From the sequence record SRR31156797_7637: a stretch of 52,036 nt of DNA, one strand, 5' to 3'. The translations under genes and the position numbers were made by a program. Numbering within the stretch: position 1 is the stretch's first letter; the number at the start of each line of letters is the position of its first letter. Below the pieces are notes generated by a model. It searched no databases. It saw only the letters and a list, made by a program, of their open reading frames with translations, and was not told the DNA's origin. Shown one piece after another: positions 1 through 52,036 of the stretch.

Positions 1-137
1 CAGCCCCTTTTCGGAATTTTAGTTTGGTAAGTTGTAGGTTTAAGATAGGATGTTGAAATGCACCGACAGATTTTTTCAGACTTCTTCGGTAATGGGCCAG
101 TCTTTTCAATCTTCGTAAAATTCAAAGGTCTCGAAAT

Positions 138-1151
138 ATGAAATCCAATATGCGTACTATTCTAATTACCGGCGGTGCCGGATATGTGGGTTCTGGGCTA
201 TTGCGCGTTCTCCTACGGGAAGGCTACAATGTTGTCTGCGCTGACTGCCTCAAGTTTGGTGGAGAGTCTATCATCGATATTTGGCATGAGCCGAATTTCA
301 ATTTCTTTAAAGTTGATATCAATAATAGAGAGGATTTTGATCAGGTACTTCAAAAGTATGACTACGCTGCTGTGATTCACCTTGCTGCCATCGTGGGCGA
401 CCCTGCCTGCAAGAGGGAATCGGAATTGGCAATCAAAACAAATTGGGAAAGTTCGAAATGGCTTCTATCAAGGTGCATTGAACTGAAAATTCCACGGTTT
501 GCATTTGCATCTACCTGTAGCAATTATGGAAAAATGGCAGATCCTAATTCCTATGTTGATGAAAATTCACCCTTATCCCCTGTCTCACTATATGCGGAGA
601 TGAAGGTGAAGTTTGAGAACTACCTTCTTCATGAAATTGACAAGAAGAAAGATTTCTGTCCGACTTCCCTACGTTTTTCAACTGTATATGGACTTTCTCC
701 CAGAATGCGTTTCGATCTTACAGTTAATGAGTTCACCAAAGATTTAGCTTTGGGCAAGGAGCTTATTGTATTTGGTGAACAGTTTTGGCGTCCCTATTGC
801 CACGTCGCTGACTTCTCTCGGGCCTTCATGACGGTCTTGAAGACGTCCAGAAAAAAGGTGGCATATCAAGTTTTTAATGTCGGTGCTACGCAGGAAAATT
901 ACACCAAGCAAATGATTGTGGATGAAATCAAGAAGCAGATTCCTGAGGCCAAAATCAAATATGTTCATAAAGATGAAGATCCCAGGGATTATCGAGTCAA
1001 CTTCGACAAAATCCAAAGTCAACTTGGTTTTGAGATATCAAGAACAGTGCCGGATGGGATTCGAGAAGTAAGGGAGATTGTGACCGAAGGAGTCATTCAA
1101 GACCCTGAAGGTCAACGATACTACAATATTCCCCACAAAAAGAAAGCCTGA
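138..1151 (+). CDS. NAD-dependent epimerase/dehydratase (extended SDR)
   Basis: TGGAGYVGS Rossmann motif, HLAAIVGDPAC, STCSNYG, catalytic YAEMK (YxxxK), RMRFDLTVN. Confidence 0.9.
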   Translation: MKSNMRTILITGGAGYVGSGLLRVLLREGYNVVCADCLKFGGESIIDIWHEPNFNFFKVDINNREDFDQVLQKYDYAAVIHLAAIVGDPACKRESELAIKTNWESSKWLLSRCIELKIPRFAFASTCSNYGKMADPNSYVDENSPLSPVSLYAEMKVKFENYLLHEIDKKKDFCPTSLRFSTVYGLSPRMRFDLTVNEFTKDLALGKELIVFGEQFWRPYCHVADFSRAFMTVLKTSRKKVAYQVFNVGATQENYTKQMIVDEIKKQIPEAKIKYVHKDEDPRDYRVNFDKIQSQLGFEISRTVPDGIREVREIVTEGVIQDPEGQRYYNIPHKKKA

Positions 1152-1152
1152 C

Positions 1153-2325
1153 ATGTTTGAGGATCTCATTCATTTCATCAGGGAATGGTATGCCACTGAT
1201 GAATTTATACCCCTCCATGCGCCATTTTTCAGCAAGCTGGATAAGGAATATGTGATGGATGCCATTGATTCGACTTTTGTATCCAGCGTAGGGGAATATG
1301 TAAACCGGTTTGAAAGGGAACTTGCCGAGTATGTTGGTACTCGGCGGGCTGTTGCCGTTGTGAATGGAACAGCTGCGCTTCAGGTTGCTCTGAGGCTGGT
1401 GGGGGTTGAGGCGGGGTTTGAGGTCATCACCCAACCACTCACTTTTGTAGCCACAGCAAATGCTATTGCCTATAATAGCGGTTTCCCGGTTTTTATTGAT
1501 GTGGACCGGGACACGATGGGCCTGAGTCCTGGGGCATTGGATAGCTTTTTCAATGAATTCGGGGAAAGGCGTGATGAAGGTGTGTTCAACAGAGTCAGCA
1601 ATCGCAGAATCGCTGCCATTCTGCCGGTGCATATCTTTGGTCATCCATGTAGAATAGAAGATTTGATAGCTATAGCTGATAAGTGGGATATCCCTCTCAT
1701 CGAGGATGCTGCTGAGGCATTGGGGTCTAAGCGACGAAATAAAATGTGTGGAACCTATGGAAAATTAGGCATTCTCAGTTTCAATGGCAATAAGACGATT
1801 ACCTGTGGAGGTGGCGGAGCCATTGTCACGGATGACGAAACTCTGGCTGGTACGGCAAAACACTTGACTACCACAGCTAAAACCAACCATCCTTGGGAAT
1901 ATATTCACGATGAGGTCGGATATAATTTTCGTATGCCGAATTTGAATGCCGCTTTGGCATGTGCACAGCTCAGTCAGTTGGCCGGTTTCCTAAGTGACAA
2001 ACGCAAACTGGCTGACTCTTATGGGGATTTCTTTCAAGGGAAGGGTATGGGGGATTTTGTGTTTGAACCGAAACATTGCGAGAGTAACTATTGGCTAAAT
2101 ACAATCATAACAAGCAGTGTGCATGAAAAGGAACTGTTTTTGAGAGAGACTAATGACGCAAACGTTATGACAAGACCGATTTGGCGCTTGATGAATGAGC
2201 TCCCTATGTATAGAGATTGCCAAACAGACTCTCTTGAGAATGCCAGATGGCTTCAGGAGAGAGCCGTGAATCTTCCAAGCAGCGCCAGAAACCCAGCCTT
2301 AAAAGCTGAACGTGGCTGCAGCTAA
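1153..2325 (+). CDS. legC: LegC-family PLP-dependent aminotransferase (DegT/DnrJ/EryC1/StrS)
   Basis: FIPLHAP, VSSVGEYV, EDAAEALGS, SFNGNKTITCGGGG (PLP Lys), GYNFRMPNLNAAL; position in nonulosonate cluster. Confidence 0.9.
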   Translation: MFEDLIHFIREWYATDEFIPLHAPFFSKLDKEYVMDAIDSTFVSSVGEYVNRFERELAEYVGTRRAVAVVNGTAALQVALRLVGVEAGFEVITQPLTFVATANAIAYNSGFPVFIDVDRDTMGLSPGALDSFFNEFGERRDEGVFNRVSNRRIAAILPVHIFGHPCRIEDLIAIADKWDIPLIEDAAEALGSKRRNKMCGTYGKLGILSFNGNKTITCGGGGAIVTDDETLAGTAKHLTTTAKTNHPWEYIHDEVGYNFRMPNLNAALACAQLSQLAGFLSDKRKLADSYGDFFQGKGMGDFVFEPKHCESNYWLNTIITSSVHEKELFLRETNDANVMTRPIWRLMNELPMYRDCQTDSLENARWLQERAVNLPSSARNPALKAERGCS

Positions 2326-2932
2326 GGAAAAAATTGTCCTCATTGGTGGCGGCGGTCACTGCAAGTCCTGTATCGATGTCATTGAACAGCAAGGAAGATT
2401 CTCGATTGCCGGCATTGTGGACATACCTTCTAGGCTTCATGAGAAAGTACTGGGGTATGAAATATTCGGCACAGACGAAGACCTGCCTCGCCTTGCCAGG
2501 GATTTTCGGTGGTTTTTGATTACGTTGGGACAGATTCGGACACCTGAAAAAAGGGCTCATCTGTTCAAAATTCTAAAAGAAATGAAAATACGGCTTCCGG
2601 TAATTGTTTCGCCCATTGCTTATGTTTCAGATCACGCGGAGCTTGGAGCAGGCACTGTGGTGATGCACCATGCGCTAATAAATGCAGGAGCACGGGTGGG
2701 TCAGAACTGTATCATCAACAGCAAAGCGCTTATTGAACATGATGCGTCTATTGGAGACAATTGCCATATTTCAACGGCAGCGGTTGTAAACGGGGGTGCC
2801 AAAATCAAAGCCGGCACTTTTTTTGGTAGCAACTCTGTGATCTCAGGATATATTGAAGTGGGCGAGAAATGCTTTATAAATTGTGGCATTCAGGTCAAGA
2901 CTAATTTGACACCCAGAACGCTGGTCCGTTGA
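2312..2932 (+). CDS. NeuD/PglD/LegH-type sugar acetyltransferase (hexapeptide repeat)
   Basis: IGGGGHCKSCID N-domain followed by left-handed beta-helix repeats (IEHDASIGDNCHIS); GTG start overlapping legC. Confidence 0.88.
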   Translation: MAAAKEKIVLIGGGGHCKSCIDVIEQQGRFSIAGIVDIPSRLHEKVLGYEIFGTDEDLPRLARDFRWFLITLGQIRTPEKRAHLFKILKEMKIRLPVIVSPIAYVSDHAELGAGTVVMHHALINAGARVGQNCIINSKALIEHDASIGDNCHISTAAVVNGGAKIKAGTFFGSNSVISGYIEVGEKCFINCGIQVKTNLTPRTLVR

Positions 2933-2964
2933 GATATTCCAACCACTTTCCGCTTTGAGCTTAC

Positions 2965-3996
2965 ATGAGCCATCACCTACCAGCTACCAACGGCCACACC
3001 TTCATTATCGCCGAAGCAGGTGTTAACCACAATGGTAGCGTGGAACTGGCCTTGCAGATGGTGGATATCGCGGCTGAGGCCGGGGCCGATGCTGTCAAGT
3101 TCCAGACCTTTAAGGCAGAAAAAGTTATCGCCGGGACTGCTCCAAAGGCGGAATATCAAAAGGCCGCCACAGGCGAAGAAGAATCTCAACTTGAAATGGT
3201 TAGAAGGCTTGAACTGGATGAGAAGACACACAAAAAAATATTTGCTCATTGTAAAGAAAAGGGGATAATTTTTTTATCCACCCCATTTGACTTGGAAAGC
3301 ATAGACCTTCTTAGCAGGCTTGGTTTGCAGATCTTTAAGATCCCGTCTGGAGAAATTACAAATCTCCCTTATCTCAGGAAAATTGGTGCAATTAAAAAGA
3401 AATTGCTAATGTCTACCGGAATGGCCGATCTGGGAGAAGTTGAAGATGCCCTCATGATCCTAATGAGGGCGGGAACTGTACCACAGAATATTACAATCCT
3501 TCATTGCAACACGGAATATCCGACGCCTTTCGAAGATGTCAACCTAAGCGCCATGGTAACCATGGGGGCTGCTTTTCCTGGAATCAAAGTGGGTTACTCC
3601 GATCACACCATGGGTATCGAGTTTCCAATTGCGGCAGTGGCCATGGGTGCCACAGTCATTGAAAAGCATTTTACGCTGGATCGAAACATGGATGGGCCGG
3701 ATCATCGGGCATCTTTGGAGCCTGCTGAACTGAAGGCGATGGTATCCGCCATCCGGAAAATCAAAATAGGCTTGGGAAACGGCATCAAGAAACCCTCGCC
3801 ATCAGAGCTCAAAAACAAATCTGTGGCACGGAAAAGTATTGTTGCCGCGCGTACCATACGGAAAGGAGAAACTTTCACACTCGAAAACTTGACGACGAAA
3901 CGACCCGGTACAGGCATTTCACCCATGAATTGGGATCGTATCATTGGAAGAACTTCAAACAAATCTTACCGTGTCGATGAGCTAATACAGTTATGA
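2965..3996 (+). CDS. neuB: NeuB-family nonulosonic acid synthase (LegI-like)
   Basis: FIIAEAGVNHNGS, DAVKFQTF, KIPSGEITN, GYSDHT, IEKHFTLD, C-terminal SAF domain KRPGTGISP. Confidence 0.95.
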   Translation: MSHHLPATNGHTFIIAEAGVNHNGSVELALQMVDIAAEAGADAVKFQTFKAEKVIAGTAPKAEYQKAATGEEESQLEMVRRLELDEKTHKKIFAHCKEKGIIFLSTPFDLESIDLLSRLGLQIFKIPSGEITNLPYLRKIGAIKKKLLMSTGMADLGEVEDALMILMRAGTVPQNITILHCNTEYPTPFEDVNLSAMVTMGAAFPGIKVGYSDHTMGIEFPIAAVAMGATVIEKHFTLDRNMDGPDHRASLEPAELKAMVSAIRKIKIGLGNGIKKPSPSELKNKSVARKSIVAARTIRKGETFTLENLTTKRPGTGISPMNWDRIIGRTSNKSYRVDELIQL

Positions 3997-5150
3997 AGAG
4001 ATCCATTTGCGTTTTTACCGGCACAAGGGCTGAATATGGGCTTTTAAAGTGGCTCATGAAAGGTATAAAGGATGAGAATAGCCTTGATTTGCAGGTTATC
4101 GTGACTGGAACGCATCTTTCTCCGGAGTTCGGGCTGACTTATAGGGAGATTGAAAATGACGGTTTTGAGGTTCACAAAAAGGTGGAAATGATCCTTTCGT
4201 CCGACACGCCCAGCGCTATCATTAAAGCCACAGGTCTTGGTATGATTGGGTTTGCAGATGCCCTCGCGGAACTCAAACCAGATATTGTTTTATTGCTTGG
4301 TGATCGTTTTGAAATGCTGGCAGCATCGTTTACGGCGCTGGTTTCGGGAATACCCATTGCGCATATTCATGGAGGGGAGACCACAGTCGGGGCTTTTGAT
4401 GAAGCGATTCGGCATTCAATCACTAAGATGTCCTATTGGCATTTTGTAGCTGCGGATGAATACCGCGACCGTGTTATTCAACTGGGGGAAGATCCAAAAA
4501 GGGTATTTACAGTAGGTGGTTTGGGTGTGGATGCTATCGCCAGGACTGAGATATTGGATAATGGGCTTCTTGAAAATGGATTAGGGATAAATTTTGGTGA
4601 AAAGAATCTGCTGATTACGTACCATCCGGAAACTTTGAAACCTGATGCTAACGCTACAAGTTTTGGGGAACTACTCACCGCTCTGTCCGATTTGAAAAAC
4701 ACTCATTTCATTTTCACAACACCAAACGCGGATACAGGCGGGAGAATCATACAGTCTATGATAGAAAAATTCGTGGCTAAAAACAAGGAGCGGGCAGTGA
4801 TGTTCAAGTCGTTGGGCCAGCTCCGGTATTTTTCATGCCTTCATCATGTCGACGCAGTAGTCGGGAATTCATCGAGCGGGTTAACAGAAGCCCCTAGTTT
4901 TGGTATCGGAACGATCAACATTGGAGACCGTCAGAAAGGCAGATTGAAATCAAAAAGTGTGATCGATTGCGTGCCTACTACAGATTCGATAAAAAGTGCT
5001 ATAGCATTTCTTTATTCCGAAGACTTCCAAAGGTTACTGAAGAACGTACATAATCCGTACGGTGAAGGAAATGCTTCGCAAAAGATCCTGGATTTATTAA
5101 GCGCAATGGAACTGCCTATTTCAATGAAAAAGAAGTTTTGTGACCTATGA
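3993..5150 (+). CDS. neuC: hydrolysing NDP-sugar 2-epimerase (NeuC/LegG)
   Basis: TGTRAEYGLL, GDRFE, HIHGGE, DEAIRHSITK, GNSSSG, NIGDRQKGR. Confidence 0.93.
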   Translation: MKRSICVFTGTRAEYGLLKWLMKGIKDENSLDLQVIVTGTHLSPEFGLTYREIENDGFEVHKKVEMILSSDTPSAIIKATGLGMIGFADALAELKPDIVLLLGDRFEMLAASFTALVSGIPIAHIHGGETTVGAFDEAIRHSITKMSYWHFVAADEYRDRVIQLGEDPKRVFTVGGLGVDAIARTEILDNGLLENGLGINFGEKNLLITYHPETLKPDANATSFGELLTALSDLKNTHFIFTTPNADTGGRIIQSMIEKFVAKNKERAVMFKSLGQLRYFSCLHHVDAVVGNSSSGLTEAPSFGIGTINIGDRQKGRLKSKSVIDCVPTTDSIKSAIAFLYSEDFQRLLKNVHNPYGEGNASQKILDLLSAMELPISMKKKFCDL

Positions 5151-6199
5151 AAGACTTAACTGTCAATTGCGATATCTCGATTCGTGAGGCTATGAAAGCA
5201 CTTAGCCAAACGGCTGAAAAGTGCCTTTTGGTTGTAAATGGCGGAAAAGAACTGGTCGGAACATTGACGGATGGTGATTTGCGACGAAGTATACTGGAGG
5301 GAGTTGATTTCGATAGCAGCATCGAACAGAGTTTTTTTCGAGACCCCAAGGTAGTCAGAGAGGGCAGGTACACAAAGGAGGCGGCGGGAAAGGTGATGCT
5401 TTCTCAAAGAATCGATGTGCTACCGGTGGTGAACGCAAACGGAGTCCTTGTTGGATATCTTACTCCCGAACAAGTATTCGGTGATGCGCCGTTACCTAAA
5501 AAAGCTTTGTTACAAGCGCCGGTGGTCATCATGGCTGGCGGTAGGGGGACGAGACTCGAACCATTTACCAATATTTTGCCCAAACCTTTAGTGCCCATCC
5601 GTGAAAAGCCGGTTATCGAGCATATCATCGGCCGCTTCACAGAAGCCGGTGTATCGGATTTTTACCTTTCAGTGAACTACAAAAGCCGCATTCTCAGAGC
5701 CTATTTCGAGGAACTCCAGCCGGAATACTCAGTCACCTTCATTGAAGAGAAGGAGCCCTTAGGTACTGCCGGGGCCCTGAAATACCTTGAGGGTTTATTC
5801 AAGGAGCCCTTCCTGGTAACCAATTGTGACATTATGATTGATGCTGACTATGCGGATTTGTATGCGTTTCACAAGAAGAGAGGCTGGGATTTGACGGTCG
5901 TGGCTTCAATGAAGAAATACGTGATTCCGTATGGCACATGTGAACTTAATGGGAATGGCCATCTGTCTTTTATCAGGGAGAAGCCGGAGTATAATTTTCT
6001 GGTGAATACCGGCTTATACATTTTGCAGCCGAATCTGATCTCATTTATCCCACAAGGGCGTTCTTACCATATCACTCAGCTTATATCTGATGTCAAGAAG
6101 CAAGGTATGAAGGTAGGCGTTTACCCCGTCAGCGAAGAGGCTTGGATTGATATCGGACAGTGGGCTGAATACCGAAAAGCGGTGGAAAGATTTGGCTGA
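5147..6199 (+). CDS. CBS-domain sugar-1-phosphate nucleotidyltransferase (PtmE-like)
   Basis: N-terminal CBS pair (GTLTDGDLRR), MAGGRGTRLEPFT...PKPL, EKEPLGTAGAL, WIDIG. Confidence 0.9.
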   Translation: MKDLTVNCDISIREAMKALSQTAEKCLLVVNGGKELVGTLTDGDLRRSILEGVDFDSSIEQSFFRDPKVVREGRYTKEAAGKVMLSQRIDVLPVVNANGVLVGYLTPEQVFGDAPLPKKALLQAPVVIMAGGRGTRLEPFTNILPKPLVPIREKPVIEHIIGRFTEAGVSDFYLSVNYKSRILRAYFEELQPEYSVTFIEEKEPLGTAGALKYLEGLFKEPFLVTNCDIMIDADYADLYAFHKKRGWDLTVVASMKKYVIPYGTCELNGNGHLSFIREKPEYNFLVNTGLYILQPNLISFIPQGRSYHITQLISDVKKQGMKVGVYPVSEEAWIDIGQWAEYRKAVERFG

Positions 6200-7202
6200 T
6201 TATTCTAAATCAAAGCTGAAGCATATTGCTATAGTCGGTCTTGGTAGCATTGGTCGGCGGCATTTAAGACTTGTAAAAAGTATTCGACCCGAATTCGAAG
6301 TAACTGTGGTACGTTCTGGAAGAGGTGGGAAATTCTCGGAGGAAAGGCTGTCAGATCGATCCGTCTTCGGCATACAATCGGCCATCGATTTGGGGGTCCA
6401 GGCGGCAATCATTTGTACGCCGTCTTCGGTCCATTTAAAACAAGCGTATGAATTCCTATCTGCACGGGTCCATCTTCTTGTGGAAAAGCCTCTGTCGAAC
6501 GAATTGGTCGGTGTTTCTGATTTCGTTTCCAAAGCAACAAAATCCGAAATCATCGGTATGACCGGCTATGTCTTCAGGCATGACCAGGCAGCTCAGAAAT
6601 TTTCTGAAATGCTAAATGCCGGTTACTTGGGGCATTTGCTACATGCCCGGGTGGAATGCGGCTCTTACCTGCCAGACTGGCGCCCCGACTTGGATTACCG
6701 GGATTGTGTTTCAGCCAGGTTAGACTTGGGAGGCGGGGCCCTGTTGGAACTGAGCCACGAGCTGGATTACATATCCTGGTTTTTGGGTTATCCCAATAGC
6801 ATCTACGCTCATTTATCGAACTCTCATACGCTCGCTTTGCAGGTTGAGGAAAGTGCGGATCTGATCTTGGAGAGCGAAATGGGCTTGCCGATTTCTGTAC
6901 ACTTGGACTTTAATCGCAGGCACACGAGCCGGTCCTGCACCGTATACGGATCTGAGGGAACACTCAGTTGGGATGCCGCCAACAAACAAATCGGCTGGTT
7001 TCCGGCCGAAGGGACTCCCGAATGTATGCGATTTGACTACGGTTCAGACGATATGTACCTAAATCAGTTGAAACATTTCTTCGACTGTATAGAACAAGAG
7101 GGGAAACCAACGGCATCTTTCAAAGATGGGGAAAAGGCGCTTCGCTTGGTCGATGCGGCAAAAGAGTCTCATGCCTCAGGCAAGAGGGTGAACTTAACGT
7201 GA
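6192..7202 (+). CDS. Gfo/Idh/MocA family oxidoreductase (PtmF/ElaA-like)
   Basis: VGLGSIGRRH, VEKPLS, YLPDWRP, GGGALLELSHELD; TTG start at 6192 preferred over 6147. Confidence 0.88.
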   Translation: MADYSKSKLKHIAIVGLGSIGRRHLRLVKSIRPEFEVTVVRSGRGGKFSEERLSDRSVFGIQSAIDLGVQAAIICTPSSVHLKQAYEFLSARVHLLVEKPLSNELVGVSDFVSKATKSEIIGMTGYVFRHDQAAQKFSEMLNAGYLGHLLHARVECGSYLPDWRPDLDYRDCVSARLDLGGGALLELSHELDYISWFLGYPNSIYAHLSNSHTLALQVEESADLILESEMGLPISVHLDFNRRHTSRSCTVYGSEGTLSWDAANKQIGWFPAEGTPECMRFDYGSDDMYLNQLKHFFDCIEQEGKPTASFKDGEKALRLVDAAKESHASGKRVNLT

Positions 7203-7915
7203 AAACTTGTGCGTTCGTCTTTGCAAGAGGAGGTTCCAAGGGTGTTCCAGGCAAAAATATTCGACCATTTGCCGGTAAGCCCTTGCTGGCATATGCTATT
7301 GAACTGGCAAAAACCATTCCAGAAATTGAGCAGATATATATTTCTACGGATGATGAAGCCATTGCGGCGGTCGCCAGCAGATATGGTGCGGCCGTGATTC
7401 CTCGCCCGAAAAATCTGGCACAGGATGATTCCCCGGAATGGATGGCATGGCGGCATGCCGTGGATTGGGTTCAAAAAAGAGCAGGGGAATTTGATCTTTT
7501 CGTCAGCCTGCCTACCACCTCGCCGCTACGGAAAATGAAAGATGTTTACAGGTGTATGGAACTGTTGGATAGTGAAACCGATATCGTGGTTACCATTACC
7601 GAAACGACCCGAAGTCCATGGTTCAACATGGTACGATTTGATCCTAACGGGTATGTGAAAGTCTTGCTTCGGGATGGGGAAAGGTATATTCGCAGGCAAG
7701 ACGTACCTGAAGTTTTTGACATGACAACTGTCGCCTACGTTACGCGCCCCGAATTTATTCGCTCGGCATCAGGCGTATTTGATGGCCGGGTAAAGGGAGT
7801 AATTGTGCCCCAGGAAAGGGCACTGGATATTGACACGGAACAGGATTTTCGAGTAGGAGAATTTTTAATGCAGGAGTATCGGAGGAGGAAGCGGGGTGTC
7901 CATGTTGCTGAATAA
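7199..7915 (+). CDS. acylneuraminate cytidylyltransferase (CMP-nonulosonate synthetase, NeuA/LegF/PtmB-like)
   Basis: ARGGSKGVPGKNIR, ISTDD, PTTSPLR, RRQD, LDIDT. Confidence 0.92.
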   Translation: MKTCAFVFARGGSKGVPGKNIRPFAGKPLLAYAIELAKTIPEIEQIYISTDDEAIAAVASRYGAAVIPRPKNLAQDDSPEWMAWRHAVDWVQKRAGEFDLFVSLPTTSPLRKMKDVYRCMELLDSETDIVVTITETTRSPWFNMVRFDPNGYVKVLLRDGERYIRRQDVPEVFDMTTVAYVTRPEFIRSASGVFDGRVKGVIVPQERALDIDTEQDFRVGEFLMQEYRRRKRGVHVAE

Positions 7916-8663
7916 TAAAGTTGTCGCCATTAGTGGCGCGGCGGGTCGTATCGGTTCTGTGTTTTCAAATGCCGTGATTGAAAATGGGGGCAAGGTTTTT
8001 TTGGGGGACATTTCGGAAGAAAAGGGAAAGACTCTCGAAAGATCTCTCGGCCTGGACAAGGCTTTTTATGTTAGTGCCGACCTTACGGACCCTTCCGATA
8101 TTGATCTTTTTATTCAGAATGGAATTCAACGATTCGGTCGATTGGATGCTGCCGTGCATTGTGCGTACCCCGTTTCTGCGCAATGGGGAACGCGATTCGA
8201 AGACTTGAAACCGGAATTCCTCTCCGTGGATTTGAATAGGCAGTTAGGTGGTGCTATTCTTTTTTCTCAGAGGTTTATCAGATATTTTAGAAAACTGGGC
8301 TGTGGCAATCTGGTTCACCTTTCATCCATACAGGGGGTCTCCCCACCCAAATTTGAGCATTATGAAGGTACTAAAATGGTTTCGCCCATTGAGTATTCCG
8401 CTATCAAGGCCGGTATTATTGCTGTAACCAAATATCTTGCGAAGTACTGCAAGGGTGAAAATATCCGTGTGAATTGCATAAGCCCGGGCGGCATACTAGA
8501 TAGGCAACCTGAGAGTTTTTTGAAAAAATACAGGAACTCTTGCCTTAACAAAGGGATGCTTGATGCTACTGATCTTTCCGGGACGCTAATATATCTGCTT
8601 ACGGATCATTCCAGGTATTTAAACGGCCAAAATATTGTCATAGATGACGGGTGGTCGCTTTAG
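7896..8663 (+). CDS. short-chain dehydrogenase/reductase (PtmA/ElaC-like)
   Basis: SGAAGRIG, HCAYP, SSIQG, EYSAIK (YxxxK), NCISPGGI, GQNIVIDDGWSL; start 7896 or 7902. Confidence 0.88.
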   Translation: MSMLLNNKVVAISGAAGRIGSVFSNAVIENGGKVFLGDISEEKGKTLERSLGLDKAFYVSADLTDPSDIDLFIQNGIQRFGRLDAAVHCAYPVSAQWGTRFEDLKPEFLSVDLNRQLGGAILFSQRFIRYFRKLGCGNLVHLSSIQGVSPPKFEHYEGTKMVSPIEYSAIKAGIIAVTKYLAKYCKGENIRVNCISPGGILDRQPESFLKKYRNSCLNKGMLDATDLSGTLIYLLTDHSRYLNGQNIVIDDGWSL

Positions 8664-8692
8664 CTTTCAGATCAACACATTCGGACTACTGT

Positions 8693-9535
8693 ATGATAAG
8701 AATTATTCCTCGACTGGACATCAAGGGTCCCAACCTAGTGAAAGGCATCCATTTTGAAGGACTTCGTGTCCTTGGATCACCTTATGAATTTGCAAGATAT
8801 TATTACCGAAAAGGTGCGGATGAGTTGATGTATGTGGATGTGGTGGCAAGCCTTTATGAGCGAAACAGCCTTCACGACTTGATTACCAGGACAGCTAGAG
8901 AGATCTTTATTCCGTTGACGGTCTCCGGGGGGCTACGTTCAATCGAGGATATTAGAGCCGTCCTCCGCGCTGGTGCAGACAAGGTTTCCATCAACACCGC
9001 TGCCATCAAGAATCCCGGAATAATCAAGGAAGCCGCGCGACTGTTTGGTTCATCAACCATTGTCGTCGCTATTGAAGCCATCAAGCAACCGGACGGAAGA
9101 TATCTTGCCTTTACAGACAACGGAAGAGAATATACGGGCGTTGATGTGCTCCAATGGGCGACTCAGGTTGAGTCTCTAGGCGCCGGAGAAATTGTTATAA
9201 GCTCTGTGGATCGGGAAGGAACAGGTGAGGGATATGATTTGGAATTGACCAAAATGGTCTCAAACGCCGTCCATATACCGGTAGTTGCTCACGGAGGGCC
9301 AGGGACGCTCGAACATATCAATTCGGTAGCGGGAGATAATGGAGTTGATGCGGTTGCTGTGTCGTCCATGCTTCATTATGATTTTCTGGAAAACGGTCTA
9401 GGCGGGGGTTCTTCCTCAGATGAGGGAAATAGGGAATTTTTAAAAAGCGGCAAAAAGTATTCAAGAATCAAACATTGCAGCATCCGTGACATAAAGAATT
9501 ATCTTCATGGAGCCGGGGTATCTTGCCGATTATAA
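8693..9535 (+). CDS. HisF-like cyclase-fold subunit of sugar amidination system (WbuZ/HisF2-like)
   Basis: RIIPRLDIKGPNLVKG, GADKVSINT, SVDREGTGEGYD; located in glycan locus next to HisH-like and amidotransferase genes; ATG 8693 preferred. Confidence 0.88.
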   Translation: MIRIIPRLDIKGPNLVKGIHFEGLRVLGSPYEFARYYYRKGADELMYVDVVASLYERNSLHDLITRTAREIFIPLTVSGGLRSIEDIRAVLRAGADKVSINTAAIKNPGIIKEAARLFGSSTIVVAIEAIKQPDGRYLAFTDNGREYTGVDVLQWATQVESLGAGEIVISSVDREGTGEGYDLELTKMVSNAVHIPVVAHGGPGTLEHINSVAGDNGVDAVAVSSMLHYDFLENGLGGGSSSDEGNREFLKSGKKYSRIKHCSIRDIKNYLHGAGVSCRL

Positions 9536-9550
9536 GCGTTCTGGCAGAAG

Positions 9551-10240
9551 ATGGACCAGGAAAAGAATATCAGAATAGCCATTATTGACTACGGGCTGAG
9601 CAATCTATTCAGTGTTCAAAATGCCTTCAGATATCTTGGGCTTGATGCGACCATTACGAATAATTGTGCCGAGATCGAAAGTGCCGATGGGGCTATACTG
9701 CCGGGTGTCGGTGCTTTTGATATGGCTATGAGAAGTCTGGAGAGGCAGGATCTAATTGCCCCCATTACCGATTTTGTTCGGAGTGGGAAACCGTTTATGG
9801 GGATCTGCCTGGGTTTACAGCTCCTGTTCTCGGAAAGTGAAGAATTTGGTACTTCAAGAGGTCTTGACCTGATTGAGGGTTATGTGCGTAGGCTCCCCAA
9901 TGAAGATATCCATGGCAACAGAATAAAGGTCCCACAAATAGGCTGGAATCGAATATACAATGCCGGTGGCTCGAACAAAACAGCTGAGTGTACTCCCTTA
10001 AGAAATACTGCGGAAGGGGAATTCATGTATTTTGTACACTCATTCTATGTGGTGCCCCATAATCCGGAAAGAGAGTTGAAGAAAACCAAGTATAAAGGTT
10101 TTGAATATTGTTCAAGTATCCAATACGAAAATCTCTTCGGCGTTCAGTTTCACCCGGAAAAGAGTGGCGAAAAGGGAATTCAGATCTATGCCAATTGGGG
10201 ACAACAGGTGAAAGAATACAAAGAAGGAGTCAATTACTGA
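9551..10240 (+). CDS. HisH-like class I glutamine amidotransferase (WbuY-like)
   Basis: IIDYGLSNL, LPGVGAF, GICLGLQLL (catalytic Cys), YFVHSF, QFHPEKS. Confidence 0.9.
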   Translation: MDQEKNIRIAIIDYGLSNLFSVQNAFRYLGLDATITNNCAEIESADGAILPGVGAFDMAMRSLERQDLIAPITDFVRSGKPFMGICLGLQLLFSESEEFGTSRGLDLIEGYVRRLPNEDIHGNRIKVPQIGWNRIYNAGGSNKTAECTPLRNTAEGEFMYFVHSFYVVPHNPERELKKTKYKGFEYCSSIQYENLFGVQFHPEKSGEKGIQIYANWGQQVKEYKEGVNY

Positions 10241-10241
10241 T

Positions 10242-11453
10242 ATGTCGGAAAGACTTGAAGCCAAGTACGGGCTGCCTGAAGATGTGAAGTTTTGCAGCCG
10301 TTGCGTCATGTCCAATCAAAGGCCTGCCTCCGCGGTAGAGTTCAAGCACCATTTGGAAAGCAGGAAGGCTACGCTCAATATCGACGAAAATGGGGTATGT
10401 GACGCCTGTAGGCTTGCAGAGCAGAAGGAGCGGGAGATCGATTGGGAAGAAAGGGAAAAAGAATTGCTCGCGCTCCTGGACAAGTACCGTAGAGACGATG
10501 GAAATTATGACTGCGTTGTGCCGGGAAGCGGCGGCAAAGACAGCGCATTTCAGGCGCATGTTTTGAAATATAAGTATGGTATGCATCCCCTGACAGTCAC
10601 GTGGCCGCCCATTTCATATACTGAATATGGTTATCAGAACTTCAGAAACTGGATCGATATTGGTGGATTTGATAATATCAGCTTCAATCGGAATGGCAGG
10701 GTCATGCGGCTTCTGACGCGGTTGGCCATCATAAATCTGCTTCACCCGTTTCAGACATTTATCCTGGGACAGAAAAACCTGGCACCCAAAATTGCACTGA
10801 AATATGGTATACCCCTTATTTTTTATGGTGAAAGCGAAGCTGAATATGGGAACCCTATCGCTGAGAGTACCACTGCTCTAAGGCGGAAAGCGTATTATGC
10901 AATGAAAAACCTGGATGAGATATATCTGGCTGGCATAACCATCAAGGAGCTCCGGGAGAAATATAAGGTTGCGTTGAGTGATTTAATGACCTTTTTGCCC
11001 CCAACGTTTGATGATATGGAAAAATCAGACATTCAGGTGCATTATCTGGGTTATTACCTCAAATGGACACCCCAGGAAGCATATTACTATGCGGTTGAGA
11101 ATACGGGTTTTAAGGCGAGGCCTTTTCGAACCCAGGGGACCTATAGTAAGTATAATAGCATCGACGATAAAATTGATGATTTACATTATTACACCACCTA
11201 CATCAAGTTTGGGCTGGGGAGAGCATCCTATGACGCATCCCAGGAGATCAGGAATCGACATCTTAGCCGGGAAGAGGGGATTGCCCTTGTCAGACGCTTT
11301 GATGGCGAGTTTCCTGACCGCTATTTTGGAGAGATTATGGAATATCTTGAGATGGATCCAGACTATTTTATGGAACTCTGCGACCAATTCAGATCACCAC
11401 ATCTATGGAAAAGAGAGAATGGCGAATGGAAGCTGAGGCATGAAATTGAATAA
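10242..11453 (+). CDS. N-acetyl sugar amidotransferase (WbuX/PseA/PtmG-like, PP-loop)
   Basis: CxxC...CxxC N-terminus, YDCVVPGSGGKDS PP-loop, YGESEAEYG, KFGLGRA...EIR. Confidence 0.92.
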   Translation: MSERLEAKYGLPEDVKFCSRCVMSNQRPASAVEFKHHLESRKATLNIDENGVCDACRLAEQKEREIDWEEREKELLALLDKYRRDDGNYDCVVPGSGGKDSAFQAHVLKYKYGMHPLTVTWPPISYTEYGYQNFRNWIDIGGFDNISFNRNGRVMRLLTRLAIINLLHPFQTFILGQKNLAPKIALKYGIPLIFYGESEAEYGNPIAESTTALRRKAYYAMKNLDEIYLAGITIKELREKYKVALSDLMTFLPPTFDDMEKSDIQVHYLGYYLKWTPQEAYYYAVENTGFKARPFRTQGTYSKYNSIDDKIDDLHYYTTYIKFGLGRASYDASQEIRNRHLSREEGIALVRRFDGEFPDRYFGEIMEYLEMDPDYFMELCDQFRSPHLWKRENGEWKLRHEIE

Positions 11454-11488
11454 AGGTTTGAAATTAAGTATGTTAGGATTGAGACTTC

Positions 11489-12430
11489 ATGGCAATGACA
11501 TCAAATAGCGAAAAAGAAGCGGAAGCATTTGGGGTCCGTGCGAAAGAGCGGGTATTTGCAGGTCATGTACCTGACCTGCGCAGGGTGAAACCTTGTGACT
11601 GGTTTTACAACAATTCCTGGAGAAGACCCTACTTGGTGGACATGGAGTATGGGCGGAATTTGAGGTTTGCCATGCGGCACCTGAAAGGGCCAACAGTCTT
11701 GGAGATTGGGGCCGGGCTTGGGCACATGGCCCTTGAACTTGCACGCAATGGATTTCATGTAACAGGTCTTGAGTTGTCGGCTGATGCTGTGGAAATTGCA
11801 AGGAGCTTTGCTGAAGAAAATCCCTCTATAGAAAACTTTGGTGAACTTGAATATGTGGTAGGAGATTTTTTGTCATGGGAACCCCAGAAGAAATTTCACA
11901 ATATTTGCTTCTTTGGTGTACTCCACCATTTTGAGAATATTGATAGCGTTCTAAGAAAGGCAAAGGAACTGCTTTACCCTGACGGCCGAATTGTTGTTGT
12001 TGAACCCTTTCGTGATTCTTTCACAACAAAGGAAGCAGCGATAACATTGCTCATCAGATGTTTGTTGAGCACGAGTGATAAGTGGTACACAAGACTGGCG
12101 TTGCCTGGGGATTTTAAAGATATGGAGAATCAAGTCCAGGAAGTACTGCGGGAGTTTGTCGAAGCAAGAGACCTCTCAGAGTCGAGCCAGTCCCCAAACG
12201 ATAACTCAGCCTTCGGTGAGGAGATGTTAAAAGCGCTGCAGACACATTTTACCAAGATCTGTATGGAGCCGGGGTTTTCCTCCTTCTACCGAATTGGGGG
12301 AGGGATTAGAGCGCAATCGGAAGAGGATATCAGAAAAATTGCAGATTTCCTAAACCTGTTTGATAAATATGCTGTTTCAAGCGGGCTTATGAAAGCCAGC
12401 GAGTTCCTTTGGACGGGGAGAAACGGTTGA
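11489..12430 (+). CDS. class I SAM-dependent methyltransferase
   Basis: VLEIGAGLG motif I, GLELS, GVLHHF, LYPDGRIVVVEP. Confidence 0.85.
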   Translation: MAMTSNSEKEAEAFGVRAKERVFAGHVPDLRRVKPCDWFYNNSWRRPYLVDMEYGRNLRFAMRHLKGPTVLEIGAGLGHMALELARNGFHVTGLELSADAVEIARSFAEENPSIENFGELEYVVGDFLSWEPQKKFHNICFFGVLHHFENIDSVLRKAKELLYPDGRIVVVEPFRDSFTTKEAAITLLIRCLLSTSDKWYTRLALPGDFKDMENQVQEVLREFVEARDLSESSQSPNDNSAFGEEMLKALQTHFTKICMEPGFSSFYRIGGGIRAQSEEDIRKIADFLNLFDKYAVSSGLMKASEFLWTGRNG

Positions 12431-12468
12431 ACGGCTTTGTAGGGTCATCGATCATGGAAAAGTCTTAA

Positions 12469-14277
12469 ATGGGTAAAATGAAAGATCAGTCTTACAATTT
12501 GAGTTGTAACTCCTTGGTCAAACGGCATCTGGATAATCGCGGTATTGAATCACAGCTTTGGGAAGATCGCTTAGAAAATAGTGAGCTTTTTGGATTACAT
12601 AATGAACTCAGTATGCTCACACACAAATGGTATTTGGACAAGAATGAAGAAGATATTTCAGTGTTTGATGGATTCAGTATTGGTAACGCTATTGCAATAT
12701 ACGCTTACTGGGATCTGGAGAGCTGGGCTAGATTATTGTTTATTTTTGAAAAACTGGCTCAGGAAGGGGGTAGCCTTAATTTTCATGTTGCTTCTAAAAA
12801 CTATCTCCCTGAGCGGCTGTTAGCTTTTATCACAAGGATCAAAGCGGAATATGATTTTGATATCTCCCTCATCGAGCATAATATTTCAGGCAAATCAATT
12901 GAACTGGAACCAGGCTGGCTGTTGTCCTGCAATAGAAATCATACAGATCGAAATGTGAAACGAAGGAAATTAGTAAACTATTTAGCTGCCTTTACCGGAC
13001 ATCTTTCAAACGCCAAGGCTTGCAGAATAAGATGTTTCGTGCATGCGCCATCTGCTGGGTTTAATGAATATCTTGAGGCCCTTTATAGAGGGAAGCGTGA
13101 GAAACATATTAGGTTGTTTCACGACAATCATGGGGTTAGTGGCAGGATGTGGCTTTACGATTTACCGAGAGGAACTTTGGTCCAAATTCCTGCTTGGAAG
13201 TATAATGAGCCTACTCAAGATGAAATTTACCAATTAAGAAAGTACGCGAAAAGGGTAAGTGAGTTTTTGAAGCAAAATTCAGGATTATCTGATGTTTTGC
13301 TGCCATTGGGTAGTGAATTTTTTGAGAAGCATATTGTTGCGTATTTCAGGGATGCGGTACTTTGTCAAGCGCGTAAGTATCTATATTTAAAGAAGTTGTT
13401 TTTGAAGAACAAGATAAACGTTACCATCACTACAGGCGAAGCGAACCCTGAATCCTATATGTTCAAATATTGGATGGATAGAGCCGGTGGGACTAGTTTT
13501 TATTTGCCGCACGGAATTGTAAACAGATATCGGGAAGATACAAACTATTACTCTCTGGCGCATTATTTTTTTCAATATTCAGACTCTGAGATGAGGTCAT
13601 GGAGGCAAATCTATGGTATTGAGGGAAAAAGATTCCTGAAGGTTGGCTTCGGCAGTATCAATGGGAATGCAAAAGACTATCGTATGACCACAGGGAAGAG
13701 CGTTCGGATCTTGGTGCTGCAAGATGTTTTTAACCATTCATTGCTATCGAGAATTAACCTTTTTGATTACTATGAAAAACTAATTAAGGCGCTCTCAAAT
13801 ATAGGTGTTCCACAAATAGTTTTACGACCACATCCATTTTTTGAGGGTGAAGTTGTCGAAAAATTTATGAGAAGTATGGGGCTACTGCCGAATATAGTCT
13901 TGGAGGACCCGAGAAAGATTGGCCTATTGGAGTCTCTTAAAAGTAAAGATGTCATCATAGGGATGTATTCCACATGCCTCTACGAGGCCTTAATATCAAA
14001 GGTTTTCTATATCACATACGTTCCTAACTATGTGATGGATACAACAAGGGCGCTTTCGACTTTCTGGTTCCCGGAGTTGTATCCCACTCCGGTTGATACG
14101 CCCGAAGCTATTGTGGAGAGAATGAGGACATTTTTAAAACAGCCCCAGATTGAATATGATAAGTTCATGCATTCAATTGAAGAAATCGGGCTTTATAATT
14201 CGAATAAGGAAGAATTCTGGACTCAGATTTTTTCTATTAAGAACAATACGACGTTGACGAAGGCACGATACAATTAA
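12469..14277 (+). CDS. hypothetical protein; putative GT-B-fold CMP-ulosonate transferase
   Basis: 602-aa ORF; C-terminal half has YLPHG, VLRPHP and DVIIGMYSTCLYEAL motifs resembling sialyl/Kdo-transferase-like GT-B proteins. Confidence 0.55.
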   Translation: MGKMKDQSYNLSCNSLVKRHLDNRGIESQLWEDRLENSELFGLHNELSMLTHKWYLDKNEEDISVFDGFSIGNAIAIYAYWDLESWARLLFIFEKLAQEGGSLNFHVASKNYLPERLLAFITRIKAEYDFDISLIEHNISGKSIELEPGWLLSCNRNHTDRNVKRRKLVNYLAAFTGHLSNAKACRIRCFVHAPSAGFNEYLEALYRGKREKHIRLFHDNHGVSGRMWLYDLPRGTLVQIPAWKYNEPTQDEIYQLRKYAKRVSEFLKQNSGLSDVLLPLGSEFFEKHIVAYFRDAVLCQARKYLYLKKLFLKNKINVTITTGEANPESYMFKYWMDRAGGTSFYLPHGIVNRYREDTNYYSLAHYFFQYSDSEMRSWRQIYGIEGKRFLKVGFGSINGNAKDYRMTTGKSVRILVLQDVFNHSLLSRINLFDYYEKLIKALSNIGVPQIVLRPHPFFEGEVVEKFMRSMGLLPNIVLEDPRKIGLLESLKSKDVIIGMYSTCLYEALISKVFYITYVPNYVMDTTRALSTFWFPELYPTPVDTPEAIVERMRTFLKQPQIEYDKFMHSIEEIGLYNSNKEEFWTQIFSIKNNTTLTKARYN

Positions 14278-14308
14278 AGCTCCGGGCCCGTATTTGAGAA
14301 TTCCATAG

Positions 14309-15751
14309 TTGAAATCATATAAAGAGAAAGCCGTTCAGGCGGTTAAATGGTCTTCAGTTACTATTGTATTGGGAAGGTGTCTAGGAATTGCCTTTTCAAT
14401 CATCAAATACAGGCTTCTGAACCCGGAAGATTTCGGCGTAATGGCCTTGGTTACGGCTGTATTTTCTATCTTTAGAATGATTCAGACCATGGGTTTTGGT
14501 GCCGTGTTGGTTCAAAGGGAGGAAATTGATGATGTCTTGATTAGTTCGGTTTTTTGGTTGACAGTGATTATATCGTCCTTTGTTTCCGTTTTCCTGATAC
14601 TGTTTTCGGGAATGATAAGCAGGTTTTATGGGGAGCACCTGCTTATTTATTTTGTTCCCATTGCGGCAGCGCAATTTTTGTTTAGCTCATTTCTCGTGAT
14701 TCAGGATTCGTTATTTGCTCGAGGCTTGAGATTTAAGGAAAAGGGCTTGATTGCACTGTTCGCAGCCGTGGCAGGGAATATTATTGTCATCGTCCTTGCC
14801 TTTCTCGATTTTGGCCCCTGGAGTCTTCTGTATGGCCTAATAGCGACAACGCTGGTCAATTTTCTGATCAATCTAAAATATTTAAAATGGTGGCCTTCAT
14901 TGGGATTCAATTGGCGCCAGCTGAAGCCTTCTTTTGGATTTGGTTTGAGCATAACCCTGCGAAAAATTCTTGGACAAATAATCATCGCCGCGCCTCCTCT
15001 CGTAATTGGAAAATTGATGGGTACGGAAATCCTCGGCATATTTACTTTTGCCGGTCGGATTACCAAAATGCTTGTCGGGCAGGTTGACGCGCTTCTGTCC
15101 CAAGTGCTACTGCCGGTGTTTTCAAGGATTCAAAACGATAAAAAGCGATTGGTGAAAGGCTACTTGAAGGTAAATCACTACTGTTTCCTGGCCATAATGC
15201 CCATGGTGGCTGGTTACCTTTTGGTTGGAGGGGATTTTATAAGCCTTGTATACGGAAATAAGTGGCTTCCTGGGTTGCTCATATCCCAAATTCTTGTAAT
15301 CTCCTTCTGTCTTGAGTCGATATACTCAAGAGGTTCGAGCCTTATTACGGCTTTCGGACGTCCGGAGTTGCTGTTGCGCATCGAGCTCCACATGTTTTTG
15401 CCTTTCATCATCGCACTTCTTGGTTCAGCTTATTATGGGATTGTGCCTTTAGTTATTGTTTTAGCTGTTGGAAAGTTTTTGACGTGTGTTTTGGTGCAAA
15501 TGATATTAAAAAGGCTTATTGGACTCAACCATATTGAATTTTTGCTTTCTATTCTTAAGCCGCTTTTCGCCTCTATTTTTATGTGTTGTACCCTGTATGC
15601 CGCAAAACAGATTCTTAGTGACCAAGTTTTCAAGGGACAAATGCTTGTCTCAATGATCGTCATTGGCGGCATTTCGTATTCTGTTTCCCTATTCTTACTC
15701 GAGAAGGACGAGTTAATTCAGACTGGCAAATTGCTTTTTAGCAGAAAATGA
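14309..15751 (+). CDS. wzx: oligosaccharide flippase (PST/MOP family, WzxC-like)
   Basis: About 12-14 hydrophobic segments, RLLNPEDFG, VLLPVFSRIQND, YGNKW. Confidence 0.9.
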   Translation: MKSYKEKAVQAVKWSSVTIVLGRCLGIAFSIIKYRLLNPEDFGVMALVTAVFSIFRMIQTMGFGAVLVQREEIDDVLISSVFWLTVIISSFVSVFLILFSGMISRFYGEHLLIYFVPIAAAQFLFSSFLVIQDSLFARGLRFKEKGLIALFAAVAGNIIVIVLAFLDFGPWSLLYGLIATTLVNFLINLKYLKWWPSLGFNWRQLKPSFGFGLSITLRKILGQIIIAAPPLVIGKLMGTEILGIFTFAGRITKMLVGQVDALLSQVLLPVFSRIQNDKKRLVKGYLKVNHYCFLAIMPMVAGYLLVGGDFISLVYGNKWLPGLLISQILVISFCLESIYSRGSSLITAFGRPELLLRIELHMFLPFIIALLGSAYYGIVPLVIVLAVGKFLTCVLVQMILKRLIGLNHIEFLLSILKPLFASIFMCCTLYAAKQILSDQVFKGQMLVSMIVIGGISYSVSLFLLEKDELIQTGKLLFSRK

Positions 15752-17643
15752 ATCTTTGTATAGATCCAATACTAAAGGAAATACTTGGAACTCGTGGCGT
15801 CGAATGTGAGATTTTCGACTCTGTCCTTTCTTTTTCAGAGAAGCAGAAGATGCTTGAGAATCTTGAATCGTTCGCCTCAAATTGGTTTTTGATTTACGGA
15901 AGGGATATAACAGAGTACCGAGGCGTGTCCATCGGGGCAGCGATACATGACGATGTGTTGATTTTTCTCTACTTTTTCTGCCATATCTCTTCAATTATTG
16001 AAAAGGTTAAAAGGTCAAATATTGTTTTTTATCAGAGTATTTCTTGCCTGCTTCCAGAACCCGTAGCAAAATTTTTGAAAGAACTAGGGGTGAAAGTAGT
16101 GACAACGCGTGACAGATACCCCTACCCGTGTTTTCGCCAGGCATTTGTAAAAGAGGCTAACGCAAGGAAGACATATTCAGGCATTCGTTATCGGCGGTAC
16201 CTACCGAAGATGGGTTACGGGTCGATGATCAAAGGGAAACTGAGATCTCTATACACTACTCTGCTGTGTATTGCATTATATCTTATTTATAAGAAACGGC
16301 ATAGGACTATCTATTTTTGGCCCATTAGAAGGCTGATGCCAATTCTATCAGATTTGGTTAATGCTGATAAGAAGAGGGATTTTAATTTAGTTGTCCCCTT
16401 CCCTCAGATAATTCAAGGTGTACAAGGAGTCAACACCAAGGAGTGGACTCGACCACTCAAAATGCTCCTGGATCTAAGAAGATTGGCAAAAAGAGGAATT
16501 TTCGTCGGGTCCTTACTGAGTGGCCATATGAGAACCTTTAGCCGTTTTAGAAAGCCGTCTGCTTGTAAGGCCTTGAAATCTAGATACCTGAAAAACGAAT
16601 CAAAAATTGGGAAGTTTGTTAAGGATACCTTGGAATTTACTGATGGTGAGGTCCTTGAATCCTTTACCAGTGAACTGAGATCATTTTTTCTTTGTCATCT
16701 AAATGATTTTGTCCACGTAATCGAACTATCCTATCTGGAGTTCATGTTCTTTCGACCAGAAACTTATGTGGTTGAATTTGCAAATCCTTTCCTCTCGCAG
16801 GTCGTGGCAAGATACAATAAAAATATTTTCTTTACGCATGTCAGCAGATTTTTGAACAACCAATATTTTTGTGAGGATTTTTTCAGGAAAATAAATGGTA
16901 ATTTTCAAATATTGGTAACCTCGGAATTTGAGAATGAGCGCATTTTGAAGCAGGGATTTCAGAAAAAATCAATAATCGCTGCTAGTGAAAAATATTTTAA
17001 GGCGGCTTCATCACCATTTGGACACCGGAAAGAGCAAATTACCAATTACTTGAAAGGGAAACAGGTTCTCGTTATTCCCCCTCCTTTGAGAGTGCTTTGG
17101 GATTTTCGAATTTTCCTGTCTGGAGAATTTTTTGGAAAGTTTTTGCAAGATGTTATCTTGGCTCTTGATACTCTCTCGGTATCCAGAATTATAGTTAGGC
17201 CAAACCCTGGCCAAAACAGAGCAATTAATGATTTGGGCTTTATAGCAAACGATGTTTATAAGCTTCTTGTTAAAGATATCGAGCTGAAATGTAAAGTGCT
17301 AATTCGTGATAACGCAGCATCTGAAGATTTGCTTCGAGATTTGGATAGGTCGGCTTTGGTGATCGGTACTCTTTCAGCTGTTTCAATTGACAGTGCATTG
17401 GCTGGGTTGGATTATGTGGCCTATGATAATTCGGTAGTCCCTTTTCCTGAGTCAATGAACTTATCTATTTTTAGTGATGGAGGTCCAATTCCTGTAATAT
17501 CAAGCAAATACAAACTTATAGAATACTTGAGAAAATATGAGCCAAATAATGGCAGGAAAATAATCAATTTCATATCTCATTATGAGGCCGATTTTGATGT
17601 GTTAGATCAGAATTTCATTTTCAACTTGACAATGAAAAAATAG
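15748..17643 (+). CDS. hypothetical protein; putative GT-B-fold transferase, paralog of 12469..14277
   Basis: N-terminal motifs shared with the 12469 ORF; C-terminal IIVRPNP and LVIGTLSAVSIDSALAG. Confidence 0.5.
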   Translation: MNLCIDPILKEILGTRGVECEIFDSVLSFSEKQKMLENLESFASNWFLIYGRDITEYRGVSIGAAIHDDVLIFLYFFCHISSIIEKVKRSNIVFYQSISCLLPEPVAKFLKELGVKVVTTRDRYPYPCFRQAFVKEANARKTYSGIRYRRYLPKMGYGSMIKGKLRSLYTTLLCIALYLIYKKRHRTIYFWPIRRLMPILSDLVNADKKRDFNLVVPFPQIIQGVQGVNTKEWTRPLKMLLDLRRLAKRGIFVGSLLSGHMRTFSRFRKPSACKALKSRYLKNESKIGKFVKDTLEFTDGEVLESFTSELRSFFLCHLNDFVHVIELSYLEFMFFRPETYVVEFANPFLSQVVARYNKNIFFTHVSRFLNNQYFCEDFFRKINGNFQILVTSEFENERILKQGFQKKSIIAASEKYFKAASSPFGHRKEQITNYLKGKQVLVIPPPLRVLWDFRIFLSGEFFGKFLQDVILALDTLSVSRIIVRPNPGQNRAINDLGFIANDVYKLLVKDIELKCKVLIRDNAASEDLLRDLDRSALVIGTLSAVSIDSALAGLDYVAYDNSVVPFPESMNLSIFSDGGPIPVISSKYKLIEYLRKYEPNNGRKIINFISHYEADFDVLDQNFIFNLTMKK

Positions 17644-17907
17644 AAAAATGTTGCGGAATATACAAATAACGTTGTACTCTCGATATGAAGAAGGGTCTGT
17701 ATTTTCTCAAAGGCAATAGAATTATTCTCCATATTTTATTATCCCTGGTTATTGATTTACATTAGCAGTATTTATGGCTTCTATTAATTTTCTCGAAGGT
17801 GATAAAGACGTGAGCCAAAACTTGATATGTAGCTAAATGAAAGTTTACACATGTAGGTAGCGGTAAGTGAATAAGTTAACGGGGTAGTTTTAGCGGGAGT
17901 TCGTCAT

Positions 17908-18669
17908 TTGAAAATTGTTCGATACCAAAGCGGAAGTGATAGACCAGAATACGGTTGCGTTCAAGACCAAATGATTTTCAGTATTTGCGGAGAACCGCTT
18001 GGTGATTACAGCATTGGTAAGAAAGTGGGGCCGCTAGAAAGTGTGAAGCTCCTTTCGCCTTGCATACCTTCCAAAATAGTAGCTGTCGCAATTAATTTTC
18101 CGGGCATAGATGGATATCATCCTGATATGAGCGAACCGATGGTGTTTGTCAAGCCCGCAACAAGCGTTTGCGCACCTGGGGAAACTGTCACGAACCCCTT
18201 TCCAGGTTTGCCGATGTGGGGCGAGGCTGAATTGGGGGTTGTTGTTCGTGAGGTCCCTAAGAATGCAGATGAAAAGCAGGCAAGAAACGGTATTCTTGGT
18301 TTTACGATCGGCAATGATGCTACGGTGGAAAATATTGAAGGAAGAGACCATCATTTGGCGAGATCAAAGTGTCCCGATAAATTTTGCCCGCTTGGTCCCT
18401 GGATAGATACGGATTTCGATGCCTCCGATTGTTTAATAGAGGCAATACAAAACGGTGAAGTTATTAGAAGGGGTAGATCAAGTGAGCAGGTTTGGCAATG
18501 GCCGCGTATCATTTCCTGGCTTTCTACATGGATTACCCTAAAACCTTGGGATGTCGTGTTGACGGGCAACCCACCTGATACAGTTGGAATGCGGTATTTG
18601 GAGAATGGTGATATATACACTGCCAAAATTGAAGGGTTAGGAGAATTGACCAACAAGTTTTTAACATAA
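17908..18669 (+). CDS. fumarylacetoacetate hydrolase family protein
   Basis: PSKIVAV, EPMVFVKP, EAELGVV, GFTIGND, FCPLGPWI, DVVLTG; TTG start with GGGAG RBS. Confidence 0.88.
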   Translation: MKIVRYQSGSDRPEYGCVQDQMIFSICGEPLGDYSIGKKVGPLESVKLLSPCIPSKIVAVAINFPGIDGYHPDMSEPMVFVKPATSVCAPGETVTNPFPGLPMWGEAELGVVVREVPKNADEKQARNGILGFTIGNDATVENIEGRDHHLARSKCPDKFCPLGPWIDTDFDASDCLIEAIQNGEVIRRGRSSEQVWQWPRIISWLSTWITLKPWDVVLTGNPPDTVGMRYLENGDIYTAKIEGLGELTNKFLT

Positions 18670-18685
18670 TAATGGAAGAGAAAAA

Positions 18686-19537
18686 ATGTATGATTTTTAC
18701 TTAGGTTCGAAAGAGGATATTAATGATGATGAGATCAAGTACCTCATCTCCATCAAAAGAATGATGCCAAGATGGGTGAATTCACTTCCTGATTCCGAAT
18801 ACATGGCTCTTGCAAAGATTCTCGATGAACAGGGCAGTAATTTGGCCCCGGATGAGCATCCTGTTTTTGTTGAGACGGGTGCAGGTGCAAGCAGCCTTCT
18901 GTTTGCTTTCTACGCACTTAAATATGATGGACTTGCCTTTTCCTGGGACCTCAATGGTGAAAAGGGTTCTTTGGTCAGGACCATATGTAATGAAACCATT
19001 TGCAATCATTTCGGAAAACACATTGACAAGCATTGGAAACTCGTGGCTTTTGACAGCCTTTCCGAATACTTGGGCTTACCAATACTTACAGACCTGGTCT
19101 CTCATGTGGACGTTTTTTTTCACGACAGTGAACACGTATGGCGAACGATAAGAAAGGAGATCGAATGCGTTATGCCTCTTTTGCGGGATGGATCAGTCGT
19201 TGCACTCGACGATGCGAACCTCACCTTTTTACACACCAATTTGGGATATGTTAATACATTTCGAAAAAAGCTGGGCCTACAAATTGTATCTGAGCCATAC
19301 CAAAATACATGTGATCCGTTTTATATCGAGGCCGAAAGGCTTCTAAACTCCCATTGGGAAAGCGTGGAAAATTTGGCCGATGTTTATAAAGAAACCTATC
19401 TTGATGATCCGTATTACCGGTATTATAGCGCTGAATTTGGGATCAACAAGGGTACGGGTGCCGTGAGCGAACAGGGGCTTGAACATCGATTTGAAAGCTG
19501 GCGTGTATTTTCCAAAAAGAAACCAGGGAGGCGATAA
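18686..19537 (+). CDS. conserved hypothetical protein, methyltransferase-like (Methyltransf_24-type motifs)
   Basis: VETGAGASS (motif I-like), FFHDSEH, GSVVALDD. Confidence 0.55.
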   Translation: MYDFYLGSKEDINDDEIKYLISIKRMMPRWVNSLPDSEYMALAKILDEQGSNLAPDEHPVFVETGAGASSLLFAFYALKYDGLAFSWDLNGEKGSLVRTICNETICNHFGKHIDKHWKLVAFDSLSEYLGLPILTDLVSHVDVFFHDSEHVWRTIRKEIECVMPLLRDGSVVALDDANLTFLHTNLGYVNTFRKKLGLQIVSEPYQNTCDPFYIEAERLLNSHWESVENLADVYKETYLDDPYYRYYSAEFGINKGTGAVSEQGLEHRFESWRVFSKKKPGRR

Positions 19538-20299
19538 ATGCGAACTGTTATCGGGATACCCGCACGAATGGCATCAAGCAGATTCCCTGGCAAGCCATTA
19601 AAAGAGATTCTTGGTGTGTCGATGGTCGAACATGTTTATAAACGTTGTTCCCTGAGTAAATACGTAGAGGATGTTTTTGTTGCGACATGTGATGATGAAA
19701 TTCGGGAGTCAGTGAATGCATTTAATGGTACCGTAATTATGACGGATCCGGGAATTCCCCGACCCGGCCTCCGAGTCGCAGCGGCCTGTGAAACACTCGA
19801 TTTGGATGGCGATGATATCGTTGTTGTCGCCCAAGGCGATGAACCGCTTGTTCATCCGGATATGATAGATTTGGGTCTGAAGCCGTTAATTACTGAGAAA
19901 GACTTGATGACGACGAATCTCGTGGAGGAGATAGTCACAGATGAAGAATGGCGTGATCCGAATAATGTCAAGGTTGTTACCGACCTGCAAATGAACGCCA
20001 TATACATGTCTCGAAGTCCTATTCCATCTGCCGATCACGAAGAGGAGCGAGGCGAAAGACTGGTTCAATTGGGTATTATCTTTTTCCGATGGAGCTTTCT
20101 TAAAGAATTCAATGCGCTGGAACCTACTCCACTGGAAAAAGCTGAATCTATAGAAATGATAAGAGCCATTCAACATGGGTATAAGGTGAGAATGATAAAG
20201 TCTCCCTATATCAGTAAGGCTGTCGATACGCAGGATGATTTGCTGGCGGTTGAGGACTTAATGAAAAATGATCCTGTCTGGCCTTTGTACAGACCGTGA
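19538..20299 (+). CDS. KdsB-like 3-deoxy-ulosonate cytidylyltransferase
   Basis: IPARMASSRFPGKPL, QGDEP, DPNNVKVV, YMSRSPIP, LEKAESIEMIRA, VDT. Confidence 0.9.
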   Translation: MRTVIGIPARMASSRFPGKPLKEILGVSMVEHVYKRCSLSKYVEDVFVATCDDEIRESVNAFNGTVIMTDPGIPRPGLRVAAACETLDLDGDDIVVVAQGDEPLVHPDMIDLGLKPLITEKDLMTTNLVEEIVTDEEWRDPNNVKVVTDLQMNAIYMSRSPIPSADHEEERGERLVQLGIIFFRWSFLKEFNALEPTPLEKAESIEMIRAIQHGYKVRMIKSPYISKAVDTQDDLLAVEDLMKNDPVWPLYRP

Positions 20300-20349
20300 C
20301 TGTTTTAGAATCGCCTTGACCACGGGTCGGCGATCTTTGGAGGTAATGC

Positions 20350-21144
20350 ATGATAACAAATCGAATGAAACAGGCGCTTAAGGCTGGAGAAACCGTTTTC
20401 GGCACTTGGTCCATGTTGCCTTCTCCGGAAGTGGTGAGTGTGCTGAGTTCGGCGGGTCTTGATTTTGTCATTATTGACATGGAGCATGCGCCCATGTCCT
20501 TTGAAACGGCACAGAACCAGATTTATGCTATCGGAAACTATCCTTGTACACCGGTTATCCGGTTGGGTGAAAACAGTGAAGCTTCAATCCTCCGCGCTCT
20601 TGAGAGCGGCGCGCAATCTATTCTCGTTTCGCATATCTCTTCCGCAAAAGAGGCTGAGGCTGTTGTTCGGGCTGCGAGGTACTACCCGGATGGGGAAAGA
20701 GGCTTATCGCCATTTACTTTTCACCATGGGTATTCGGATGTTAAACTTCCTGAGAAACTGCATGCTGCCAACGAGCAGACCTTCGTCGGCGTTTTGGTTG
20801 AGGGAGAGGAAGGAATACACAATTTGGAGGAGATTGCGGACATCCCCGGTCTGGATATGGTCTATCTGGGGATTTATGATATGTCCCAGGTGTTGGGTAT
20901 TCCGGGCGAACTGAACCATCCGAAGGTGCTGTCTATGCTGAAGGATTGTGTTAAGATGGCGGAAGCAAAAGGCATTGTTGCCGGTTCAGTCGCAAGAGAT
21001 CAGGATTATCTGGCTCTAATGTTTGAACTTGGTTTTCGGTTTATTTCCTATCGTGTTGACAATGCAGTATTGAGGGAAGGCTTTGAGACGCCCCGTCATT
21101 GGTACAATGAATTGACTACGCGAAAGGAACAGAGTCAATCATGA
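20350..21144 (+). CDS. HpcH/HpaI class II pyruvate aldolase family protein
   Basis: DFVIIDMEH, YYPDGERG, LVEG, GIYDMS...GIPGELNHP. Confidence 0.88.
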   Translation: MITNRMKQALKAGETVFGTWSMLPSPEVVSVLSSAGLDFVIIDMEHAPMSFETAQNQIYAIGNYPCTPVIRLGENSEASILRALESGAQSILVSHISSAKEAEAVVRAARYYPDGERGLSPFTFHHGYSDVKLPEKLHAANEQTFVGVLVEGEEGIHNLEEIADIPGLDMVYLGIYDMSQVLGIPGELNHPKVLSMLKDCVKMAEAKGIVAGSVARDQDYLALMFELGFRFISYRVDNAVLREGFETPRHWYNELTTRKEQSQS

Positions 21145-22184
21145 ATAAAGGAGAATTGAAAGTCGGAATTGCGGGGTATGGTATAGTTGGAAAAAGGCGG
21201 CGGGAATTTATAGATAAAAACCCCTTTATGCGAACAGTGGCGGTGAGTGATATTCGATTTGGGAACTGCGGTACTTTGGACGATGGTGTGACGTACTATC
21301 CAGATTACAAATACCTTCTAGATGGTGATTTGGATGTGCTTTTTATCAGTTTGCCGAATTATTTGGCGGCAGGTGCCACAAAAGCCGCATTGGATCGTGG
21401 CCTCCATGTATTTTGTGAGAAACCGCCGGGTCGAGATGTCGCTGACATAAGGATGGTAAGAGAAATTGAAAAGGCCAGTCCGCATCTGAAATTGAAATAT
21501 GGTTTTAACCATCGTTATCATGGGTCGGTTCTGAAAGCGAAAGAGATCATTGAGTCAAGAAAGTATGGACAGCTTGTGAACTTCCGCGGTGTGTATGGCA
21601 AAAGCAGCATAGTGTCCTTTGCGAGCGGGTGGCGGTCTGAGAGAAAATATTCTGGTGGTGGTATTCTTTTGGATCAAGGTATTCATATGCTGGATATGTT
21701 GAGGCTTTTCTGTAGTGATTTCAACCAGGTCAAGAGCTTTGTCTCCAACGATTATTGGCAGCACGACGTGGAAGATAATGCTTTTGCCATTATGAGGGAT
21801 AAGTCGGGTCGCGTAGCTTCGGTGCATTCCAGTGCTACACAGTGGCAGCATAGATTCCGTTTGGAGATTGTTTTGCAAGAAGCGCTACTCGAATTATCAG
21901 GAATTCTGTCGAGTTCGAAAAGCTATGGCGAAGAAAAATTAAAAATTGTTCCCAGGGAAAATGAAAGCGTTATCGGCTCGGTGCATGAGACCAGTATCGT
22001 ATATCTTGAAGACAATTCATGGAAAGAGGAAGTTGACGAGTTTTCAGATCTCATCGCCCAAAACCAACCTGTGGTCAATGGAAACAGCTTCGATGCTCTA
22101 AAAGTTATGGAAATGGTATACAGAATCTATTACGCGGATGAAAACTGGCGGCTAAAATTCGGTATTCCAAATCCGGATGCGTGA
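21141..22184 (+). CDS. Gfo/Idh/MocA family oxidoreductase
   Basis: GYGIVG, HVFCEKPPG, GFNHRYH, GGGILLDQGIHMLD, VEDNA. Confidence 0.9.
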   Translation: MNKGELKVGIAGYGIVGKRRREFIDKNPFMRTVAVSDIRFGNCGTLDDGVTYYPDYKYLLDGDLDVLFISLPNYLAAGATKAALDRGLHVFCEKPPGRDVADIRMVREIEKASPHLKLKYGFNHRYHGSVLKAKEIIESRKYGQLVNFRGVYGKSSIVSFASGWRSERKYSGGGILLDQGIHMLDMLRLFCSDFNQVKSFVSNDYWQHDVEDNAFAIMRDKSGRVASVHSSATQWQHRFRLEIVLQEALLELSGILSSSKSYGEEKLKIVPRENESVIGSVHETSIVYLEDNSWKEEVDEFSDLIAQNQPVVNGNSFDALKVMEMVYRIYYADENWRLKFGIPNPDA

Positions 22185-22234
22185 GTTTTTCAAAGGAAAT
22201 TGCCTTGTGATGGAAAATGTTGAGATGCGCCCGA

Positions 22235-22261
22235 CTCGCGCAGAGGCGCCAAGGCGCGAAA
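22235..22261 (+). repeat. solo left arm of 8-bp-unit palindromic repeat (family A)
   Basis: ctc-gcgcagag-gcgccaag-gcgcgaaa matches the left arms at 51331, 51473 and 51951. Confidence 0.75.
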
Positions 22262-22307
22262 ATAAGGCATGGGATATTGGAAACCTTAAAAGGAAAGTTT
22301 CAGAGAA

Positions 22308-22925
22308 ATGAACAATATTGAACACGCGTGCTCGAAAGCGGATAAAATTAGCGATTTTGCGCGAGGATATTTTGAGTATTTGGACAAAATTTTAGCGCAT
22401 TTCGACGTTGTCGCATTGGATCAGCTTGCCGAAGCGTTTCAGGAAGCGAGAAGGGAAGGCAATACTATTTTTGTCATCGGGAACGGCGGGTCTGCAACTA
22501 CCGCATCAACCATGGCCAACGATATGGGGTTCGATGTCGTGAAAAAGGCACGAATCAATAAGCCTTTCAAAGTTCTTGCCCTAACAGATAATACCGGGGT
22601 GATGTCGGCCATTGCAAATGATGTCGGATATGAAAATGTGTTTGTTGGGCAACTGGAGATCCAATTCAGGGCTGGAGACATGATCATATGTATTTCTGCC
22701 AGCGGGAATTCGCCAAACGTTGTCAAAGCCGCTGAATGGGTAAAAGAACGGGGCGGGAAGGTTGTTGGATTACTGGGTTTTGACGGTGGGCGTTTGAAGG
22801 AAATTTGTGACATCGTGTTGCATGTAGAGGCGCAAAACGGGGAATATGGTCCGGTAGAAGATGCTCATCTGATTTTCAATCATGTTCTTACCAGTTGGTT
22901 TCAGTGCAAACTGAGAAAATCATAA
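22308..22925 (+). CDS. SIS-domain sugar-phosphate isomerase (GmhA-related)
   Basis: IFVIGNGGSA, AIAND.GY..VF, ISASGNSPNV, GFDGG, YGPVEDAH. Confidence 0.88.
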   Translation: MNNIEHACSKADKISDFARGYFEYLDKILAHFDVVALDQLAEAFQEARREGNTIFVIGNGGSATTASTMANDMGFDVVKKARINKPFKVLALTDNTGVMSAIANDVGYENVFVGQLEIQFRAGDMIICISASGNSPNVVKAAEWVKERGGKVVGLLGFDGGRLKEICDIVLHVEAQNGEYGPVEDAHLIFNHVLTSWFQCKLRKS

Positions 22926-22935
22926 ACATTTTATA

Positions 22936-23050
22936 GACAGGATCCACAGGATTCTCAAGAATTTTTTCCGCTTAAAGCGGAATGGTTATTTTTCGGCTTC
23001 GTTCGGAAACCGAGAAAGCAATATACCCAATTAATCCTGTTAGTCCTGTC
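22936..23050. repeat. intergenic inverted-repeat (MITE/REP-like) element, family B
   Basis: gacaggatccacaggatt (22936-22953) versus aatcctgttagtcctgtc (23033-23050): 15/18 inverted match; internal hairpin ttccgct-taa-agcggaa (22966-22982). Confidence 0.75.
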
Positions 23051-23087
23051 CAAACATAATAATTACAATTAGGCTGAGGCTGTGCAT

Positions 23088-24020
23088 ATGGGTATTTTGA
23101 AGGGTGCAAAAGTTTTGATTGGGCCATCGTCATTTGCGGTCACTGACAAATCGCCTTTGGAACGGCTGTTATCAGCTGGATGTGAAGTGATTGATAATCC
23201 GTTCAAACGAAAATTGACAAAACCGGAGCTTCTGAATTTACTGAGTGACAATGTTACGGGTCTGATAGCAGGGCTGGAACCTTTGGACCGTGAAGTTCAG
23301 CAAAAATCAAGCCTAAGGGTCATTTCCCGCGTTGGTTCCGGACTGTCTAATGTGGATTTGAGAGCGGCAAAAGAACTGGGTATAGCTGTTCGTTTTACAC
23401 CGGATGGGCCTACCAACGCGGTTGCGGAGTTGACAATCGGAGCTTTGCTCAGTCTGATTAGGTTTGTTCCTGAAATGGATACCGACCTCCATGCCGGCAA
23501 ATGGAATAAAAAAATTGGCTTTCAACTGGAGGGTAAAACAGTGGTTATTATTGGTTTCGGAAGAATCGGGAACCGTGTGGCGGAATTACTATCGCCTTTT
23601 GGGGTTAGAATTTTGGTTGTGGATCCCAATTTGGCAGAAAAAGATATCGATTATCCTGTTTTATTGCTCGCAGACGCTTTGCCGGAGGCGGATATCATCA
23701 CAATCCATAGCAGCGGGGAAGAATGTGTTTTAGGCACTGAAGAGTTTTTCAGATTGAAGCATGGCGTCTACATTTTAAACGCTGCTCGGGGCGGGTTAAT
23801 TTCCGAACCATTGCTAATCGAGGCTCTGGAATCTGGAAAAGTGGCGGGCGCATGGTTGGATAGTTTTCAAAATGAACCGTATGAAGGTCCGCTTGCAAAT
23901 TATCGGCAGGTAATCCTGACGCCACATGTTGGTTCATATACCTATGAATGCCGGAAAAAGATGGAAACAGATGCGGTGGAAAATCTGATCAATGCCTTTG
24001 CCGGGTCTGAACGCAAATGA
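23088..24020 (+). CDS. D-isomer-specific 2-hydroxyacid dehydrogenase (SerA-like, no ACT domain)
   Basis: ISRVGSGLSNVD, AVAELTIG, IIGFGRIG, NAARGGLI, ILTPHVGS. Confidence 0.9.
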   Translation: MGILKGAKVLIGPSSFAVTDKSPLERLLSAGCEVIDNPFKRKLTKPELLNLLSDNVTGLIAGLEPLDREVQQKSSLRVISRVGSGLSNVDLRAAKELGIAVRFTPDGPTNAVAELTIGALLSLIRFVPEMDTDLHAGKWNKKIGFQLEGKTVVIIGFGRIGNRVAELLSPFGVRILVVDPNLAEKDIDYPVLLLADALPEADIITIHSSGEECVLGTEEFFRLKHGVYILNAARGGLISEPLLIEALESGKVAGAWLDSFQNEPYEGPLANYRQVILTPHVGSYTYECRKKMETDAVENLINAFAGSERK

Positions 24021-24796
24021 TCCTCGAAAATAACGCAAATGATATTGAAGAACAATACCGATGCCTTTCTGTTGCGGAGAAGGCCTCGGAAAGGGCGGGA
24101 AATCATTTACAGGAGTTAATGGGTTCTCAAATCAATGTTGTAGAGGAACTTCCACGAGACATCAAATTGGAGGCGGACCTGGAATCAGAGTCCATAATTC
24201 TGGAGGTTCTCAAGCGAGAAACAGATTTTCCGATTTTGACGGAAGAGCGTGGGTTACTACTCGATCGCAAAACCAGTACAGAAACCGAATACCGGTGGAT
24301 CGTGGATCCTTTGGATGGCAGCCTGAACTTTTCACGCGGGATGCCAATGTGTTGTGTGTCCATTGCCCTTTGGCAAGTCGCCAAACCGATTTTGGGAGTC
24401 GTTTACGATTTCAATCGGAGTGAAATGTACAAAGGGCTGGTTTCCGAAGGTACGTGGCTGAACAACAAGCCAATCAGCCCTTCTGAAGTGGATGAAGTTT
24501 CAAAGGCGGTTCTGGCTACGGGTTTCCCGGTGAGCAGTGATTTTTCTGAAGCATCTATTATGGCTTTCGCCAAGGATGTTCGCGCTTACAAAAAGATCCG
24601 TCTTCTGGGTTCCGCCGCTTTGTCTTTGGCCTATGTTTCTTGTGGCAGGGTAGACGCATATAGAGAGGATAATATCAAGATATGGGACGTTGCGGCCGGC
24701 CTCGCATTGGTCAATGCAGCCGGAGGACGAACAGGTTGCCGCGGTTACCCGCAAGATGAAATTGTCGATGTCTGGGCCGGCATTGTAATTGATTAA
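24017..24796 (+). CDS. inositol monophosphatase family sugar-phosphate phosphatase
   Basis: ILTEE, WIVDPLDGSLNF, RLLGSAAL, WDVAAG. Confidence 0.92.
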   Translation: MILENNANDIEEQYRCLSVAEKASERAGNHLQELMGSQINVVEELPRDIKLEADLESESIILEVLKRETDFPILTEERGLLLDRKTSTETEYRWIVDPLDGSLNFSRGMPMCCVSIALWQVAKPILGVVYDFNRSEMYKGLVSEGTWLNNKPISPSEVDEVSKAVLATGFPVSSDFSEASIMAFAKDVRAYKKIRLLGSAALSLAYVSCGRVDAYREDNIKIWDVAAGLALVNAAGGRTGCRGYPQDEIVDVWAGIVID

Positions 24797-24844
24797 GTCA
24801 TATGCTTTAGGTTATCGGAGGAGGAAGTAATTCATTTAAAACCA

Positions 24845-26176
24845 ATGAAAATTGTTCATTTTGCAAAGAATATAGTGAACGGTGCGGGGAGGGCTGCGTA
24901 TCGATTGCACAGAGCGCTTTTGGATGAAGGCGCTGAATCCCTAATGCTTGTCAACAACAAAACCGGTTTTGATGATACTGTTGTTGGGCTTACGGGTCCT
25001 TCCATGGTTAGCAAAGGCCGCTTTCCAAGACTGCCGGGGGATTTCCTCAACAGGGCATCGGATTTACTCCCTTTTTTCATTCAAAAAGAAAGATGGGCTT
25101 TACTTAAGCGGAAATGGCAGCCGCGAACGCTTTTCAACATGAATATCTCTTTCGTTCCCATGAGGAGGCTGATGAAGTACACTGAAGGGGCGGATATCGT
25201 ATGCGTACATTCGGCGGAATCTGTCCTTTCGTCAGATATGGTACGAAAGATTTACGAGCTCACCCTTGCACCAATCGTGTGGACTCTAATGGACATTGAG
25301 CCTGTCACGGGAGGTTGCCATTTTAACGATGGCTGCGATCGTTTCACCAATAACTGCGGAAACTGTCCACAAATATCCAACCCAATGGAAAAAGATATAT
25401 CCAGAAAGATCTGGAACCAGAAGAAAAGAGACTATGATGGAGTTCCTATGACTCTTGTTGCCGTTACAAGCAACTCAATGGAACAGGCCAGACAGAGTTC
25501 CTTGTTCAGAGACAGTAGGATTGAAAAGATTTTTTTGAGTGTTGATGAAACGATACGGAATAAAGTGGATATGTACGTTGCACGAGAAGCCCTAGGCCTG
25601 CCGAAGGACAAAAAGCTCATTCTGTTCGGTTGCTTTAGTCTGGATGACAAACGAAAGGGCGGAGACTATTTGTTGAACGCGCTTATGAAAATGCCAGAGA
25701 AAGTTGATCCGAAGACCAGCGATTTTGTTGATTCCATCGTTTTGGTCACTATGGGGAGAAAAGGCTCTTTTGATGGAACAAAATTGCCTATGGAGTGGGT
25801 TCATCTGGGCGCCGTCAATGATGATAGAGTGGTTTCTCTGGTTTATAATGCATGTGACGTTTTCGCTTGTCCTTCCATTGACGATGTCGGGCCTATGATG
25901 ATCAATGAGGCATTTAGCGCAAGAACACCAGTGGTTGCTTTCGACTCTGGTGTTGCGCCAGATTTGATCTTATCAGACGATGCCGGCCATGTTTCCAAAC
26001 ATGGTGACACAAGTCGTTTCTGTGAGGGTATTGTGAAGTGTCTTTTTTCGCAAACAACATCTTCTGGCAACCCAAACAAGGTCAGTCGGTTAAGAGATTC
26101 GCTCAGACCCGAATACCAAGGGATAAAATACATCTCACTGTTCGAGGAGTTGCTTAAGAAGAAAAGAGTGAAGTAA
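24845..26176 (+). CDS. GT4-type glycosyltransferase (WcaC-like, Cys-rich insert)
   Basis: GAGRAAYRLH, TGGCHF..GC..F...CGNCP, RKGG, YNACDVFACPS, EAF...TPVVAF. Confidence 0.85.
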   Translation: MKIVHFAKNIVNGAGRAAYRLHRALLDEGAESLMLVNNKTGFDDTVVGLTGPSMVSKGRFPRLPGDFLNRASDLLPFFIQKERWALLKRKWQPRTLFNMNISFVPMRRLMKYTEGADIVCVHSAESVLSSDMVRKIYELTLAPIVWTLMDIEPVTGGCHFNDGCDRFTNNCGNCPQISNPMEKDISRKIWNQKKRDYDGVPMTLVAVTSNSMEQARQSSLFRDSRIEKIFLSVDETIRNKVDMYVAREALGLPKDKKLILFGCFSLDDKRKGGDYLLNALMKMPEKVDPKTSDFVDSIVLVTMGRKGSFDGTKLPMEWVHLGAVNDDRVVSLVYNACDVFACPSIDDVGPMMINEAFSARTPVVAFDSGVAPDLILSDDAGHVSKHGDTSRFCEGIVKCLFSQTTSSGNPNKVSRLRDSLRPEYQGIKYISLFEELLKKKRVK

Positions 26177-26248
26177 GTTGTTCGGTCAATTTAGGAATTC
26201 TCAACAGGATTTTGGGGAGTTGCCTTGAGAAGAATTTGAGGAGGCCTT

Positions 26249-27016
26249 GTGGGTTCAAAACCGGTTGTGTGCATAACCGCTGACGTTCATCATGACCTGG
26301 GGGACGCAGCGCCGAAATACAGCAGAAACGAGCATCAGCATGCACTTGAATATCAGAATGTTCTAGAGAAATATGGTGGAAAGGCAACCTATTTTGTAAC
26401 AGGAAAATGCCTGGATGATAATTCGGATTTTTGGAAATCCTTTTCGAAAAAAGATGTTGAGGTGGGGGGACACACATATTGGGCATTCAGGCCCAGAATT
26501 GTACTCAAACTCAACAGACTTCTCTTTCGTTCTATCTATGGCGGCCGCAAGTACCAGAAAATTGATGTTGAGAAGTGCTTCAATGCCTTCTCAAGACTTG
26601 GAATAAGAATGCGCGTGTGGCGCACTCACACTTACTTTAAAAGCCAATATGTCTATTCGCTTCTGGCTAGAGGGGGTGTAAGGATCATCTCAGATATCAG
26701 GAAACCGGAGTTGGAGCTAAGAACAATCAGAGGCCAAATCCATGTCCCTATTACATGCTTGAATGACGATAGAATTCATATGTTTCACTGCCACGGGGAT
26801 GGAGTTGAGATGATGCATGAGTGGTATCGGATAGAGAAAGACATTTTGGATAGGGCATACAAAAAAGATGATGTGGTAATTTTGCTTCACCCTAGTACAA
26901 TGAAAATGCTGGATGACTTCTGCTCTTTCGAAAAGGTTGTCACTGCCTTCAAAGATAGGGAATATCGATTTGTCACGATGAGTCAGTTGGTGAAAGAAAG
27001 ATTAGGTGCAAACTGA
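26249..27016 (+). CDS. polysaccharide deacetylase (NodB/CE4-like)
   Basis: CITADVH, KATYFVTG, EVGGHTY, ILLHP, YRFVTM. Confidence 0.75.
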   Translation: MGSKPVVCITADVHHDLGDAAPKYSRNEHQHALEYQNVLEKYGGKATYFVTGKCLDDNSDFWKSFSKKDVEVGGHTYWAFRPRIVLKLNRLLFRSIYGGRKYQKIDVEKCFNAFSRLGIRMRVWRTHTYFKSQYVYSLLARGGVRIISDIRKPELELRTIRGQIHVPITCLNDDRIHMFHCHGDGVEMMHEWYRIEKDILDRAYKKDDVVILLHPSTMKMLDDFCSFEKVVTAFKDREYRFVTMSQLVKERLGAN

Positions 27017-27058
27017 AAATGGAATTCTACGTTCCTCAAAAATAAAGTTGATTGTTCT

Positions 27059-27847
27059 GTGTTTTCGAGAAACGAAATAATTCGGTATTTTGACCAATTT
27101 GAAGACTATGGTGTCTATTACCAAGGGCCATGGAAATACTACAGGCATCATTGTACACGTATTTTGACTTGTGCATATGAATATTTTGACAATGATATAA
27201 AGGTTCTCGATTTGGGCTGCGGGAGAATGTCAAGCTTGCCGGCATTAGTTGCAGATGATCGGATAGCTGAATACTATTGCGTTGATTCTTCTCCGGAAAG
27301 CCTTAAGGCACTACGGGCTTCATTTGAGAATGTGACAAAAGTTAAGATTGTGGAATCAGAGATATGTAATTTTGCTGCGTCCTACTCCGGAAAATTTGAT
27401 ATCATTATCTTATTCGGTGTGATCATGTATCTGCCTCGACCCGATGTCCTCAAGCTGTTTGTTGAACTGAATCGGATTCTAAGCAGTGAAGGGATAATTT
27501 TCATTCATGAGCCAAATCAAAAAGGAAAAAAGGGGTTGGACGCATATGGTATGCCATTATCACGGCAGTTTTTAAATAAGATTACAGAGAAGATTGAGGG
27601 CTGTAATGTAGAAGAGCTACAAAGCTTTAATATAATCAGATTAAGAAGAATTATTTCGCTTTTTTTGAGAAGCCTATCGAAAGTCCTTGCAACTCTTGGT
27701 TATGAACCAAAGAAATCCGCGGTGTTCCGTCTAGTTTCAGAATTTGCTTGGTACGTAGAAAATAAATTGGAAATCCTTCTGGCACAAAAAATGCTGGGTT
27801 GCGATTGGGCCATCCTACTTCGGAAAGGTACTCCCGGGGGGAACTGA
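27059..27847 (+). CDS. class I SAM-dependent methyltransferase (start uncertain, see findings)
   Basis: VLDLGCG, CVDSS, FDIII, GIIFIHEP. Confidence 0.8.
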   Translation: MFSRNEIIRYFDQFEDYGVYYQGPWKYYRHHCTRILTCAYEYFDNDIKVLDLGCGRMSSLPALVADDRIAEYYCVDSSPESLKALRASFENVTKVKIVESEICNFAASYSGKFDIIILFGVIMYLPRPDVLKLFVELNRILSSEGIIFIHEPNQKGKKGLDAYGMPLSRQFLNKITEKIEGCNVEELQSFNIIRLRRIISLFLRSLSKVLATLGYEPKKSAVFRLVSEFAWYVENKLEILLAQKMLGCDWAILLRKGTPGGN

Positions 27848-27987
27848 GACAAGATGCTTTCAAACTTTTTCGTATCGTCTGGAGACCATCGACGGTAAGT
27901 ATTCGAAGGCAGAAATATGGGGCTCTCGATATATCATAAGGCTTTAGTAATTAATGATTATAGTGGTTTTTTTTAAAGGAAAAGCAT

Positions 27988-28548
27988 TTGAAGCTACTGG
28001 ACCTCGGATGTGGTATTAGAAAAAGAAATGGCGCAATTGGTGTGGACATTGTACAAAATCAAGTTGTTGATGTTGTTCATGACTTGAATCGGTTTCCATG
28101 GCCTTTTGATGATGACAGCTTTGATGATATTTTGATGGACAACTCGTTGGAGCATTTTGAGAGTGTTGTAAGAATAATGGAGGAAGTTTATAGGATTTCA
28201 AAACACGGTGCCGATATAACGATAAAGGTTCCATATTTTAGGAGCCATTATGCGATAGACCCCACTCATAGAAGCTTTTTCGCCTCTCATTCATTTGCTT
28301 ATTTCGATCCCTCCCATAGCTGGAATAAATATTATAGATACTCTAACATAAAATTCTATGTTAAGAGTGTAAAATTCGATGAAAACCGTCGCTATTCAAA
28401 ATTAGGGATGCTACTCTTCACCTTGCCTAGAAGGATAGCAAACAGTCGGCCAATGTTCTACGAGCGTTATTTAGCTCCATTTTTCCCCTTGAATGAAATA
28501 ACTTTCTATCTAGAAACCTTAAAATGTGGTAAGCCGGATCATGAATGA
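27988..28548 (+). CDS. short SAM-dependent methyltransferase (Methyltransf_11-like)
   Basis: LDLGCG, DVVHDLNRFPWPFDDDSFD, LEH, DPTH; TTG start after AAGGA. Confidence 0.85.
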   Translation: MKLLDLGCGIRKRNGAIGVDIVQNQVVDVVHDLNRFPWPFDDDSFDDILMDNSLEHFESVVRIMEEVYRISKHGADITIKVPYFRSHYAIDPTHRSFFASHSFAYFDPSHSWNKYYRYSNIKFYVKSVKFDENRRYSKLGMLLFTLPRRIANSRPMFYERYLAPFFPLNEITFYLETLKCGKPDHE

Positions 28549-28628
28549 CTTTGGCCCAAAGGGTTAATATGAGTTGCCAACAGCACTGCAACACACTGTT
28601 TTGTTAATAAAATATAGGAATAAAGAGG

Positions 28629-29681
28629 ATGGAACATAAGAAAATGAAGATTTTGATATTGGGCGCAAACGGATTTATTGGAAATGCGTTGGTTAAGGCA
28701 CTATTGAGTTCTAATGCTGTTGAGATATTCGGTTTGGATCTAGACGACGATAAGTTAGAGCATTCAATTGATAATCCAAGTTTCAACTTTCTTAGAGGGG
28801 ATATAAATATTACAAATGAGTGGATAGAGTATCATATAAGTATATGTGACGTTATTATTCCTCTAGTGGCCATTGCAACGCCAAATGTTTATGTGAAGGA
28901 TCCTTTGGCGGTTTTTGAGCTGGATTTTGAAGCAAATTTAAAAATTGTCAAATGGGTGGCCAAGTACAATAAGAGACTTATTTTTCCATCAACAAGTGAA
29001 GTTTATGGCATGTGTAACGACGAAATTTTTAACGAATATTCATCCCATCTCGTGCTGGGACCGGTTCACAAATCCCGATGGATTTATTCTGCCGCAAAGC
29101 AATTGCTGGACAGGGTCATTATTGCCTATGGAGCAAAGCACAAACTTGCGTATACGCTTTTTAGACCTTTCAATTGGATCGGTGCCAGATTGGACTCTCT
29201 AGAACGAGCGCAGCTCGGGAACGGAAGGGTTGTATCCATATTTGTTTATAATCTTCTTCACAACAAACCTCTGGTTCTTGTGGATGGAGGAGACCAAATG
29301 AGAAGTTTTACTTACATCGATGATGGAATCGCCGCCTTGAAAAAGATTATTTTCGCCGGTGACGGTTCGCTGAATGGAAAAATTTTCAACATTGGTGCTC
29401 CAAACAATTGCATTCCCATTAAAGAACTGGCGGAGATAGTGATTAGTGAATACGAAAATATATTTCCAGGAAAATTCAATGCCGGTGTGATTGAAAAACC
29501 CCAACAGGAGTTTTATGGTGAGGGCTATGAAGATATTCCATTCAGGGTACCCGATATTTCCGAGGCTAAGCGAATGTTGGGGTGGGAACCTGAGTACGAT
29601 GCTGAAAGAGCAATTCGGATGACCGTGCGAAGCTATTTGACAGACTTGGAAGATAGGTGCGGTTTGATAAACAATTTTTAA
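28629..29681 (+). CDS. UDP-glucuronate decarboxylase/oxidase, stand-alone ArnA C-terminal-like domain
   Basis: LGANGFIG, PLVAIATP..YV..PL.VFELDFEANL, FPSTSEVYG, RWIYSAAKQLLDRVI, FRPFNWIG, FYGEGYED. Confidence 0.9.
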   Translation: MEHKKMKILILGANGFIGNALVKALLSSNAVEIFGLDLDDDKLEHSIDNPSFNFLRGDINITNEWIEYHISICDVIIPLVAIATPNVYVKDPLAVFELDFEANLKIVKWVAKYNKRLIFPSTSEVYGMCNDEIFNEYSSHLVLGPVHKSRWIYSAAKQLLDRVIIAYGAKHKLAYTLFRPFNWIGARLDSLERAQLGNGRVVSIFVYNLLHNKPLVLVDGGDQMRSFTYIDDGIAALKKIIFAGDGSLNGKIFNIGAPNNCIPIKELAEIVISEYENIFPGKFNAGVIEKPQQEFYGEGYEDIPFRVPDISEAKRMLGWEPEYDAERAIRMTVRSYLTDLEDRCGLINNF

Positions 29682-29801
29682 TATCAAGATGTTGTATTGT
29701 ACATCTTTTTGGACCAGCCCTGAACAGACAATAAATAGACCTCCTCTTAATTATCCCCCCCACGAACTCAAAGTTATAGATCGAAACGATATTTAACCCC
29801 C

Positions 29802-31595
29802 ATGTGTGGAATATTTGGCTTTACTTTTAATTGCCGGACCCCTGAGGTATTTCTTCGTAAGATGGGCCAGGCGATGATTCACCGCGGCCCTGATGGGGAG
29901 GGTTACTATTGGGACGAAAATGTCAGCATGGGAATGAGGCGGTTAAGCATTATTGATATAGAAAAGGGTAATCAGCCTTTCTTCAACCATGACAAGTCGA
30001 TAATTGTCTTTTGTAACGGTGAAATATATAACTTCAAGGAACTTCGTGAGATACTGAGGAGAAAGGGATATCTCTTTTATACCAACAGCGACATTGAAGT
30101 TATTCCTCATCTGTATCAGGAATACGGGATTCAATTTGTCTCTAAGCTGAACGGCATGTTTGCCATTGCGCTTTATGACAAAAATATTCAAAAGGTCTTC
30201 TTAATTCGGGACCGCTTGGGTATTAAACCGCTTTACTACACCATATCAAACGGATCGCTCATTTTTTCTTCGGAAATCAAGCCGATTCTTGCTCAAGAAA
30301 GAATTAGCAAACAGATTGATTGCCAGGCTTTAAGTACCTATCTGGATTTGATGTACATCCCGGCACCCATGTCTCCGTTTTCTGAAATCAGGAAGCTGGA
30401 ATCGGGGACATATTTGAGCTGGACACGGAACGGTCACTCCTTAGAACGCTATTGGGATCTTGCTCCCACAAATGTGAACGGCTCGGAGGATAAATTTTTT
30501 GAAGGATTGCTTGAGTTACTGGAAGACAGTATCCATTTAGAGCTTATCAGCGATGTGCCGGTGGGTTCATTCTTGAGCGGGGGAATTGACAGTTCTTTTG
30601 TTACGGCTGTGGCGGCAAAATTGTCGCATAAGCAGTTTTCAGCTTTTCATATGAGGTGGAAGGGAATTCATGGGAAGATCGATGAAAGCAAATACGCCCA
30701 TCAAGTGGCCGACAAATATGGTGCTTCCAAGATCTTCAAGGATGTGAACAAGATTGATGTGGTCGGCCTGTTGCCGAAACTGGTGTACCATCTTGAAGAG
30801 CCATTTGCCGACGCTGCATTTATTCCTACGTTCTTTTTGGCGGACATTGCAAAGAAAACCGTTAAGGTCATATTAAGCGGGGCCGGCGGTGATGAGCTTT
30901 TTGGGGGATACCCTCGTTATCGGAAGTATTCGTTTTTGAAATCCGTTATCGGCAAAGTTCTATACAATAGAGGAAAGGCCTTCAGCTATTTTGATGTGTG
31001 CAAAACAGGTTTCCAGAAGAAATGGAGTAAGCTTTTTCCGTGGTATAAGCCTGACTTTTTCAGAGCCTCTTTCGAGAAGGAATATGTCGAAAATAGAACG
31101 TATGATCCTTTCAATGCGATGATGAAAAGTGACATCTCATATTACTTGCAGGATGATATTTTATTCCTCAATGATAAAGTCACGATGGCGGCTTCTTTGG
31201 AATGTCGCGTTCCATTGCTTGACCATCGTATTGTTGAACTGGCATGTGCCATACCCTCTTCACTGAAGATTAGGAACGGGCATAGAAAACATCTGTTCAA
31301 CCGAGTCGCGGAAAGATACTTGCCCCGTGAAGCTATTTATCGCCAGAAAGAGGGTTTCGGGTTCCCCATTGAGAAGCCGATTAATGAGTTTAAAGAACTT
31401 TATTTTGATATTCTCTTGGAACAGGGTTTTTTGGCCAAGAACGGATTGATTGATCAAAACCGTCTCAGGAGACTTCTTCTAAAGATCTCCTATACCAGAG
31501 AAGAAAGCTGGCTGTATTGGCAGATATTGATACTGGAAATATGGTTTCAATTGTTTATGGAAAACAGGCCGTATGAAGATATCTATGGTTTTTAA
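29802..31595 (+). CDS. asnB: asparagine synthase (glutamine-hydrolysing)-like glycan amidotransferase
   Basis: MCGI N-terminus, HRGPD, RRLSIID, NGEIYN, RDRLGIKPLY, LSGGIDSS, LSGAGGDELFGGY. Confidence 0.92.
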   Translation: MCGIFGFTFNCRTPEVFLRKMGQAMIHRGPDGEGYYWDENVSMGMRRLSIIDIEKGNQPFFNHDKSIIVFCNGEIYNFKELREILRRKGYLFYTNSDIEVIPHLYQEYGIQFVSKLNGMFAIALYDKNIQKVFLIRDRLGIKPLYYTISNGSLIFSSEIKPILAQERISKQIDCQALSTYLDLMYIPAPMSPFSEIRKLESGTYLSWTRNGHSLERYWDLAPTNVNGSEDKFFEGLLELLEDSIHLELISDVPVGSFLSGGIDSSFVTAVAAKLSHKQFSAFHMRWKGIHGKIDESKYAHQVADKYGASKIFKDVNKIDVVGLLPKLVYHLEEPFADAAFIPTFFLADIAKKTVKVILSGAGGDELFGGYPRYRKYSFLKSVIGKVLYNRGKAFSYFDVCKTGFQKKWSKLFPWYKPDFFRASFEKEYVENRTYDPFNAMMKSDISYYLQDDILFLNDKVTMAASLECRVPLLDHRIVELACAIPSSLKIRNGHRKHLFNRVAERYLPREAIYRQKEGFGFPIEKPINEFKELYFDILLEQGFLAKNGLIDQNRLRRLLLKISYTREESWLYWQILILEIWFQLFMENRPYEDIYGF

Positions 31596-33411
31596 CGGGC
31601 TCAGGGATGATCCTTACTTTGCCTATCTTTTAAAAGAGCCTGGACAGTACACTGTGCTTTTTCGGGCGGTGGCGAAAAGGTTGAGCCGGGCTGCGGCTGT
31701 GAGGCTTTTTCCTTCTCATATTTTGAAATTAATTTCTCCGCCTGATTTCGATAGCGCGGGCAGAAAAAGGATTTTAGACCGGATTAACGGGGCCATCCCA
31801 GTCGAAATACCGGCAACCAGGCTTTATAAATTGCCGGCACTGGAATTGGCAGCGCGTGAGGGAAGCGTTGCCTTGAATGATATCAATATCCCTTTGGCAA
31901 CAATGGATGTGCCGCTGAAAAGCACATTTTTTGAAGTTCAATATGACGACAGGGAGGATAGCTTTGCGGCAAACCGGTTCATCTGGCTGTATCATATATT
32001 GCTTCTATTCCCGTGCCAGAACGTGCTGGCACATTGTTTTGAGATTATATTGGAATGGATAAAACAAAACAGAATACCTGAAAAGAATGCCAAATTTGAA
32101 ACCTACTCCATTTGCGAGCGGCTGATTGCCTGGGCCTTATTTTTCGCTTTTACCGGAAAGCATTTGTCCGTTGACCGAACGAGTGCTGCGCTGATTTGTG
32201 AATCCATCAAGGCGCAGCTTCTTTTCACGATGCGGCATCTCGAATACCACGGGCCTTTAACCAACAATCACATCCTCAATAACGCACGTGCTCTTTACAT
32301 GGTTGGTCGCCTTTTTGGCCTGCACGACGTCAGCGAGCTTGGCAGGGAGATTTTCAGTCTCGAATCCCCCAATTTCATAAAGGATGGCATCCTGCAGGAA
32401 GGGTCCAGCCATTACCAGTTTCTTCTAACGAAAAACATTTTGGAGATGCACCTGGTAGCTTCTTTGACAAAAGATCATAGGTGGACGGCTTATCTGGGAA
32501 ATATGTTGGATGGCATGCTGAGAGTGTGCGATGGATTACAGAGCAAACACTCTGCACAATCCCCCCCCTTTCCTTTGATAGGGGACATTTCCCCAGACAT
32601 GACGCCGGACTGGTTTGAAGGTTACCCTTTCAGCCGGAATACCCGGATTGAATCCAAGTGGTTTGCCCTGTTCCGGTATTCCGGGTCCTCATTCACCGGC
32701 TCGGCAGGTGGACAGGAGCGTCCGGCAAAAAATGATCCCAAAATGAAATGGCATTGCCTGCGGAATGCCGATTTTGAGGTGTGGGTAAACATCAGAACAG
32801 GTAAAATTCCCGGCCATGGTCACAATGACAACGGGTCCGTTGTGGTCTATTACAGGGGAAATCCGGTTGTCGTCGACTTGGGCCAGGTATCTTACCAGGA
32901 TCGTGTTGAAAAACAAAAGCAGGCGGGCGTGTGTGCGCACAATACGCCTGCATTGAACGGATTTGCCCCGGATATAACGCAATCATCGATACTATTTCAG
33001 ACCACGATATCTTCCAAATGCCAAAACATTAATTTTACCGAAAATGGTATAAGATACACTATCGTGTTTGCTAACACAAATATGCAAATCACGAGGAGTG
33101 TCTGGCTGGAAGCCTGTCGCTGCTGCATAAAGGACGAAAATACACGTGCCGGCAGCAAGTCCTATCGATGTTTCTGGCATTTTTTTCCTGATGTGATGAG
33201 GACCGGCAACAGTTCTTTTGCGTGTGATGATCTGGTGATTCTATTTGAATCTAATCAGCCCATAAAGAGTCAATGGTTAGCTTCTTTCTACAGAAGTGAA
33301 AGCTATGGGAGGAAGGCACCCGTAAAAACTGTTTGTGCCGAATCGCAGCTAAAAAAAAGCGACAACTTGGTATTGTGCATTTCTCCCAAAGAAACAAATG
33401 ACAAACATTAA
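31573..33411 (+). CDS. heparinase II/III-like protein
   Basis: NNHILNNARAL, EGSSHYQ, IGD, GHGHNDNGS, VDLG..SY, AHNTP. Confidence 0.8.
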   Translation: MKISMVFNGLRDDPYFAYLLKEPGQYTVLFRAVAKRLSRAAAVRLFPSHILKLISPPDFDSAGRKRILDRINGAIPVEIPATRLYKLPALELAAREGSVALNDINIPLATMDVPLKSTFFEVQYDDREDSFAANRFIWLYHILLLFPCQNVLAHCFEIILEWIKQNRIPEKNAKFETYSICERLIAWALFFAFTGKHLSVDRTSAALICESIKAQLLFTMRHLEYHGPLTNNHILNNARALYMVGRLFGLHDVSELGREIFSLESPNFIKDGILQEGSSHYQFLLTKNILEMHLVASLTKDHRWTAYLGNMLDGMLRVCDGLQSKHSAQSPPFPLIGDISPDMTPDWFEGYPFSRNTRIESKWFALFRYSGSSFTGSAGGQERPAKNDPKMKWHCLRNADFEVWVNIRTGKIPGHGHNDNGSVVVYYRGNPVVVDLGQVSYQDRVEKQKQAGVCAHNTPALNGFAPDITQSSILFQTTISSKCQNINFTENGIRYTIVFANTNMQITRSVWLEACRCCIKDENTRAGSKSYRCFWHFFPDVMRTGNSSFACDDLVILFESNQPIKSQWLASFYRSESYGRKAPVKTVCAESQLKKSDNLVLCISPKETNDKH

Positions 33412-34348
33412 AGAAGATCTTGTTTCCGTTATCATCCCGACACACAACCGGGCTGAGATGTTGGGACGAGCCGTTAGAAGTGTTTTGAATCAGGCTTATG
33501 AAAACCTGGAGATCATTATTGTTGCGGATTGTTGCACCGACAACACTGAAGAAGTCATACGCAGCTTTAAGGATGGAAGAATTGTGTTTATTGATTCGCA
33601 AAAGCCCCTCGGCGGGGCAGGGGCCCGGAATATAGGCCTAGACCATGCCGGTGGGAAATTTATAGCGTTTCTCGATGACGACGATGAATGGCTGGACGGC
33701 AAAATCACAGCCCAAATGAGCGCTTTCGCTGCATATCAAGATGTAGCAATCGTATCATGTGATTACTTTCGCTTTGATGGGCGAAAGGATCTTCGGATAG
33801 GGTCCTTTTCCGGTCCCATTGTTTTGAATGATCTATTATACGAAAATTATTGCGGCAGTTTTTCCTTTTGTATGGTCCGAAAAAAGTGTTTGAATGGGAG
33901 TCGAATCAATTTAAAGCTGAAGGCAGGGCAGGACTGGGATCTCTGGATAAAGATTCTGCGGACGTCAGGGCTCACGGCCAGGGCGGTCAGGAAACCGCTT
34001 GTTCGGTATTATAACGATCATAAGGCAAAATTGACCAGGGATTCGTACAATCGCGTAACTTCCCATATTGTCTTCTTGCGATATTATTGGCCACTACTTT
34101 CTTCAGAGCAGAGAAATTACCACTTGTACAGGAGGTGTAAGCTTAGAAAAAGATACCTGGAGAAGGAGAATTACAGCTATATTTACAACCTTTTGTTGTC
34201 AAGGAAGGCCTTCATTCATTACAGAAAGTCACGTTATAAGCTGAATGTGCGGTCGTATTTCAAGCTATTGCTGCAGATTCTACCATTTAGACGATGGCTT
34301 TTGATACACAAACCGTATTTACATTGCCATTTCTATCGTAAGAGTTGA
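33398..34348 (+). CDS. GT2 family glycosyltransferase
   Basis: VSVIIPTHNR, GAGARNIG, IAFLDDDDEW, QDWDLW. Confidence 0.92.
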   Translation: MTNIKEDLVSVIIPTHNRAEMLGRAVRSVLNQAYENLEIIIVADCCTDNTEEVIRSFKDGRIVFIDSQKPLGGAGARNIGLDHAGGKFIAFLDDDDEWLDGKITAQMSAFAAYQDVAIVSCDYFRFDGRKDLRIGSFSGPIVLNDLLYENYCGSFSFCMVRKKCLNGSRINLKLKAGQDWDLWIKILRTSGLTARAVRKPLVRYYNDHKAKLTRDSYNRVTSHIVFLRYYWPLLSSEQRNYHLYRRCKLRKRYLEKENYSYIYNLLLSRKAFIHYRKSRYKLNVRSYFKLLLQILPFRRWLLIHKPYLHCHFYRKS

Positions 34349-34398
34349 TCAAGTAGAAATGTGCTTTTTATCTAATGAAATATTAGCGAATAACCGCC

Positions 34399-35673
34399 AT
34401 GATCTTTGACCGTCATAAACAACTCCCTGCTAATCTGATCTTGACCGTTGTATATTTGTCTTCTCCCTGTTTGCTCATCTCATTGATTTTTTTAAAACTT
34501 GGAGTAAATCTGACCCAAGCGCGGTTGCTGGTTCTAGGGGGGCTGGGATTTTGGGCGTTAGTATCTTTGAAGATGGCGACCTTCACCCATTTGCAAAAAA
34601 AAATATTGGCTGTCTATATTGTAATTTTGATGTATTTGGGGGGGCTGTGGAATTTTGGCATTTTTGAGTCGGGGAGTGAGCGTGCTGTATTCAGGGCCAT
34701 CCTTATCGGGCCCCTTCTGATGATTGCTATGAACAGCAAAACCTTCAGCATTAAGAAGTTTGTGGGGGTGTACATATGGGTTGCGGTAATTCTCGGGGGA
34801 CTTTCCATTTTTCAATACTTCCTGGTGCTGATTGGCATTGCCCCTCTAGCGCCTCCGCCACCAGAAGCCAGATTTGAGGGCTTTTTAGTTGGTTTCGGAG
34901 GCTTTTTCGATCCAACTGCTGAATATGTGGCATTTCTCTCTGGATTAAGATACAGAAATATCGGTTTTTTTTCAGAGCCGACCAACTTCGCACAGTTTTT
35001 GATGATTCCTTTATTCTTAATTGCACAAAAATGGCTGCAAACTAAGAATCGGGCAGATAGAATGAAACTGATAATTGTTTCAATTGCTTTTTTCTTGACC
35101 TTTTCAGCCGCAAACTTTTTTGGATTTCTATTCGGTGCGCTTAGCTACTTCTGGATAAAATCAATTAGAAGGGAACCAGGCAATAAAAACATACGAAGAA
35201 GGATCATCTTTGTTATAGCAATGTTCTTGATTGCTTATATCGGCCACTCTTTTTATGAAATAACCGAAAAATACAGCAGAAATGAGTTTATAATTGGCAA
35301 GTCAACAACAAAAAGCATTATGGCAAGGATAGACCGAAATGTCAATTATTTCGAAAGACTGAAGGATTATCCTTTTGGGGATATTAATTACAAACATGAG
35401 TATCGTGTAAACACCGGGTTTTGGGGACATGTGGGAATAACGGGTGGACTTCCCCTTATCGGGATCGTTGGTTACTTGCTTTTTATTTTTTTTAGAACAA
35501 TGATGAAAATGATTCGGAAAACCAAATATCCCCTAGTTTATTGCGGTTTTATCGCGTACTTTGTTGCCGCCCTGTGGGATGCTAAGTTTTATGAGAATTA
35601 TTTCCTGTTTCTGATTGCATTGTATTCTGTTTTCATAAAAATTGATTCTATAAGGTATTATTCAAAAATATAG
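34399..35673 (+). CDS. wzy: polysaccharide polymerase (Wzy-like)
   Basis: About 10-11 hydrophobic segments, R..GFFSEP motif, LTFS, AT-rich coding, location among glycosyltransferases. Confidence 0.75.
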   Translation: MIFDRHKQLPANLILTVVYLSSPCLLISLIFLKLGVNLTQARLLVLGGLGFWALVSLKMATFTHLQKKILAVYIVILMYLGGLWNFGIFESGSERAVFRAILIGPLLMIAMNSKTFSIKKFVGVYIWVAVILGGLSIFQYFLVLIGIAPLAPPPPEARFEGFLVGFGGFFDPTAEYVAFLSGLRYRNIGFFSEPTNFAQFLMIPLFLIAQKWLQTKNRADRMKLIIVSIAFFLTFSAANFFGFLFGALSYFWIKSIRREPGNKNIRRRIIFVIAMFLIAYIGHSFYEITEKYSRNEFIIGKSTTKSIMARIDRNVNYFERLKDYPFGDINYKHEYRVNTGFWGHVGITGGLPLIGIVGYLLFIFFRTMMKMIRKTKYPLVYCGFIAYFVAALWDAKFYENYFLFLIALYSVFIKIDSIRYYSKI

Positions 35674-35753
35674 TTTACGGGTTCAATAAATTGATTTCAA
35701 TTTTGCTTTTTTAATTATTTTGATAAACAATTAAAGTCAGGTTTTTGGAAAAT

Positions 35754-36923
35754 ATGAAAATTTGTTACGTGGGTGGTAATGTGCCTCTTTTAATGCACCT
35801 TATGAAAAGCATGGCAAGTCGTGGACATGAAGTCTATTGGATTGCGTTAGATAGAATTAAGTACGGAATTGAAAATGTTATTATTGAAAGCTTCATGCAA
35901 AATATGAAAGGTGGCATTAAGAAATATGTTTTGTCGATACCAAATTTTATTCAATTTAGATTAATTTTGGACAGAATTTGTCCAGATGTATTACATGCGG
36001 TTAACGTAAGAAAAGCTGGCTGGTTTTCAGTTTTGTCTGGATTTAAACCAGTCATAGTAACTACACAGGGCGGTGACGTAATGGATAGGAATTATACGCA
36101 CCGTTCAAGTATTAGCATGTGGATCCGAAAGAATTTAGTCAGAAAGTGGTTACGCAGATATACCCTAGAAAACGCCACTGTTGTAACTTATGGCAGTAAT
36201 ACAATGTTAGATGCAATTCGTTTTTGGGCGGAACCAAAACAAACTTTCAATTATTTCCAAGGGGTCAATTTAAATCAATTTAATTTAAAGGTTGATGTTT
36301 CGAGGTATAAAAGATGTCTTGGGTTCAATATAAGTAGAAAAATTGTTTTTAGCCCAAGAATGTTTAACTCTAATGCAAATATAGACATTATTATCCGGTG
36401 TATTCCAAAGGTAAAGAAAAAATTCCATGACGTGCTTTTTATATTTACAGCCCATTATGGAATAGATGATTACTCGATCTATCTAAGAGAGCTTGTTGAT
36501 GAATTGAATGTTAGACAGAATTGCCTTTTTTTAGAAGAAATCGGGCATTCGGAAATGCCCATTTATTATGGTGCATCAGATGTTGTACTTTCAATTCTGA
36601 CATCCGACGGGATGCCCGCAACAATTTTAGAGGCTATGGCATTGAAGCGCCCACTCATACTATCGAAAATTCCAACGTACTTGGCGGTTTTTAAAGAATG
36701 GGCTGTAATGGTCGAACATAGGGATGTTACCTCAACAGCTGATGCCATTATTTCTGTATTGGCCAATGACCCAGTCCTTAACCTCGAAAAGAAGACAAAG
36801 GATGCCTTTAGGTGGACAAAGGAGTTTGCGAACGAACAAATTCTTAATGATCAGCTCGAAGAATTGTATGAAGAATTGTTGTGGAGTCATGATCAATTCA
36901 CTAAGACTGGCACTCAGATGTAA
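35754..36923 (+). CDS. GT4 family glycosyltransferase
   Basis: RGHEV, PDVLHA, GGDV, FSPR, DGMPATILEAMA..RP. Confidence 0.88.
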   Translation: MKICYVGGNVPLLMHLMKSMASRGHEVYWIALDRIKYGIENVIIESFMQNMKGGIKKYVLSIPNFIQFRLILDRICPDVLHAVNVRKAGWFSVLSGFKPVIVTTQGGDVMDRNYTHRSSISMWIRKNLVRKWLRRYTLENATVVTYGSNTMLDAIRFWAEPKQTFNYFQGVNLNQFNLKVDVSRYKRCLGFNISRKIVFSPRMFNSNANIDIIIRCIPKVKKKFHDVLFIFTAHYGIDDYSIYLRELVDELNVRQNCLFLEEIGHSEMPIYYGASDVVLSILTSDGMPATILEAMALKRPLILSKIPTYLAVFKEWAVMVEHRDVTSTADAIISVLANDPVLNLEKKTKDAFRWTKEFANEQILNDQLEELYEELLWSHDQFTKTGTQM

Positions 36924-38781
36924 TTTCCCGTTAGGGATTTTTCATAGAATCAGGGGATCTTTCTACGGCAAAAACAAAATTCCCCGTTATGCGATTTCTA
37001 CTACAGAAGACCTTTTTTCCATTGGAGCAGCCGAAAACAAAAGAAGGTTCAGCAATTTTTTTCTATCGGATCAGGACCAAGAAAAAAAACTTATTAGAAT
37101 TGCAAGTGAATTCTGTGAGGGCTTTGTGACTATCTATGGAAAAAGAATCCTGCTGAGCAATTTTGCGGTAAACAAATTCAAAAAGAATATTGCAGAAAAA
37201 CATGTTTTTTTTCGTGACATCCGGTTTTATTGGGAACTTTATAGGGCCAAATATGTCTACAATGTTGGGCTTGCCTATTTGCTTACGGGTAACGAAGCCT
37301 ATGCAAAGGCACTGTTAGACCACATTCTAGAGCTCGACAGCTTCAACCCACTTTGCGGTAACGACATGCCATACAACGGCATGGAAGTCGCCTTAAGACT
37401 GATGAACCTTTCATGGCTGGATATTTTCCTGGCGGATTTTTCAGGGTATATTTCTGAAGTCCGGGAACGCCTAATTTCAGGTTTAGTATACCACGCTGAA
37501 TATATCTACAAAAACTATGATATTACATTCTACGGCCTTGAATCAAACCACGGCCTGACATGTGCTGTGGGTCTCGTTTATGCCTCTTTGCTGTTTTCAA
37601 ACTATTCCAGAGCCGGAAAATGGCGTAATTTCGGCATGCGTGCCTTAAGGAGGGGATTAAAGAAACAATTTACACCCGACGGAGTCAATTTCGAATCTTC
37701 CGTTCAATACCACCGGTTTGTTTTTGAACTGTTGGTTTTCATTTTGGCTGCTCTTTATAAGAGCGGAATCGCAGTTGACCGTGAAATTGAAAGAAGGGTA
37801 AGACAAATGGGCGAAGCCTTGAGGGCGCTCACCCACAAAAACGGCTGCATTTCAAGGATTGGGGACAGTGACGGCGGCAAATTCCTCCCGGACCTGGGTA
37901 GCACTGAAGAATTCAATGATATGTCTTATCTTGACTGGTTTTTTTTGGAGCAATCCCCCCCTCGTTACGAAACCCTTCTTTTTGAAGGTATCGCGCCACT
38001 GAAAGCGCTTTTTCGTTCGAGTGGCTGCAAGGCAATGCGCAGGCATCGGTACGGAAACTACGTTTCTTATAAAAATCAGGATGTCAGCCTGATTATTTCC
38101 GCAAATGAGATCGGTACCCGCGGAAAGGGAAATCATCAGCATAATGACTTCTTATCTTTTGAGCTCTACAGCACATTTCCTTTCATCGTGGACCCATGGT
38201 CCTATTGCTACACGGGTAACAAGGAGCTGCGAAATGAAGATCGAAAGACATACAGGCATAACACCGTGGAATTGGATGGTCGGGATATCGTGGAGTTTGA
38301 TGAGAACAGGCTGTTTGAAATGCTGAGCAATATTAAGACGAAAATTGGAAATTTGTATGAAAATGAGTCGATTTGGGGTGTGGAACTTTATCATAACGGA
38401 TACAGGGGATTGCCTAAAGGCTCCCAGATCCATAGCCGGAAATTTATTATAGATCGGAAAATTTGCCAGTTGGTGATTCAAGATCATTTGGGAGGTAGAG
38501 GTTCACATATCGCACGGTTTAATTTTCATATTCCGAAAAGGTACTGGCTTTTTAAAAGGCATGAAGATTGTTTACATTTTTTTAATAATATGTGGGAATT
38601 CAGTCTGAGGAATGATGTGTCGGAATTTGCCGTAGCAGAAAGCTTCATAAGCGACTGGTTCTTGGAAAAAACGCCTTCTTATCATGTGTTTTTTAAAAAG
38701 AAATATGTTGATAGCTTAGTCTGCAATTTAACAATTACTTACCGTAGAAAGGCTGGCAACAATAAGAGGGAGACCCAATGA
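36889..38781 (+). CDS. heparinase II/III-like protein
   Basis: [58 protein letters not shown]; start 36889 preferred over 36724. Confidence 0.85.
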
Positions 38782-40076
38782 AAAAAGTTTACGTAGGAAT
38801 GAGCGCGGATCTCATCCATCCCGGGCACATTAACATTATTGAAGCAGCTGGAAAGCTAGGTGAGGTAACGGTTGGTTTGCTAACAGATGAAGCCATAGCG
38901 AGTTATAAGCGCGTGCCTTATTTAGATTACGAACAAAGAAAGAAAGTAATCGAAAACATAAAGTACGTAGCGTGCGTAATTCCTCAACATACTCTGGATT
39001 ATTCTGAGAACCTTAAAACGATGCGGCCGGACATCGTTGTGCATGGAGATGACTGGCGCTCGGGAATTCAGCTGGAAACGAGAAACAAGGTCATCTCTAC
39101 TTTGGCAGAGTGGGGTGGAGAACTTGTTGAGCTTCCTTATACCAAGGGAATTTCATCTACCATACTGAATGAAAAGGTTAAAGAGGTCGGAACCACACCG
39201 GATATCAGGTTGCGAAGACTCAAAAGATTGATTGATGCAAAACCAATTGTGAGAGTTTTGGAAGTCCACAGCGGTCTTTCGGCTTTAATTGTGGAAAATC
39301 TTAGATTGGTACAGGAAGGTGGGTTTGTCGAATTTGATGCCATGTGGTCAAGCAGCCTAACGGATTCTACTGTCAAAGGAAAACCGGATATTGAGGCTGT
39401 TGATCTGACCTCAAGAATGCAAACTGTAAACGATATCTTTGAAGTAACTACGAAGCCAATGATATTTGATGCGGATACTGGGGGGAGGCCCGAGCACTTT
39501 ATTTTCAAGGTCAAATCACTTGAGCGATTAGGAGTGTCTGCACTTATTATAGAAGATAAATTCGGACTTAAGAAAAACTCTCTTTTGGGAAATGAAGTTC
39601 CGCAACAGCAGGAATCAGTTGAAAACTTCTGTTTCAAAATAAAATCTGGAAAACAAGCTCAAGTAACAGACGATTTTATGATTATTGCTAGAATTGAAAG
39701 CTTCATTCTTGAAAAGGGACTCGATGATGCGCTTAAAAGGGCGGAGGCTTACATCGGCGCAGGTGCAGATGGTCTCATGATACATAGTCGAAAGAAAAAC
39801 GCCGAAGAAGTATTTGATTTCTGCAAGGAATATGAATCATTCGATCATCGTGTGCCGTTGGTTGCAGTCCCTACCACTTACAACCGGGTTTTTGAAGTCG
39901 ATCTTATGCAAGCCGGTGTAAATGTGATTATATATGCGAACCACCTTTTACGCGCCTCCTATCCAGCGATGGTCAGTGCGGCTGAGTCAATACTCCAAAA
40001 CGGAAGAACGCTTGAAATCAATGACCAGTGCACTTCAGTAAAGGAAATTTTAGATCTTATTCCAGGAACGAGATAG
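38778..40076 (+). CDS. pepM: phosphoenolpyruvate mutase with N-terminal HxGH cytidylyltransferase domain
   Basis: PepM signature [10 protein letters not shown] (EDKx5NS); N-terminal [21 protein letters not shown]. Confidence 0.95.
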
Positions 40077-40082
40077 GCTTAT

Positions 40083-41222
40083 ATGGATACCAAGAAATTT
40101 CATGCAAGAGCTTTTTATAGAATTCTTCAGGAAAATGGCATTTCTTTTTTCTCCGGTGTGCCCGATTCAACGCTGAAATCATTGTGCAATTATCTTTTTT
40201 CGCATGTCTCCAAAGATGACCACGTTATATGCGCTAACGAAGGCGCGGCTGTTGCGCTTGGTGTAGGGTATCATTTGGCAACAGATAAGATTCCTGCTGT
40301 TTACATGCAAAATTCCGGATTGGGCAACGCAGTAAACCCACTTGTTTCGATTGCAGATCCTGAAGTTTATTCCATCCCTATATTGCTAATTATTGGGTGG
40401 AGAGGTAAACCTGGGGAAAAGGATGAACCACAGCATAAAAAGCAAGGCCGAATTACTTTACCGCTGTTAGATACGCTTGAGATTCCTTACGTTGTTTTAA
40501 ATGGTGATAATATGGCCTTATTAAGGCAAGTTGAAAAAGCTAAATTATATATGGAATCTAAAAGAACTCCGTTTGCTCTGGTGGTAAGCAAGGGGCTTTT
40601 TGAATCTTACATACCCCAGTCTTCTGTGAAGCAAGGATTAGAATTAACAAGAGAGGGCGCGATCAGATTGGTGATCAATTCCTTGGAATACGGGCGAGAC
40701 TTCATTGTTTCGACCACAGGTATGACGTCGAGAGAGCTTTTTGAATACCGTGAAGAAATTGGCGAAGGACATGGTGCCGATTTTCTGACTGTTGGCGGTA
40801 TGGGTCACGCGTGTCAAATTGCCCTGGGAATTGCCATGCAAAAAGCTGATAAACGAATTGTTTGTATTGATGGTGACGGCGCTGTAATAATGCATATGGG
40901 CTCACTCGCTATCAATGGTTTACAAAAGTGCAGAAACTTTCTCCACGTCGTAATAAACAATGGTTCTTATGATTCAGTTGGAGGGCAGCCAACAGTTGGA
41001 TTTCAAATAGATTTTAGAAAAATTGCTCTTGCGGTAGGTTATGAAAGTGTATTTCGCGCAAATAACAAAAAAGATTTATCGGATATTCTTCGGAGTCTAG
41101 ATAAAAATACCGGGCCTGTATTCTTGGAGATATTTACCCGGAGAGGCGCCAGAAAAAATCTCGGTCGTCCAACCTTAACACCTTTGCAAAACAAGGCCAA
41201 TTTTATGAGGCTTCTGGCTTGA
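40083..41222 (+). CDS. ppd: phosphonopyruvate decarboxylase (ThDP-dependent)
   Basis: GVPDS, NEGAA, QNSGLGN, DEPQH, STTG..SREL, GDGA...NN, SVGGQPT; directly after pepM. Confidence 0.93.
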   Translation: MDTKKFHARAFYRILQENGISFFSGVPDSTLKSLCNYLFSHVSKDDHVICANEGAAVALGVGYHLATDKIPAVYMQNSGLGNAVNPLVSIADPEVYSIPILLIIGWRGKPGEKDEPQHKKQGRITLPLLDTLEIPYVVLNGDNMALLRQVEKAKLYMESKRTPFALVVSKGLFESYIPQSSVKQGLELTREGAIRLVINSLEYGRDFIVSTTGMTSRELFEYREEIGEGHGADFLTVGGMGHACQIALGIAMQKADKRIVCIDGDGAVIMHMGSLAINGLQKCRNFLHVVINNGSYDSVGGQPTVGFQIDFRKIALAVGYESVFRANNKKDLSDILRSLDKNTGPVFLEIFTRRGARKNLGRPTLTPLQNKANFMRLLA

Positions 41223-42364
41223 AAACCAGTTTTTTTGGCTCGGGTAGTATCAATTCTCTTGGCCGCATACTGCCTTCATTAAATGCAGATACAGTTTTCT
41301 TGGTTACTGGTAGGAAATCTTTTGAAAGCTCAGGTGCCAGAGAAAAGCTGATGCCGTTTTTATCCGGCAAGAAGATCCAAATTTATGATGATTTTTCCAT
41401 AAATCCAAAATTAGAGGATGCCTGTAAAGGAATTGAAAAAATTATTGGTAATGGCTCCAAATTGGTAATAGCAATTGGAGGGGGCAGCACCATTGATATG
41501 GCAAAGTTAGTGAATATTCTTTCCTGCCAAAATGCCACCCCATCTGAAATTCTTCTGGGTAAAGTGGAAATTACGAAGAAAGGTAGACCTCTGATCGCAA
41601 TTCCAACGACAGCTGGATCTGGGAGTGAGACAACACACTTTTCTGTAGCCTATGTGGGGGGAAAAAAATATTCACTTTCTCACAAATATATTCTACCGAC
41701 ATATTCTATTGTTGACCCAGAACTGACCTATAACCTACCGGCAAAATTGACTGCTGTTTCTGGTTTTGATGCGCTAAGCCAGGCAGTTGAATCTTTTTGG
41801 TCCACAAGATCAAACCGTTTTAGTAAAGGTTATGCTGCAAGGTCAATAAGGCTGATTATTTCTAATTTTTCAAGGTCTGTGAATGCACCTGATAGAGCTA
41901 GCAGAACGAAAATGGCATTTGCGGCGCATTTAGCGGGGAAAGCGATCGATATAACGACAACTACTGCACCCCATGCCATTTCCTATTCTTTAACAACTAA
42001 TTTCGGCATTCCACATGGACATGCCGTTGCGTTAATATTACCGGCCTTTTTCTCGTTAAACTCTAAGGAGAACAGCAATATTTGTCTTAATGAAAGCCGG
42101 GGGTCAACATACTTAAAAGAAACAATGAATTGCCTGATGTCCTTATTCGGTGCCAGTAATCCTTTGGAATGCAAAAAGAAGTGGTACGAATTGATGGAAA
42201 CTGTTGATCTTGAAACTGATATGAAAAAATTGGGTTTAGATTCTGAAGAAAAAATTAAAAAAGTAGTAAGTGAAGTGAATTATCAGAGGCTGATGAATAA
42301 TCCGGTTTTCTTGAATGAACAGCAGCTAGAAGAAATAATGTTTGAGGTCTTAAGTAGGCAGTAG
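41219..42364 (+). CDS. iron-containing alcohol dehydrogenase; putative phosphonoacetaldehyde reductase
   Basis: GGGSTIDMAK, PTTAGSGSE, DALSQAVES, TTAPHA.SY, IPHGHA; follows pepM-ppd. Confidence 0.88.
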   Translation: MKTSFFGSGSINSLGRILPSLNADTVFLVTGRKSFESSGAREKLMPFLSGKKIQIYDDFSINPKLEDACKGIEKIIGNGSKLVIAIGGGSTIDMAKLVNILSCQNATPSEILLGKVEITKKGRPLIAIPTTAGSGSETTHFSVAYVGGKKYSLSHKYILPTYSIVDPELTYNLPAKLTAVSGFDALSQAVESFWSTRSNRFSKGYAARSIRLIISNFSRSVNAPDRASRTKMAFAAHLAGKAIDITTTTAPHAISYSLTTNFGIPHGHAVALILPAFFSLNSKENSNICLNESRGSTYLKETMNCLMSLFGASNPLECKKKWYELMETVDLETDMKKLGLDSEEKIKKVVSEVNYQRLMNNPVFLNEQQLEEIMFEVLSRQ

Positions 42365-42453
42365 GTATTAAATTTTGCTCGCCCAATTATCGATTTTAAG
42401 AATTAATAATGCAGGACGAGATTTAGATACTGGGGAAATCTGGGAGGGTCATT

Positions 42454-43518
42454 TTGGCTTTTCATATTATTGAAAGCGCTGCGCCGAAATACCTGGCCGC
42501 GTGTGACATTTTGATTGGTGACATGTCTAACATAAACTATGAATTTCTGCTTTTTAATAGGCCCCTTATTCTGATCAGAAATGATTGGGTTAACAAATAT
42601 TTTCCTGATATAGGGATTAAGTCTGAAATTAGTAATCTAGATAAAGCCATATCACGATCTATTGGCAATGCCACCGAATTTGAGGAGCAAAGAAAATTTT
42701 GGCTTGAAAAGACTATTACATTACCGGATCAGGGAGGCTCTTCAAAACTGCTTGATATTCTGCACCAGCGATTTGAAGGGCTGCAATCAACATTTGTGTT
42801 CATAGATGGAAATAATCCTGTTAGAAGGACGAATCTTTTGCCTCTATTTGAAAAGCTAAAGGATAGTGTGAATTCCGTTAACATAGTTCATTCTGAAAAG
42901 GATTTGCCAGAAAAAATACAATCTACAGTCTTTATAGGAGCGCATTGTGCGGACCTAAAGTCAATCCCTTATGGCTATAAAGTACACATAGATCACGACC
43001 TAAAAGGAATTGGCACTGCTAACATCGCACATGCTTTCAGGGAATATAAAAAAAACAATTTTTACCCTGCAATCGATATGCATATTACGGCTGGATTAGC
43101 AGGGGACTTAAGGACCAAATATGTCTTAGGTCCGCTTTCGGAAAGGACAGTCGTAGGGAGTTACCCAAAAGCAGATGATCTCAAAAATCTGAATTGTGAA
43201 GAGAACAAGAAGAGTGTTTTCAAAGAGTTGGGTTTTGATATCTCAAAACCGCTCATAATGTATGCACCAGCGGGTGCCAAGAGTTATATGAAACCCGGCG
43301 GTTCATTATCTCCCATGATTATTGCAGAGTTACGACGTATAGCCTATCAACATGATTTTCAGATTCTAGTCAAAACAAAGGCCAGGACCGAGGATATTTT
43401 GAACAAATATATTATAAGGTACTTTAAGAAAGGTTTTGATCGTTTTCGTAGTTCCTTTTGTGATAACAATGGCGATCATTGGTTAAATATAAAGAAAGTG
43501 GTGCTGGCAAATAGTTGA
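42454..43518 (+). CDS. TagF-like (CDP-glycerol glycerophosphotransferase family) transferase, apparently circularly permuted
   Basis: CDILIGDMSNINYEFLLFNRP, HIDHDLKG, GSYPKADDL, IMYAP motifs; GGAGG RBS 6 nt before TTG. Confidence 0.7.
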   Translation: MAFHIIESAAPKYLAACDILIGDMSNINYEFLLFNRPLILIRNDWVNKYFPDIGIKSEISNLDKAISRSIGNATEFEEQRKFWLEKTITLPDQGGSSKLLDILHQRFEGLQSTFVFIDGNNPVRRTNLLPLFEKLKDSVNSVNIVHSEKDLPEKIQSTVFIGAHCADLKSIPYGYKVHIDHDLKGIGTANIAHAFREYKKNNFYPAIDMHITAGLAGDLRTKYVLGPLSERTVVGSYPKADDLKNLNCEENKKSVFKELGFDISKPLIMYAPAGAKSYMKPGGSLSPMIIAELRRIAYQHDFQILVKTKARTEDILNKYIIRYFKKGFDRFRSSFCDNNGDHWLNIKKVVLANS

Positions 43519-43538
43519 AAAACTGCATTGACTGAAAT

Positions 43539-44669
43539 ATGAGTTCGTACAAAATAAAAAAAGTCTTAATGGCAGAGCGCTCTGACATTTACAGGGACGT
43601 TAGAGTGCAGAAAGAAGCCACTTCGCTGACAAAAGGAAAATACAAAGTCCATGTTTATGGCTTTCGAAGTCGGTGGAGAAAGGAAACAGCCTCATATGCA
43701 TTCGGCTTATTCACACTCCCAGTAATCTCCAGGGAACACAGATTGCTCAGAAACATCACCATGGCTTTGAATATGTTAATAATTAGCATTTTAGTAGTTA
43801 TAAAAAAGGCCGATCTATACCATGCTCATAACACTATGTTTCTTATTGCGATGTATATTTCAAGCAAAATACATAGAGGAAAATTTATATATGACAGCCA
43901 CGAAGTGCAATGGGAGCGGAGCAAAATCGAGGGCCTGCTTGAAAAATATTTTGTAAAAAAAGTCGATAGCATCATTAATGTTTCAGCAGGAAGGGCAAGT
44001 ATTCAAGCAAAACGGTATGAAATTCCGGTTTCAAGAATAACAGTCATTGCAAATTATCCAGTGCTTAATAACCCAACATGTAAGTATGTTCAGAGGGCAT
44101 CGAGGAATCTCCGTTTTATATTCAGTGGGGGATTTACTCTTGATTCAAATCGTTTAGATAGCTTTCTTGTGGCTGTTAAAGAAGTTCCGAATATTACTTT
44201 TTCCTTATTGGCTTTTGGATATGGAAACAGCAAAGAGGAACTTCTCCGCATGATTAAAAAGCATGACTTAAAAGGTAGGGTTCGCTTCTTGCCAATGGTG
44301 ACCTCCGACAAAGTACTCGAGACAATTTCACGCTATGACATGGCTGTAAACTTAATGACGAACAGGAGAAACCTGGTTTCTTTACAATATCCCGCCATAA
44401 ATAAGATGTATGAATATTTGGCAGCGGGATTGCCAATTATCATGTCGGACCTTCCTGCTTTTGTAGAGGAATTTGAGGATGAGGGCGTAGGTATTGTCGT
44501 AAATCCTGATGATGTTAACTCCATAAGAAGTGCGTTGGATTTTGCTTCGAATAACAGGCATGTCTTGGAGGCAATGAAAAAGAAGGCATTGGAACTTTCC
44601 AGAGCTAAATACAATTGGGCAACACAGGAGGAGAAGCTCCTCAGCCTCTATGCGGGTTTGTGTAAGTAA
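43539..44669 (+). CDS. GT4 family glycosyltransferase
   Basis: DVRVQKEA, YHAHN, IYDSHE, NKMYEYLAAGLPII.SD. Confidence 0.88.
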   Translation: MSSYKIKKVLMAERSDIYRDVRVQKEATSLTKGKYKVHVYGFRSRWRKETASYAFGLFTLPVISREHRLLRNITMALNMLIISILVVIKKADLYHAHNTMFLIAMYISSKIHRGKFIYDSHEVQWERSKIEGLLEKYFVKKVDSIINVSAGRASIQAKRYEIPVSRITVIANYPVLNNPTCKYVQRASRNLRFIFSGGFTLDSNRLDSFLVAVKEVPNITFSLLAFGYGNSKEELLRMIKKHDLKGRVRFLPMVTSDKVLETISRYDMAVNLMTNRRNLVSLQYPAINKMYEYLAAGLPIIMSDLPAFVEEFEDEGVGIVVNPDDVNSIRSALDFASNNRHVLEAMKKKALELSRAKYNWATQEEKLLSLYAGLCK

Positions 44670-44710
44670 CTCCGCCAGAGTTGTAATGGCCAAAAACAAT
44701 AGGACTTAAA

Positions 44711-46858
44711 TTGAACCAGCTAACACAAAATAAAAAATCCGGTAATATGGCAATACTCGAAGTCCCCTATCCGGCCCTGGATACTGGTAAGCTTTTAATC
44801 AGAACTCATTATTCGGTGATCAGTGGCGGCACGGAGGGGGCCACCGTCCGGGATGCCAGGCGGGGGTATATTGGAAAAGCCCGTGCCAGACAGAAAGAAG
44901 TTAAACAGGTGGTCCAGTCCGTTCTGGACCAGGGATTGTCCAAGACTTACAAGCGTGTGATGAATAAGCTGGATGCGCCTGCGGCCCTGGGTTACAGCTG
45001 TGCCGGTGAGGTTCTGGCCATTGGTTTGGGCGTGGAGGGATTTCAAATTGGGGATTTCGTCGCCTGTGGGGGCGGTGATGCCGGGCACGCAGAGATCGTG
45101 TCGGTTTCCAGGAATCTCTGCGCCGGGATTCCAGACGGTGTTGATGTCAAACATGCCTCCTTTTCAACCATCGCGGCCATCGCCATGCAGGGGATTCGGC
45201 AGGCGGATTTAAGGCTGGGTGAAAACTGTGTGGTGATTGGATTGGGGTTGATCGGTCAGCTCACCGTTCAGTTGTTAAACGCTGCCGGCGTTTGGTGTGT
45301 TGGCATCGATGTTGATGAGAACCAGGTTACATTGGCGGGGAAATCCGGCGCTTCGCTTGCGTTACTTAGATCAAAACCGGACCTGGTCGAAACGGTTGTG
45401 GGTTTTACAAAAGGGTATGGCGCGGATGCCGTGATCATTACCGCCGGAACCAGTTCCCTGGACCCGGTGGAGTTGGCTGGAAGCCTTTGCCGAAAACGGG
45501 GAAAAGTGGTCATTGTCGGTGCGGTGCCCACCGGATTCAGCAGGCCCAATTACTATAAAAAGGAGTTGGATCTGCGGATGTCCTGCTCTTATGGGCCGGG
45601 CCGGTATGATCCGCTGTATGAAGAAAAGGGTGTGGATTATCCCATCGGTTATGTGCGTTGGACGGAAAACCGGAATATGCAGGCGTACCTTCTGCTTTTA
45701 AAAAACAAGAAGCTGGATATCGACAGCCTTATCACCCATGAATTCGCTTTTGAAAAGGCGCCGGATGCCTATCAGATGATTCTGGATAAGGCAGAACCGT
45801 TCTGCGGGATTGTCCTCAAATACGATCTCGAAAAGCCGATTGAGGAAACCGTTACTTTTAAGGAAGGACAAAGCTATTCTGCAAATGAGCCAACCGTTGG
45901 TTTTGTTGGCGCCGGTTCCTTTGCACAGAATTCCCTGCTGCCGACGGCGTCAAAACACGCCAGAATGCTTGCTGTAGCGACCGCCCACGGCAATAGTGCA
46001 GCCAATGTTGCAAATAAATACGGTTTTGAAATGGGCACTGGAAATGCGGAAGATATATTTTTAAACGACAAAATCAATACGGTTTTCATTGCCACTCGCC
46101 ATAACCTTCATGGGGAATATGTGCTTAAGGCACTGGAAAGTGGAAAAAACGTATTTGTCGAAAAGCCCATTGCGCTAACCATTGAAGAACTGGAAGAGAT
46201 TCGGCAGAAATATGAATCACTGGTTGATGCAGGTAATGCCCCACGTTTGATGCTGGGTTTTAATCGTCGGTTTGCGCCCCAGGTTCAACAGCTCATGAAG
46301 CTGTTTTCCAATGATGCGCCCAAAGCCATCAACTACCGGATCAATGCCGGTATCGTTCCCCCGGATCACTGGGTGCATGATAAGGATGTGGGTGGGGGAC
46401 GAATTATCGGTGAAGTTTGCCATTTTATTGATTTGGCCATGTATATCGCCGGAGCACGTATCAATTCTGTGTCGGCCCATGTCATGCTGGATCCCAAGGA
46501 GCTGTATGACACCCTGGTCGTCAATCTGACTTTTGCCAATGGGAGCATCTCCACCATTTCTTATTTTTCAAACGGTAACAAAAAACTGGAAAAGGAATAC
46601 CTGGAAGTTTTTTCAAATGGGCTGGTGGGCATAGTCGAAGATTTTAAGAAGCTCAAAATTTATTCCGGAAAGCTCACACAATCCAAGCTGCCCAGTCAGG
46701 ATAAGGGGCATGCTGAAGAGGTCAGGCAGTATTTGGAGTGCATCAAAGCTGGGAAGTCGGCGCCCATTTCCTTTGCCGACATCTATCTTTCCAGCCTGGC
46801 GACATTTAAGATTATTGAGTCGATAAAAACCCGCGAGACGATTTCTCTTTTGCAATAA
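44711..46858 (+). CDS. bi-domain oxidoreductase (Zn-ADH/MDR domain + Gfo/Idh/MocA domain)
   Basis: ISGGTE, LGYSCAG, GLGLIG, SYGPGRYD..YE, RWTENRNM; second domain VGAGSFA, FVEKP, GFNRRF, GGGRIIGEVCHFID. Confidence 0.9.
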   Translation: MNQLTQNKKSGNMAILEVPYPALDTGKLLIRTHYSVISGGTEGATVRDARRGYIGKARARQKEVKQVVQSVLDQGLSKTYKRVMNKLDAPAALGYSCAGEVLAIGLGVEGFQIGDFVACGGGDAGHAEIVSVSRNLCAGIPDGVDVKHASFSTIAAIAMQGIRQADLRLGENCVVIGLGLIGQLTVQLLNAAGVWCVGIDVDENQVTLAGKSGASLALLRSKPDLVETVVGFTKGYGADAVIITAGTSSLDPVELAGSLCRKRGKVVIVGAVPTGFSRPNYYKKELDLRMSCSYGPGRYDPLYEEKGVDYPIGYVRWTENRNMQAYLLLLKNKKLDIDSLITHEFAFEKAPDAYQMILDKAEPFCGIVLKYDLEKPIEETVTFKEGQSYSANEPTVGFVGAGSFAQNSLLPTASKHARMLAVATAHGNSAANVANKYGFEMGTGNAEDIFLNDKINTVFIATRHNLHGEYVLKALESGKNVFVEKPIALTIEELEEIRQKYESLVDAGNAPRLMLGFNRRFAPQVQQLMKLFSNDAPKAINYRINAGIVPPDHWVHDKDVGGGRIIGEVCHFIDLAMYIAGARINSVSAHVMLDPKELYDTLVVNLTFANGSISTISYFSNGNKKLEKEYLEVFSNGLVGIVEDFKKLKIYSGKLTQSKLPSQDKGHAEEVRQYLECIKAGKSAPISFADIYLSSLATFKIIESIKTRETISLLQ

Positions 46859-46881
46859 CGCGGATACCCGCAATCAAAATG

Positions 46882-46910
46882 TCTCGCGCAAAGAGGTTTT
46901 CTTTTTTTTG
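46882..46910 (+). repeat. degenerate/truncated family A repeat
   Basis: tctcgcgca-aagaggtttt-cttttttttg resembles the left end plus T-rich spacer of the 51951 copy. Confidence 0.55.
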
Positions 46911-46959
46911 TCACGGAAAACCTTGAAATTATGGGCTAAACCGGTTAAGGAGAACGGTC

Positions 46960-48150
46960 ATGCTCCCTCCTTTTGCGGCAGCCACCTTGTCTCTCGAAAC
47001 CTCACTCAATCTCCTCATAGAGTATATAGAGAAGCACCACTACCGGGGATATGACCCCTACGATGCACTGTTATCTCCTGTTTTTCACCTTCCTTTTATC
47101 AATAGAAACAAGTTACTGCGTTTCGGGTCGCAGCAATTCCTGAAGCGTTTCCCGTTGAACATCAGGCCGTTTCTTCTGCTCCCCAAAGGTCTGAACCCGG
47201 TCTCTCTCGGGTTGTGCATTCAGAGCTATGCCTATTTGAGCCGGGTTTATCCCCAGGAACTGGATGCACTGATCCAAAAGATCAAGGCGCTAACAGAGAG
47301 ACTAAAATCCCTGATACCCTCCGGTTATTCCGGCGCCTGCTGGGGTTATGATTTTGACTGGGAGGCGCGGCATGCCAGGATACCGGCGTTTCAGCCCACG
47401 GTGGTGGCGACGGGCATTATCACCAACGCCCTGTTCACGGCCTGGAGGCTCACGGGGCTAAAGGAGTGCGGGGATTTATGCTTAAGCGCTGCTGAATTTG
47501 TTTTGAGAGACCTTCATCGGACCTGCGATGTCGCCGGCCGTTTATGTTTTTCCTACTCGCCGTTTGATAAGCAACAGGTTTTTAATGCCTCCATGAAAGG
47601 GGCCCGGCTTTTGGCGCAGGTTTGGTCTGAAACGGATCTGCCTGAGCTGAGAGATACCGCCCTGGCTGCTGTTGATTTTGTGGTAAAACAGCAAAGAGAA
47701 GATGGCTCATGGGGGTATTCACTGGCATCCGGTGGCGGATGGTCGGACAATTACCACACGGGGTATGTCCTCGATTGTTTGGAGGAATACATTCTCCTGA
47801 CAGGAGATGGGATGCACCAGCAGTCCCTTGAAAAAGGGTACGCCTTCTACAAAAAGCATTTTGTGACTGAGGAAGGGATTCCGAAATTTTACCATAATTG
47901 TCTTTACCCGGTGGACTGCACGGCTGGAGGTCAAACCCTACTGACCCTGTGCCGGTTTGCCGATATTGAACTGGCTGAAAAGGTGGCTACCTGGATGTGC
48001 GGCCATATGCAGAGTGCCGAGGGGTATTTCTATTTTCGGAAATTGCGTCGATACACCATAAAAACTTCGTTTATGCGTTGGTCCAATGCGTGGATGTTTG
48101 CCGGGCTTGCGTATCTCCTCTACAAAAATACAGAAAAACCTTCCTTATGA
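46960..48150 (+). CDS. conserved glycan-locus protein, alpha/alpha-toroid-like (function unknown)
   Basis: GYDPYDAL, CWGYDFDW, SYSP, NAS, QREDGSW.Y, DNYHTGY, MRWSNAW; repeated Q..DG.W-type helical motifs. Confidence 0.65.
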   Translation: MLPPFAAATLSLETSLNLLIEYIEKHHYRGYDPYDALLSPVFHLPFINRNKLLRFGSQQFLKRFPLNIRPFLLLPKGLNPVSLGLCIQSYAYLSRVYPQELDALIQKIKALTERLKSLIPSGYSGACWGYDFDWEARHARIPAFQPTVVATGIITNALFTAWRLTGLKECGDLCLSAAEFVLRDLHRTCDVAGRLCFSYSPFDKQQVFNASMKGARLLAQVWSETDLPELRDTALAAVDFVVKQQREDGSWGYSLASGGGWSDNYHTGYVLDCLEEYILLTGDGMHQQSLEKGYAFYKKHFVTEEGIPKFYHNCLYPVDCTAGGQTLLTLCRFADIELAEKVATWMCGHMQSAEGYFYFRKLRRYTIKTSFMRWSNAWMFAGLAYLLYKNTEKPSL

Positions 48151-49268
48151 AGTTTCTGATCTATCTGGGCCATCCCGCCCACTTCCATCTCTTCAAACTC
48201 ACCATAAAAAATCTCGAAGGGACAGGACACAGCGTAACGGTCCTCATCAAGAAGAAAGACATCCTTGAGGAGCTTCTTCAGCGATGCGGCATGAATTATG
48301 TTAATATCCTGCCCGAAGGGCGTAAGGACAGCAAGGCAGGTATAGCATTCGGGGTTTTTAAGAGAGATTTGCGGCTTTTTCGCTATTGTCTGGCGAACCG
48401 CCCAGATTTGCTCGCAGGCACTTCAACGGAAATTGGGCATGTGGGCACGCTCCTGAGAATACCGTCCGTTAACGTGAATGAGGATGATGCGGATGTGGTG
48501 CCCTTGTACAGCAAGCTTAGCTACCCTTGGTGCAGCCATATCCTGTCTCCCAGAGTATGCGATAACGGCAAATGGGAGAATAAGTCAATCAATTATGAAG
48601 GGTACCATGAGCTGGCCTATTTGCACCCATGCCATTTCACCCCCTCTCGCGAGATCGTTGAATCAATTCTGGGAACAAACGGTCCATTTTTTCTATTGAG
48701 ATTTGCCAGACTAGCTGCGCACCACGATGCAGGGGTGAATGGCATTAACAATGCCCTTGCCGGCAAAATTATCGATATCCTCTCTCCAAAGGGTCAGGTG
48801 TTCATCAGTTCAGAAAGGGAGCTGCCTCATAACCTGGAAACCTACGGCATCAGGATAAACCCGGTGGATATCCATCATGTAATGGCCTTTTCCCAATTGT
48901 ATATCGGAGACAGCCAGACCATGGCGGCTGAGGCTGGGGTATTGGGGACCCCGTTTGTGCGGTTCAATGATTTTGTCGGCAGGATTGGCTACCTGAATGA
49001 ACTGGAGAACAAATACCGGCTGGGATATGGAATAAAGCCCAACAATCCTGAAGCGCTCTTTTCTACCATTGCGGATCTGGTAAATATAGAAAACCTGAAG
49101 GCCGTCTTTGCTGAAAGGAGGAAGGCGATGTTGCGCGATAATATAGACGTGGCACAATTCATGACTTGGTTTCTGGAGAATTATCCGGAAAGTGTGAGGG
49201 TCATGCGGGAAGATCCGGATTATCAGTATCGGTTCCGGTCTGCGGATTACGCAGAAGACATAAATTAG
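48147..49268 (+). CDS. DUF354-like GT-B-fold protein
   Basis: HPAHFHLFK, GYHELAYL, AAHHD, GDSQTMAAEAGVLGTP; ATGA overlap with the upstream stop. Confidence 0.8.
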   Translation: MKFLIYLGHPAHFHLFKLTIKNLEGTGHSVTVLIKKKDILEELLQRCGMNYVNILPEGRKDSKAGIAFGVFKRDLRLFRYCLANRPDLLAGTSTEIGHVGTLLRIPSVNVNEDDADVVPLYSKLSYPWCSHILSPRVCDNGKWENKSINYEGYHELAYLHPCHFTPSREIVESILGTNGPFFLLRFARLAAHHDAGVNGINNALAGKIIDILSPKGQVFISSERELPHNLETYGIRINPVDIHHVMAFSQLYIGDSQTMAAEAGVLGTPFVRFNDFVGRIGYLNELENKYRLGYGIKPNNPEALFSTIADLVNIENLKAVFAERRKAMLRDNIDVAQFMTWFLENYPESVRVMREDPDYQYRFRSADYAEDIN

Positions 49269-49277
49269 GTGTAGGTG

Positions 49278-49305
49278 TCTCGTGCAGAGACGCAGAGGGA
49301 TGAGG
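49278..49305 (+). repeat. solo left arm of family A repeat
   Basis: tctc-gtgcagag-acgcagag-ggatgagg, about 10 nt after the DUF354 stop. Confidence 0.7.
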
Positions 49306-49330
49306 ATCAGGATTGATTGCTTCATAAACA

Positions 49331-51325
49331 ATGACCCAGACACATACGGAACCAAAAACCCTGCTTGACGCCATGCCGGCATTTGTGTTGGCAATGGTGG
49401 ATTTCGCCCTGCTGAACCTGGCGTTTTTTCTAGTGACCTATTGTAAGCGCGGGGGCGTGGACTTGAGCACCCGGTATGGGAAGCTTCTGGTGGCGTTTTA
49501 TGGGATCTGGCTGGTGGTCTCGCTGGTGAATAAAAAGTTTCGTGCCAATGAATATGAGCGGTTCTTACCGGATGTGTGGAAGGTGCTGCGGTCCGGTGTC
49601 TATTTGACCTACTGTGTGGCCATGATGGTGGTGCTCATGGGGCTGTATGCCTTTTCACGGGGTCAGGTGTTTGGGACGTGTGCCGTGTTTGTGGTGCTGG
49701 AGTGCATGGTGCTGGCGGGACTTTACAGGCCGTGGAAGCTGCGGAATATCATGGCCGGGGAAAAAGTTTCGGCCATAAAACGTCCGTCGCGCGTCGACTG
49801 GCGTCTGGTGGTGGTGGATTTTGTTCTGGTGGGGGCTTCTTTCTGGATTGTCAATTACTTTAAACGGGATGGGTTCCATGTCCTGCCGGACTATGAAAAA
49901 CTGCTTCTGCTCATGTACGGGCTGTGGTTTGTGTGTTCCCTCTCCACTCGAAAGTTCGAGTGGCTACCGTACAATAATTACTACCATGCCCTGTGGCCCT
50001 GGATCAAGGCTGTGGTGCTTATGGGGCTGGCCCTGGGGCTGATTCTGTTTTTGTTTCGATTTTTGTACTTTGCAAGGAGCCAGGTTTTTGCGCCCCTGCT
50101 GCTGGTTCTGGGGCTTGAGGCGCTCATGTACCGGGTTTACTACTATCGGCGGCGGACCGTGGACGCAAACCGTGATATTGAATCCGGCGATACGGTGCAA
50201 GGCATTTTAAAGCAGGAGCCTCTGGAAATTGAAACCGACCCGGAGATTTTAAAAAAGGTGTTTCTGTCCCCCGTTCGGGAACGGGTTCGGGACCGGTATC
50301 TGAAAAACGCCCCGAAGCTCTTTGAACTTCTGGACCGTTCCGTGGATATGGGAAATATTTTGCGGGCTGAGATGGATTTTCGAAACAGCATTGATCCGCC
50401 GTACCATGATCCGGGTGAAGACCGGTATAAGCGGTTGTTTATGAATCTGCTCAAGGTGAATGATATAAGGTATTTGAACCGGTATTTTCTGGCGGTGGGC
50501 GCGGTGCTGGTTCCCGGAGGGTACCTGGTGGGCCGAGCCCATACCATTGACACCCATCGCAAATGGATGATGAAAAAATTTCCCCGCATTATCGCAAATG
50601 CGCTGTATGCCGTTGATTTTCTGTTGAACCGAGTGTGTCCCAAGCTGCCCTGGGTTAAACAGTTGTATTTTTCCGTGACCCGGGGGCGAAACCGTAGTCT
50701 TTCCGAAGCGGAGCTGCTGGGACGACTGTATTTTTGTGGATTTGAGATTGTGGCTGAAGAAAACATTGATGAGCGGCTCTGTTTTGTGGCCCGAAAATCC
50801 AAAACCACATCCCATTCCGAAAATCCCTCGTACGGGCCCCTGGTGGGGTTCAACCGGCTGGGTGCAGGGAACAAGCCCATTCGCACGTACAAGTTTCGCA
50901 CCATGCACCCCTATTCCGAATTTTTGCAGGATTACGTGTATGAGAGGCACGGTCTTAAAAAGGGGGGGAAGATTGAAAATGATTTCCGTATTACGGCCTG
51001 GGGAAAGGTCATGCGCAGGCTGTGGCTGGATGAGCTGCCCATGCTGTACAACTGGGTGCGGGGGGATTTGAAGCTGTTTGGGGTGCGGCCCTTGAGCCCC
51101 CATTATTTCAGTTTGTACCCGGAAGACTTGAAGCAACTGAGGGAGAAGGTGAAGCCGGGTCTGGTGCCGCCTTTTTATGCGGATATGCCGGTGACCTTTG
51201 AGGAGATCTGTGAATCGGAGCGGCGGTATATTCAGGCGTATTTGAAGCGGCCGTTTCGGACACAGGGGGTGTATTTCTGTAGGGCGATTTGGAATATTGT
51301 GGTGAAAGGGGCGCGGAGTGGGTGA
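49331..51325 (+). CDS. initiating polyprenol-phosphate sugar transferase (Bac_transf domain) with duplicated N-terminal membrane module
   Basis: C-terminal YKFRTM, DFRIT..GKVMRR..LDELP.L.N..RGD..L.G.RP, VKPGL motifs. Confidence 0.85.
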   Translation: MTQTHTEPKTLLDAMPAFVLAMVDFALLNLAFFLVTYCKRGGVDLSTRYGKLLVAFYGIWLVVSLVNKKFRANEYERFLPDVWKVLRSGVYLTYCVAMMVVLMGLYAFSRGQVFGTCAVFVVLECMVLAGLYRPWKLRNIMAGEKVSAIKRPSRVDWRLVVVDFVLVGASFWIVNYFKRDGFHVLPDYEKLLLLMYGLWFVCSLSTRKFEWLPYNNYYHALWPWIKAVVLMGLALGLILFLFRFLYFARSQVFAPLLLVLGLEALMYRVYYYRRRTVDANRDIESGDTVQGILKQEPLEIETDPEILKKVFLSPVRERVRDRYLKNAPKLFELLDRSVDMGNILRAEMDFRNSIDPPYHDPGEDRYKRLFMNLLKVNDIRYLNRYFLAVGAVLVPGGYLVGRAHTIDTHRKWMMKKFPRIIANALYAVDFLLNRVCPKLPWVKQLYFSVTRGRNRSLSEAELLGRLYFCGFEIVAEENIDERLCFVARKSKTTSHSENPSYGPLVGFNRLGAGNKPIRTYKFRTMHPYSEFLQDYVYERHGLKKGGKIENDFRITAWGKVMRRLWLDELPMLYNWVRGDLKLFGVRPLSPHYFSLYPEDLKQLREKVKPGLVPPFYADMPVTFEEICESERRYIQAYLKRPFRTQGVYFCRAIWNIVVKGARSG

Positions 51326-51329
51326 AATA

Positions 51330-51390
51330 TCTCGCGCAGAGGCGCAGAGAGAAAGAGATTTTTTGTTTTTTTTAGCGACTCTGCGCGAGA
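51330..51390. repeat. family A palindromic repeat, copy 1
   Basis: Perfect 12-bp terminal inverted repeat tctcgcgcagag ... ctctgcgcgaga around an A-rich/T-rich spacer. Confidence 0.9.
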
Positions 51391-51418
51391 ACATATGAGT
51401 TGATAAAGGTTGATATTC

Positions 51419-51458
51419 CAAAGGCCGTTGGGGAAACCTTGCGGCCTTTGTTGTTTTT
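51419..51458 (+). terminator. putative intrinsic terminator ending the glycan operon
   Basis: 9-bp stem caaaggccg (51419-51427) / cggcctttg (51442-51450) followed by ttgttttt. Confidence 0.65.
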
Positions 51459-51472
51459 GGATTATACTATGG

Positions 51473-51548
51473 CTCGCGCAGAGGCGCTGAGACGCAAAGA
51501 AAAAGAGATTCTTTTGTTTTTCTTTGCGCCTTTGCGTCTCCGCGCGAG
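51473..51548. repeat. family A palindromic repeat, copy 2
   Basis: ctc-gcgcagag-gcgctgag-acgcaaag-aaaaa ... ttttt-ctttgcgc-ctttgcgt-ctccgcgc-gag. Confidence 0.9.
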
Positions 51549-51562
51549 AATGGAACTTTTCC

Positions 51563-51945
51563 ATGACGGAAAATGAGATTGGGACGATTGTGGTTGATGC
51601 CGCTGTGAGGTGCATATGGCACTGGGTCCGGGTTTTTTGGAAAGTGTTTACGAGACTGTGCTGGCTCACGAGATTTCAAAGCGAGGGCTGGGTTTAAAAC
51701 GGCAGGTTCCGATTCCCATAGAATATGATGGCCTTCGGTTTGATGAAGGTTTTCGGGCCGATATCGTTGTGGAAAAGAAGGTTGTGCTTGAACTGAAATC
51801 CGTTGAAAGGGTGACCGCGGCCCATAAGAAACAGATTCAGACGTACCTTTGGCTTACGGGATGTAGGCTCGGGTATCTTTTGAACTTCGGTGCGGCGTTG
51901 ATGAAACAGGGAATAACGCGGGCTGTGAACAATCTTGTGGAATAA
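51563..51945 (+). pseudogene. GxxExxY protein (PD-(D/E)xK nuclease-like), frameshifted near 51608
   Basis: ATG 51563 gives MTENEIGTIVVDAAV; another frame from 51610 gives VHMALGPGFLESVYE...RADIVVEKKVVLELKS; only 2 nt (ag) separate the two parts. Confidence 0.82.
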
Positions 51946-51950
51946 TTGTT

Positions 51951-52020
51951 CTCGCGCAGAGGCGCGGAGAGAAAGGTTTTTTTTGTGTTTTTTCTTAGCG
52001 TCTCTGCGTCTTGGCGCGAG
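51951..52020. repeat. family A palindromic repeat, copy 3
   Basis: ctc-gcgcagag-gcgcggag ... cttagcgt-ctctgcgt-cttggcgc-gag, 5 nt after the GxxExxY stop. Confidence 0.88.
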
Positions 52021-52036
52021 GTTTTAGGTTATTCAT

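Follow-up and report, generated by a model that had tools for sequence, protein, structure and literature searches.

The window analysed here, a stretch of 52,036 nucleotides, carries eight intact, co-directional open reading frames (ORFs) on the + strand between positions 17908 and 24796, exactly where the original prediction had placed them. Families were assigned by Pfam and NCBIfam profile searches, and 44 ORFs of the window were scanned in all (16 + 28). Gene order, family membership, catalytic motifs, the conserved gene pairing and the paralogy of the KdsB-like enzyme, as reported below, were computed.

Organisation of the locus

The first gene (17908-18669) encodes an FAH-family protein of the HpcE/Rv2993c type (FAA_hydrolase, 128 bits, plus Rv2993c-like_N) and is followed by a Methyltransf_24 methyltransferase gene (MT24; 18686-19537; Pfam 39.1 bits, cut-off 26.3). 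The start codon of the next gene, for a KdsB-paralogue cytidylyltransferase (19538-20299; CTP_transf_3, 144.7 bits), lies directly after the MT24 stop. Then come an HpcH/HpaI class II pyruvate aldolase (20350-21144; HpcH_HpaI, 112.7 bits), a GFO/IDH/MocA oxidoreductase assigned by Pfam (GFO; 21141-22184), whose gene overlaps the aldolase gene by 4 bp, and a divergent GmhA-like SIS sugar-phosphate isomerase (22308-22925; SIS_2, 68.7 bits). The last two genes, also overlapping by 4 bp, encode a D-2-hydroxyacid dehydrogenase (2HADH) of the PGDH/PdxB type lacking an ACT domain (23082-24020; 2-Hacid_dh_C, 140.3 bits) and an IMPase-family phosphatase (24017-24796; Inositol_P, 165.7 bits). The cassette had been described as lying behind an AT-rich gap of 264 bp, and the gap upstream of the FAH gene (17644-17907) indeed contains 65.9% A+T.

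Upstream of this gap lie a + strand gene for a 631-aa protein with a GT-B fold according to an AF2 model and structure comparison (15748-17643), a wzx gene found in the ORF scan (14309-15751) and, on the + strand, a gene for a 602-aa protein with an RPHP motif (12469-14277), matching TIGR04326-like proteins by hhalign. A GT4 gene starts 48 bp past the cassette, and an operon end at 24796 is not obvious. Between positions 17000 and 26500, neither promoter-like sites (20 versus 16.2 +/- 3.6 in shuffled sequences) nor terminator-like sites (8 versus 8.9 +/- 2.8) were in excess. No PfkB or GHMP kinase was found among the 44 ORFs, and the sole sugar-1-phosphate nucleotidyltransferase (5147-6199, with a CBS domain) belongs to the legionaminic-acid block 12 kb upstream of the cassette, in agreement with the reported absence of a heptose kinase and nucleotidyltransferase. 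The heptose acceptor and 10-carbon ulosonate, which the original prediction had also considered, gained no support from any result.

The aldolase and the KdsB-like enzyme

The aldolase scored below every NCBIfam equivalog cut-off (HpaI 168.5 versus 368.8, GarL 135.7 versus 406.75, YfaU-type 124.8 versus 441). Its residues H46, R71, E151 and D177 are invariant in 16/16 subfamily members and line up with the catalytic His, Arg, Glu and Asp of HpaI (7v8t and 2v5j). The enzyme thus retains the residues with which class II pyruvate aldolases bind metal and perform catalysis, and we propose it as the C-C bond-forming "synthase". Among solved structures it is nearest to pyruvate-specific HpaI enzymes (E 5e-41), with YfaU (2vws, E 5.5e-35) and 6r62 (E 1e-18), one of the HpcH-family "hydroxyketoacid aldolases" that use hydroxypyruvate, further away.

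The KdsB-like protein scored 251.3 bits against NF009905 (cut-off 255), 241 against NF003952 (cut-off 193) and 153.1 against TIGR00466 (cut-off 155.2). Aligned with KpsU (1gq9, E 3e-34), it retains the motifs PAR..S.R.PGKPL, QGDEP, SRSPIP and VDT, but where KpsU has SGTDR it has RPGLR. This replacement, noted in the original prediction as PRPGLRV, is fixed: R75, P76, L78, R79, V80 and A81 are invariant in 11/11 cassette orthologues. The CTP/Mg motifs of KdsB are retained, and a sugar-side loop is exchanged throughout the subfamily. In 5/5 diderm genomes the cassette gene is a second copy: it scored 130-157 bits, against 198-360 bits for the canonical KdsB encoded elsewhere, and a canonical KdsA (328-430 bits) also lies outside the cassette. 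Of five other cassette-bearing genomes, one cyanobacterial and the rest MAGs of Thermoleophilia, Anaerolineales, Parcubacteria and Methanomicrobiales, none had a KDO8P synthase above cut-off, and in each the cassette enzyme was the best CTP_transf_3 match. Because it is a second copy in the former and occurs in the latter, the enzyme is, to judge from these profile scores, a distinct KdsB paralogue outside housekeeping CMP-Kdo synthesis.

The other cassette proteins

The SIS protein had been called GmhA-related and atypical, on the basis of ATTASTM and VEDAH. Both motifs are present, and the protein scored 98.1 bits against TIGR00441 (cut-off 209.45). Its T68, D72, E184 and H192 align with the Zn and catalytic residues H64, E68, Q175 and H183 of Burkholderia pseudomallei GmhA. 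The phosphate-loop motif SASGNSPN is retained and the catalytic and Zn positions are altered; by score and alignment, the protein is not a true GmhA.

The top NCBIfam match of the GFO protein, inositol 2-dehydrogenase, reached 78.7 bits, far under the cut-off of 355, and that of the dehydrogenase, PGDH, 192.3 bits (cut-off 454); the latter protein is 63% identical to its orthologues in loci L001 and L002. The FAH protein is the most conserved of the cassette, with 63-71% identity in L001-L009. Among solved structures it matches unassigned mycobacterial FAH proteins best (4pfz, E 7e-41), followed by 4dbf, the oxaloacetate decarboxylase Cg1458, deposited as a 2-hydroxyhepta-2,4-diene-1,7-dioate isomerase, and by 8gsr, an L-2,4-diketo-3-deoxyrhamnonate hydrolase (E 5e-24). 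The MT24 protein had no NCBIfam match; its slot in related loci is taken by orthologues or other SAM methyltransferases, and it probably O-methylates the sugar acid. The IMPase fell below all NCBIfam equivalog cut-offs.

Conservation in other glycan loci

Along with the original prediction, a search for co-occurrence of these genes in other glycan loci had been proposed. Thirteen genome loci counted as close (aldolase at least 51% identical to that of the window), and in 12 of them the KdsB-like gene lies immediately upstream of the aldolase gene, the exception, L010, having just 763 bp of flank. Among the 80 metagenome loci, 17 were close (KdsB-like gene at least 53% identical), and in 14 of these the two genes adjoin; the exceptions are L044, whose flank measures 137 bp, L056, in which an HpcH-like gene lies 700 bp off, and L057, with an HMGL-like pyruvate-utilising enzyme and a HAD protein in place of HpcH. 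The pair, reversed in L016, L017 and the archaeal L019, spans many phyla and one archaeon, and a single record from Raphidiopsis brookii D9 shows a natural KdsB-like::HpcH fusion of 515 aa. All cassette loci are glycan loci, with Wzx, glycosyltransferase and NulO genes. The cassette is a real recurring unit of glycan loci across phyla.

In the close genome loci the FAH and 2HADH genes accompany the pair in 11/13 cases each, GFO in 9/13 and SIS in 8/13. FAH and 2HADH, previously regarded as mere tailoring enzymes, are thus the best-conserved partners of the pair. In 24 well-flanked pairs (at least 5 kb on each side, searched with BLAST queries), FAH was found in 18 and MT24 in 11. No IMPase lies inside the cassette in any of the 13 close genome loci; an IMPase-like match in L008 is on the opposite strand, beside an ATP-sulfurylase/APS-kinase gene, and the 80 metagenome loci gave one match (L104, 38% identity). 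Relatives instead carry an AroB-like phospholyase and a reductase (9/13) or a HAD phosphatase. A phosphate-removing gene lies within 9 kb of 14/24 well-flanked pairs (AroB-like TIGR04425 9, HAD 4, IMPase 2; L008 has two); in the other 10 none was found by BLAST, which is weak at detecting HAD. The sequence of isomerase, synthase, phosphatase and activator therefore does not hold as a conserved logic mirroring Kdo synthesis, given the count for IMPase (0/13), and the neat mirror is specific to this window.

Candidate transferases

The 631-aa protein had no sequence match in Pfam, NCBIfam or PDB, and its family is rare (33 representatives at E<=0.001 among 1.84 billion). In its AF2 model (pLDDT 84.5, pTM 0.87), residues ~184-631 resemble the GT-B enzymes TagF (3l7k, Z 11.7, rmsd 6.5, 311 aligned), MurG (7d1i, Z 11.2) and WaaA (2xci, Z 10.3), and Foldseek returned NeuC, the CMP-bound capsule polymerase 8a0c and WbbB (E 1e-6 to 1e-4). 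It has RPNP where 8/14 family members show an HP motif. In L053, an independent metagenome locus, a homologue (27% identity, 637 columns, E 2e-53) immediately precedes FAH-MT24-KdsB-like-HpcH-GFO-SIS. Since so rare a protein precedes the cassette both here and in one independent locus, it is likely to be the transferase for the cassette product.

The 602-aa protein is a second candidate CMP-sugar transferase. It had no Pfam, NCBIfam or PDB match and no homologue by word search, and its fold model (pLDDT 60) was too poor for use. By hhalign its 132 C-terminal columns, including the HP motif, matched TIGR04326-like proteins of related cassettes (probability 78%, E 1.8e-5). The latter accompany the cassette with a K-x-H-P motif invariant in 8/8, and their top PDB sequence matches, not significant (E 0.08), were KpsC beta-Kdo transferases.

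Proposed route and alternatives

The eight genes, neighbours in a bacterial surface-sugar cluster, probably encode a non-textbook route for making an unusual acidic sugar and activating it. In the most probable sequence, the SIS protein would isomerise a ketose phosphate to the aldose phosphate, and the aldolase would join pyruvate to the aldehyde, giving a 4-hydroxy-2-oxo acid, i.e. a 3-deoxy-2-ulosonate. The IMPase would take off the terminal phosphate before or after the aldol step, and GFO, 2HADH and FAH could modify the carbon skeleton or stereochemistry. The KdsB-like enzyme would then form the CMP-sugar acid, MT24 would O-methylate it, and the 631-aa or the 602-aa protein would attach the sugar to the repeat unit flipped by Wzx. 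HpcH aldolases, together with FAH enzymes and sugar-acid dehydrogenases, form a classic catabolic set, and we infer the synthetic aldol direction from the glycan-locus context only; the same holds, as inference, for every substrate, for the step order and for the choice of transferase. A phosphorylated intermediate is plausible, because the SIS phosphate loop is retained and a phosphate-removing gene accompanies more than half of the well-flanked pairs. As the KdsB-like protein exceeds one KdsB cut-off and nearly reaches another, the product may also be Kdo or an epimer of Kdo made by the aldolase. Our judgement is evenly balanced on the wider reading, in which this cassette represents one form of a widespread and as yet uncharacterised module for glycan precursors, with a fixed core of class II pyruvate aldolase and KdsB paralogue, fed by the aldolase. 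No published account of an aldolase-fed CMP-sugar-acid route was found in a literature search.

The alpha-keto acid could also come from oxidation of an aldonic acid, since in 63 distant loci (KdsB-like gene 40-53% identical) this gene adjoins 2HADH in 18, without the aldolase, and the aldolase in 16. GFO would oxidise C1 of the aldose phosphate delivered by SIS to a lactone, opened by FAH here and by 6-phosphogluconolactonase or a "cyclase"-family hydrolase in other variants; the dehydrogenase would oxidise C2 of the phospho-aldonate, and dephosphorylation by IMPase and activation by the KdsB-like enzyme would yield a 3-hydroxy 2-ulosonic acid, leaving the aldolase a side role such as C3/C4 epimerisation or chain exchange. 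The named proteins closest to the dehydrogenase, SerA and PdxB, oxidise C2 of omega-phospho-aldonates. This scheme uses 5/8 cassette genes linearly, and a hept-2-ulosonate 7-phosphate arising from it would naturally serve the AroB-like enzyme as substrate. The dehydrogenase gene always adjoins a phosphate-removing gene: IMPase here, AroB-like in L005, L006, L008 and L011, where the two overlap, and, close by, HAD in L015 and L081. A 6-phosphogluconolactonase occurs in the L081 cassette and, with an IMPase, in the gene list that a preprint (10.1101/771931) gives for a similar Leptospira locus. However, the clade of the window pairs the KdsB-like gene with HpcH (14/17) and not with 2HADH (0/17), the one fusion joins the same two, and the invariant catalytic residues of the aldolase would be left without a task. 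We also know of no FAH-family lactonase, and consider the oxidative scheme unlikely.

Somewhat less probable still is a variant in which dehydrogenase and IMPase turn 3-phosphoglycerate into hydroxypyruvate as the aldolase nucleophile, giving a 3-hydroxy (Ko-like) ulosonic acid. The PGDH match (192 bits), the overlap of the two genes and the presence of 6r62 among the aldolase relatives fit it, but hydroxyketoacid aldolases are far more distant than the pyruvate-specific HpaI enzymes, and in most relatives the phosphatase is replaced by the AroB-like phospholyase, presumably inactive on 3-phosphohydroxypyruvate.

Group 2 capsule loci hold dedicated second copies of Kdo genes, and the cassette might similarly supply ordinary CMP-Kdo to a capsule or O-antigen, like KpsF/KpsU, the other genes being unrelated passengers. 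The KdsB-like protein exceeds the NF003952 cut-off and falls 2 bits short of TIGR00466. Such a supply is nonetheless improbable: no KdsA-type gene was found among the 44 ORFs, the cassette occurs in the five genomes that showed no KDO8P synthase scoring above cut-off, including monoderm and archaeal MAGs, the loop change is fixed throughout the subfamily, and KpsF and KdsD carry CBS domains whereas the GmhA-like isomerase does not. Sugar-acid catabolism merely sited in a glycan locus, of the type that degrades rhamnose or fucose non-phosphorylatively, would suit the family make-up (aldolase, diketo-hydrolase and dehydrogenases, with the matches to 8gsr and YfaU) but is very hard to sustain, as 47/119 sequences examined share the conserved same-strand, often overlapping arrangement with cytidylyltransferase, methyltransferases and transferase-like proteins, the Pfam scan of the cassette revealed none of the transporters, dehydratases, lactonases or regulators of catabolic operons, and every score is far under the catabolic equivalog cut-offs.

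Returning to the aldolase-fed route, the original prediction had contrasted it with Kdo synthesis as the work of unrelated enzymes, which stands in part. The cytidylyltransferase is a clear homologue of KdsB, and the isomerase and KdsD have the SIS fold in common, whereas the job of the PEP-dependent KdsA and NeuB synthases would be taken over by an unrelated HpcH aldolase.

Organisation of the locus

The window is occupied by a single long surface-polysaccharide locus on the + strand. A complete legionaminic-type nonulosonic-acid (NulO) gene set (138 to 8663, + strand) lies 10 kb upstream of the cassette. It encodes a LegC-family aminotransferase (522.6 bits), a NeuD-like acetyltransferase, NeuB (511.2 bits) and NeuC (485.7 bits), together with a CBS-nucleotidyltransferase, a GFO oxidoreductase, a CMP-transferase of PseF type and a PtmA-like SDR. 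It is followed on the same strand by WbuZ/HisH/WbuX-type amidotransfer genes (8651 to 11453), and this arrangement (138 to 11453) suggests an acetamidino-modified NulO. A methyltransferase, a 602-aa unclassified protein, Wzx (14309 to 15751) and a 631-aa unclassified protein (15748 to 17643), all encoded on the + strand, lead up to the cassette, the last of them directly 5' of it.

The cassette itself (17908 to 24796) had been read in the original prediction as a mirror of Kdo synthesis built from unrelated enzymes. Its eight + strand ORFs were found intact, with exactly the boundaries and the families first assigned: a FAH-family enzyme, a Methyltransf_24 protein (MT24), a KdsB-like cytidylyltransferase, an HpcH aldolase, a GFO oxidoreductase, a SIS protein, a 2-hydroxyacid dehydrogenase and an IMPase. 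The KdsB-like start codon directly abuts the MT24 stop, the aldolase and GFO genes overlap by 4 bp, as do the dehydrogenase and IMPase genes, and the widest internal gaps (123 and 156 bp) flank the SIS gene. The upstream gap is AT-rich as predicted (264 bp, 65.9% A+T). Consensus scans around the cassette gave no promoter or terminator above shuffles or chance. Within the 156 bp that separate the SIS gene from the dehydrogenase gene there is a terminator-like hairpin (22966 to 22982) with a stem of 7 bp and a T-rich tail; sites of this kind are no more frequent than in shuffles.

Glycosyltransferases and an ArnA-like UDP-xylose synthase are encoded 3' of the cassette on the + strand. Further on, two heparinase II/III-like proteins (31573 to 33411 and 36724 to 38781) are placed inside this biosynthetic locus, beside an asparagine-synthase-like amidotransferase (29802 to 31595); an asparagine-synthase-like gene is also present in a related genome locus, L001 (17721 to 19523). 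A phosphonate module (38778 to 43518) contains a cytidylyltransferase::PEP mutase fusion (410 bits for its PEP mutase part), a phosphonopyruvate decarboxylase (479 bits) and a PsrA-like Fe-ADH whose 181 bits fall below the cut-off, along with a protein that matches Glyphos_transf weakly. The glycan probably also bears a (hydroxy)ethylphosphonate group. A tie between the phosphonate genes (38778 to 42364) and the cassette was rejected, the relatives of the cassette having no PEP mutase nearby. In a 715-aa protein (44711 to 46858), a zinc-type alcohol dehydrogenase domain is combined with a GFO/IDH/MocA oxidoreductase domain.

Recurrence of the cassette

An aldolase-side scan, restricted to one genome per species, yielded 38 loci, 13 of which carry an aldolase 51-62% identical to that of the window (close loci), and the cassette content of these 13 was scored by tblastn with the window proteins. 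The KdsB-like gene lies immediately 5' of the aldolase gene in 12 of them, the exception (L010) having a flank of 763 bp only. FAH and 2-hydroxyacid dehydrogenase genes were each detected in 11/13, GFO in 9/13 and SIS in 8/13. The hosts are Syntrophales, Syntrophorhabdaceae, Gamma- and Betaproteobacteria, a Coxiellaceae MAG and the cyanobacterium Raphidiopsis brookii D9, as well as Thermoleophilia, Oligoflexus, Anaerolineales and Parcubacteria MAGs. Pairs at a greater distance were found in Aestuariibacter salexigens DSM 15300 (L015), Desulfobacterales, Halodesulfovibrio and a Methanomicrobiales archaeon; the pair is spread over Desulfobacterota, Proteobacteria, Cyanobacteria, Chloroflexota, Actinomycetota, Parcubacteria and a methanogen MAG.

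From the KdsB-like side, 80 metagenome loci were kept, 17 of them with at least 53% identity, and the aldolase gene is adjacent in 14 of these 17. Of the other three, the first lacks any flank, the second carries a divergent aldolase at a distance of 700 bp, and in the third an HMGL-like enzyme and a HAD phosphatase are present in place of the aldolase. Altogether, an adjacent same-strand pair is present in 47 of the 119 sequences examined. A search of longer proteins for Rosetta-stone fusions returned a single one, a KdsB-like::HpcH protein of 515 aa in Raphidiopsis, which lends the pairing weak support. The cassette is a real, conserved module, and the co-occurrence of its genes in glycan loci of other genomes, on which the original prediction depended, is borne out by both sets of close loci.

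Several variants occur among the relatives. HMGL-like (pyruvate carboxyltransferase-type) and HAD phosphatase genes accompany KdsB-like and TIGR04326-like genes in two related loci, L057 (5662 to 10607), from which the HpcH aldolase is absent, and L016 (5014 to 12092), which is composed of HMGL-like, 4Fe-4S protein, HAD, HpcH and KdsB-like genes and a gene for a large unclassified protein. B12-binding radical SAM enzymes, absent from the window, adjoin the cassette in loci L005 (2600 to 4105), L013 (6734 to 8227), L019 (3473 to 4855) and L088 (6208 to 7908), and may serve in sugar-acid C-methylation.

The aldolase and the origin of the 2-keto acid

The proposed condensing enzyme belongs to the HpcH/HpaI class II family (PF03328, 112.7 bits for a gathering cut-off of 25), its closest solved relatives being HpaI (7v8t, E = 5e-41; 2v5j), followed by YfaU and GarL. 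Residues H46, R71, E151 and D177 are invariant in 16/16 subfamily members and align to a His, an Arg, a Glu and an Asp of the HpaI structures, which we take to be the catalytic His/Arg and the metal-binding Glu/Asp, respectively. The scores stay below the cut-offs of the catabolic equivalogs HpaI (168.5 for 368.8), GarL (135.7 for 406.75) and YfaU (124.8 for 441). At E ≤ 0.001 the subfamily numbers at least 390 proteins; its best 120 members are 54-68% identical, none being informatively named.

With one SIS_2/SIS domain and none of the CBS type, the 205-aa SIS protein lacks the combination of SIS and two CBS domains of KdsD/KpsF. It scores 98.1 bits against the GmhA model TIGR00441 (cut-off 209.45); among the catalytic and Zn-binding residues of GmhA (B. 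pseudomallei numbering), H64 is replaced by T, E68 by D and Q175 by E, H183 is kept, and the phosphate-binding loop is retained. The FAH protein is the best-conserved member of the cassette (63-71% identity). Its named solved relatives include 2,4-diketo-3-deoxyrhamnonate hydrolase and 4dbf, deposited as 2-hydroxyhepta-2,4-diene-1,7-dioate isomerase, which we take to be the oxaloacetate decarboxylase Cg1458. By analogy, the action of FAH relatives on 2-keto-3-deoxy acids would fit a ulosonate intermediate.

The dehydrogenase keeps alive two rivals to a plain aldolase route, namely formation of the 2-keto acid by oxidation and a variant using hydroxypyruvate. It resembles PGDH and PdxB, enzymes that oxidise C2 of phospho-aldonates, and among distant loci a KdsB-like gene stands next to such a dehydrogenase gene without an aldolase in 18 of 63. 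The reading that we place first is nevertheless the aldolase one: the module most likely specifies a predicted PEP-independent route to a CMP-activated ulosonic acid, a reading to which we give about an even chance of being right.

The cytidylyltransferase

The cassette cytidylyltransferase is a clear KdsB homologue (KpsU 1gq9, E = 3e-34), and its PseF match is weak (E = 3.6e-4). It misses the KdsB equivalog TIGR00466 by 2 bits (153.1 for 155.2), a borderline result, just misses NF009905 (251.3 for 255) and passes the KdsB subfamily model NF003952 (241 for 193), so that automatic annotation would call it KdsB. The nucleotide/Mg motifs PAR..S.R.PGKPL and QGDEP are kept, and the position of KpsU SGTDR is occupied by RPGLR, within I-x-R-P-x-L-R-V-A, in 11/11 aligned orthologues.

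If this enzyme only activated Kdo, the original prediction would fall. In each of five diderm genomes carrying the cassette, a canonical KdsB (198-360 bits) and a KDO8P synthase (328-430 bits) are encoded at other sites, the cassette copy scoring 130-157 bits. None of the five other carriers (Raphidiopsis and the Thermoleophilia, Anaerolineales, Parcubacteria and Methanomicrobiales MAGs, these four being possibly incomplete) has a KDO8P synthase above cut-off, and the best CTP_transf_3 match of each is the cassette enzyme. Judged on these 10 relatives' genomes, it does not behave as a sole-copy, housekeeping KdsB with a KdsA partner. Its distribution argues that it is not the housekeeping KdsB, and a role confined to canonical Kdo appears unlikely, since the enzyme is a second copy in the diderms and occurs without a KdsA above cut-off in the other carriers.

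More distant KdsB-like genes (40-50% identity) are accompanied by genes for a 2-hydroxyacid dehydrogenase and for a hydrolase of the 'cyclase' family (PF04199), without an aldolase, in metagenome loci L079 (7126 to 9777, where sulfotransferase genes flank the trio) and L088 (7983 to 10445) and in 16 more metagenome loci. This set may be a separate, also undescribed module.

Removal of the phosphate

The mirror with Kdo synthesis breaks at the phosphatase. The window enzyme matches PF00459 (IMPase, 165.7 bits) and has no HAD match, thus differing from the KdsC type, and an IMPase gene lies within the cassette in 0/13 close genome loci. Only two IMPase-like matches were obtained among related loci, in L008 and in metagenome locus L104; that of L008 is on the opposite strand and adjoins an ATP-sulfurylase/APS-kinase gene, and is therefore probably CysQ. 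Instead, three consecutive genes encoding a FabG-like SDR, an AroB-related TIGR04425 protein (470-485 bits) and the dehydrogenase were found in 9/13 close loci, the AroB-like gene of L001 lying just beyond the stretch examined. The name of TIGR04425 is that of an AroB-related putative 'sugar phosphate phospholyase (cyclizing)'. HAD phosphatases occur in variant loci L015, L016, L019 and L081.

A phosphate-removing gene was located within 9 kb in 14 of the 24 KdsB-like/HpcH pairs with at least 5 kb on both sides; this, together with the retained phosphate loop of the SIS protein, makes a phosphorylated intermediate plausible. The predicted mode of phosphate removal varies between cassette variants. 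As far as gene content can tell, the window holds an unusual variant of the conserved module, and the IMPase is peculiar to it, putatively standing in for the AroB-like/SDR pair.

The metagenome variant L081 (8001 to 13916) combines KdsB-like, divergent HpcH, 2-hydroxyacid dehydrogenase, NDP-sugar-type epimerase, HAD, 6-phosphogluconolactonase and PhoX-like beta-propeller genes. Its gene names are those that a Leptospira preprint (10.1101/771931) gives for a serovar-linked stretch that lies upstream of the rfb locus, where IMPase, HpcH-type aldolase, phosphoheptose isomerase, KdsB, 6-phosphogluconolactonase and NeuB are listed. Unassigned DMB peaks at m/z 407 and 440 are reported for Leptospira (Ricaldi 2012), and their bearing on the cassette is suggestive only.

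Candidate transferases

As the window encodes two CMP-transferases (PseF-like and KdsB-like), two transferases of the activated sugars are expected. In the relatives the cassette is followed by a protein of about 600 aa of or near TIGR04326 (558 bits in genome locus L002), with a K-x-H-P motif invariant in 8/8 TIGR04326-like proteins. When their profile was compared with PDB sequences, the top matches were KpsC beta-Kdo transferases at this motif, with a non-significant E of 0.08. In the window, tblastn gave no DHQS-like match, and the 602-aa and 631-aa proteins have zero NCBIfam matches. The 602-aa protein has an RPHP motif and a weak match to the TIGR04326-like profile (hhalign probability 78%, E = 1.8e-5), which is the only link of the window to the TIGR04425/TIGR04326 cassette; a word-index search returned no homologues, and its fold model has a pLDDT of 60.

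The family of the 631-aa protein is rare (33 representatives among 1.84 billion). Its model (pLDDT 84.5) contains a GT-B domain over residues about 184-631, with Z of 10-11.7 to TagF, MurG, WaaA and UDP-GlcNAc 2-epimerases, no particular GT family being singled out; the predicted two-Rossmann-domain fold places the protein in the GT-B superfamily. A homologue (E = 2e-53) precedes the same gene order in an independent metagenome locus, L053. In view of this position and of the GT-B fold, the functional unit was extended to 15748. No relationship with the TIGR04326-like proteins is claimed (hhalign probability 1.2%). The window copy reads RPNP. Where 8/14 family members carry the His of an HP motif, the three closest relatives of the window copy show G, T or G.

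Significance

To our knowledge, all described CMP-ulosonic routes (Kdo, sialic, legionaminic and pseudaminic acids) begin with a PEP-dependent KdsA or NeuB, and genome mining for such sugars leans on these two markers. Full-text literature searches gave no description of such a route: no publication was found that connects an HpcH-type aldolase with a cytidylyltransferase or a ulosonic acid, or that mentions TIGR04425 or TIGR04326. An aldolase-based route, if true, would escape KdsA/NeuB-based mining, yet it seems common, given the number of close aldolase homologues and the many phyla in which the pair occurs. Identification of the product would add one or several new acidic sugars to bacterial and archaeal surface glycans, would give functions to two orphan NCBIfam families and would supply biocatalysts for Kdo- or sialic-acid-like compounds from pyruvate.

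A wider and improbable scheme would make the HpcH/KdsB-like pair the mark of a whole family of bacterial and archaeal pathways that lead to ulosonic acids independently of PEP. The phosphate would be lost either by hydrolysis (IMPase here, HAD elsewhere) or through an AroB-like phospholyase and a ketoreductase, the latter leading to omega-deoxy or carbocyclic quinate-like, CMP-activated 'carba-ulosonic' acids. The window would then represent a hydroxylated, O-methylated member, transferred by the hitherto unclassified GT-B family of the 631-aa protein.

Comparison with known systems

The CMP-activated C10 ulosonic acids of Magnetospirillum were rejected as an explanation, being N-acylated and NulO-like and, in the portion of the SugarBase preprint consulted, having no gene link to the cassette. 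The heptose-derived, 10-carbon product suggested in the original prediction gained no support from any observation made here.

Pyruvate and an aldose are reversibly converted to a 3-deoxy-2-ulosonate by established enzymes such as the catabolic Kdo aldolase (EC 4.1.2.23) and N-acetylneuraminate lyase. The cassette aldolase has HpaI, YfaU and GarL as its closest solved relatives; all these lyases, however, are degradative and have no link to a cytidylyltransferase, and the cassette enzyme falls below all HpaI/YfaU/GarL cut-offs. Nonulosonic-acid pathways (NeuB/LegI/PseI with NeuA/LegF/PseF) resemble the cassette in that, within glycan loci, the genes for the precursor come before those for a synthase and a CMP-transferase, but they use a PEP-dependent NeuB and an activator of the NeuA/PseF branch, to which the cassette enzyme is only weakly related.

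The CMP-Kdo pathway (KdsD/KpsF, KdsA, KdsC, KdsB/KpsU) shares with the cassette an isomerase, the condensation of a C3 unit with an aldose, a phosphatase and activation by CMP. In the cassette, by contrast, the condensing enzyme is a predicted metal-dependent HpcH-fold pyruvate aldolase and not the PEP-dependent KdsA, the isomerase resembles GmhA and carries no CBS domain, and the phosphatase is a non-conserved IMPase instead of a HAD enzyme. The FAH, GFO, 2-hydroxyacid dehydrogenase and methyltransferase genes are without Kdo counterpart, and the cassette is found in genomes without a KdsA above cut-off. Finally, whereas the window has the IMPase and two unclassified large proteins and lacks both TIGR04425 and TIGR04326 (O_ant_LIC13510 surface carbohydrate biosynthesis protein), the cassette defined by these two families has the same FAH, KdsB-like, HpcH, GFO, SIS and 2-hydroxyacid dehydrogenase neighbours.

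Follow-up and report, generated by a model that had tools for sequence, protein, structure and literature searches.

The closest analogue of the repeats described here is the REPIN-RAYT system. REPINs are not known to have target-site duplications, and in this respect our elements are alike. According to PMC3116915, REPINs are short palindromic intergenic hairpins, they exist in many gene-less copies beside one or a few small cognate genes flanked by the same repeats, and each gene is paired with its own repeat group. The elements studied here share all of these features, and their hairpin doublets are likewise far commoner than the gene. However, their gene encodes a PD-(D/E)xK nuclease, whereas a RAYT is an HUH/Y1 transposase; a 7–10 nt word repeated in tandem makes up each arm in place of one REP motif, and many phyla have a word in common. 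Different from REPIN-RAYT, gene-in-loop and hairpin-gene-hairpin layouts are both found, and no transposition intermediates were seen. Among the 46 ORFs scanned in the window (the whole 52,036-nt stretch of DNA analysed), none gave a Pfam match to a RAYT (HUH Y1, IS200/IS605-like).

Like MITEs and their parent insertion sequences, our elements have terminal inverted arms around a gene as well as gene-less miniatures; different from them, no transposase family is involved, a target-site duplication is seen in just 1 of 37 cassettes, and the arms consist of an iterated word. ORF-bearing 23S rRNA intervening sequences carry a small ORF within a long stem of inverted flanks, which is harmless in a transcribed unit. 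Our elements also have a small ORF within inverted flanks, but they are not located in rRNA (no rRNA match) and the ORF is of a different family. Like the attC sites of integron cassettes, the imperfect palindromes bound small accessory modules, including toxin-antitoxin pairs on the related contig L144; unlike integrons, no IntI-type integrase is found among the 46 window ORFs scanned, and every nuclease gene has arms made from a word array of its own. The STRR repeats are tandem heptamer repeats of cyanobacteria. Tandem TAACTGA heptamers located just 5′ of start codons are described in the abstract of PMC4679880 for Beggiatoaceae, cyanobacteria and Bacteroidetes; the repeats are almost all direct (169 sets versus one indirect), and that abstract names no nuclease. 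As in that description, our words are repeated 2–6 times, intergenic and often just before start codons, and are shared by phyla far apart without a known route of transfer; one Akkermansiaceae cassette (L132) carries the related word CACTGATT/AACTGATT. Compared to the heptamers of that abstract, the arrays here differ in being inverted pairs tied to GxxExxY genes. PMC3424549 lists the function of the GxxExxY/PDDEXK_3 family as unknown, and PMC8934634 reports, in passing, a GxxExxY domain beside a reverse transcriptase. In the literature searched, we found no published description of a GxxExxY-repeat element, nor the arm sequence in literature on GxxExxY or its family accessions; the element is seemingly undescribed.

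The repeats of the window, termed family A, have the word RCGCAGAG and the outer end CTCGCGCAGAG. With at most 2 mismatches, CTCGCGCAGAGRCGC has 8 matches in the window (22235+, 49279+, 51331+, 51375-, 51473+, 51534-, 51951+ and 52006-) against 0.07 expected, and 8 or more were reached in 0 of 100 shuffles. The full copies H1–H3 are inverted repeats, each composed of CTC and two or three RCGCAGAG octamers followed by the inverse (Table 1). Their fold energies are -34.2 (z -7.8), -49.0 (z -6.7) and -35.0 kcal/mol (z -4.7), respectively, and equally good folds appeared in 0 of 200 shuffles. As expected of half elements, the three single arms show no folding beyond chance (z +0.35, -0.51 and -1.95). 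The copy at 46882 was not detected by the motif search at 2 or fewer mismatches; it has the appearance of a copy that lost an internal part, since it retains the T-rich loop and the terminal 9-mer TCTCGCGCA, which has 4 exact matches in the window versus 0.19 expected. All six copies are intergenic, with the purine-rich word on the coding strand.

Table 1. Family A repeats and the associated nuclease gene in the window
Feature	Position	Strand	Composition	Surroundings
Single left arm	22235..22260	+	three octamers (GCGCAGAG, GCGCCAAG, GCGCGAAA)	intergenic; 51 nt past stop at 22184; 73 nt 5′ of SIS-domain gene start
Degenerate copy	46882..46911	+	terminal TCTCGCGCA joined to T-rich loop-like stretch	intergenic; 24 nt past stop at 46858; next start 78 nt on
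Single left arm	49278..49298	+	1 mismatch to motif	intergenic; 10 nt past DUF354 gene stop (49268); 53 nt before sugar-transferase start (33 nt from arm end)
H1, gene-less hairpin	51330..51390	+	two-octamer left arm, A-rich/T-rich loop, right arm; arms 51330-51354/51366-51390	5 nt past sugar-transferase stop
H2 hairpin	51473..51548	+	three octamers per arm; arms 51473-51504/51517-51548	ends 14 nt 5′ of GxxExxY start codon
GxxExxY/PDDEXK_3 nuclease pseudogene	51563..51945	+	profile matches	between H2 and H3
H3 hairpin	51950..52021	+		begins 5 nt past GxxExxY stop; 15 nt from window end

Motif count, inverted repeats and folds agree with the build given in the original prediction (CTC, two or three octamers, spacer, inverted arm), and H1–H3 were found at the three places where it had put full copies (51330, 51473 and 51951), the last two flanking the gene. 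It had also listed solo left arms of the same orientation shortly after stop codons; all three are intergenic and lie 10–51 nt past a stop, 46882 being the weaker case. About half of the exact 15-mer loci in the genome collection (60/123) are plain coding sequence of GC-rich genomes, which would fit chance or low-complexity similarity without biological meaning. Such similarity has next to no probability as an explanation: the other 63 of the 123 loci have at least two words in register, and the motif count, the folds and the conservation at the orthologous locus of L144 refute it.

In the frame after the frameshift, the gene between H2 and H3 matches PF13366 with 128.5 bits (cut-off 22; 2e-37) and TIGR04256 with 126.7 bits (cut-off 35; 5.6e-37). 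Compared with the intact L144 orthologue, it has a 1-base deletion near 51608 that breaks the reading frame; a second assembly of run X1, possibly the window's own source, shows the frameshift too, with 0 differences. GFLESVY, RADIVV and LELK are present in the protein, and the conserved E, Y, D, E-x-K, Q and Y positions survive in the pseudogene; in 46 relatives, the columns of E27, Y30, D67, E77 and K79 are invariant or at least 90% conserved. The model of the nuclease (pLDDT 95) has a restriction-endonuclease-like fold. The best rows of the fold search are 3ijm (Z 8.6), BpuSI (8.2), Cas4 SSO0001 (7.9) and Hjc (6.5), and a sequence search of solved structures gave no match at E up to 1. These neighbours are generic PD-(D/E)xK proteins, with none clearly ahead, so the fold does not discriminate between junction, duplex and RNA substrates. 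Because the window gene is dead, nothing in the window can be active unless the genome contains another copy elsewhere.

The related metagenome contig L144 has the same hairpin-gene-hairpin layout with an intact GxxExxY gene, followed by VanZ; the gene copy has therefore long resided at the 3′ edge of the polysaccharide locus. Between the two orthologues, dN/dS is 0.056 and dS is 1.56. Strong purifying selection has maintained the gene, and the 1-base deletion that disrupted it is recent. The arms are conserved above near-neutral sites: 58 of 69 arm positions are identical to L144 (22/27 in the H2 right arm, 18/19 and 18/23 in the H3 arms), compared to 70 of 127 third codon positions (p 3.9e-5). 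At the position of H1 and the terminator-like hairpin of the window, L144 has two toxin-antitoxin modules with a single arm before each, and arms of the same orientation punctuate its small accessory modules (RelE+HTH, ParE+RHH, GxxExxY and VanZ). A further related locus, L142, has a like arm at the same place before its sugar transferase, which is 68% identical in protein sequence to that of the window; its upstream neighbour differs, and a small palindrome lies inside the arm. Arms were thus present at both synteny breaks examined (L144 and L142), as the original prediction had anticipated.

Across other genomes, 39 of 50 GxxExxY genes have inverted flank arms whose score exceeds the 95th percentile for mismatched gene pairs (median score 17.5, versus 8 in the null). 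Words are particular to the gene and differ even between GxxExxY genes of one genome. The more alike two proteins are, the more alike are their arms (Mantel rho 0.43, p 0.001; 31 cassettes). CGCRRRG-type flank words accompany 20/24 genes at 60% or higher identity, 16/27 at 45–60% and 5/26 below 45%. The GxxExxY family is present in 33/39 octamer-carrying genomes versus 58/121 of a phylum sample, and close homologues of the window gene in 17/39 versus 10/121 (p 2.5e-6), the 39 genomes having been chosen for carrying the octamer and drawn from other phyla than the control sample. Within one phylum, the gene is found in 8/11 arm-rich genomes and 50/110 others, which is not significant (p 0.12). 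A GxxExxY gene lies within 1.5 kb at 1 of 40 real-arm genome loci and within 800 nt at 0 of 80 IMG/VR viral-contig loci. Matches to the word pattern number 428 against 6 GxxExxY genes in genome G005 and 194 against 7 in G002; the pattern read backwards is an invalid control for such tandem-word counts, since it also matches the arrays. Many of the G005 matches lie within a few hundred bases of a contig's first base.

The expected co-variation of repeat sequence with the GxxExxY protein is therefore present, and enrichment near GxxExxY genes, also predicted, is seen in the share of homologue-carrying genomes and not in the distance of loci to a gene; the concentration of repeats around such a gene holds for this window only. 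The nuclease-plus-palindrome system as a whole is partly supported: flank arms, word-protein co-variation, the share of homologue-carrying genomes and the arms at synteny breaks speak in its favour, the distance of most arms from any gene and the absence of a general target-site duplication against it.

Flanking inverted arrays, gene-less and single-arm copies, and co-variation of word and protein across genomes and phyla are all found. We lean towards the reading that family A is the octamer branch of a widespread nuclease-plus-repeat element, in which the nuclease would act on its own word array and thereby spread the repeats. The full form would be a gene for a PD-(D/E)xK nuclease of about 125 residues bracketed by inverted short-word arrays; its derivatives would be single arms and hairpins that either are gene-less or carry a short non-coding cargo. 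The nuclease would recognize its own array, whether in duplex form as iterons or in the form of a hairpin, extruded or single-stranded, and cut there; repair or recombination at the cut may then copy or move hairpins and cassettes. By analogy to what is thought for RAYT on REPINs, gene-less copies may be moved in trans. Single arms would be remnants after one half was lost or replaced by foreign DNA at the break, from which their presence at module junctions would follow. The partnership of nuclease and repeat is suggested by association in sequence data, and cutting, binding, movement and the shuffling of modules are proposed on that basis. Against this reading, most arms are far from any GxxExxY gene, arm-rich genomes of one phylum are not significantly gene-enriched, a few arm-rich genomes (incomplete assemblies) yield no GxxExxY gene or mere fragments of it, and cassettes have no general target-site duplication. 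In addition, the Mantel result could reflect co-inheritance of gene and arms as a unit instead of recognition, and long residence with purifying selection is as compatible with a gene that is domesticated or useful to the host as with a selfish one.

If the partnership holds, word-array palindromes are a concrete, testable candidate substrate for the large GxxExxY/PDDEXK_3 family, and the link may explain a class of assembly-breaking intergenic repeats found in many phyla and also on viral contigs. Beside REPIN-RAYT, there would then be a second system, with a different enzyme, for studying the coexistence of bacteria and short palindromic repeats. In glycan loci, arms at module boundaries may mark sites of gene-content change.

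A bolder proposal, to which we give little credence, is that the hairpins are docking sites of a cassette-exchange system, integron-like without an integrase, across many phyla and viral contigs. A circle with one hairpin would carry the GxxExxY gene, a toxin-antitoxin pair or a short non-coding stretch as its cargo and enter a chromosomal hairpin through a crossover started by the cognate GxxExxY nuclease. Integration would generate the hairpin-cargo-hairpin layout seen in the window, excision would leave one gene-less hairpin, and single arms at module junctions would stem from events that failed or involved one side only. The arms might instead be recombination sites of integron-like cassettes whose recombinase is encoded elsewhere, GxxExxY being one frequent cassette. 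The small accessory modules separated by arms of the same orientation in L144 and the arms at both synteny breaks are consistent with such sites. However, no integrase or recombinase match was found among the 46 window ORFs scanned, and a word that is specific to each gene and tracks the protein is unexpected under a shared recombinase. Nor does the G002 arm cluster (L219) contain recognizable cassette genes: its 38 ORFs have 1 Pfam match, a hydrolase, and it was rejected as a cassette array, being composed of repeated units of 400–550 nt. We therefore consider recombination sites of this kind very unlikely.

Cause and effect could also be reversed, which we consider rather improbable. The hairpins would be an independent repeat family, spread otherwise or kept by the host, and GxxExxY would be a homing-type parasite gene, cutting a gene-less hairpin in or near its loop and being copied in via arm homology. 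That arms far outnumber genes and mostly lie distant from them would be natural in this case, and so would arm-rich genomes without a detectable gene: no GxxExxY was found in G078 and G117, and only fragments in G045 (all three assemblies are incomplete). Many genes indeed sit loop-like exactly between left and right arms, with gaps of 0–20 nt, and the nested palindromes at L221 together with the palindrome inside the L142 arm indicate that hairpins take insertions. The arm ends also have no general target-site duplication; the longest common flank word averages 4.0 nt versus 3.6 nt in mismatched pairs, and only L167 has a 12-nt repeat. But a homing gene leaves the spread of gene-less hairpins unexplained, and the layout in the window is hairpin-gene-hairpin, not gene-in-loop. 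Homing genes are expected to decay after fixation, whereas this gene has remained in one place with purifying selection acting on it.

Compared to the nuclease-plus-repeat element that we favour, a role of the repeats mainly in RNA, which the original prediction had named as its alternative (processing or attenuation), appears quite unlikely. As gene-end hairpins and as purine-rich arrays ahead of start codons, the repeats would stabilize the long polysaccharide transcript, take part in its processing or adjust its translation, and the nuclease gene would be incidental or, as with 23S rRNA intervening sequences, an RNA-processing partner. The intergenic position and coding-strand orientation of the six window copies, the arm kept before the sugar transferase in L142 and the conservation of arms above third codon positions are all compatible with this; tandem TAACTGA heptamers have themselves been proposed as translational regulators, according to the abstract of PMC4679880. 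In six hairpins (three of the window and three of L144), the sense RNA outfolds the antisense by 0.7–11.7 kcal/mol and has 27 G-U pairs versus 7, but these hairpins are related by descent and do not constitute six tests. Among 38 independent gene-bracketing arm pairs, mismatches have no strand bias (G-T 43, A-C 45, other 73), which gives the RNA alternative no support. Word variants are often unmirrored between arms, indicating that the words, and not their pairing, are what is kept. Rfam covariance models at gathering score gave 0 matches in the whole window. Among 47 arm instances (21 single) from 80 fully flanked genome-contig loci, arm orientation relative to neighbouring ORFs was 4 versus 3 and 7 versus 3, counts too noisy in GC-rich DNA to weigh either way. 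H1–H3 were rejected as intrinsic terminators, because a terminator scan of 49200-52036 lists none of them and their T run belongs to the loop. Between H1 and H2, at 51419-51458, lies another hairpin that resembles a canonical terminator and has a T tail, so H1 is not required for ending the operon.

The window, which has a G+C content of 44%, is one long polysaccharide locus with all genes on the same strand. Its content includes NeuB-type and epimerase genes, a flippase, many glycosyltransferases, heparinase-like proteins and a PEP-mutase set. As judged from the terminator-like hairpin listed below, the polysaccharide operon probably ends upstream of the GxxExxY gene. The original prediction placed palindromic repeats at gene junctions, two full copies of them directly flanking the GxxExxY gene, and solo left arms shortly after stop codons; all of this was borne out. 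The three full hairpins (H1, H2 and H3) are each built of CTC, two to three RCGCAGAG octamers, a loop that is A-rich and then T-rich, and the inverse arm. Their folding energies range from -34 to -49 kcal/mol and were equalled by none of the shuffles, and the window contains 8 motif matches, compared to 0.07 expected. The three single arms, one of them degenerate, are all intergenic, located just 3′ of a stop and 53–78 nt 5′ of the next start.

Repeats and neighbouring features of the window
Feature	Position	Remark
Single left arm	22235	three octamers
Degenerate copy of the left arm	46882	terminal 9-mer in common; 9-mer has 4 matches in the window vs 0.19 expected
Single left arm	49278	one mismatch
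Priming sugar transferase	49331-51325	
Hairpin H1	51330-51390	first element 3′ of the sugar-transferase stop
Terminator-like hairpin	51419-51458	between H1 and H2; canonical, 13 pairs, T-rich tail; -22.3 kcal/mol, z -3.6
Hairpin H2	51473-51548	between terminator-like hairpin and GxxExxY gene
GxxExxY gene	51563-51945	between H2 and H3
Hairpin H3	51950-52021	last element; 15 nt left to the window end

Other words are present as well. The 49278 arm is adjoined on its 3′ side by a short array of a different word (GGATGAGGATCAGGATTGATTG, 49298–49319), and similar other-word arrays follow the single arms of L144, a metagenome relative of the locus; the gaps between genes in this region resemble stacks of differing word arrays. 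In the gap from the SIS-domain gene to the next gene, a second word family forms a palindrome with ACAGGAT-type arms (GACAGGATCCACAGGATT ... TTAATCCTGTTAGTCCTGTC, 22936–23051), which encloses ∼80 nt of non-coding cargo, itself with small hairpins. In other genomes (L134, L137), GxxExxY genes are bracketed by words of this class.

The start of the GxxExxY gene sits in a different frame from the part after 51604, which matches PF13366 (2e-37) and TIGR04256 (5.6e-37); by alignment to an intact relative, one base is missing near 51608. A second, independent assembly of the one public run that contains this DNA shows 0 differences at a depth of 35, frameshift included, so the frameshift is not one assembler's artefact; as the window may derive from this very run, the match does not amount to confirmation by independent data. 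E27, Y30, D67, E77, K79, Q91 and Y95, which are invariant or nearly so across 46 relatives, are all retained. AlphaFold predicts, with high confidence (pLDDT 95), a restriction-endonuclease-like fold for the intact relative; its structural neighbours include 3ijm (Z 8.6), the BpuSI nuclease domain (8.2), Cas4 (7.9) and Hjc (6.5), none of the fold matches, Foldseek included, being outstanding. In the second assembly, the locus lies on a 60.7-kb contig that reaches ∼8.7 kb past the window end at 52036; several other contigs of the run, at ∼10x depth, have only arms in common with the window.

Searching metagenomes with the sugar transferase as query yielded 18 loci. In L144, the sugar transferase is 82% identical to that of the window over the C-terminal 200 residues, and downstream of it two same-word hairpins enclose an intact GxxExxY gene of 127 residues (84% identity). 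Beyond this cassette come a VanZ-like gene, whose start region the window's final bases resemble, and a third hairpin. Owing to this shared layout, the hairpin-gene-hairpin unit must be older than the split of the two organisms. The dN/dS between the two GxxExxY genes is 0.056 (dS 1.56), indicating that the gene was maintained by selection and that its break in the window is recent. The H2 left arm could not be aligned due to degeneration of its L144 counterpart and was left out of the arm comparison; the three alignable arms are identical at 58/69 positions, compared to 70/127 third codon positions (p 3.9e-5) and 26/50 loop positions (p 2e-4), and are therefore either constrained or homogenised among copies. 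In the window, the gene copy is thus old and its inactivation recent; two hairpins belong to it, and the window has one extra hairpin and three half copies besides.

Five octamer-carrying genomes gave 20 TIGR04256 matches, two of them halves of one split gene. Nearly all of the 17 genes with flanks read have inverted arrays on both sides, and the word differs from gene to gene, even inside one genome (CGCAGAG, CGCAGAT, CGCAAAG, CACAGAG, CACGAAT, CACGAAG, CACTGATT, ACGGATT and ACAGGAT). Thirty further loci were taken from a 121-genome sample of one phylum. For 39/50 genes, the 50 rows including two pairs that are the same gene fetched twice, the flank-to-flank inverted match exceeded the 95th percentile obtained with mismatched gene pairs (median 17.5 vs 8). 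Among 31 cassettes, the more alike the proteins, the more compatible the arms (Spearman 0.43; permutation p 0.001).

We also analyzed 39 genomes from many phyla, selected solely for RCGCAGAG arms. The GxxExxY family is present in 33/39 of them vs 58/121 in the phylum sample (p 6.7e-5), and a close homologue of the window gene (E 1e-40 or better) in 17/39 vs 10/121 (p 2.5e-6), the control being of different taxonomic make-up. CGCRRRG words flank the close homologues in the arm-selected genomes. Counted over all 77 distinct genes, these words occur in a flank of 20/24 genes with at least 60% identity, 16/27 with 45–60% and 5/26 with less than 45% (p 1.2e-5). By presence and by word class, repeat and GxxExxY gene thus co-vary across genomes, as the original prediction expected; the pattern would look no different if gene and arms were simply inherited together as a unit.

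The predicted concentration of repeats near GxxExxY genes holds from the side of the gene, but not from the side of the arms. In the genome collection, 123 loci carry the exact 15-mer and 63 have at least two words; only one (L012) of the 40 multi-word loci with 1.5-kb flanks has a GxxExxY gene. IMG/VR contigs contain at least 149 stretches with family A arms (L222–L370), and no GxxExxY gene was found within 800 nt in the 80 with 800-nt flanks. Pattern hits far outnumber GxxExxY genes in genomes G005 (428 vs 6) and G002 (194 vs 7). Within the phylum sample, the family is present in 8/11 genomes with at least 8 pattern hits vs 50/110 others (p 0.12). The family search found no GxxExxY in the draft assemblies G078 and G117, and fragments only in another draft, G045. 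Nor is target-site duplication general, with one case (12 nt) among 37 cassettes.

Some of the IMG/VR contigs (predicted viral) bear several arm stretches, for example 5 on one of 23.7 kb. In G045, which has 39 pattern hits, the two GxxExxY fragments on contig C77 (L373, L375) are 33–34 residues in size, one ∼25 nt from arm hits and the other with its nearest hit ∼3.5 kb away; both resemble decayed cassettes. The sole target-site duplication belongs to L167 (G021:C73, ∼1470–1920), where the cassette lies exactly between two genes, with the direct repeat GAGAAAAAAATG at both arm ends including the downstream start codon. By eye, one neighbour ends like anthranilate synthase component I and the other starts like component II.

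Nearly all GxxExxY genes have arms and few arms have a gene. A like asymmetry is described for REPINs and RAYTs (REP doublet hairpins and their cognate tyrosine transposase) in PMC3116915; it fits equally well with an independent family of hairpins on which the GxxExxY nuclease gene is a parasite. The predicted REP/RAYT analogy is the best available. Membership in REPIN-RAYT fails, however, since a scan of 46 window ORFs gave no match to a Y1 transposase family and the arms, unlike those of REPIN-RAYT, are word arrays. The repeats represent one branch, based on octamer words, of a nuclease-plus-repeat element, for which we infer mobility, cleavage and a module-exchange role. Searches by family name, accessions and arm sequence, covering literature outside subscription journals and supplements, found neither the element described nor the arm sequence printed. 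The function of the GxxExxY/PDDEXK_3 family is listed as unknown in PMC3424549, and PMC8934634 mentions the domain merely in passing.

Repeats were also expected at synteny breaks. The interval from the sugar transferase to the cassette contains only H1 and the terminator in the window; in L144, a single left arm adjoins the stop and is followed by a RelE and HTH pair, a second single arm and a ParE and RHH pair, the latter on the opposite strand and flanked by arms of another word, CGCAGAT. In L142, another metagenome relative, the sugar transferase (68% identity over residues 1–428) keeps the left arm on its 5′ side, as at window 49278, with a small palindrome nested inside, and its upstream neighbour differs from that of the window. 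An arm is thus present at the break in both comparable junctions (two cases, one sample), a co-occurrence that does not in itself make the arms the cause of the change. Both toxin-antitoxin modules of L144 (613–2650) are bounded by same-orientation arms of RCGCAGAG and CGCAGAT words. The sugar-transferase frame of L142 (1560–2700) ends at 1702, 9 codons past the match to residue 428 of the 664-residue window protein, and is followed by opposite-strand ORFs; the gene may be interrupted near 1702, and L142 may come from the same genome as L144.

An RNA-level role had been raised as an alternative. The window and L144 together have six hairpins, which share descent; the sense strand gives the more stable RNA fold in them (27 vs 7 G-U pairs), an advantage that arises from the purine-rich/T-rich loop-proximal part. 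Among 38 independent gene-bracketing arm pairs, the mismatches (G-T 43, A-C 45, other 73) have no strand bias. Word variants are frequently in non-mirrored order between arms, which suggests that the words rather than the pairing are conserved, and no Rfam family matched. These three observations make recognition by a protein that reads the words the preferred interpretation. The single arms before start codons may still act in RNA; TAACTGA arrays, as described in PMC4679880, serve as a comparison.

At locus L221 (G002:C1:340500-344500), a nested palindrome of 251 bp is present in six tandem copies, with RCGCAGAG words in the outer arms and CGCAAGA-type words in the inner arms; one word's hairpin can therefore reside in another's loop, and entire units can amplify in tandem. 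In the phosphonate-making set of the window (38778–42364), a fusion of PEP mutase and cytidylyltransferase is accompanied by a TPP-dependent decarboxylase and an Fe-alcohol dehydrogenase, and the polymer made by the glycan locus is probably decorated with phosphonate.
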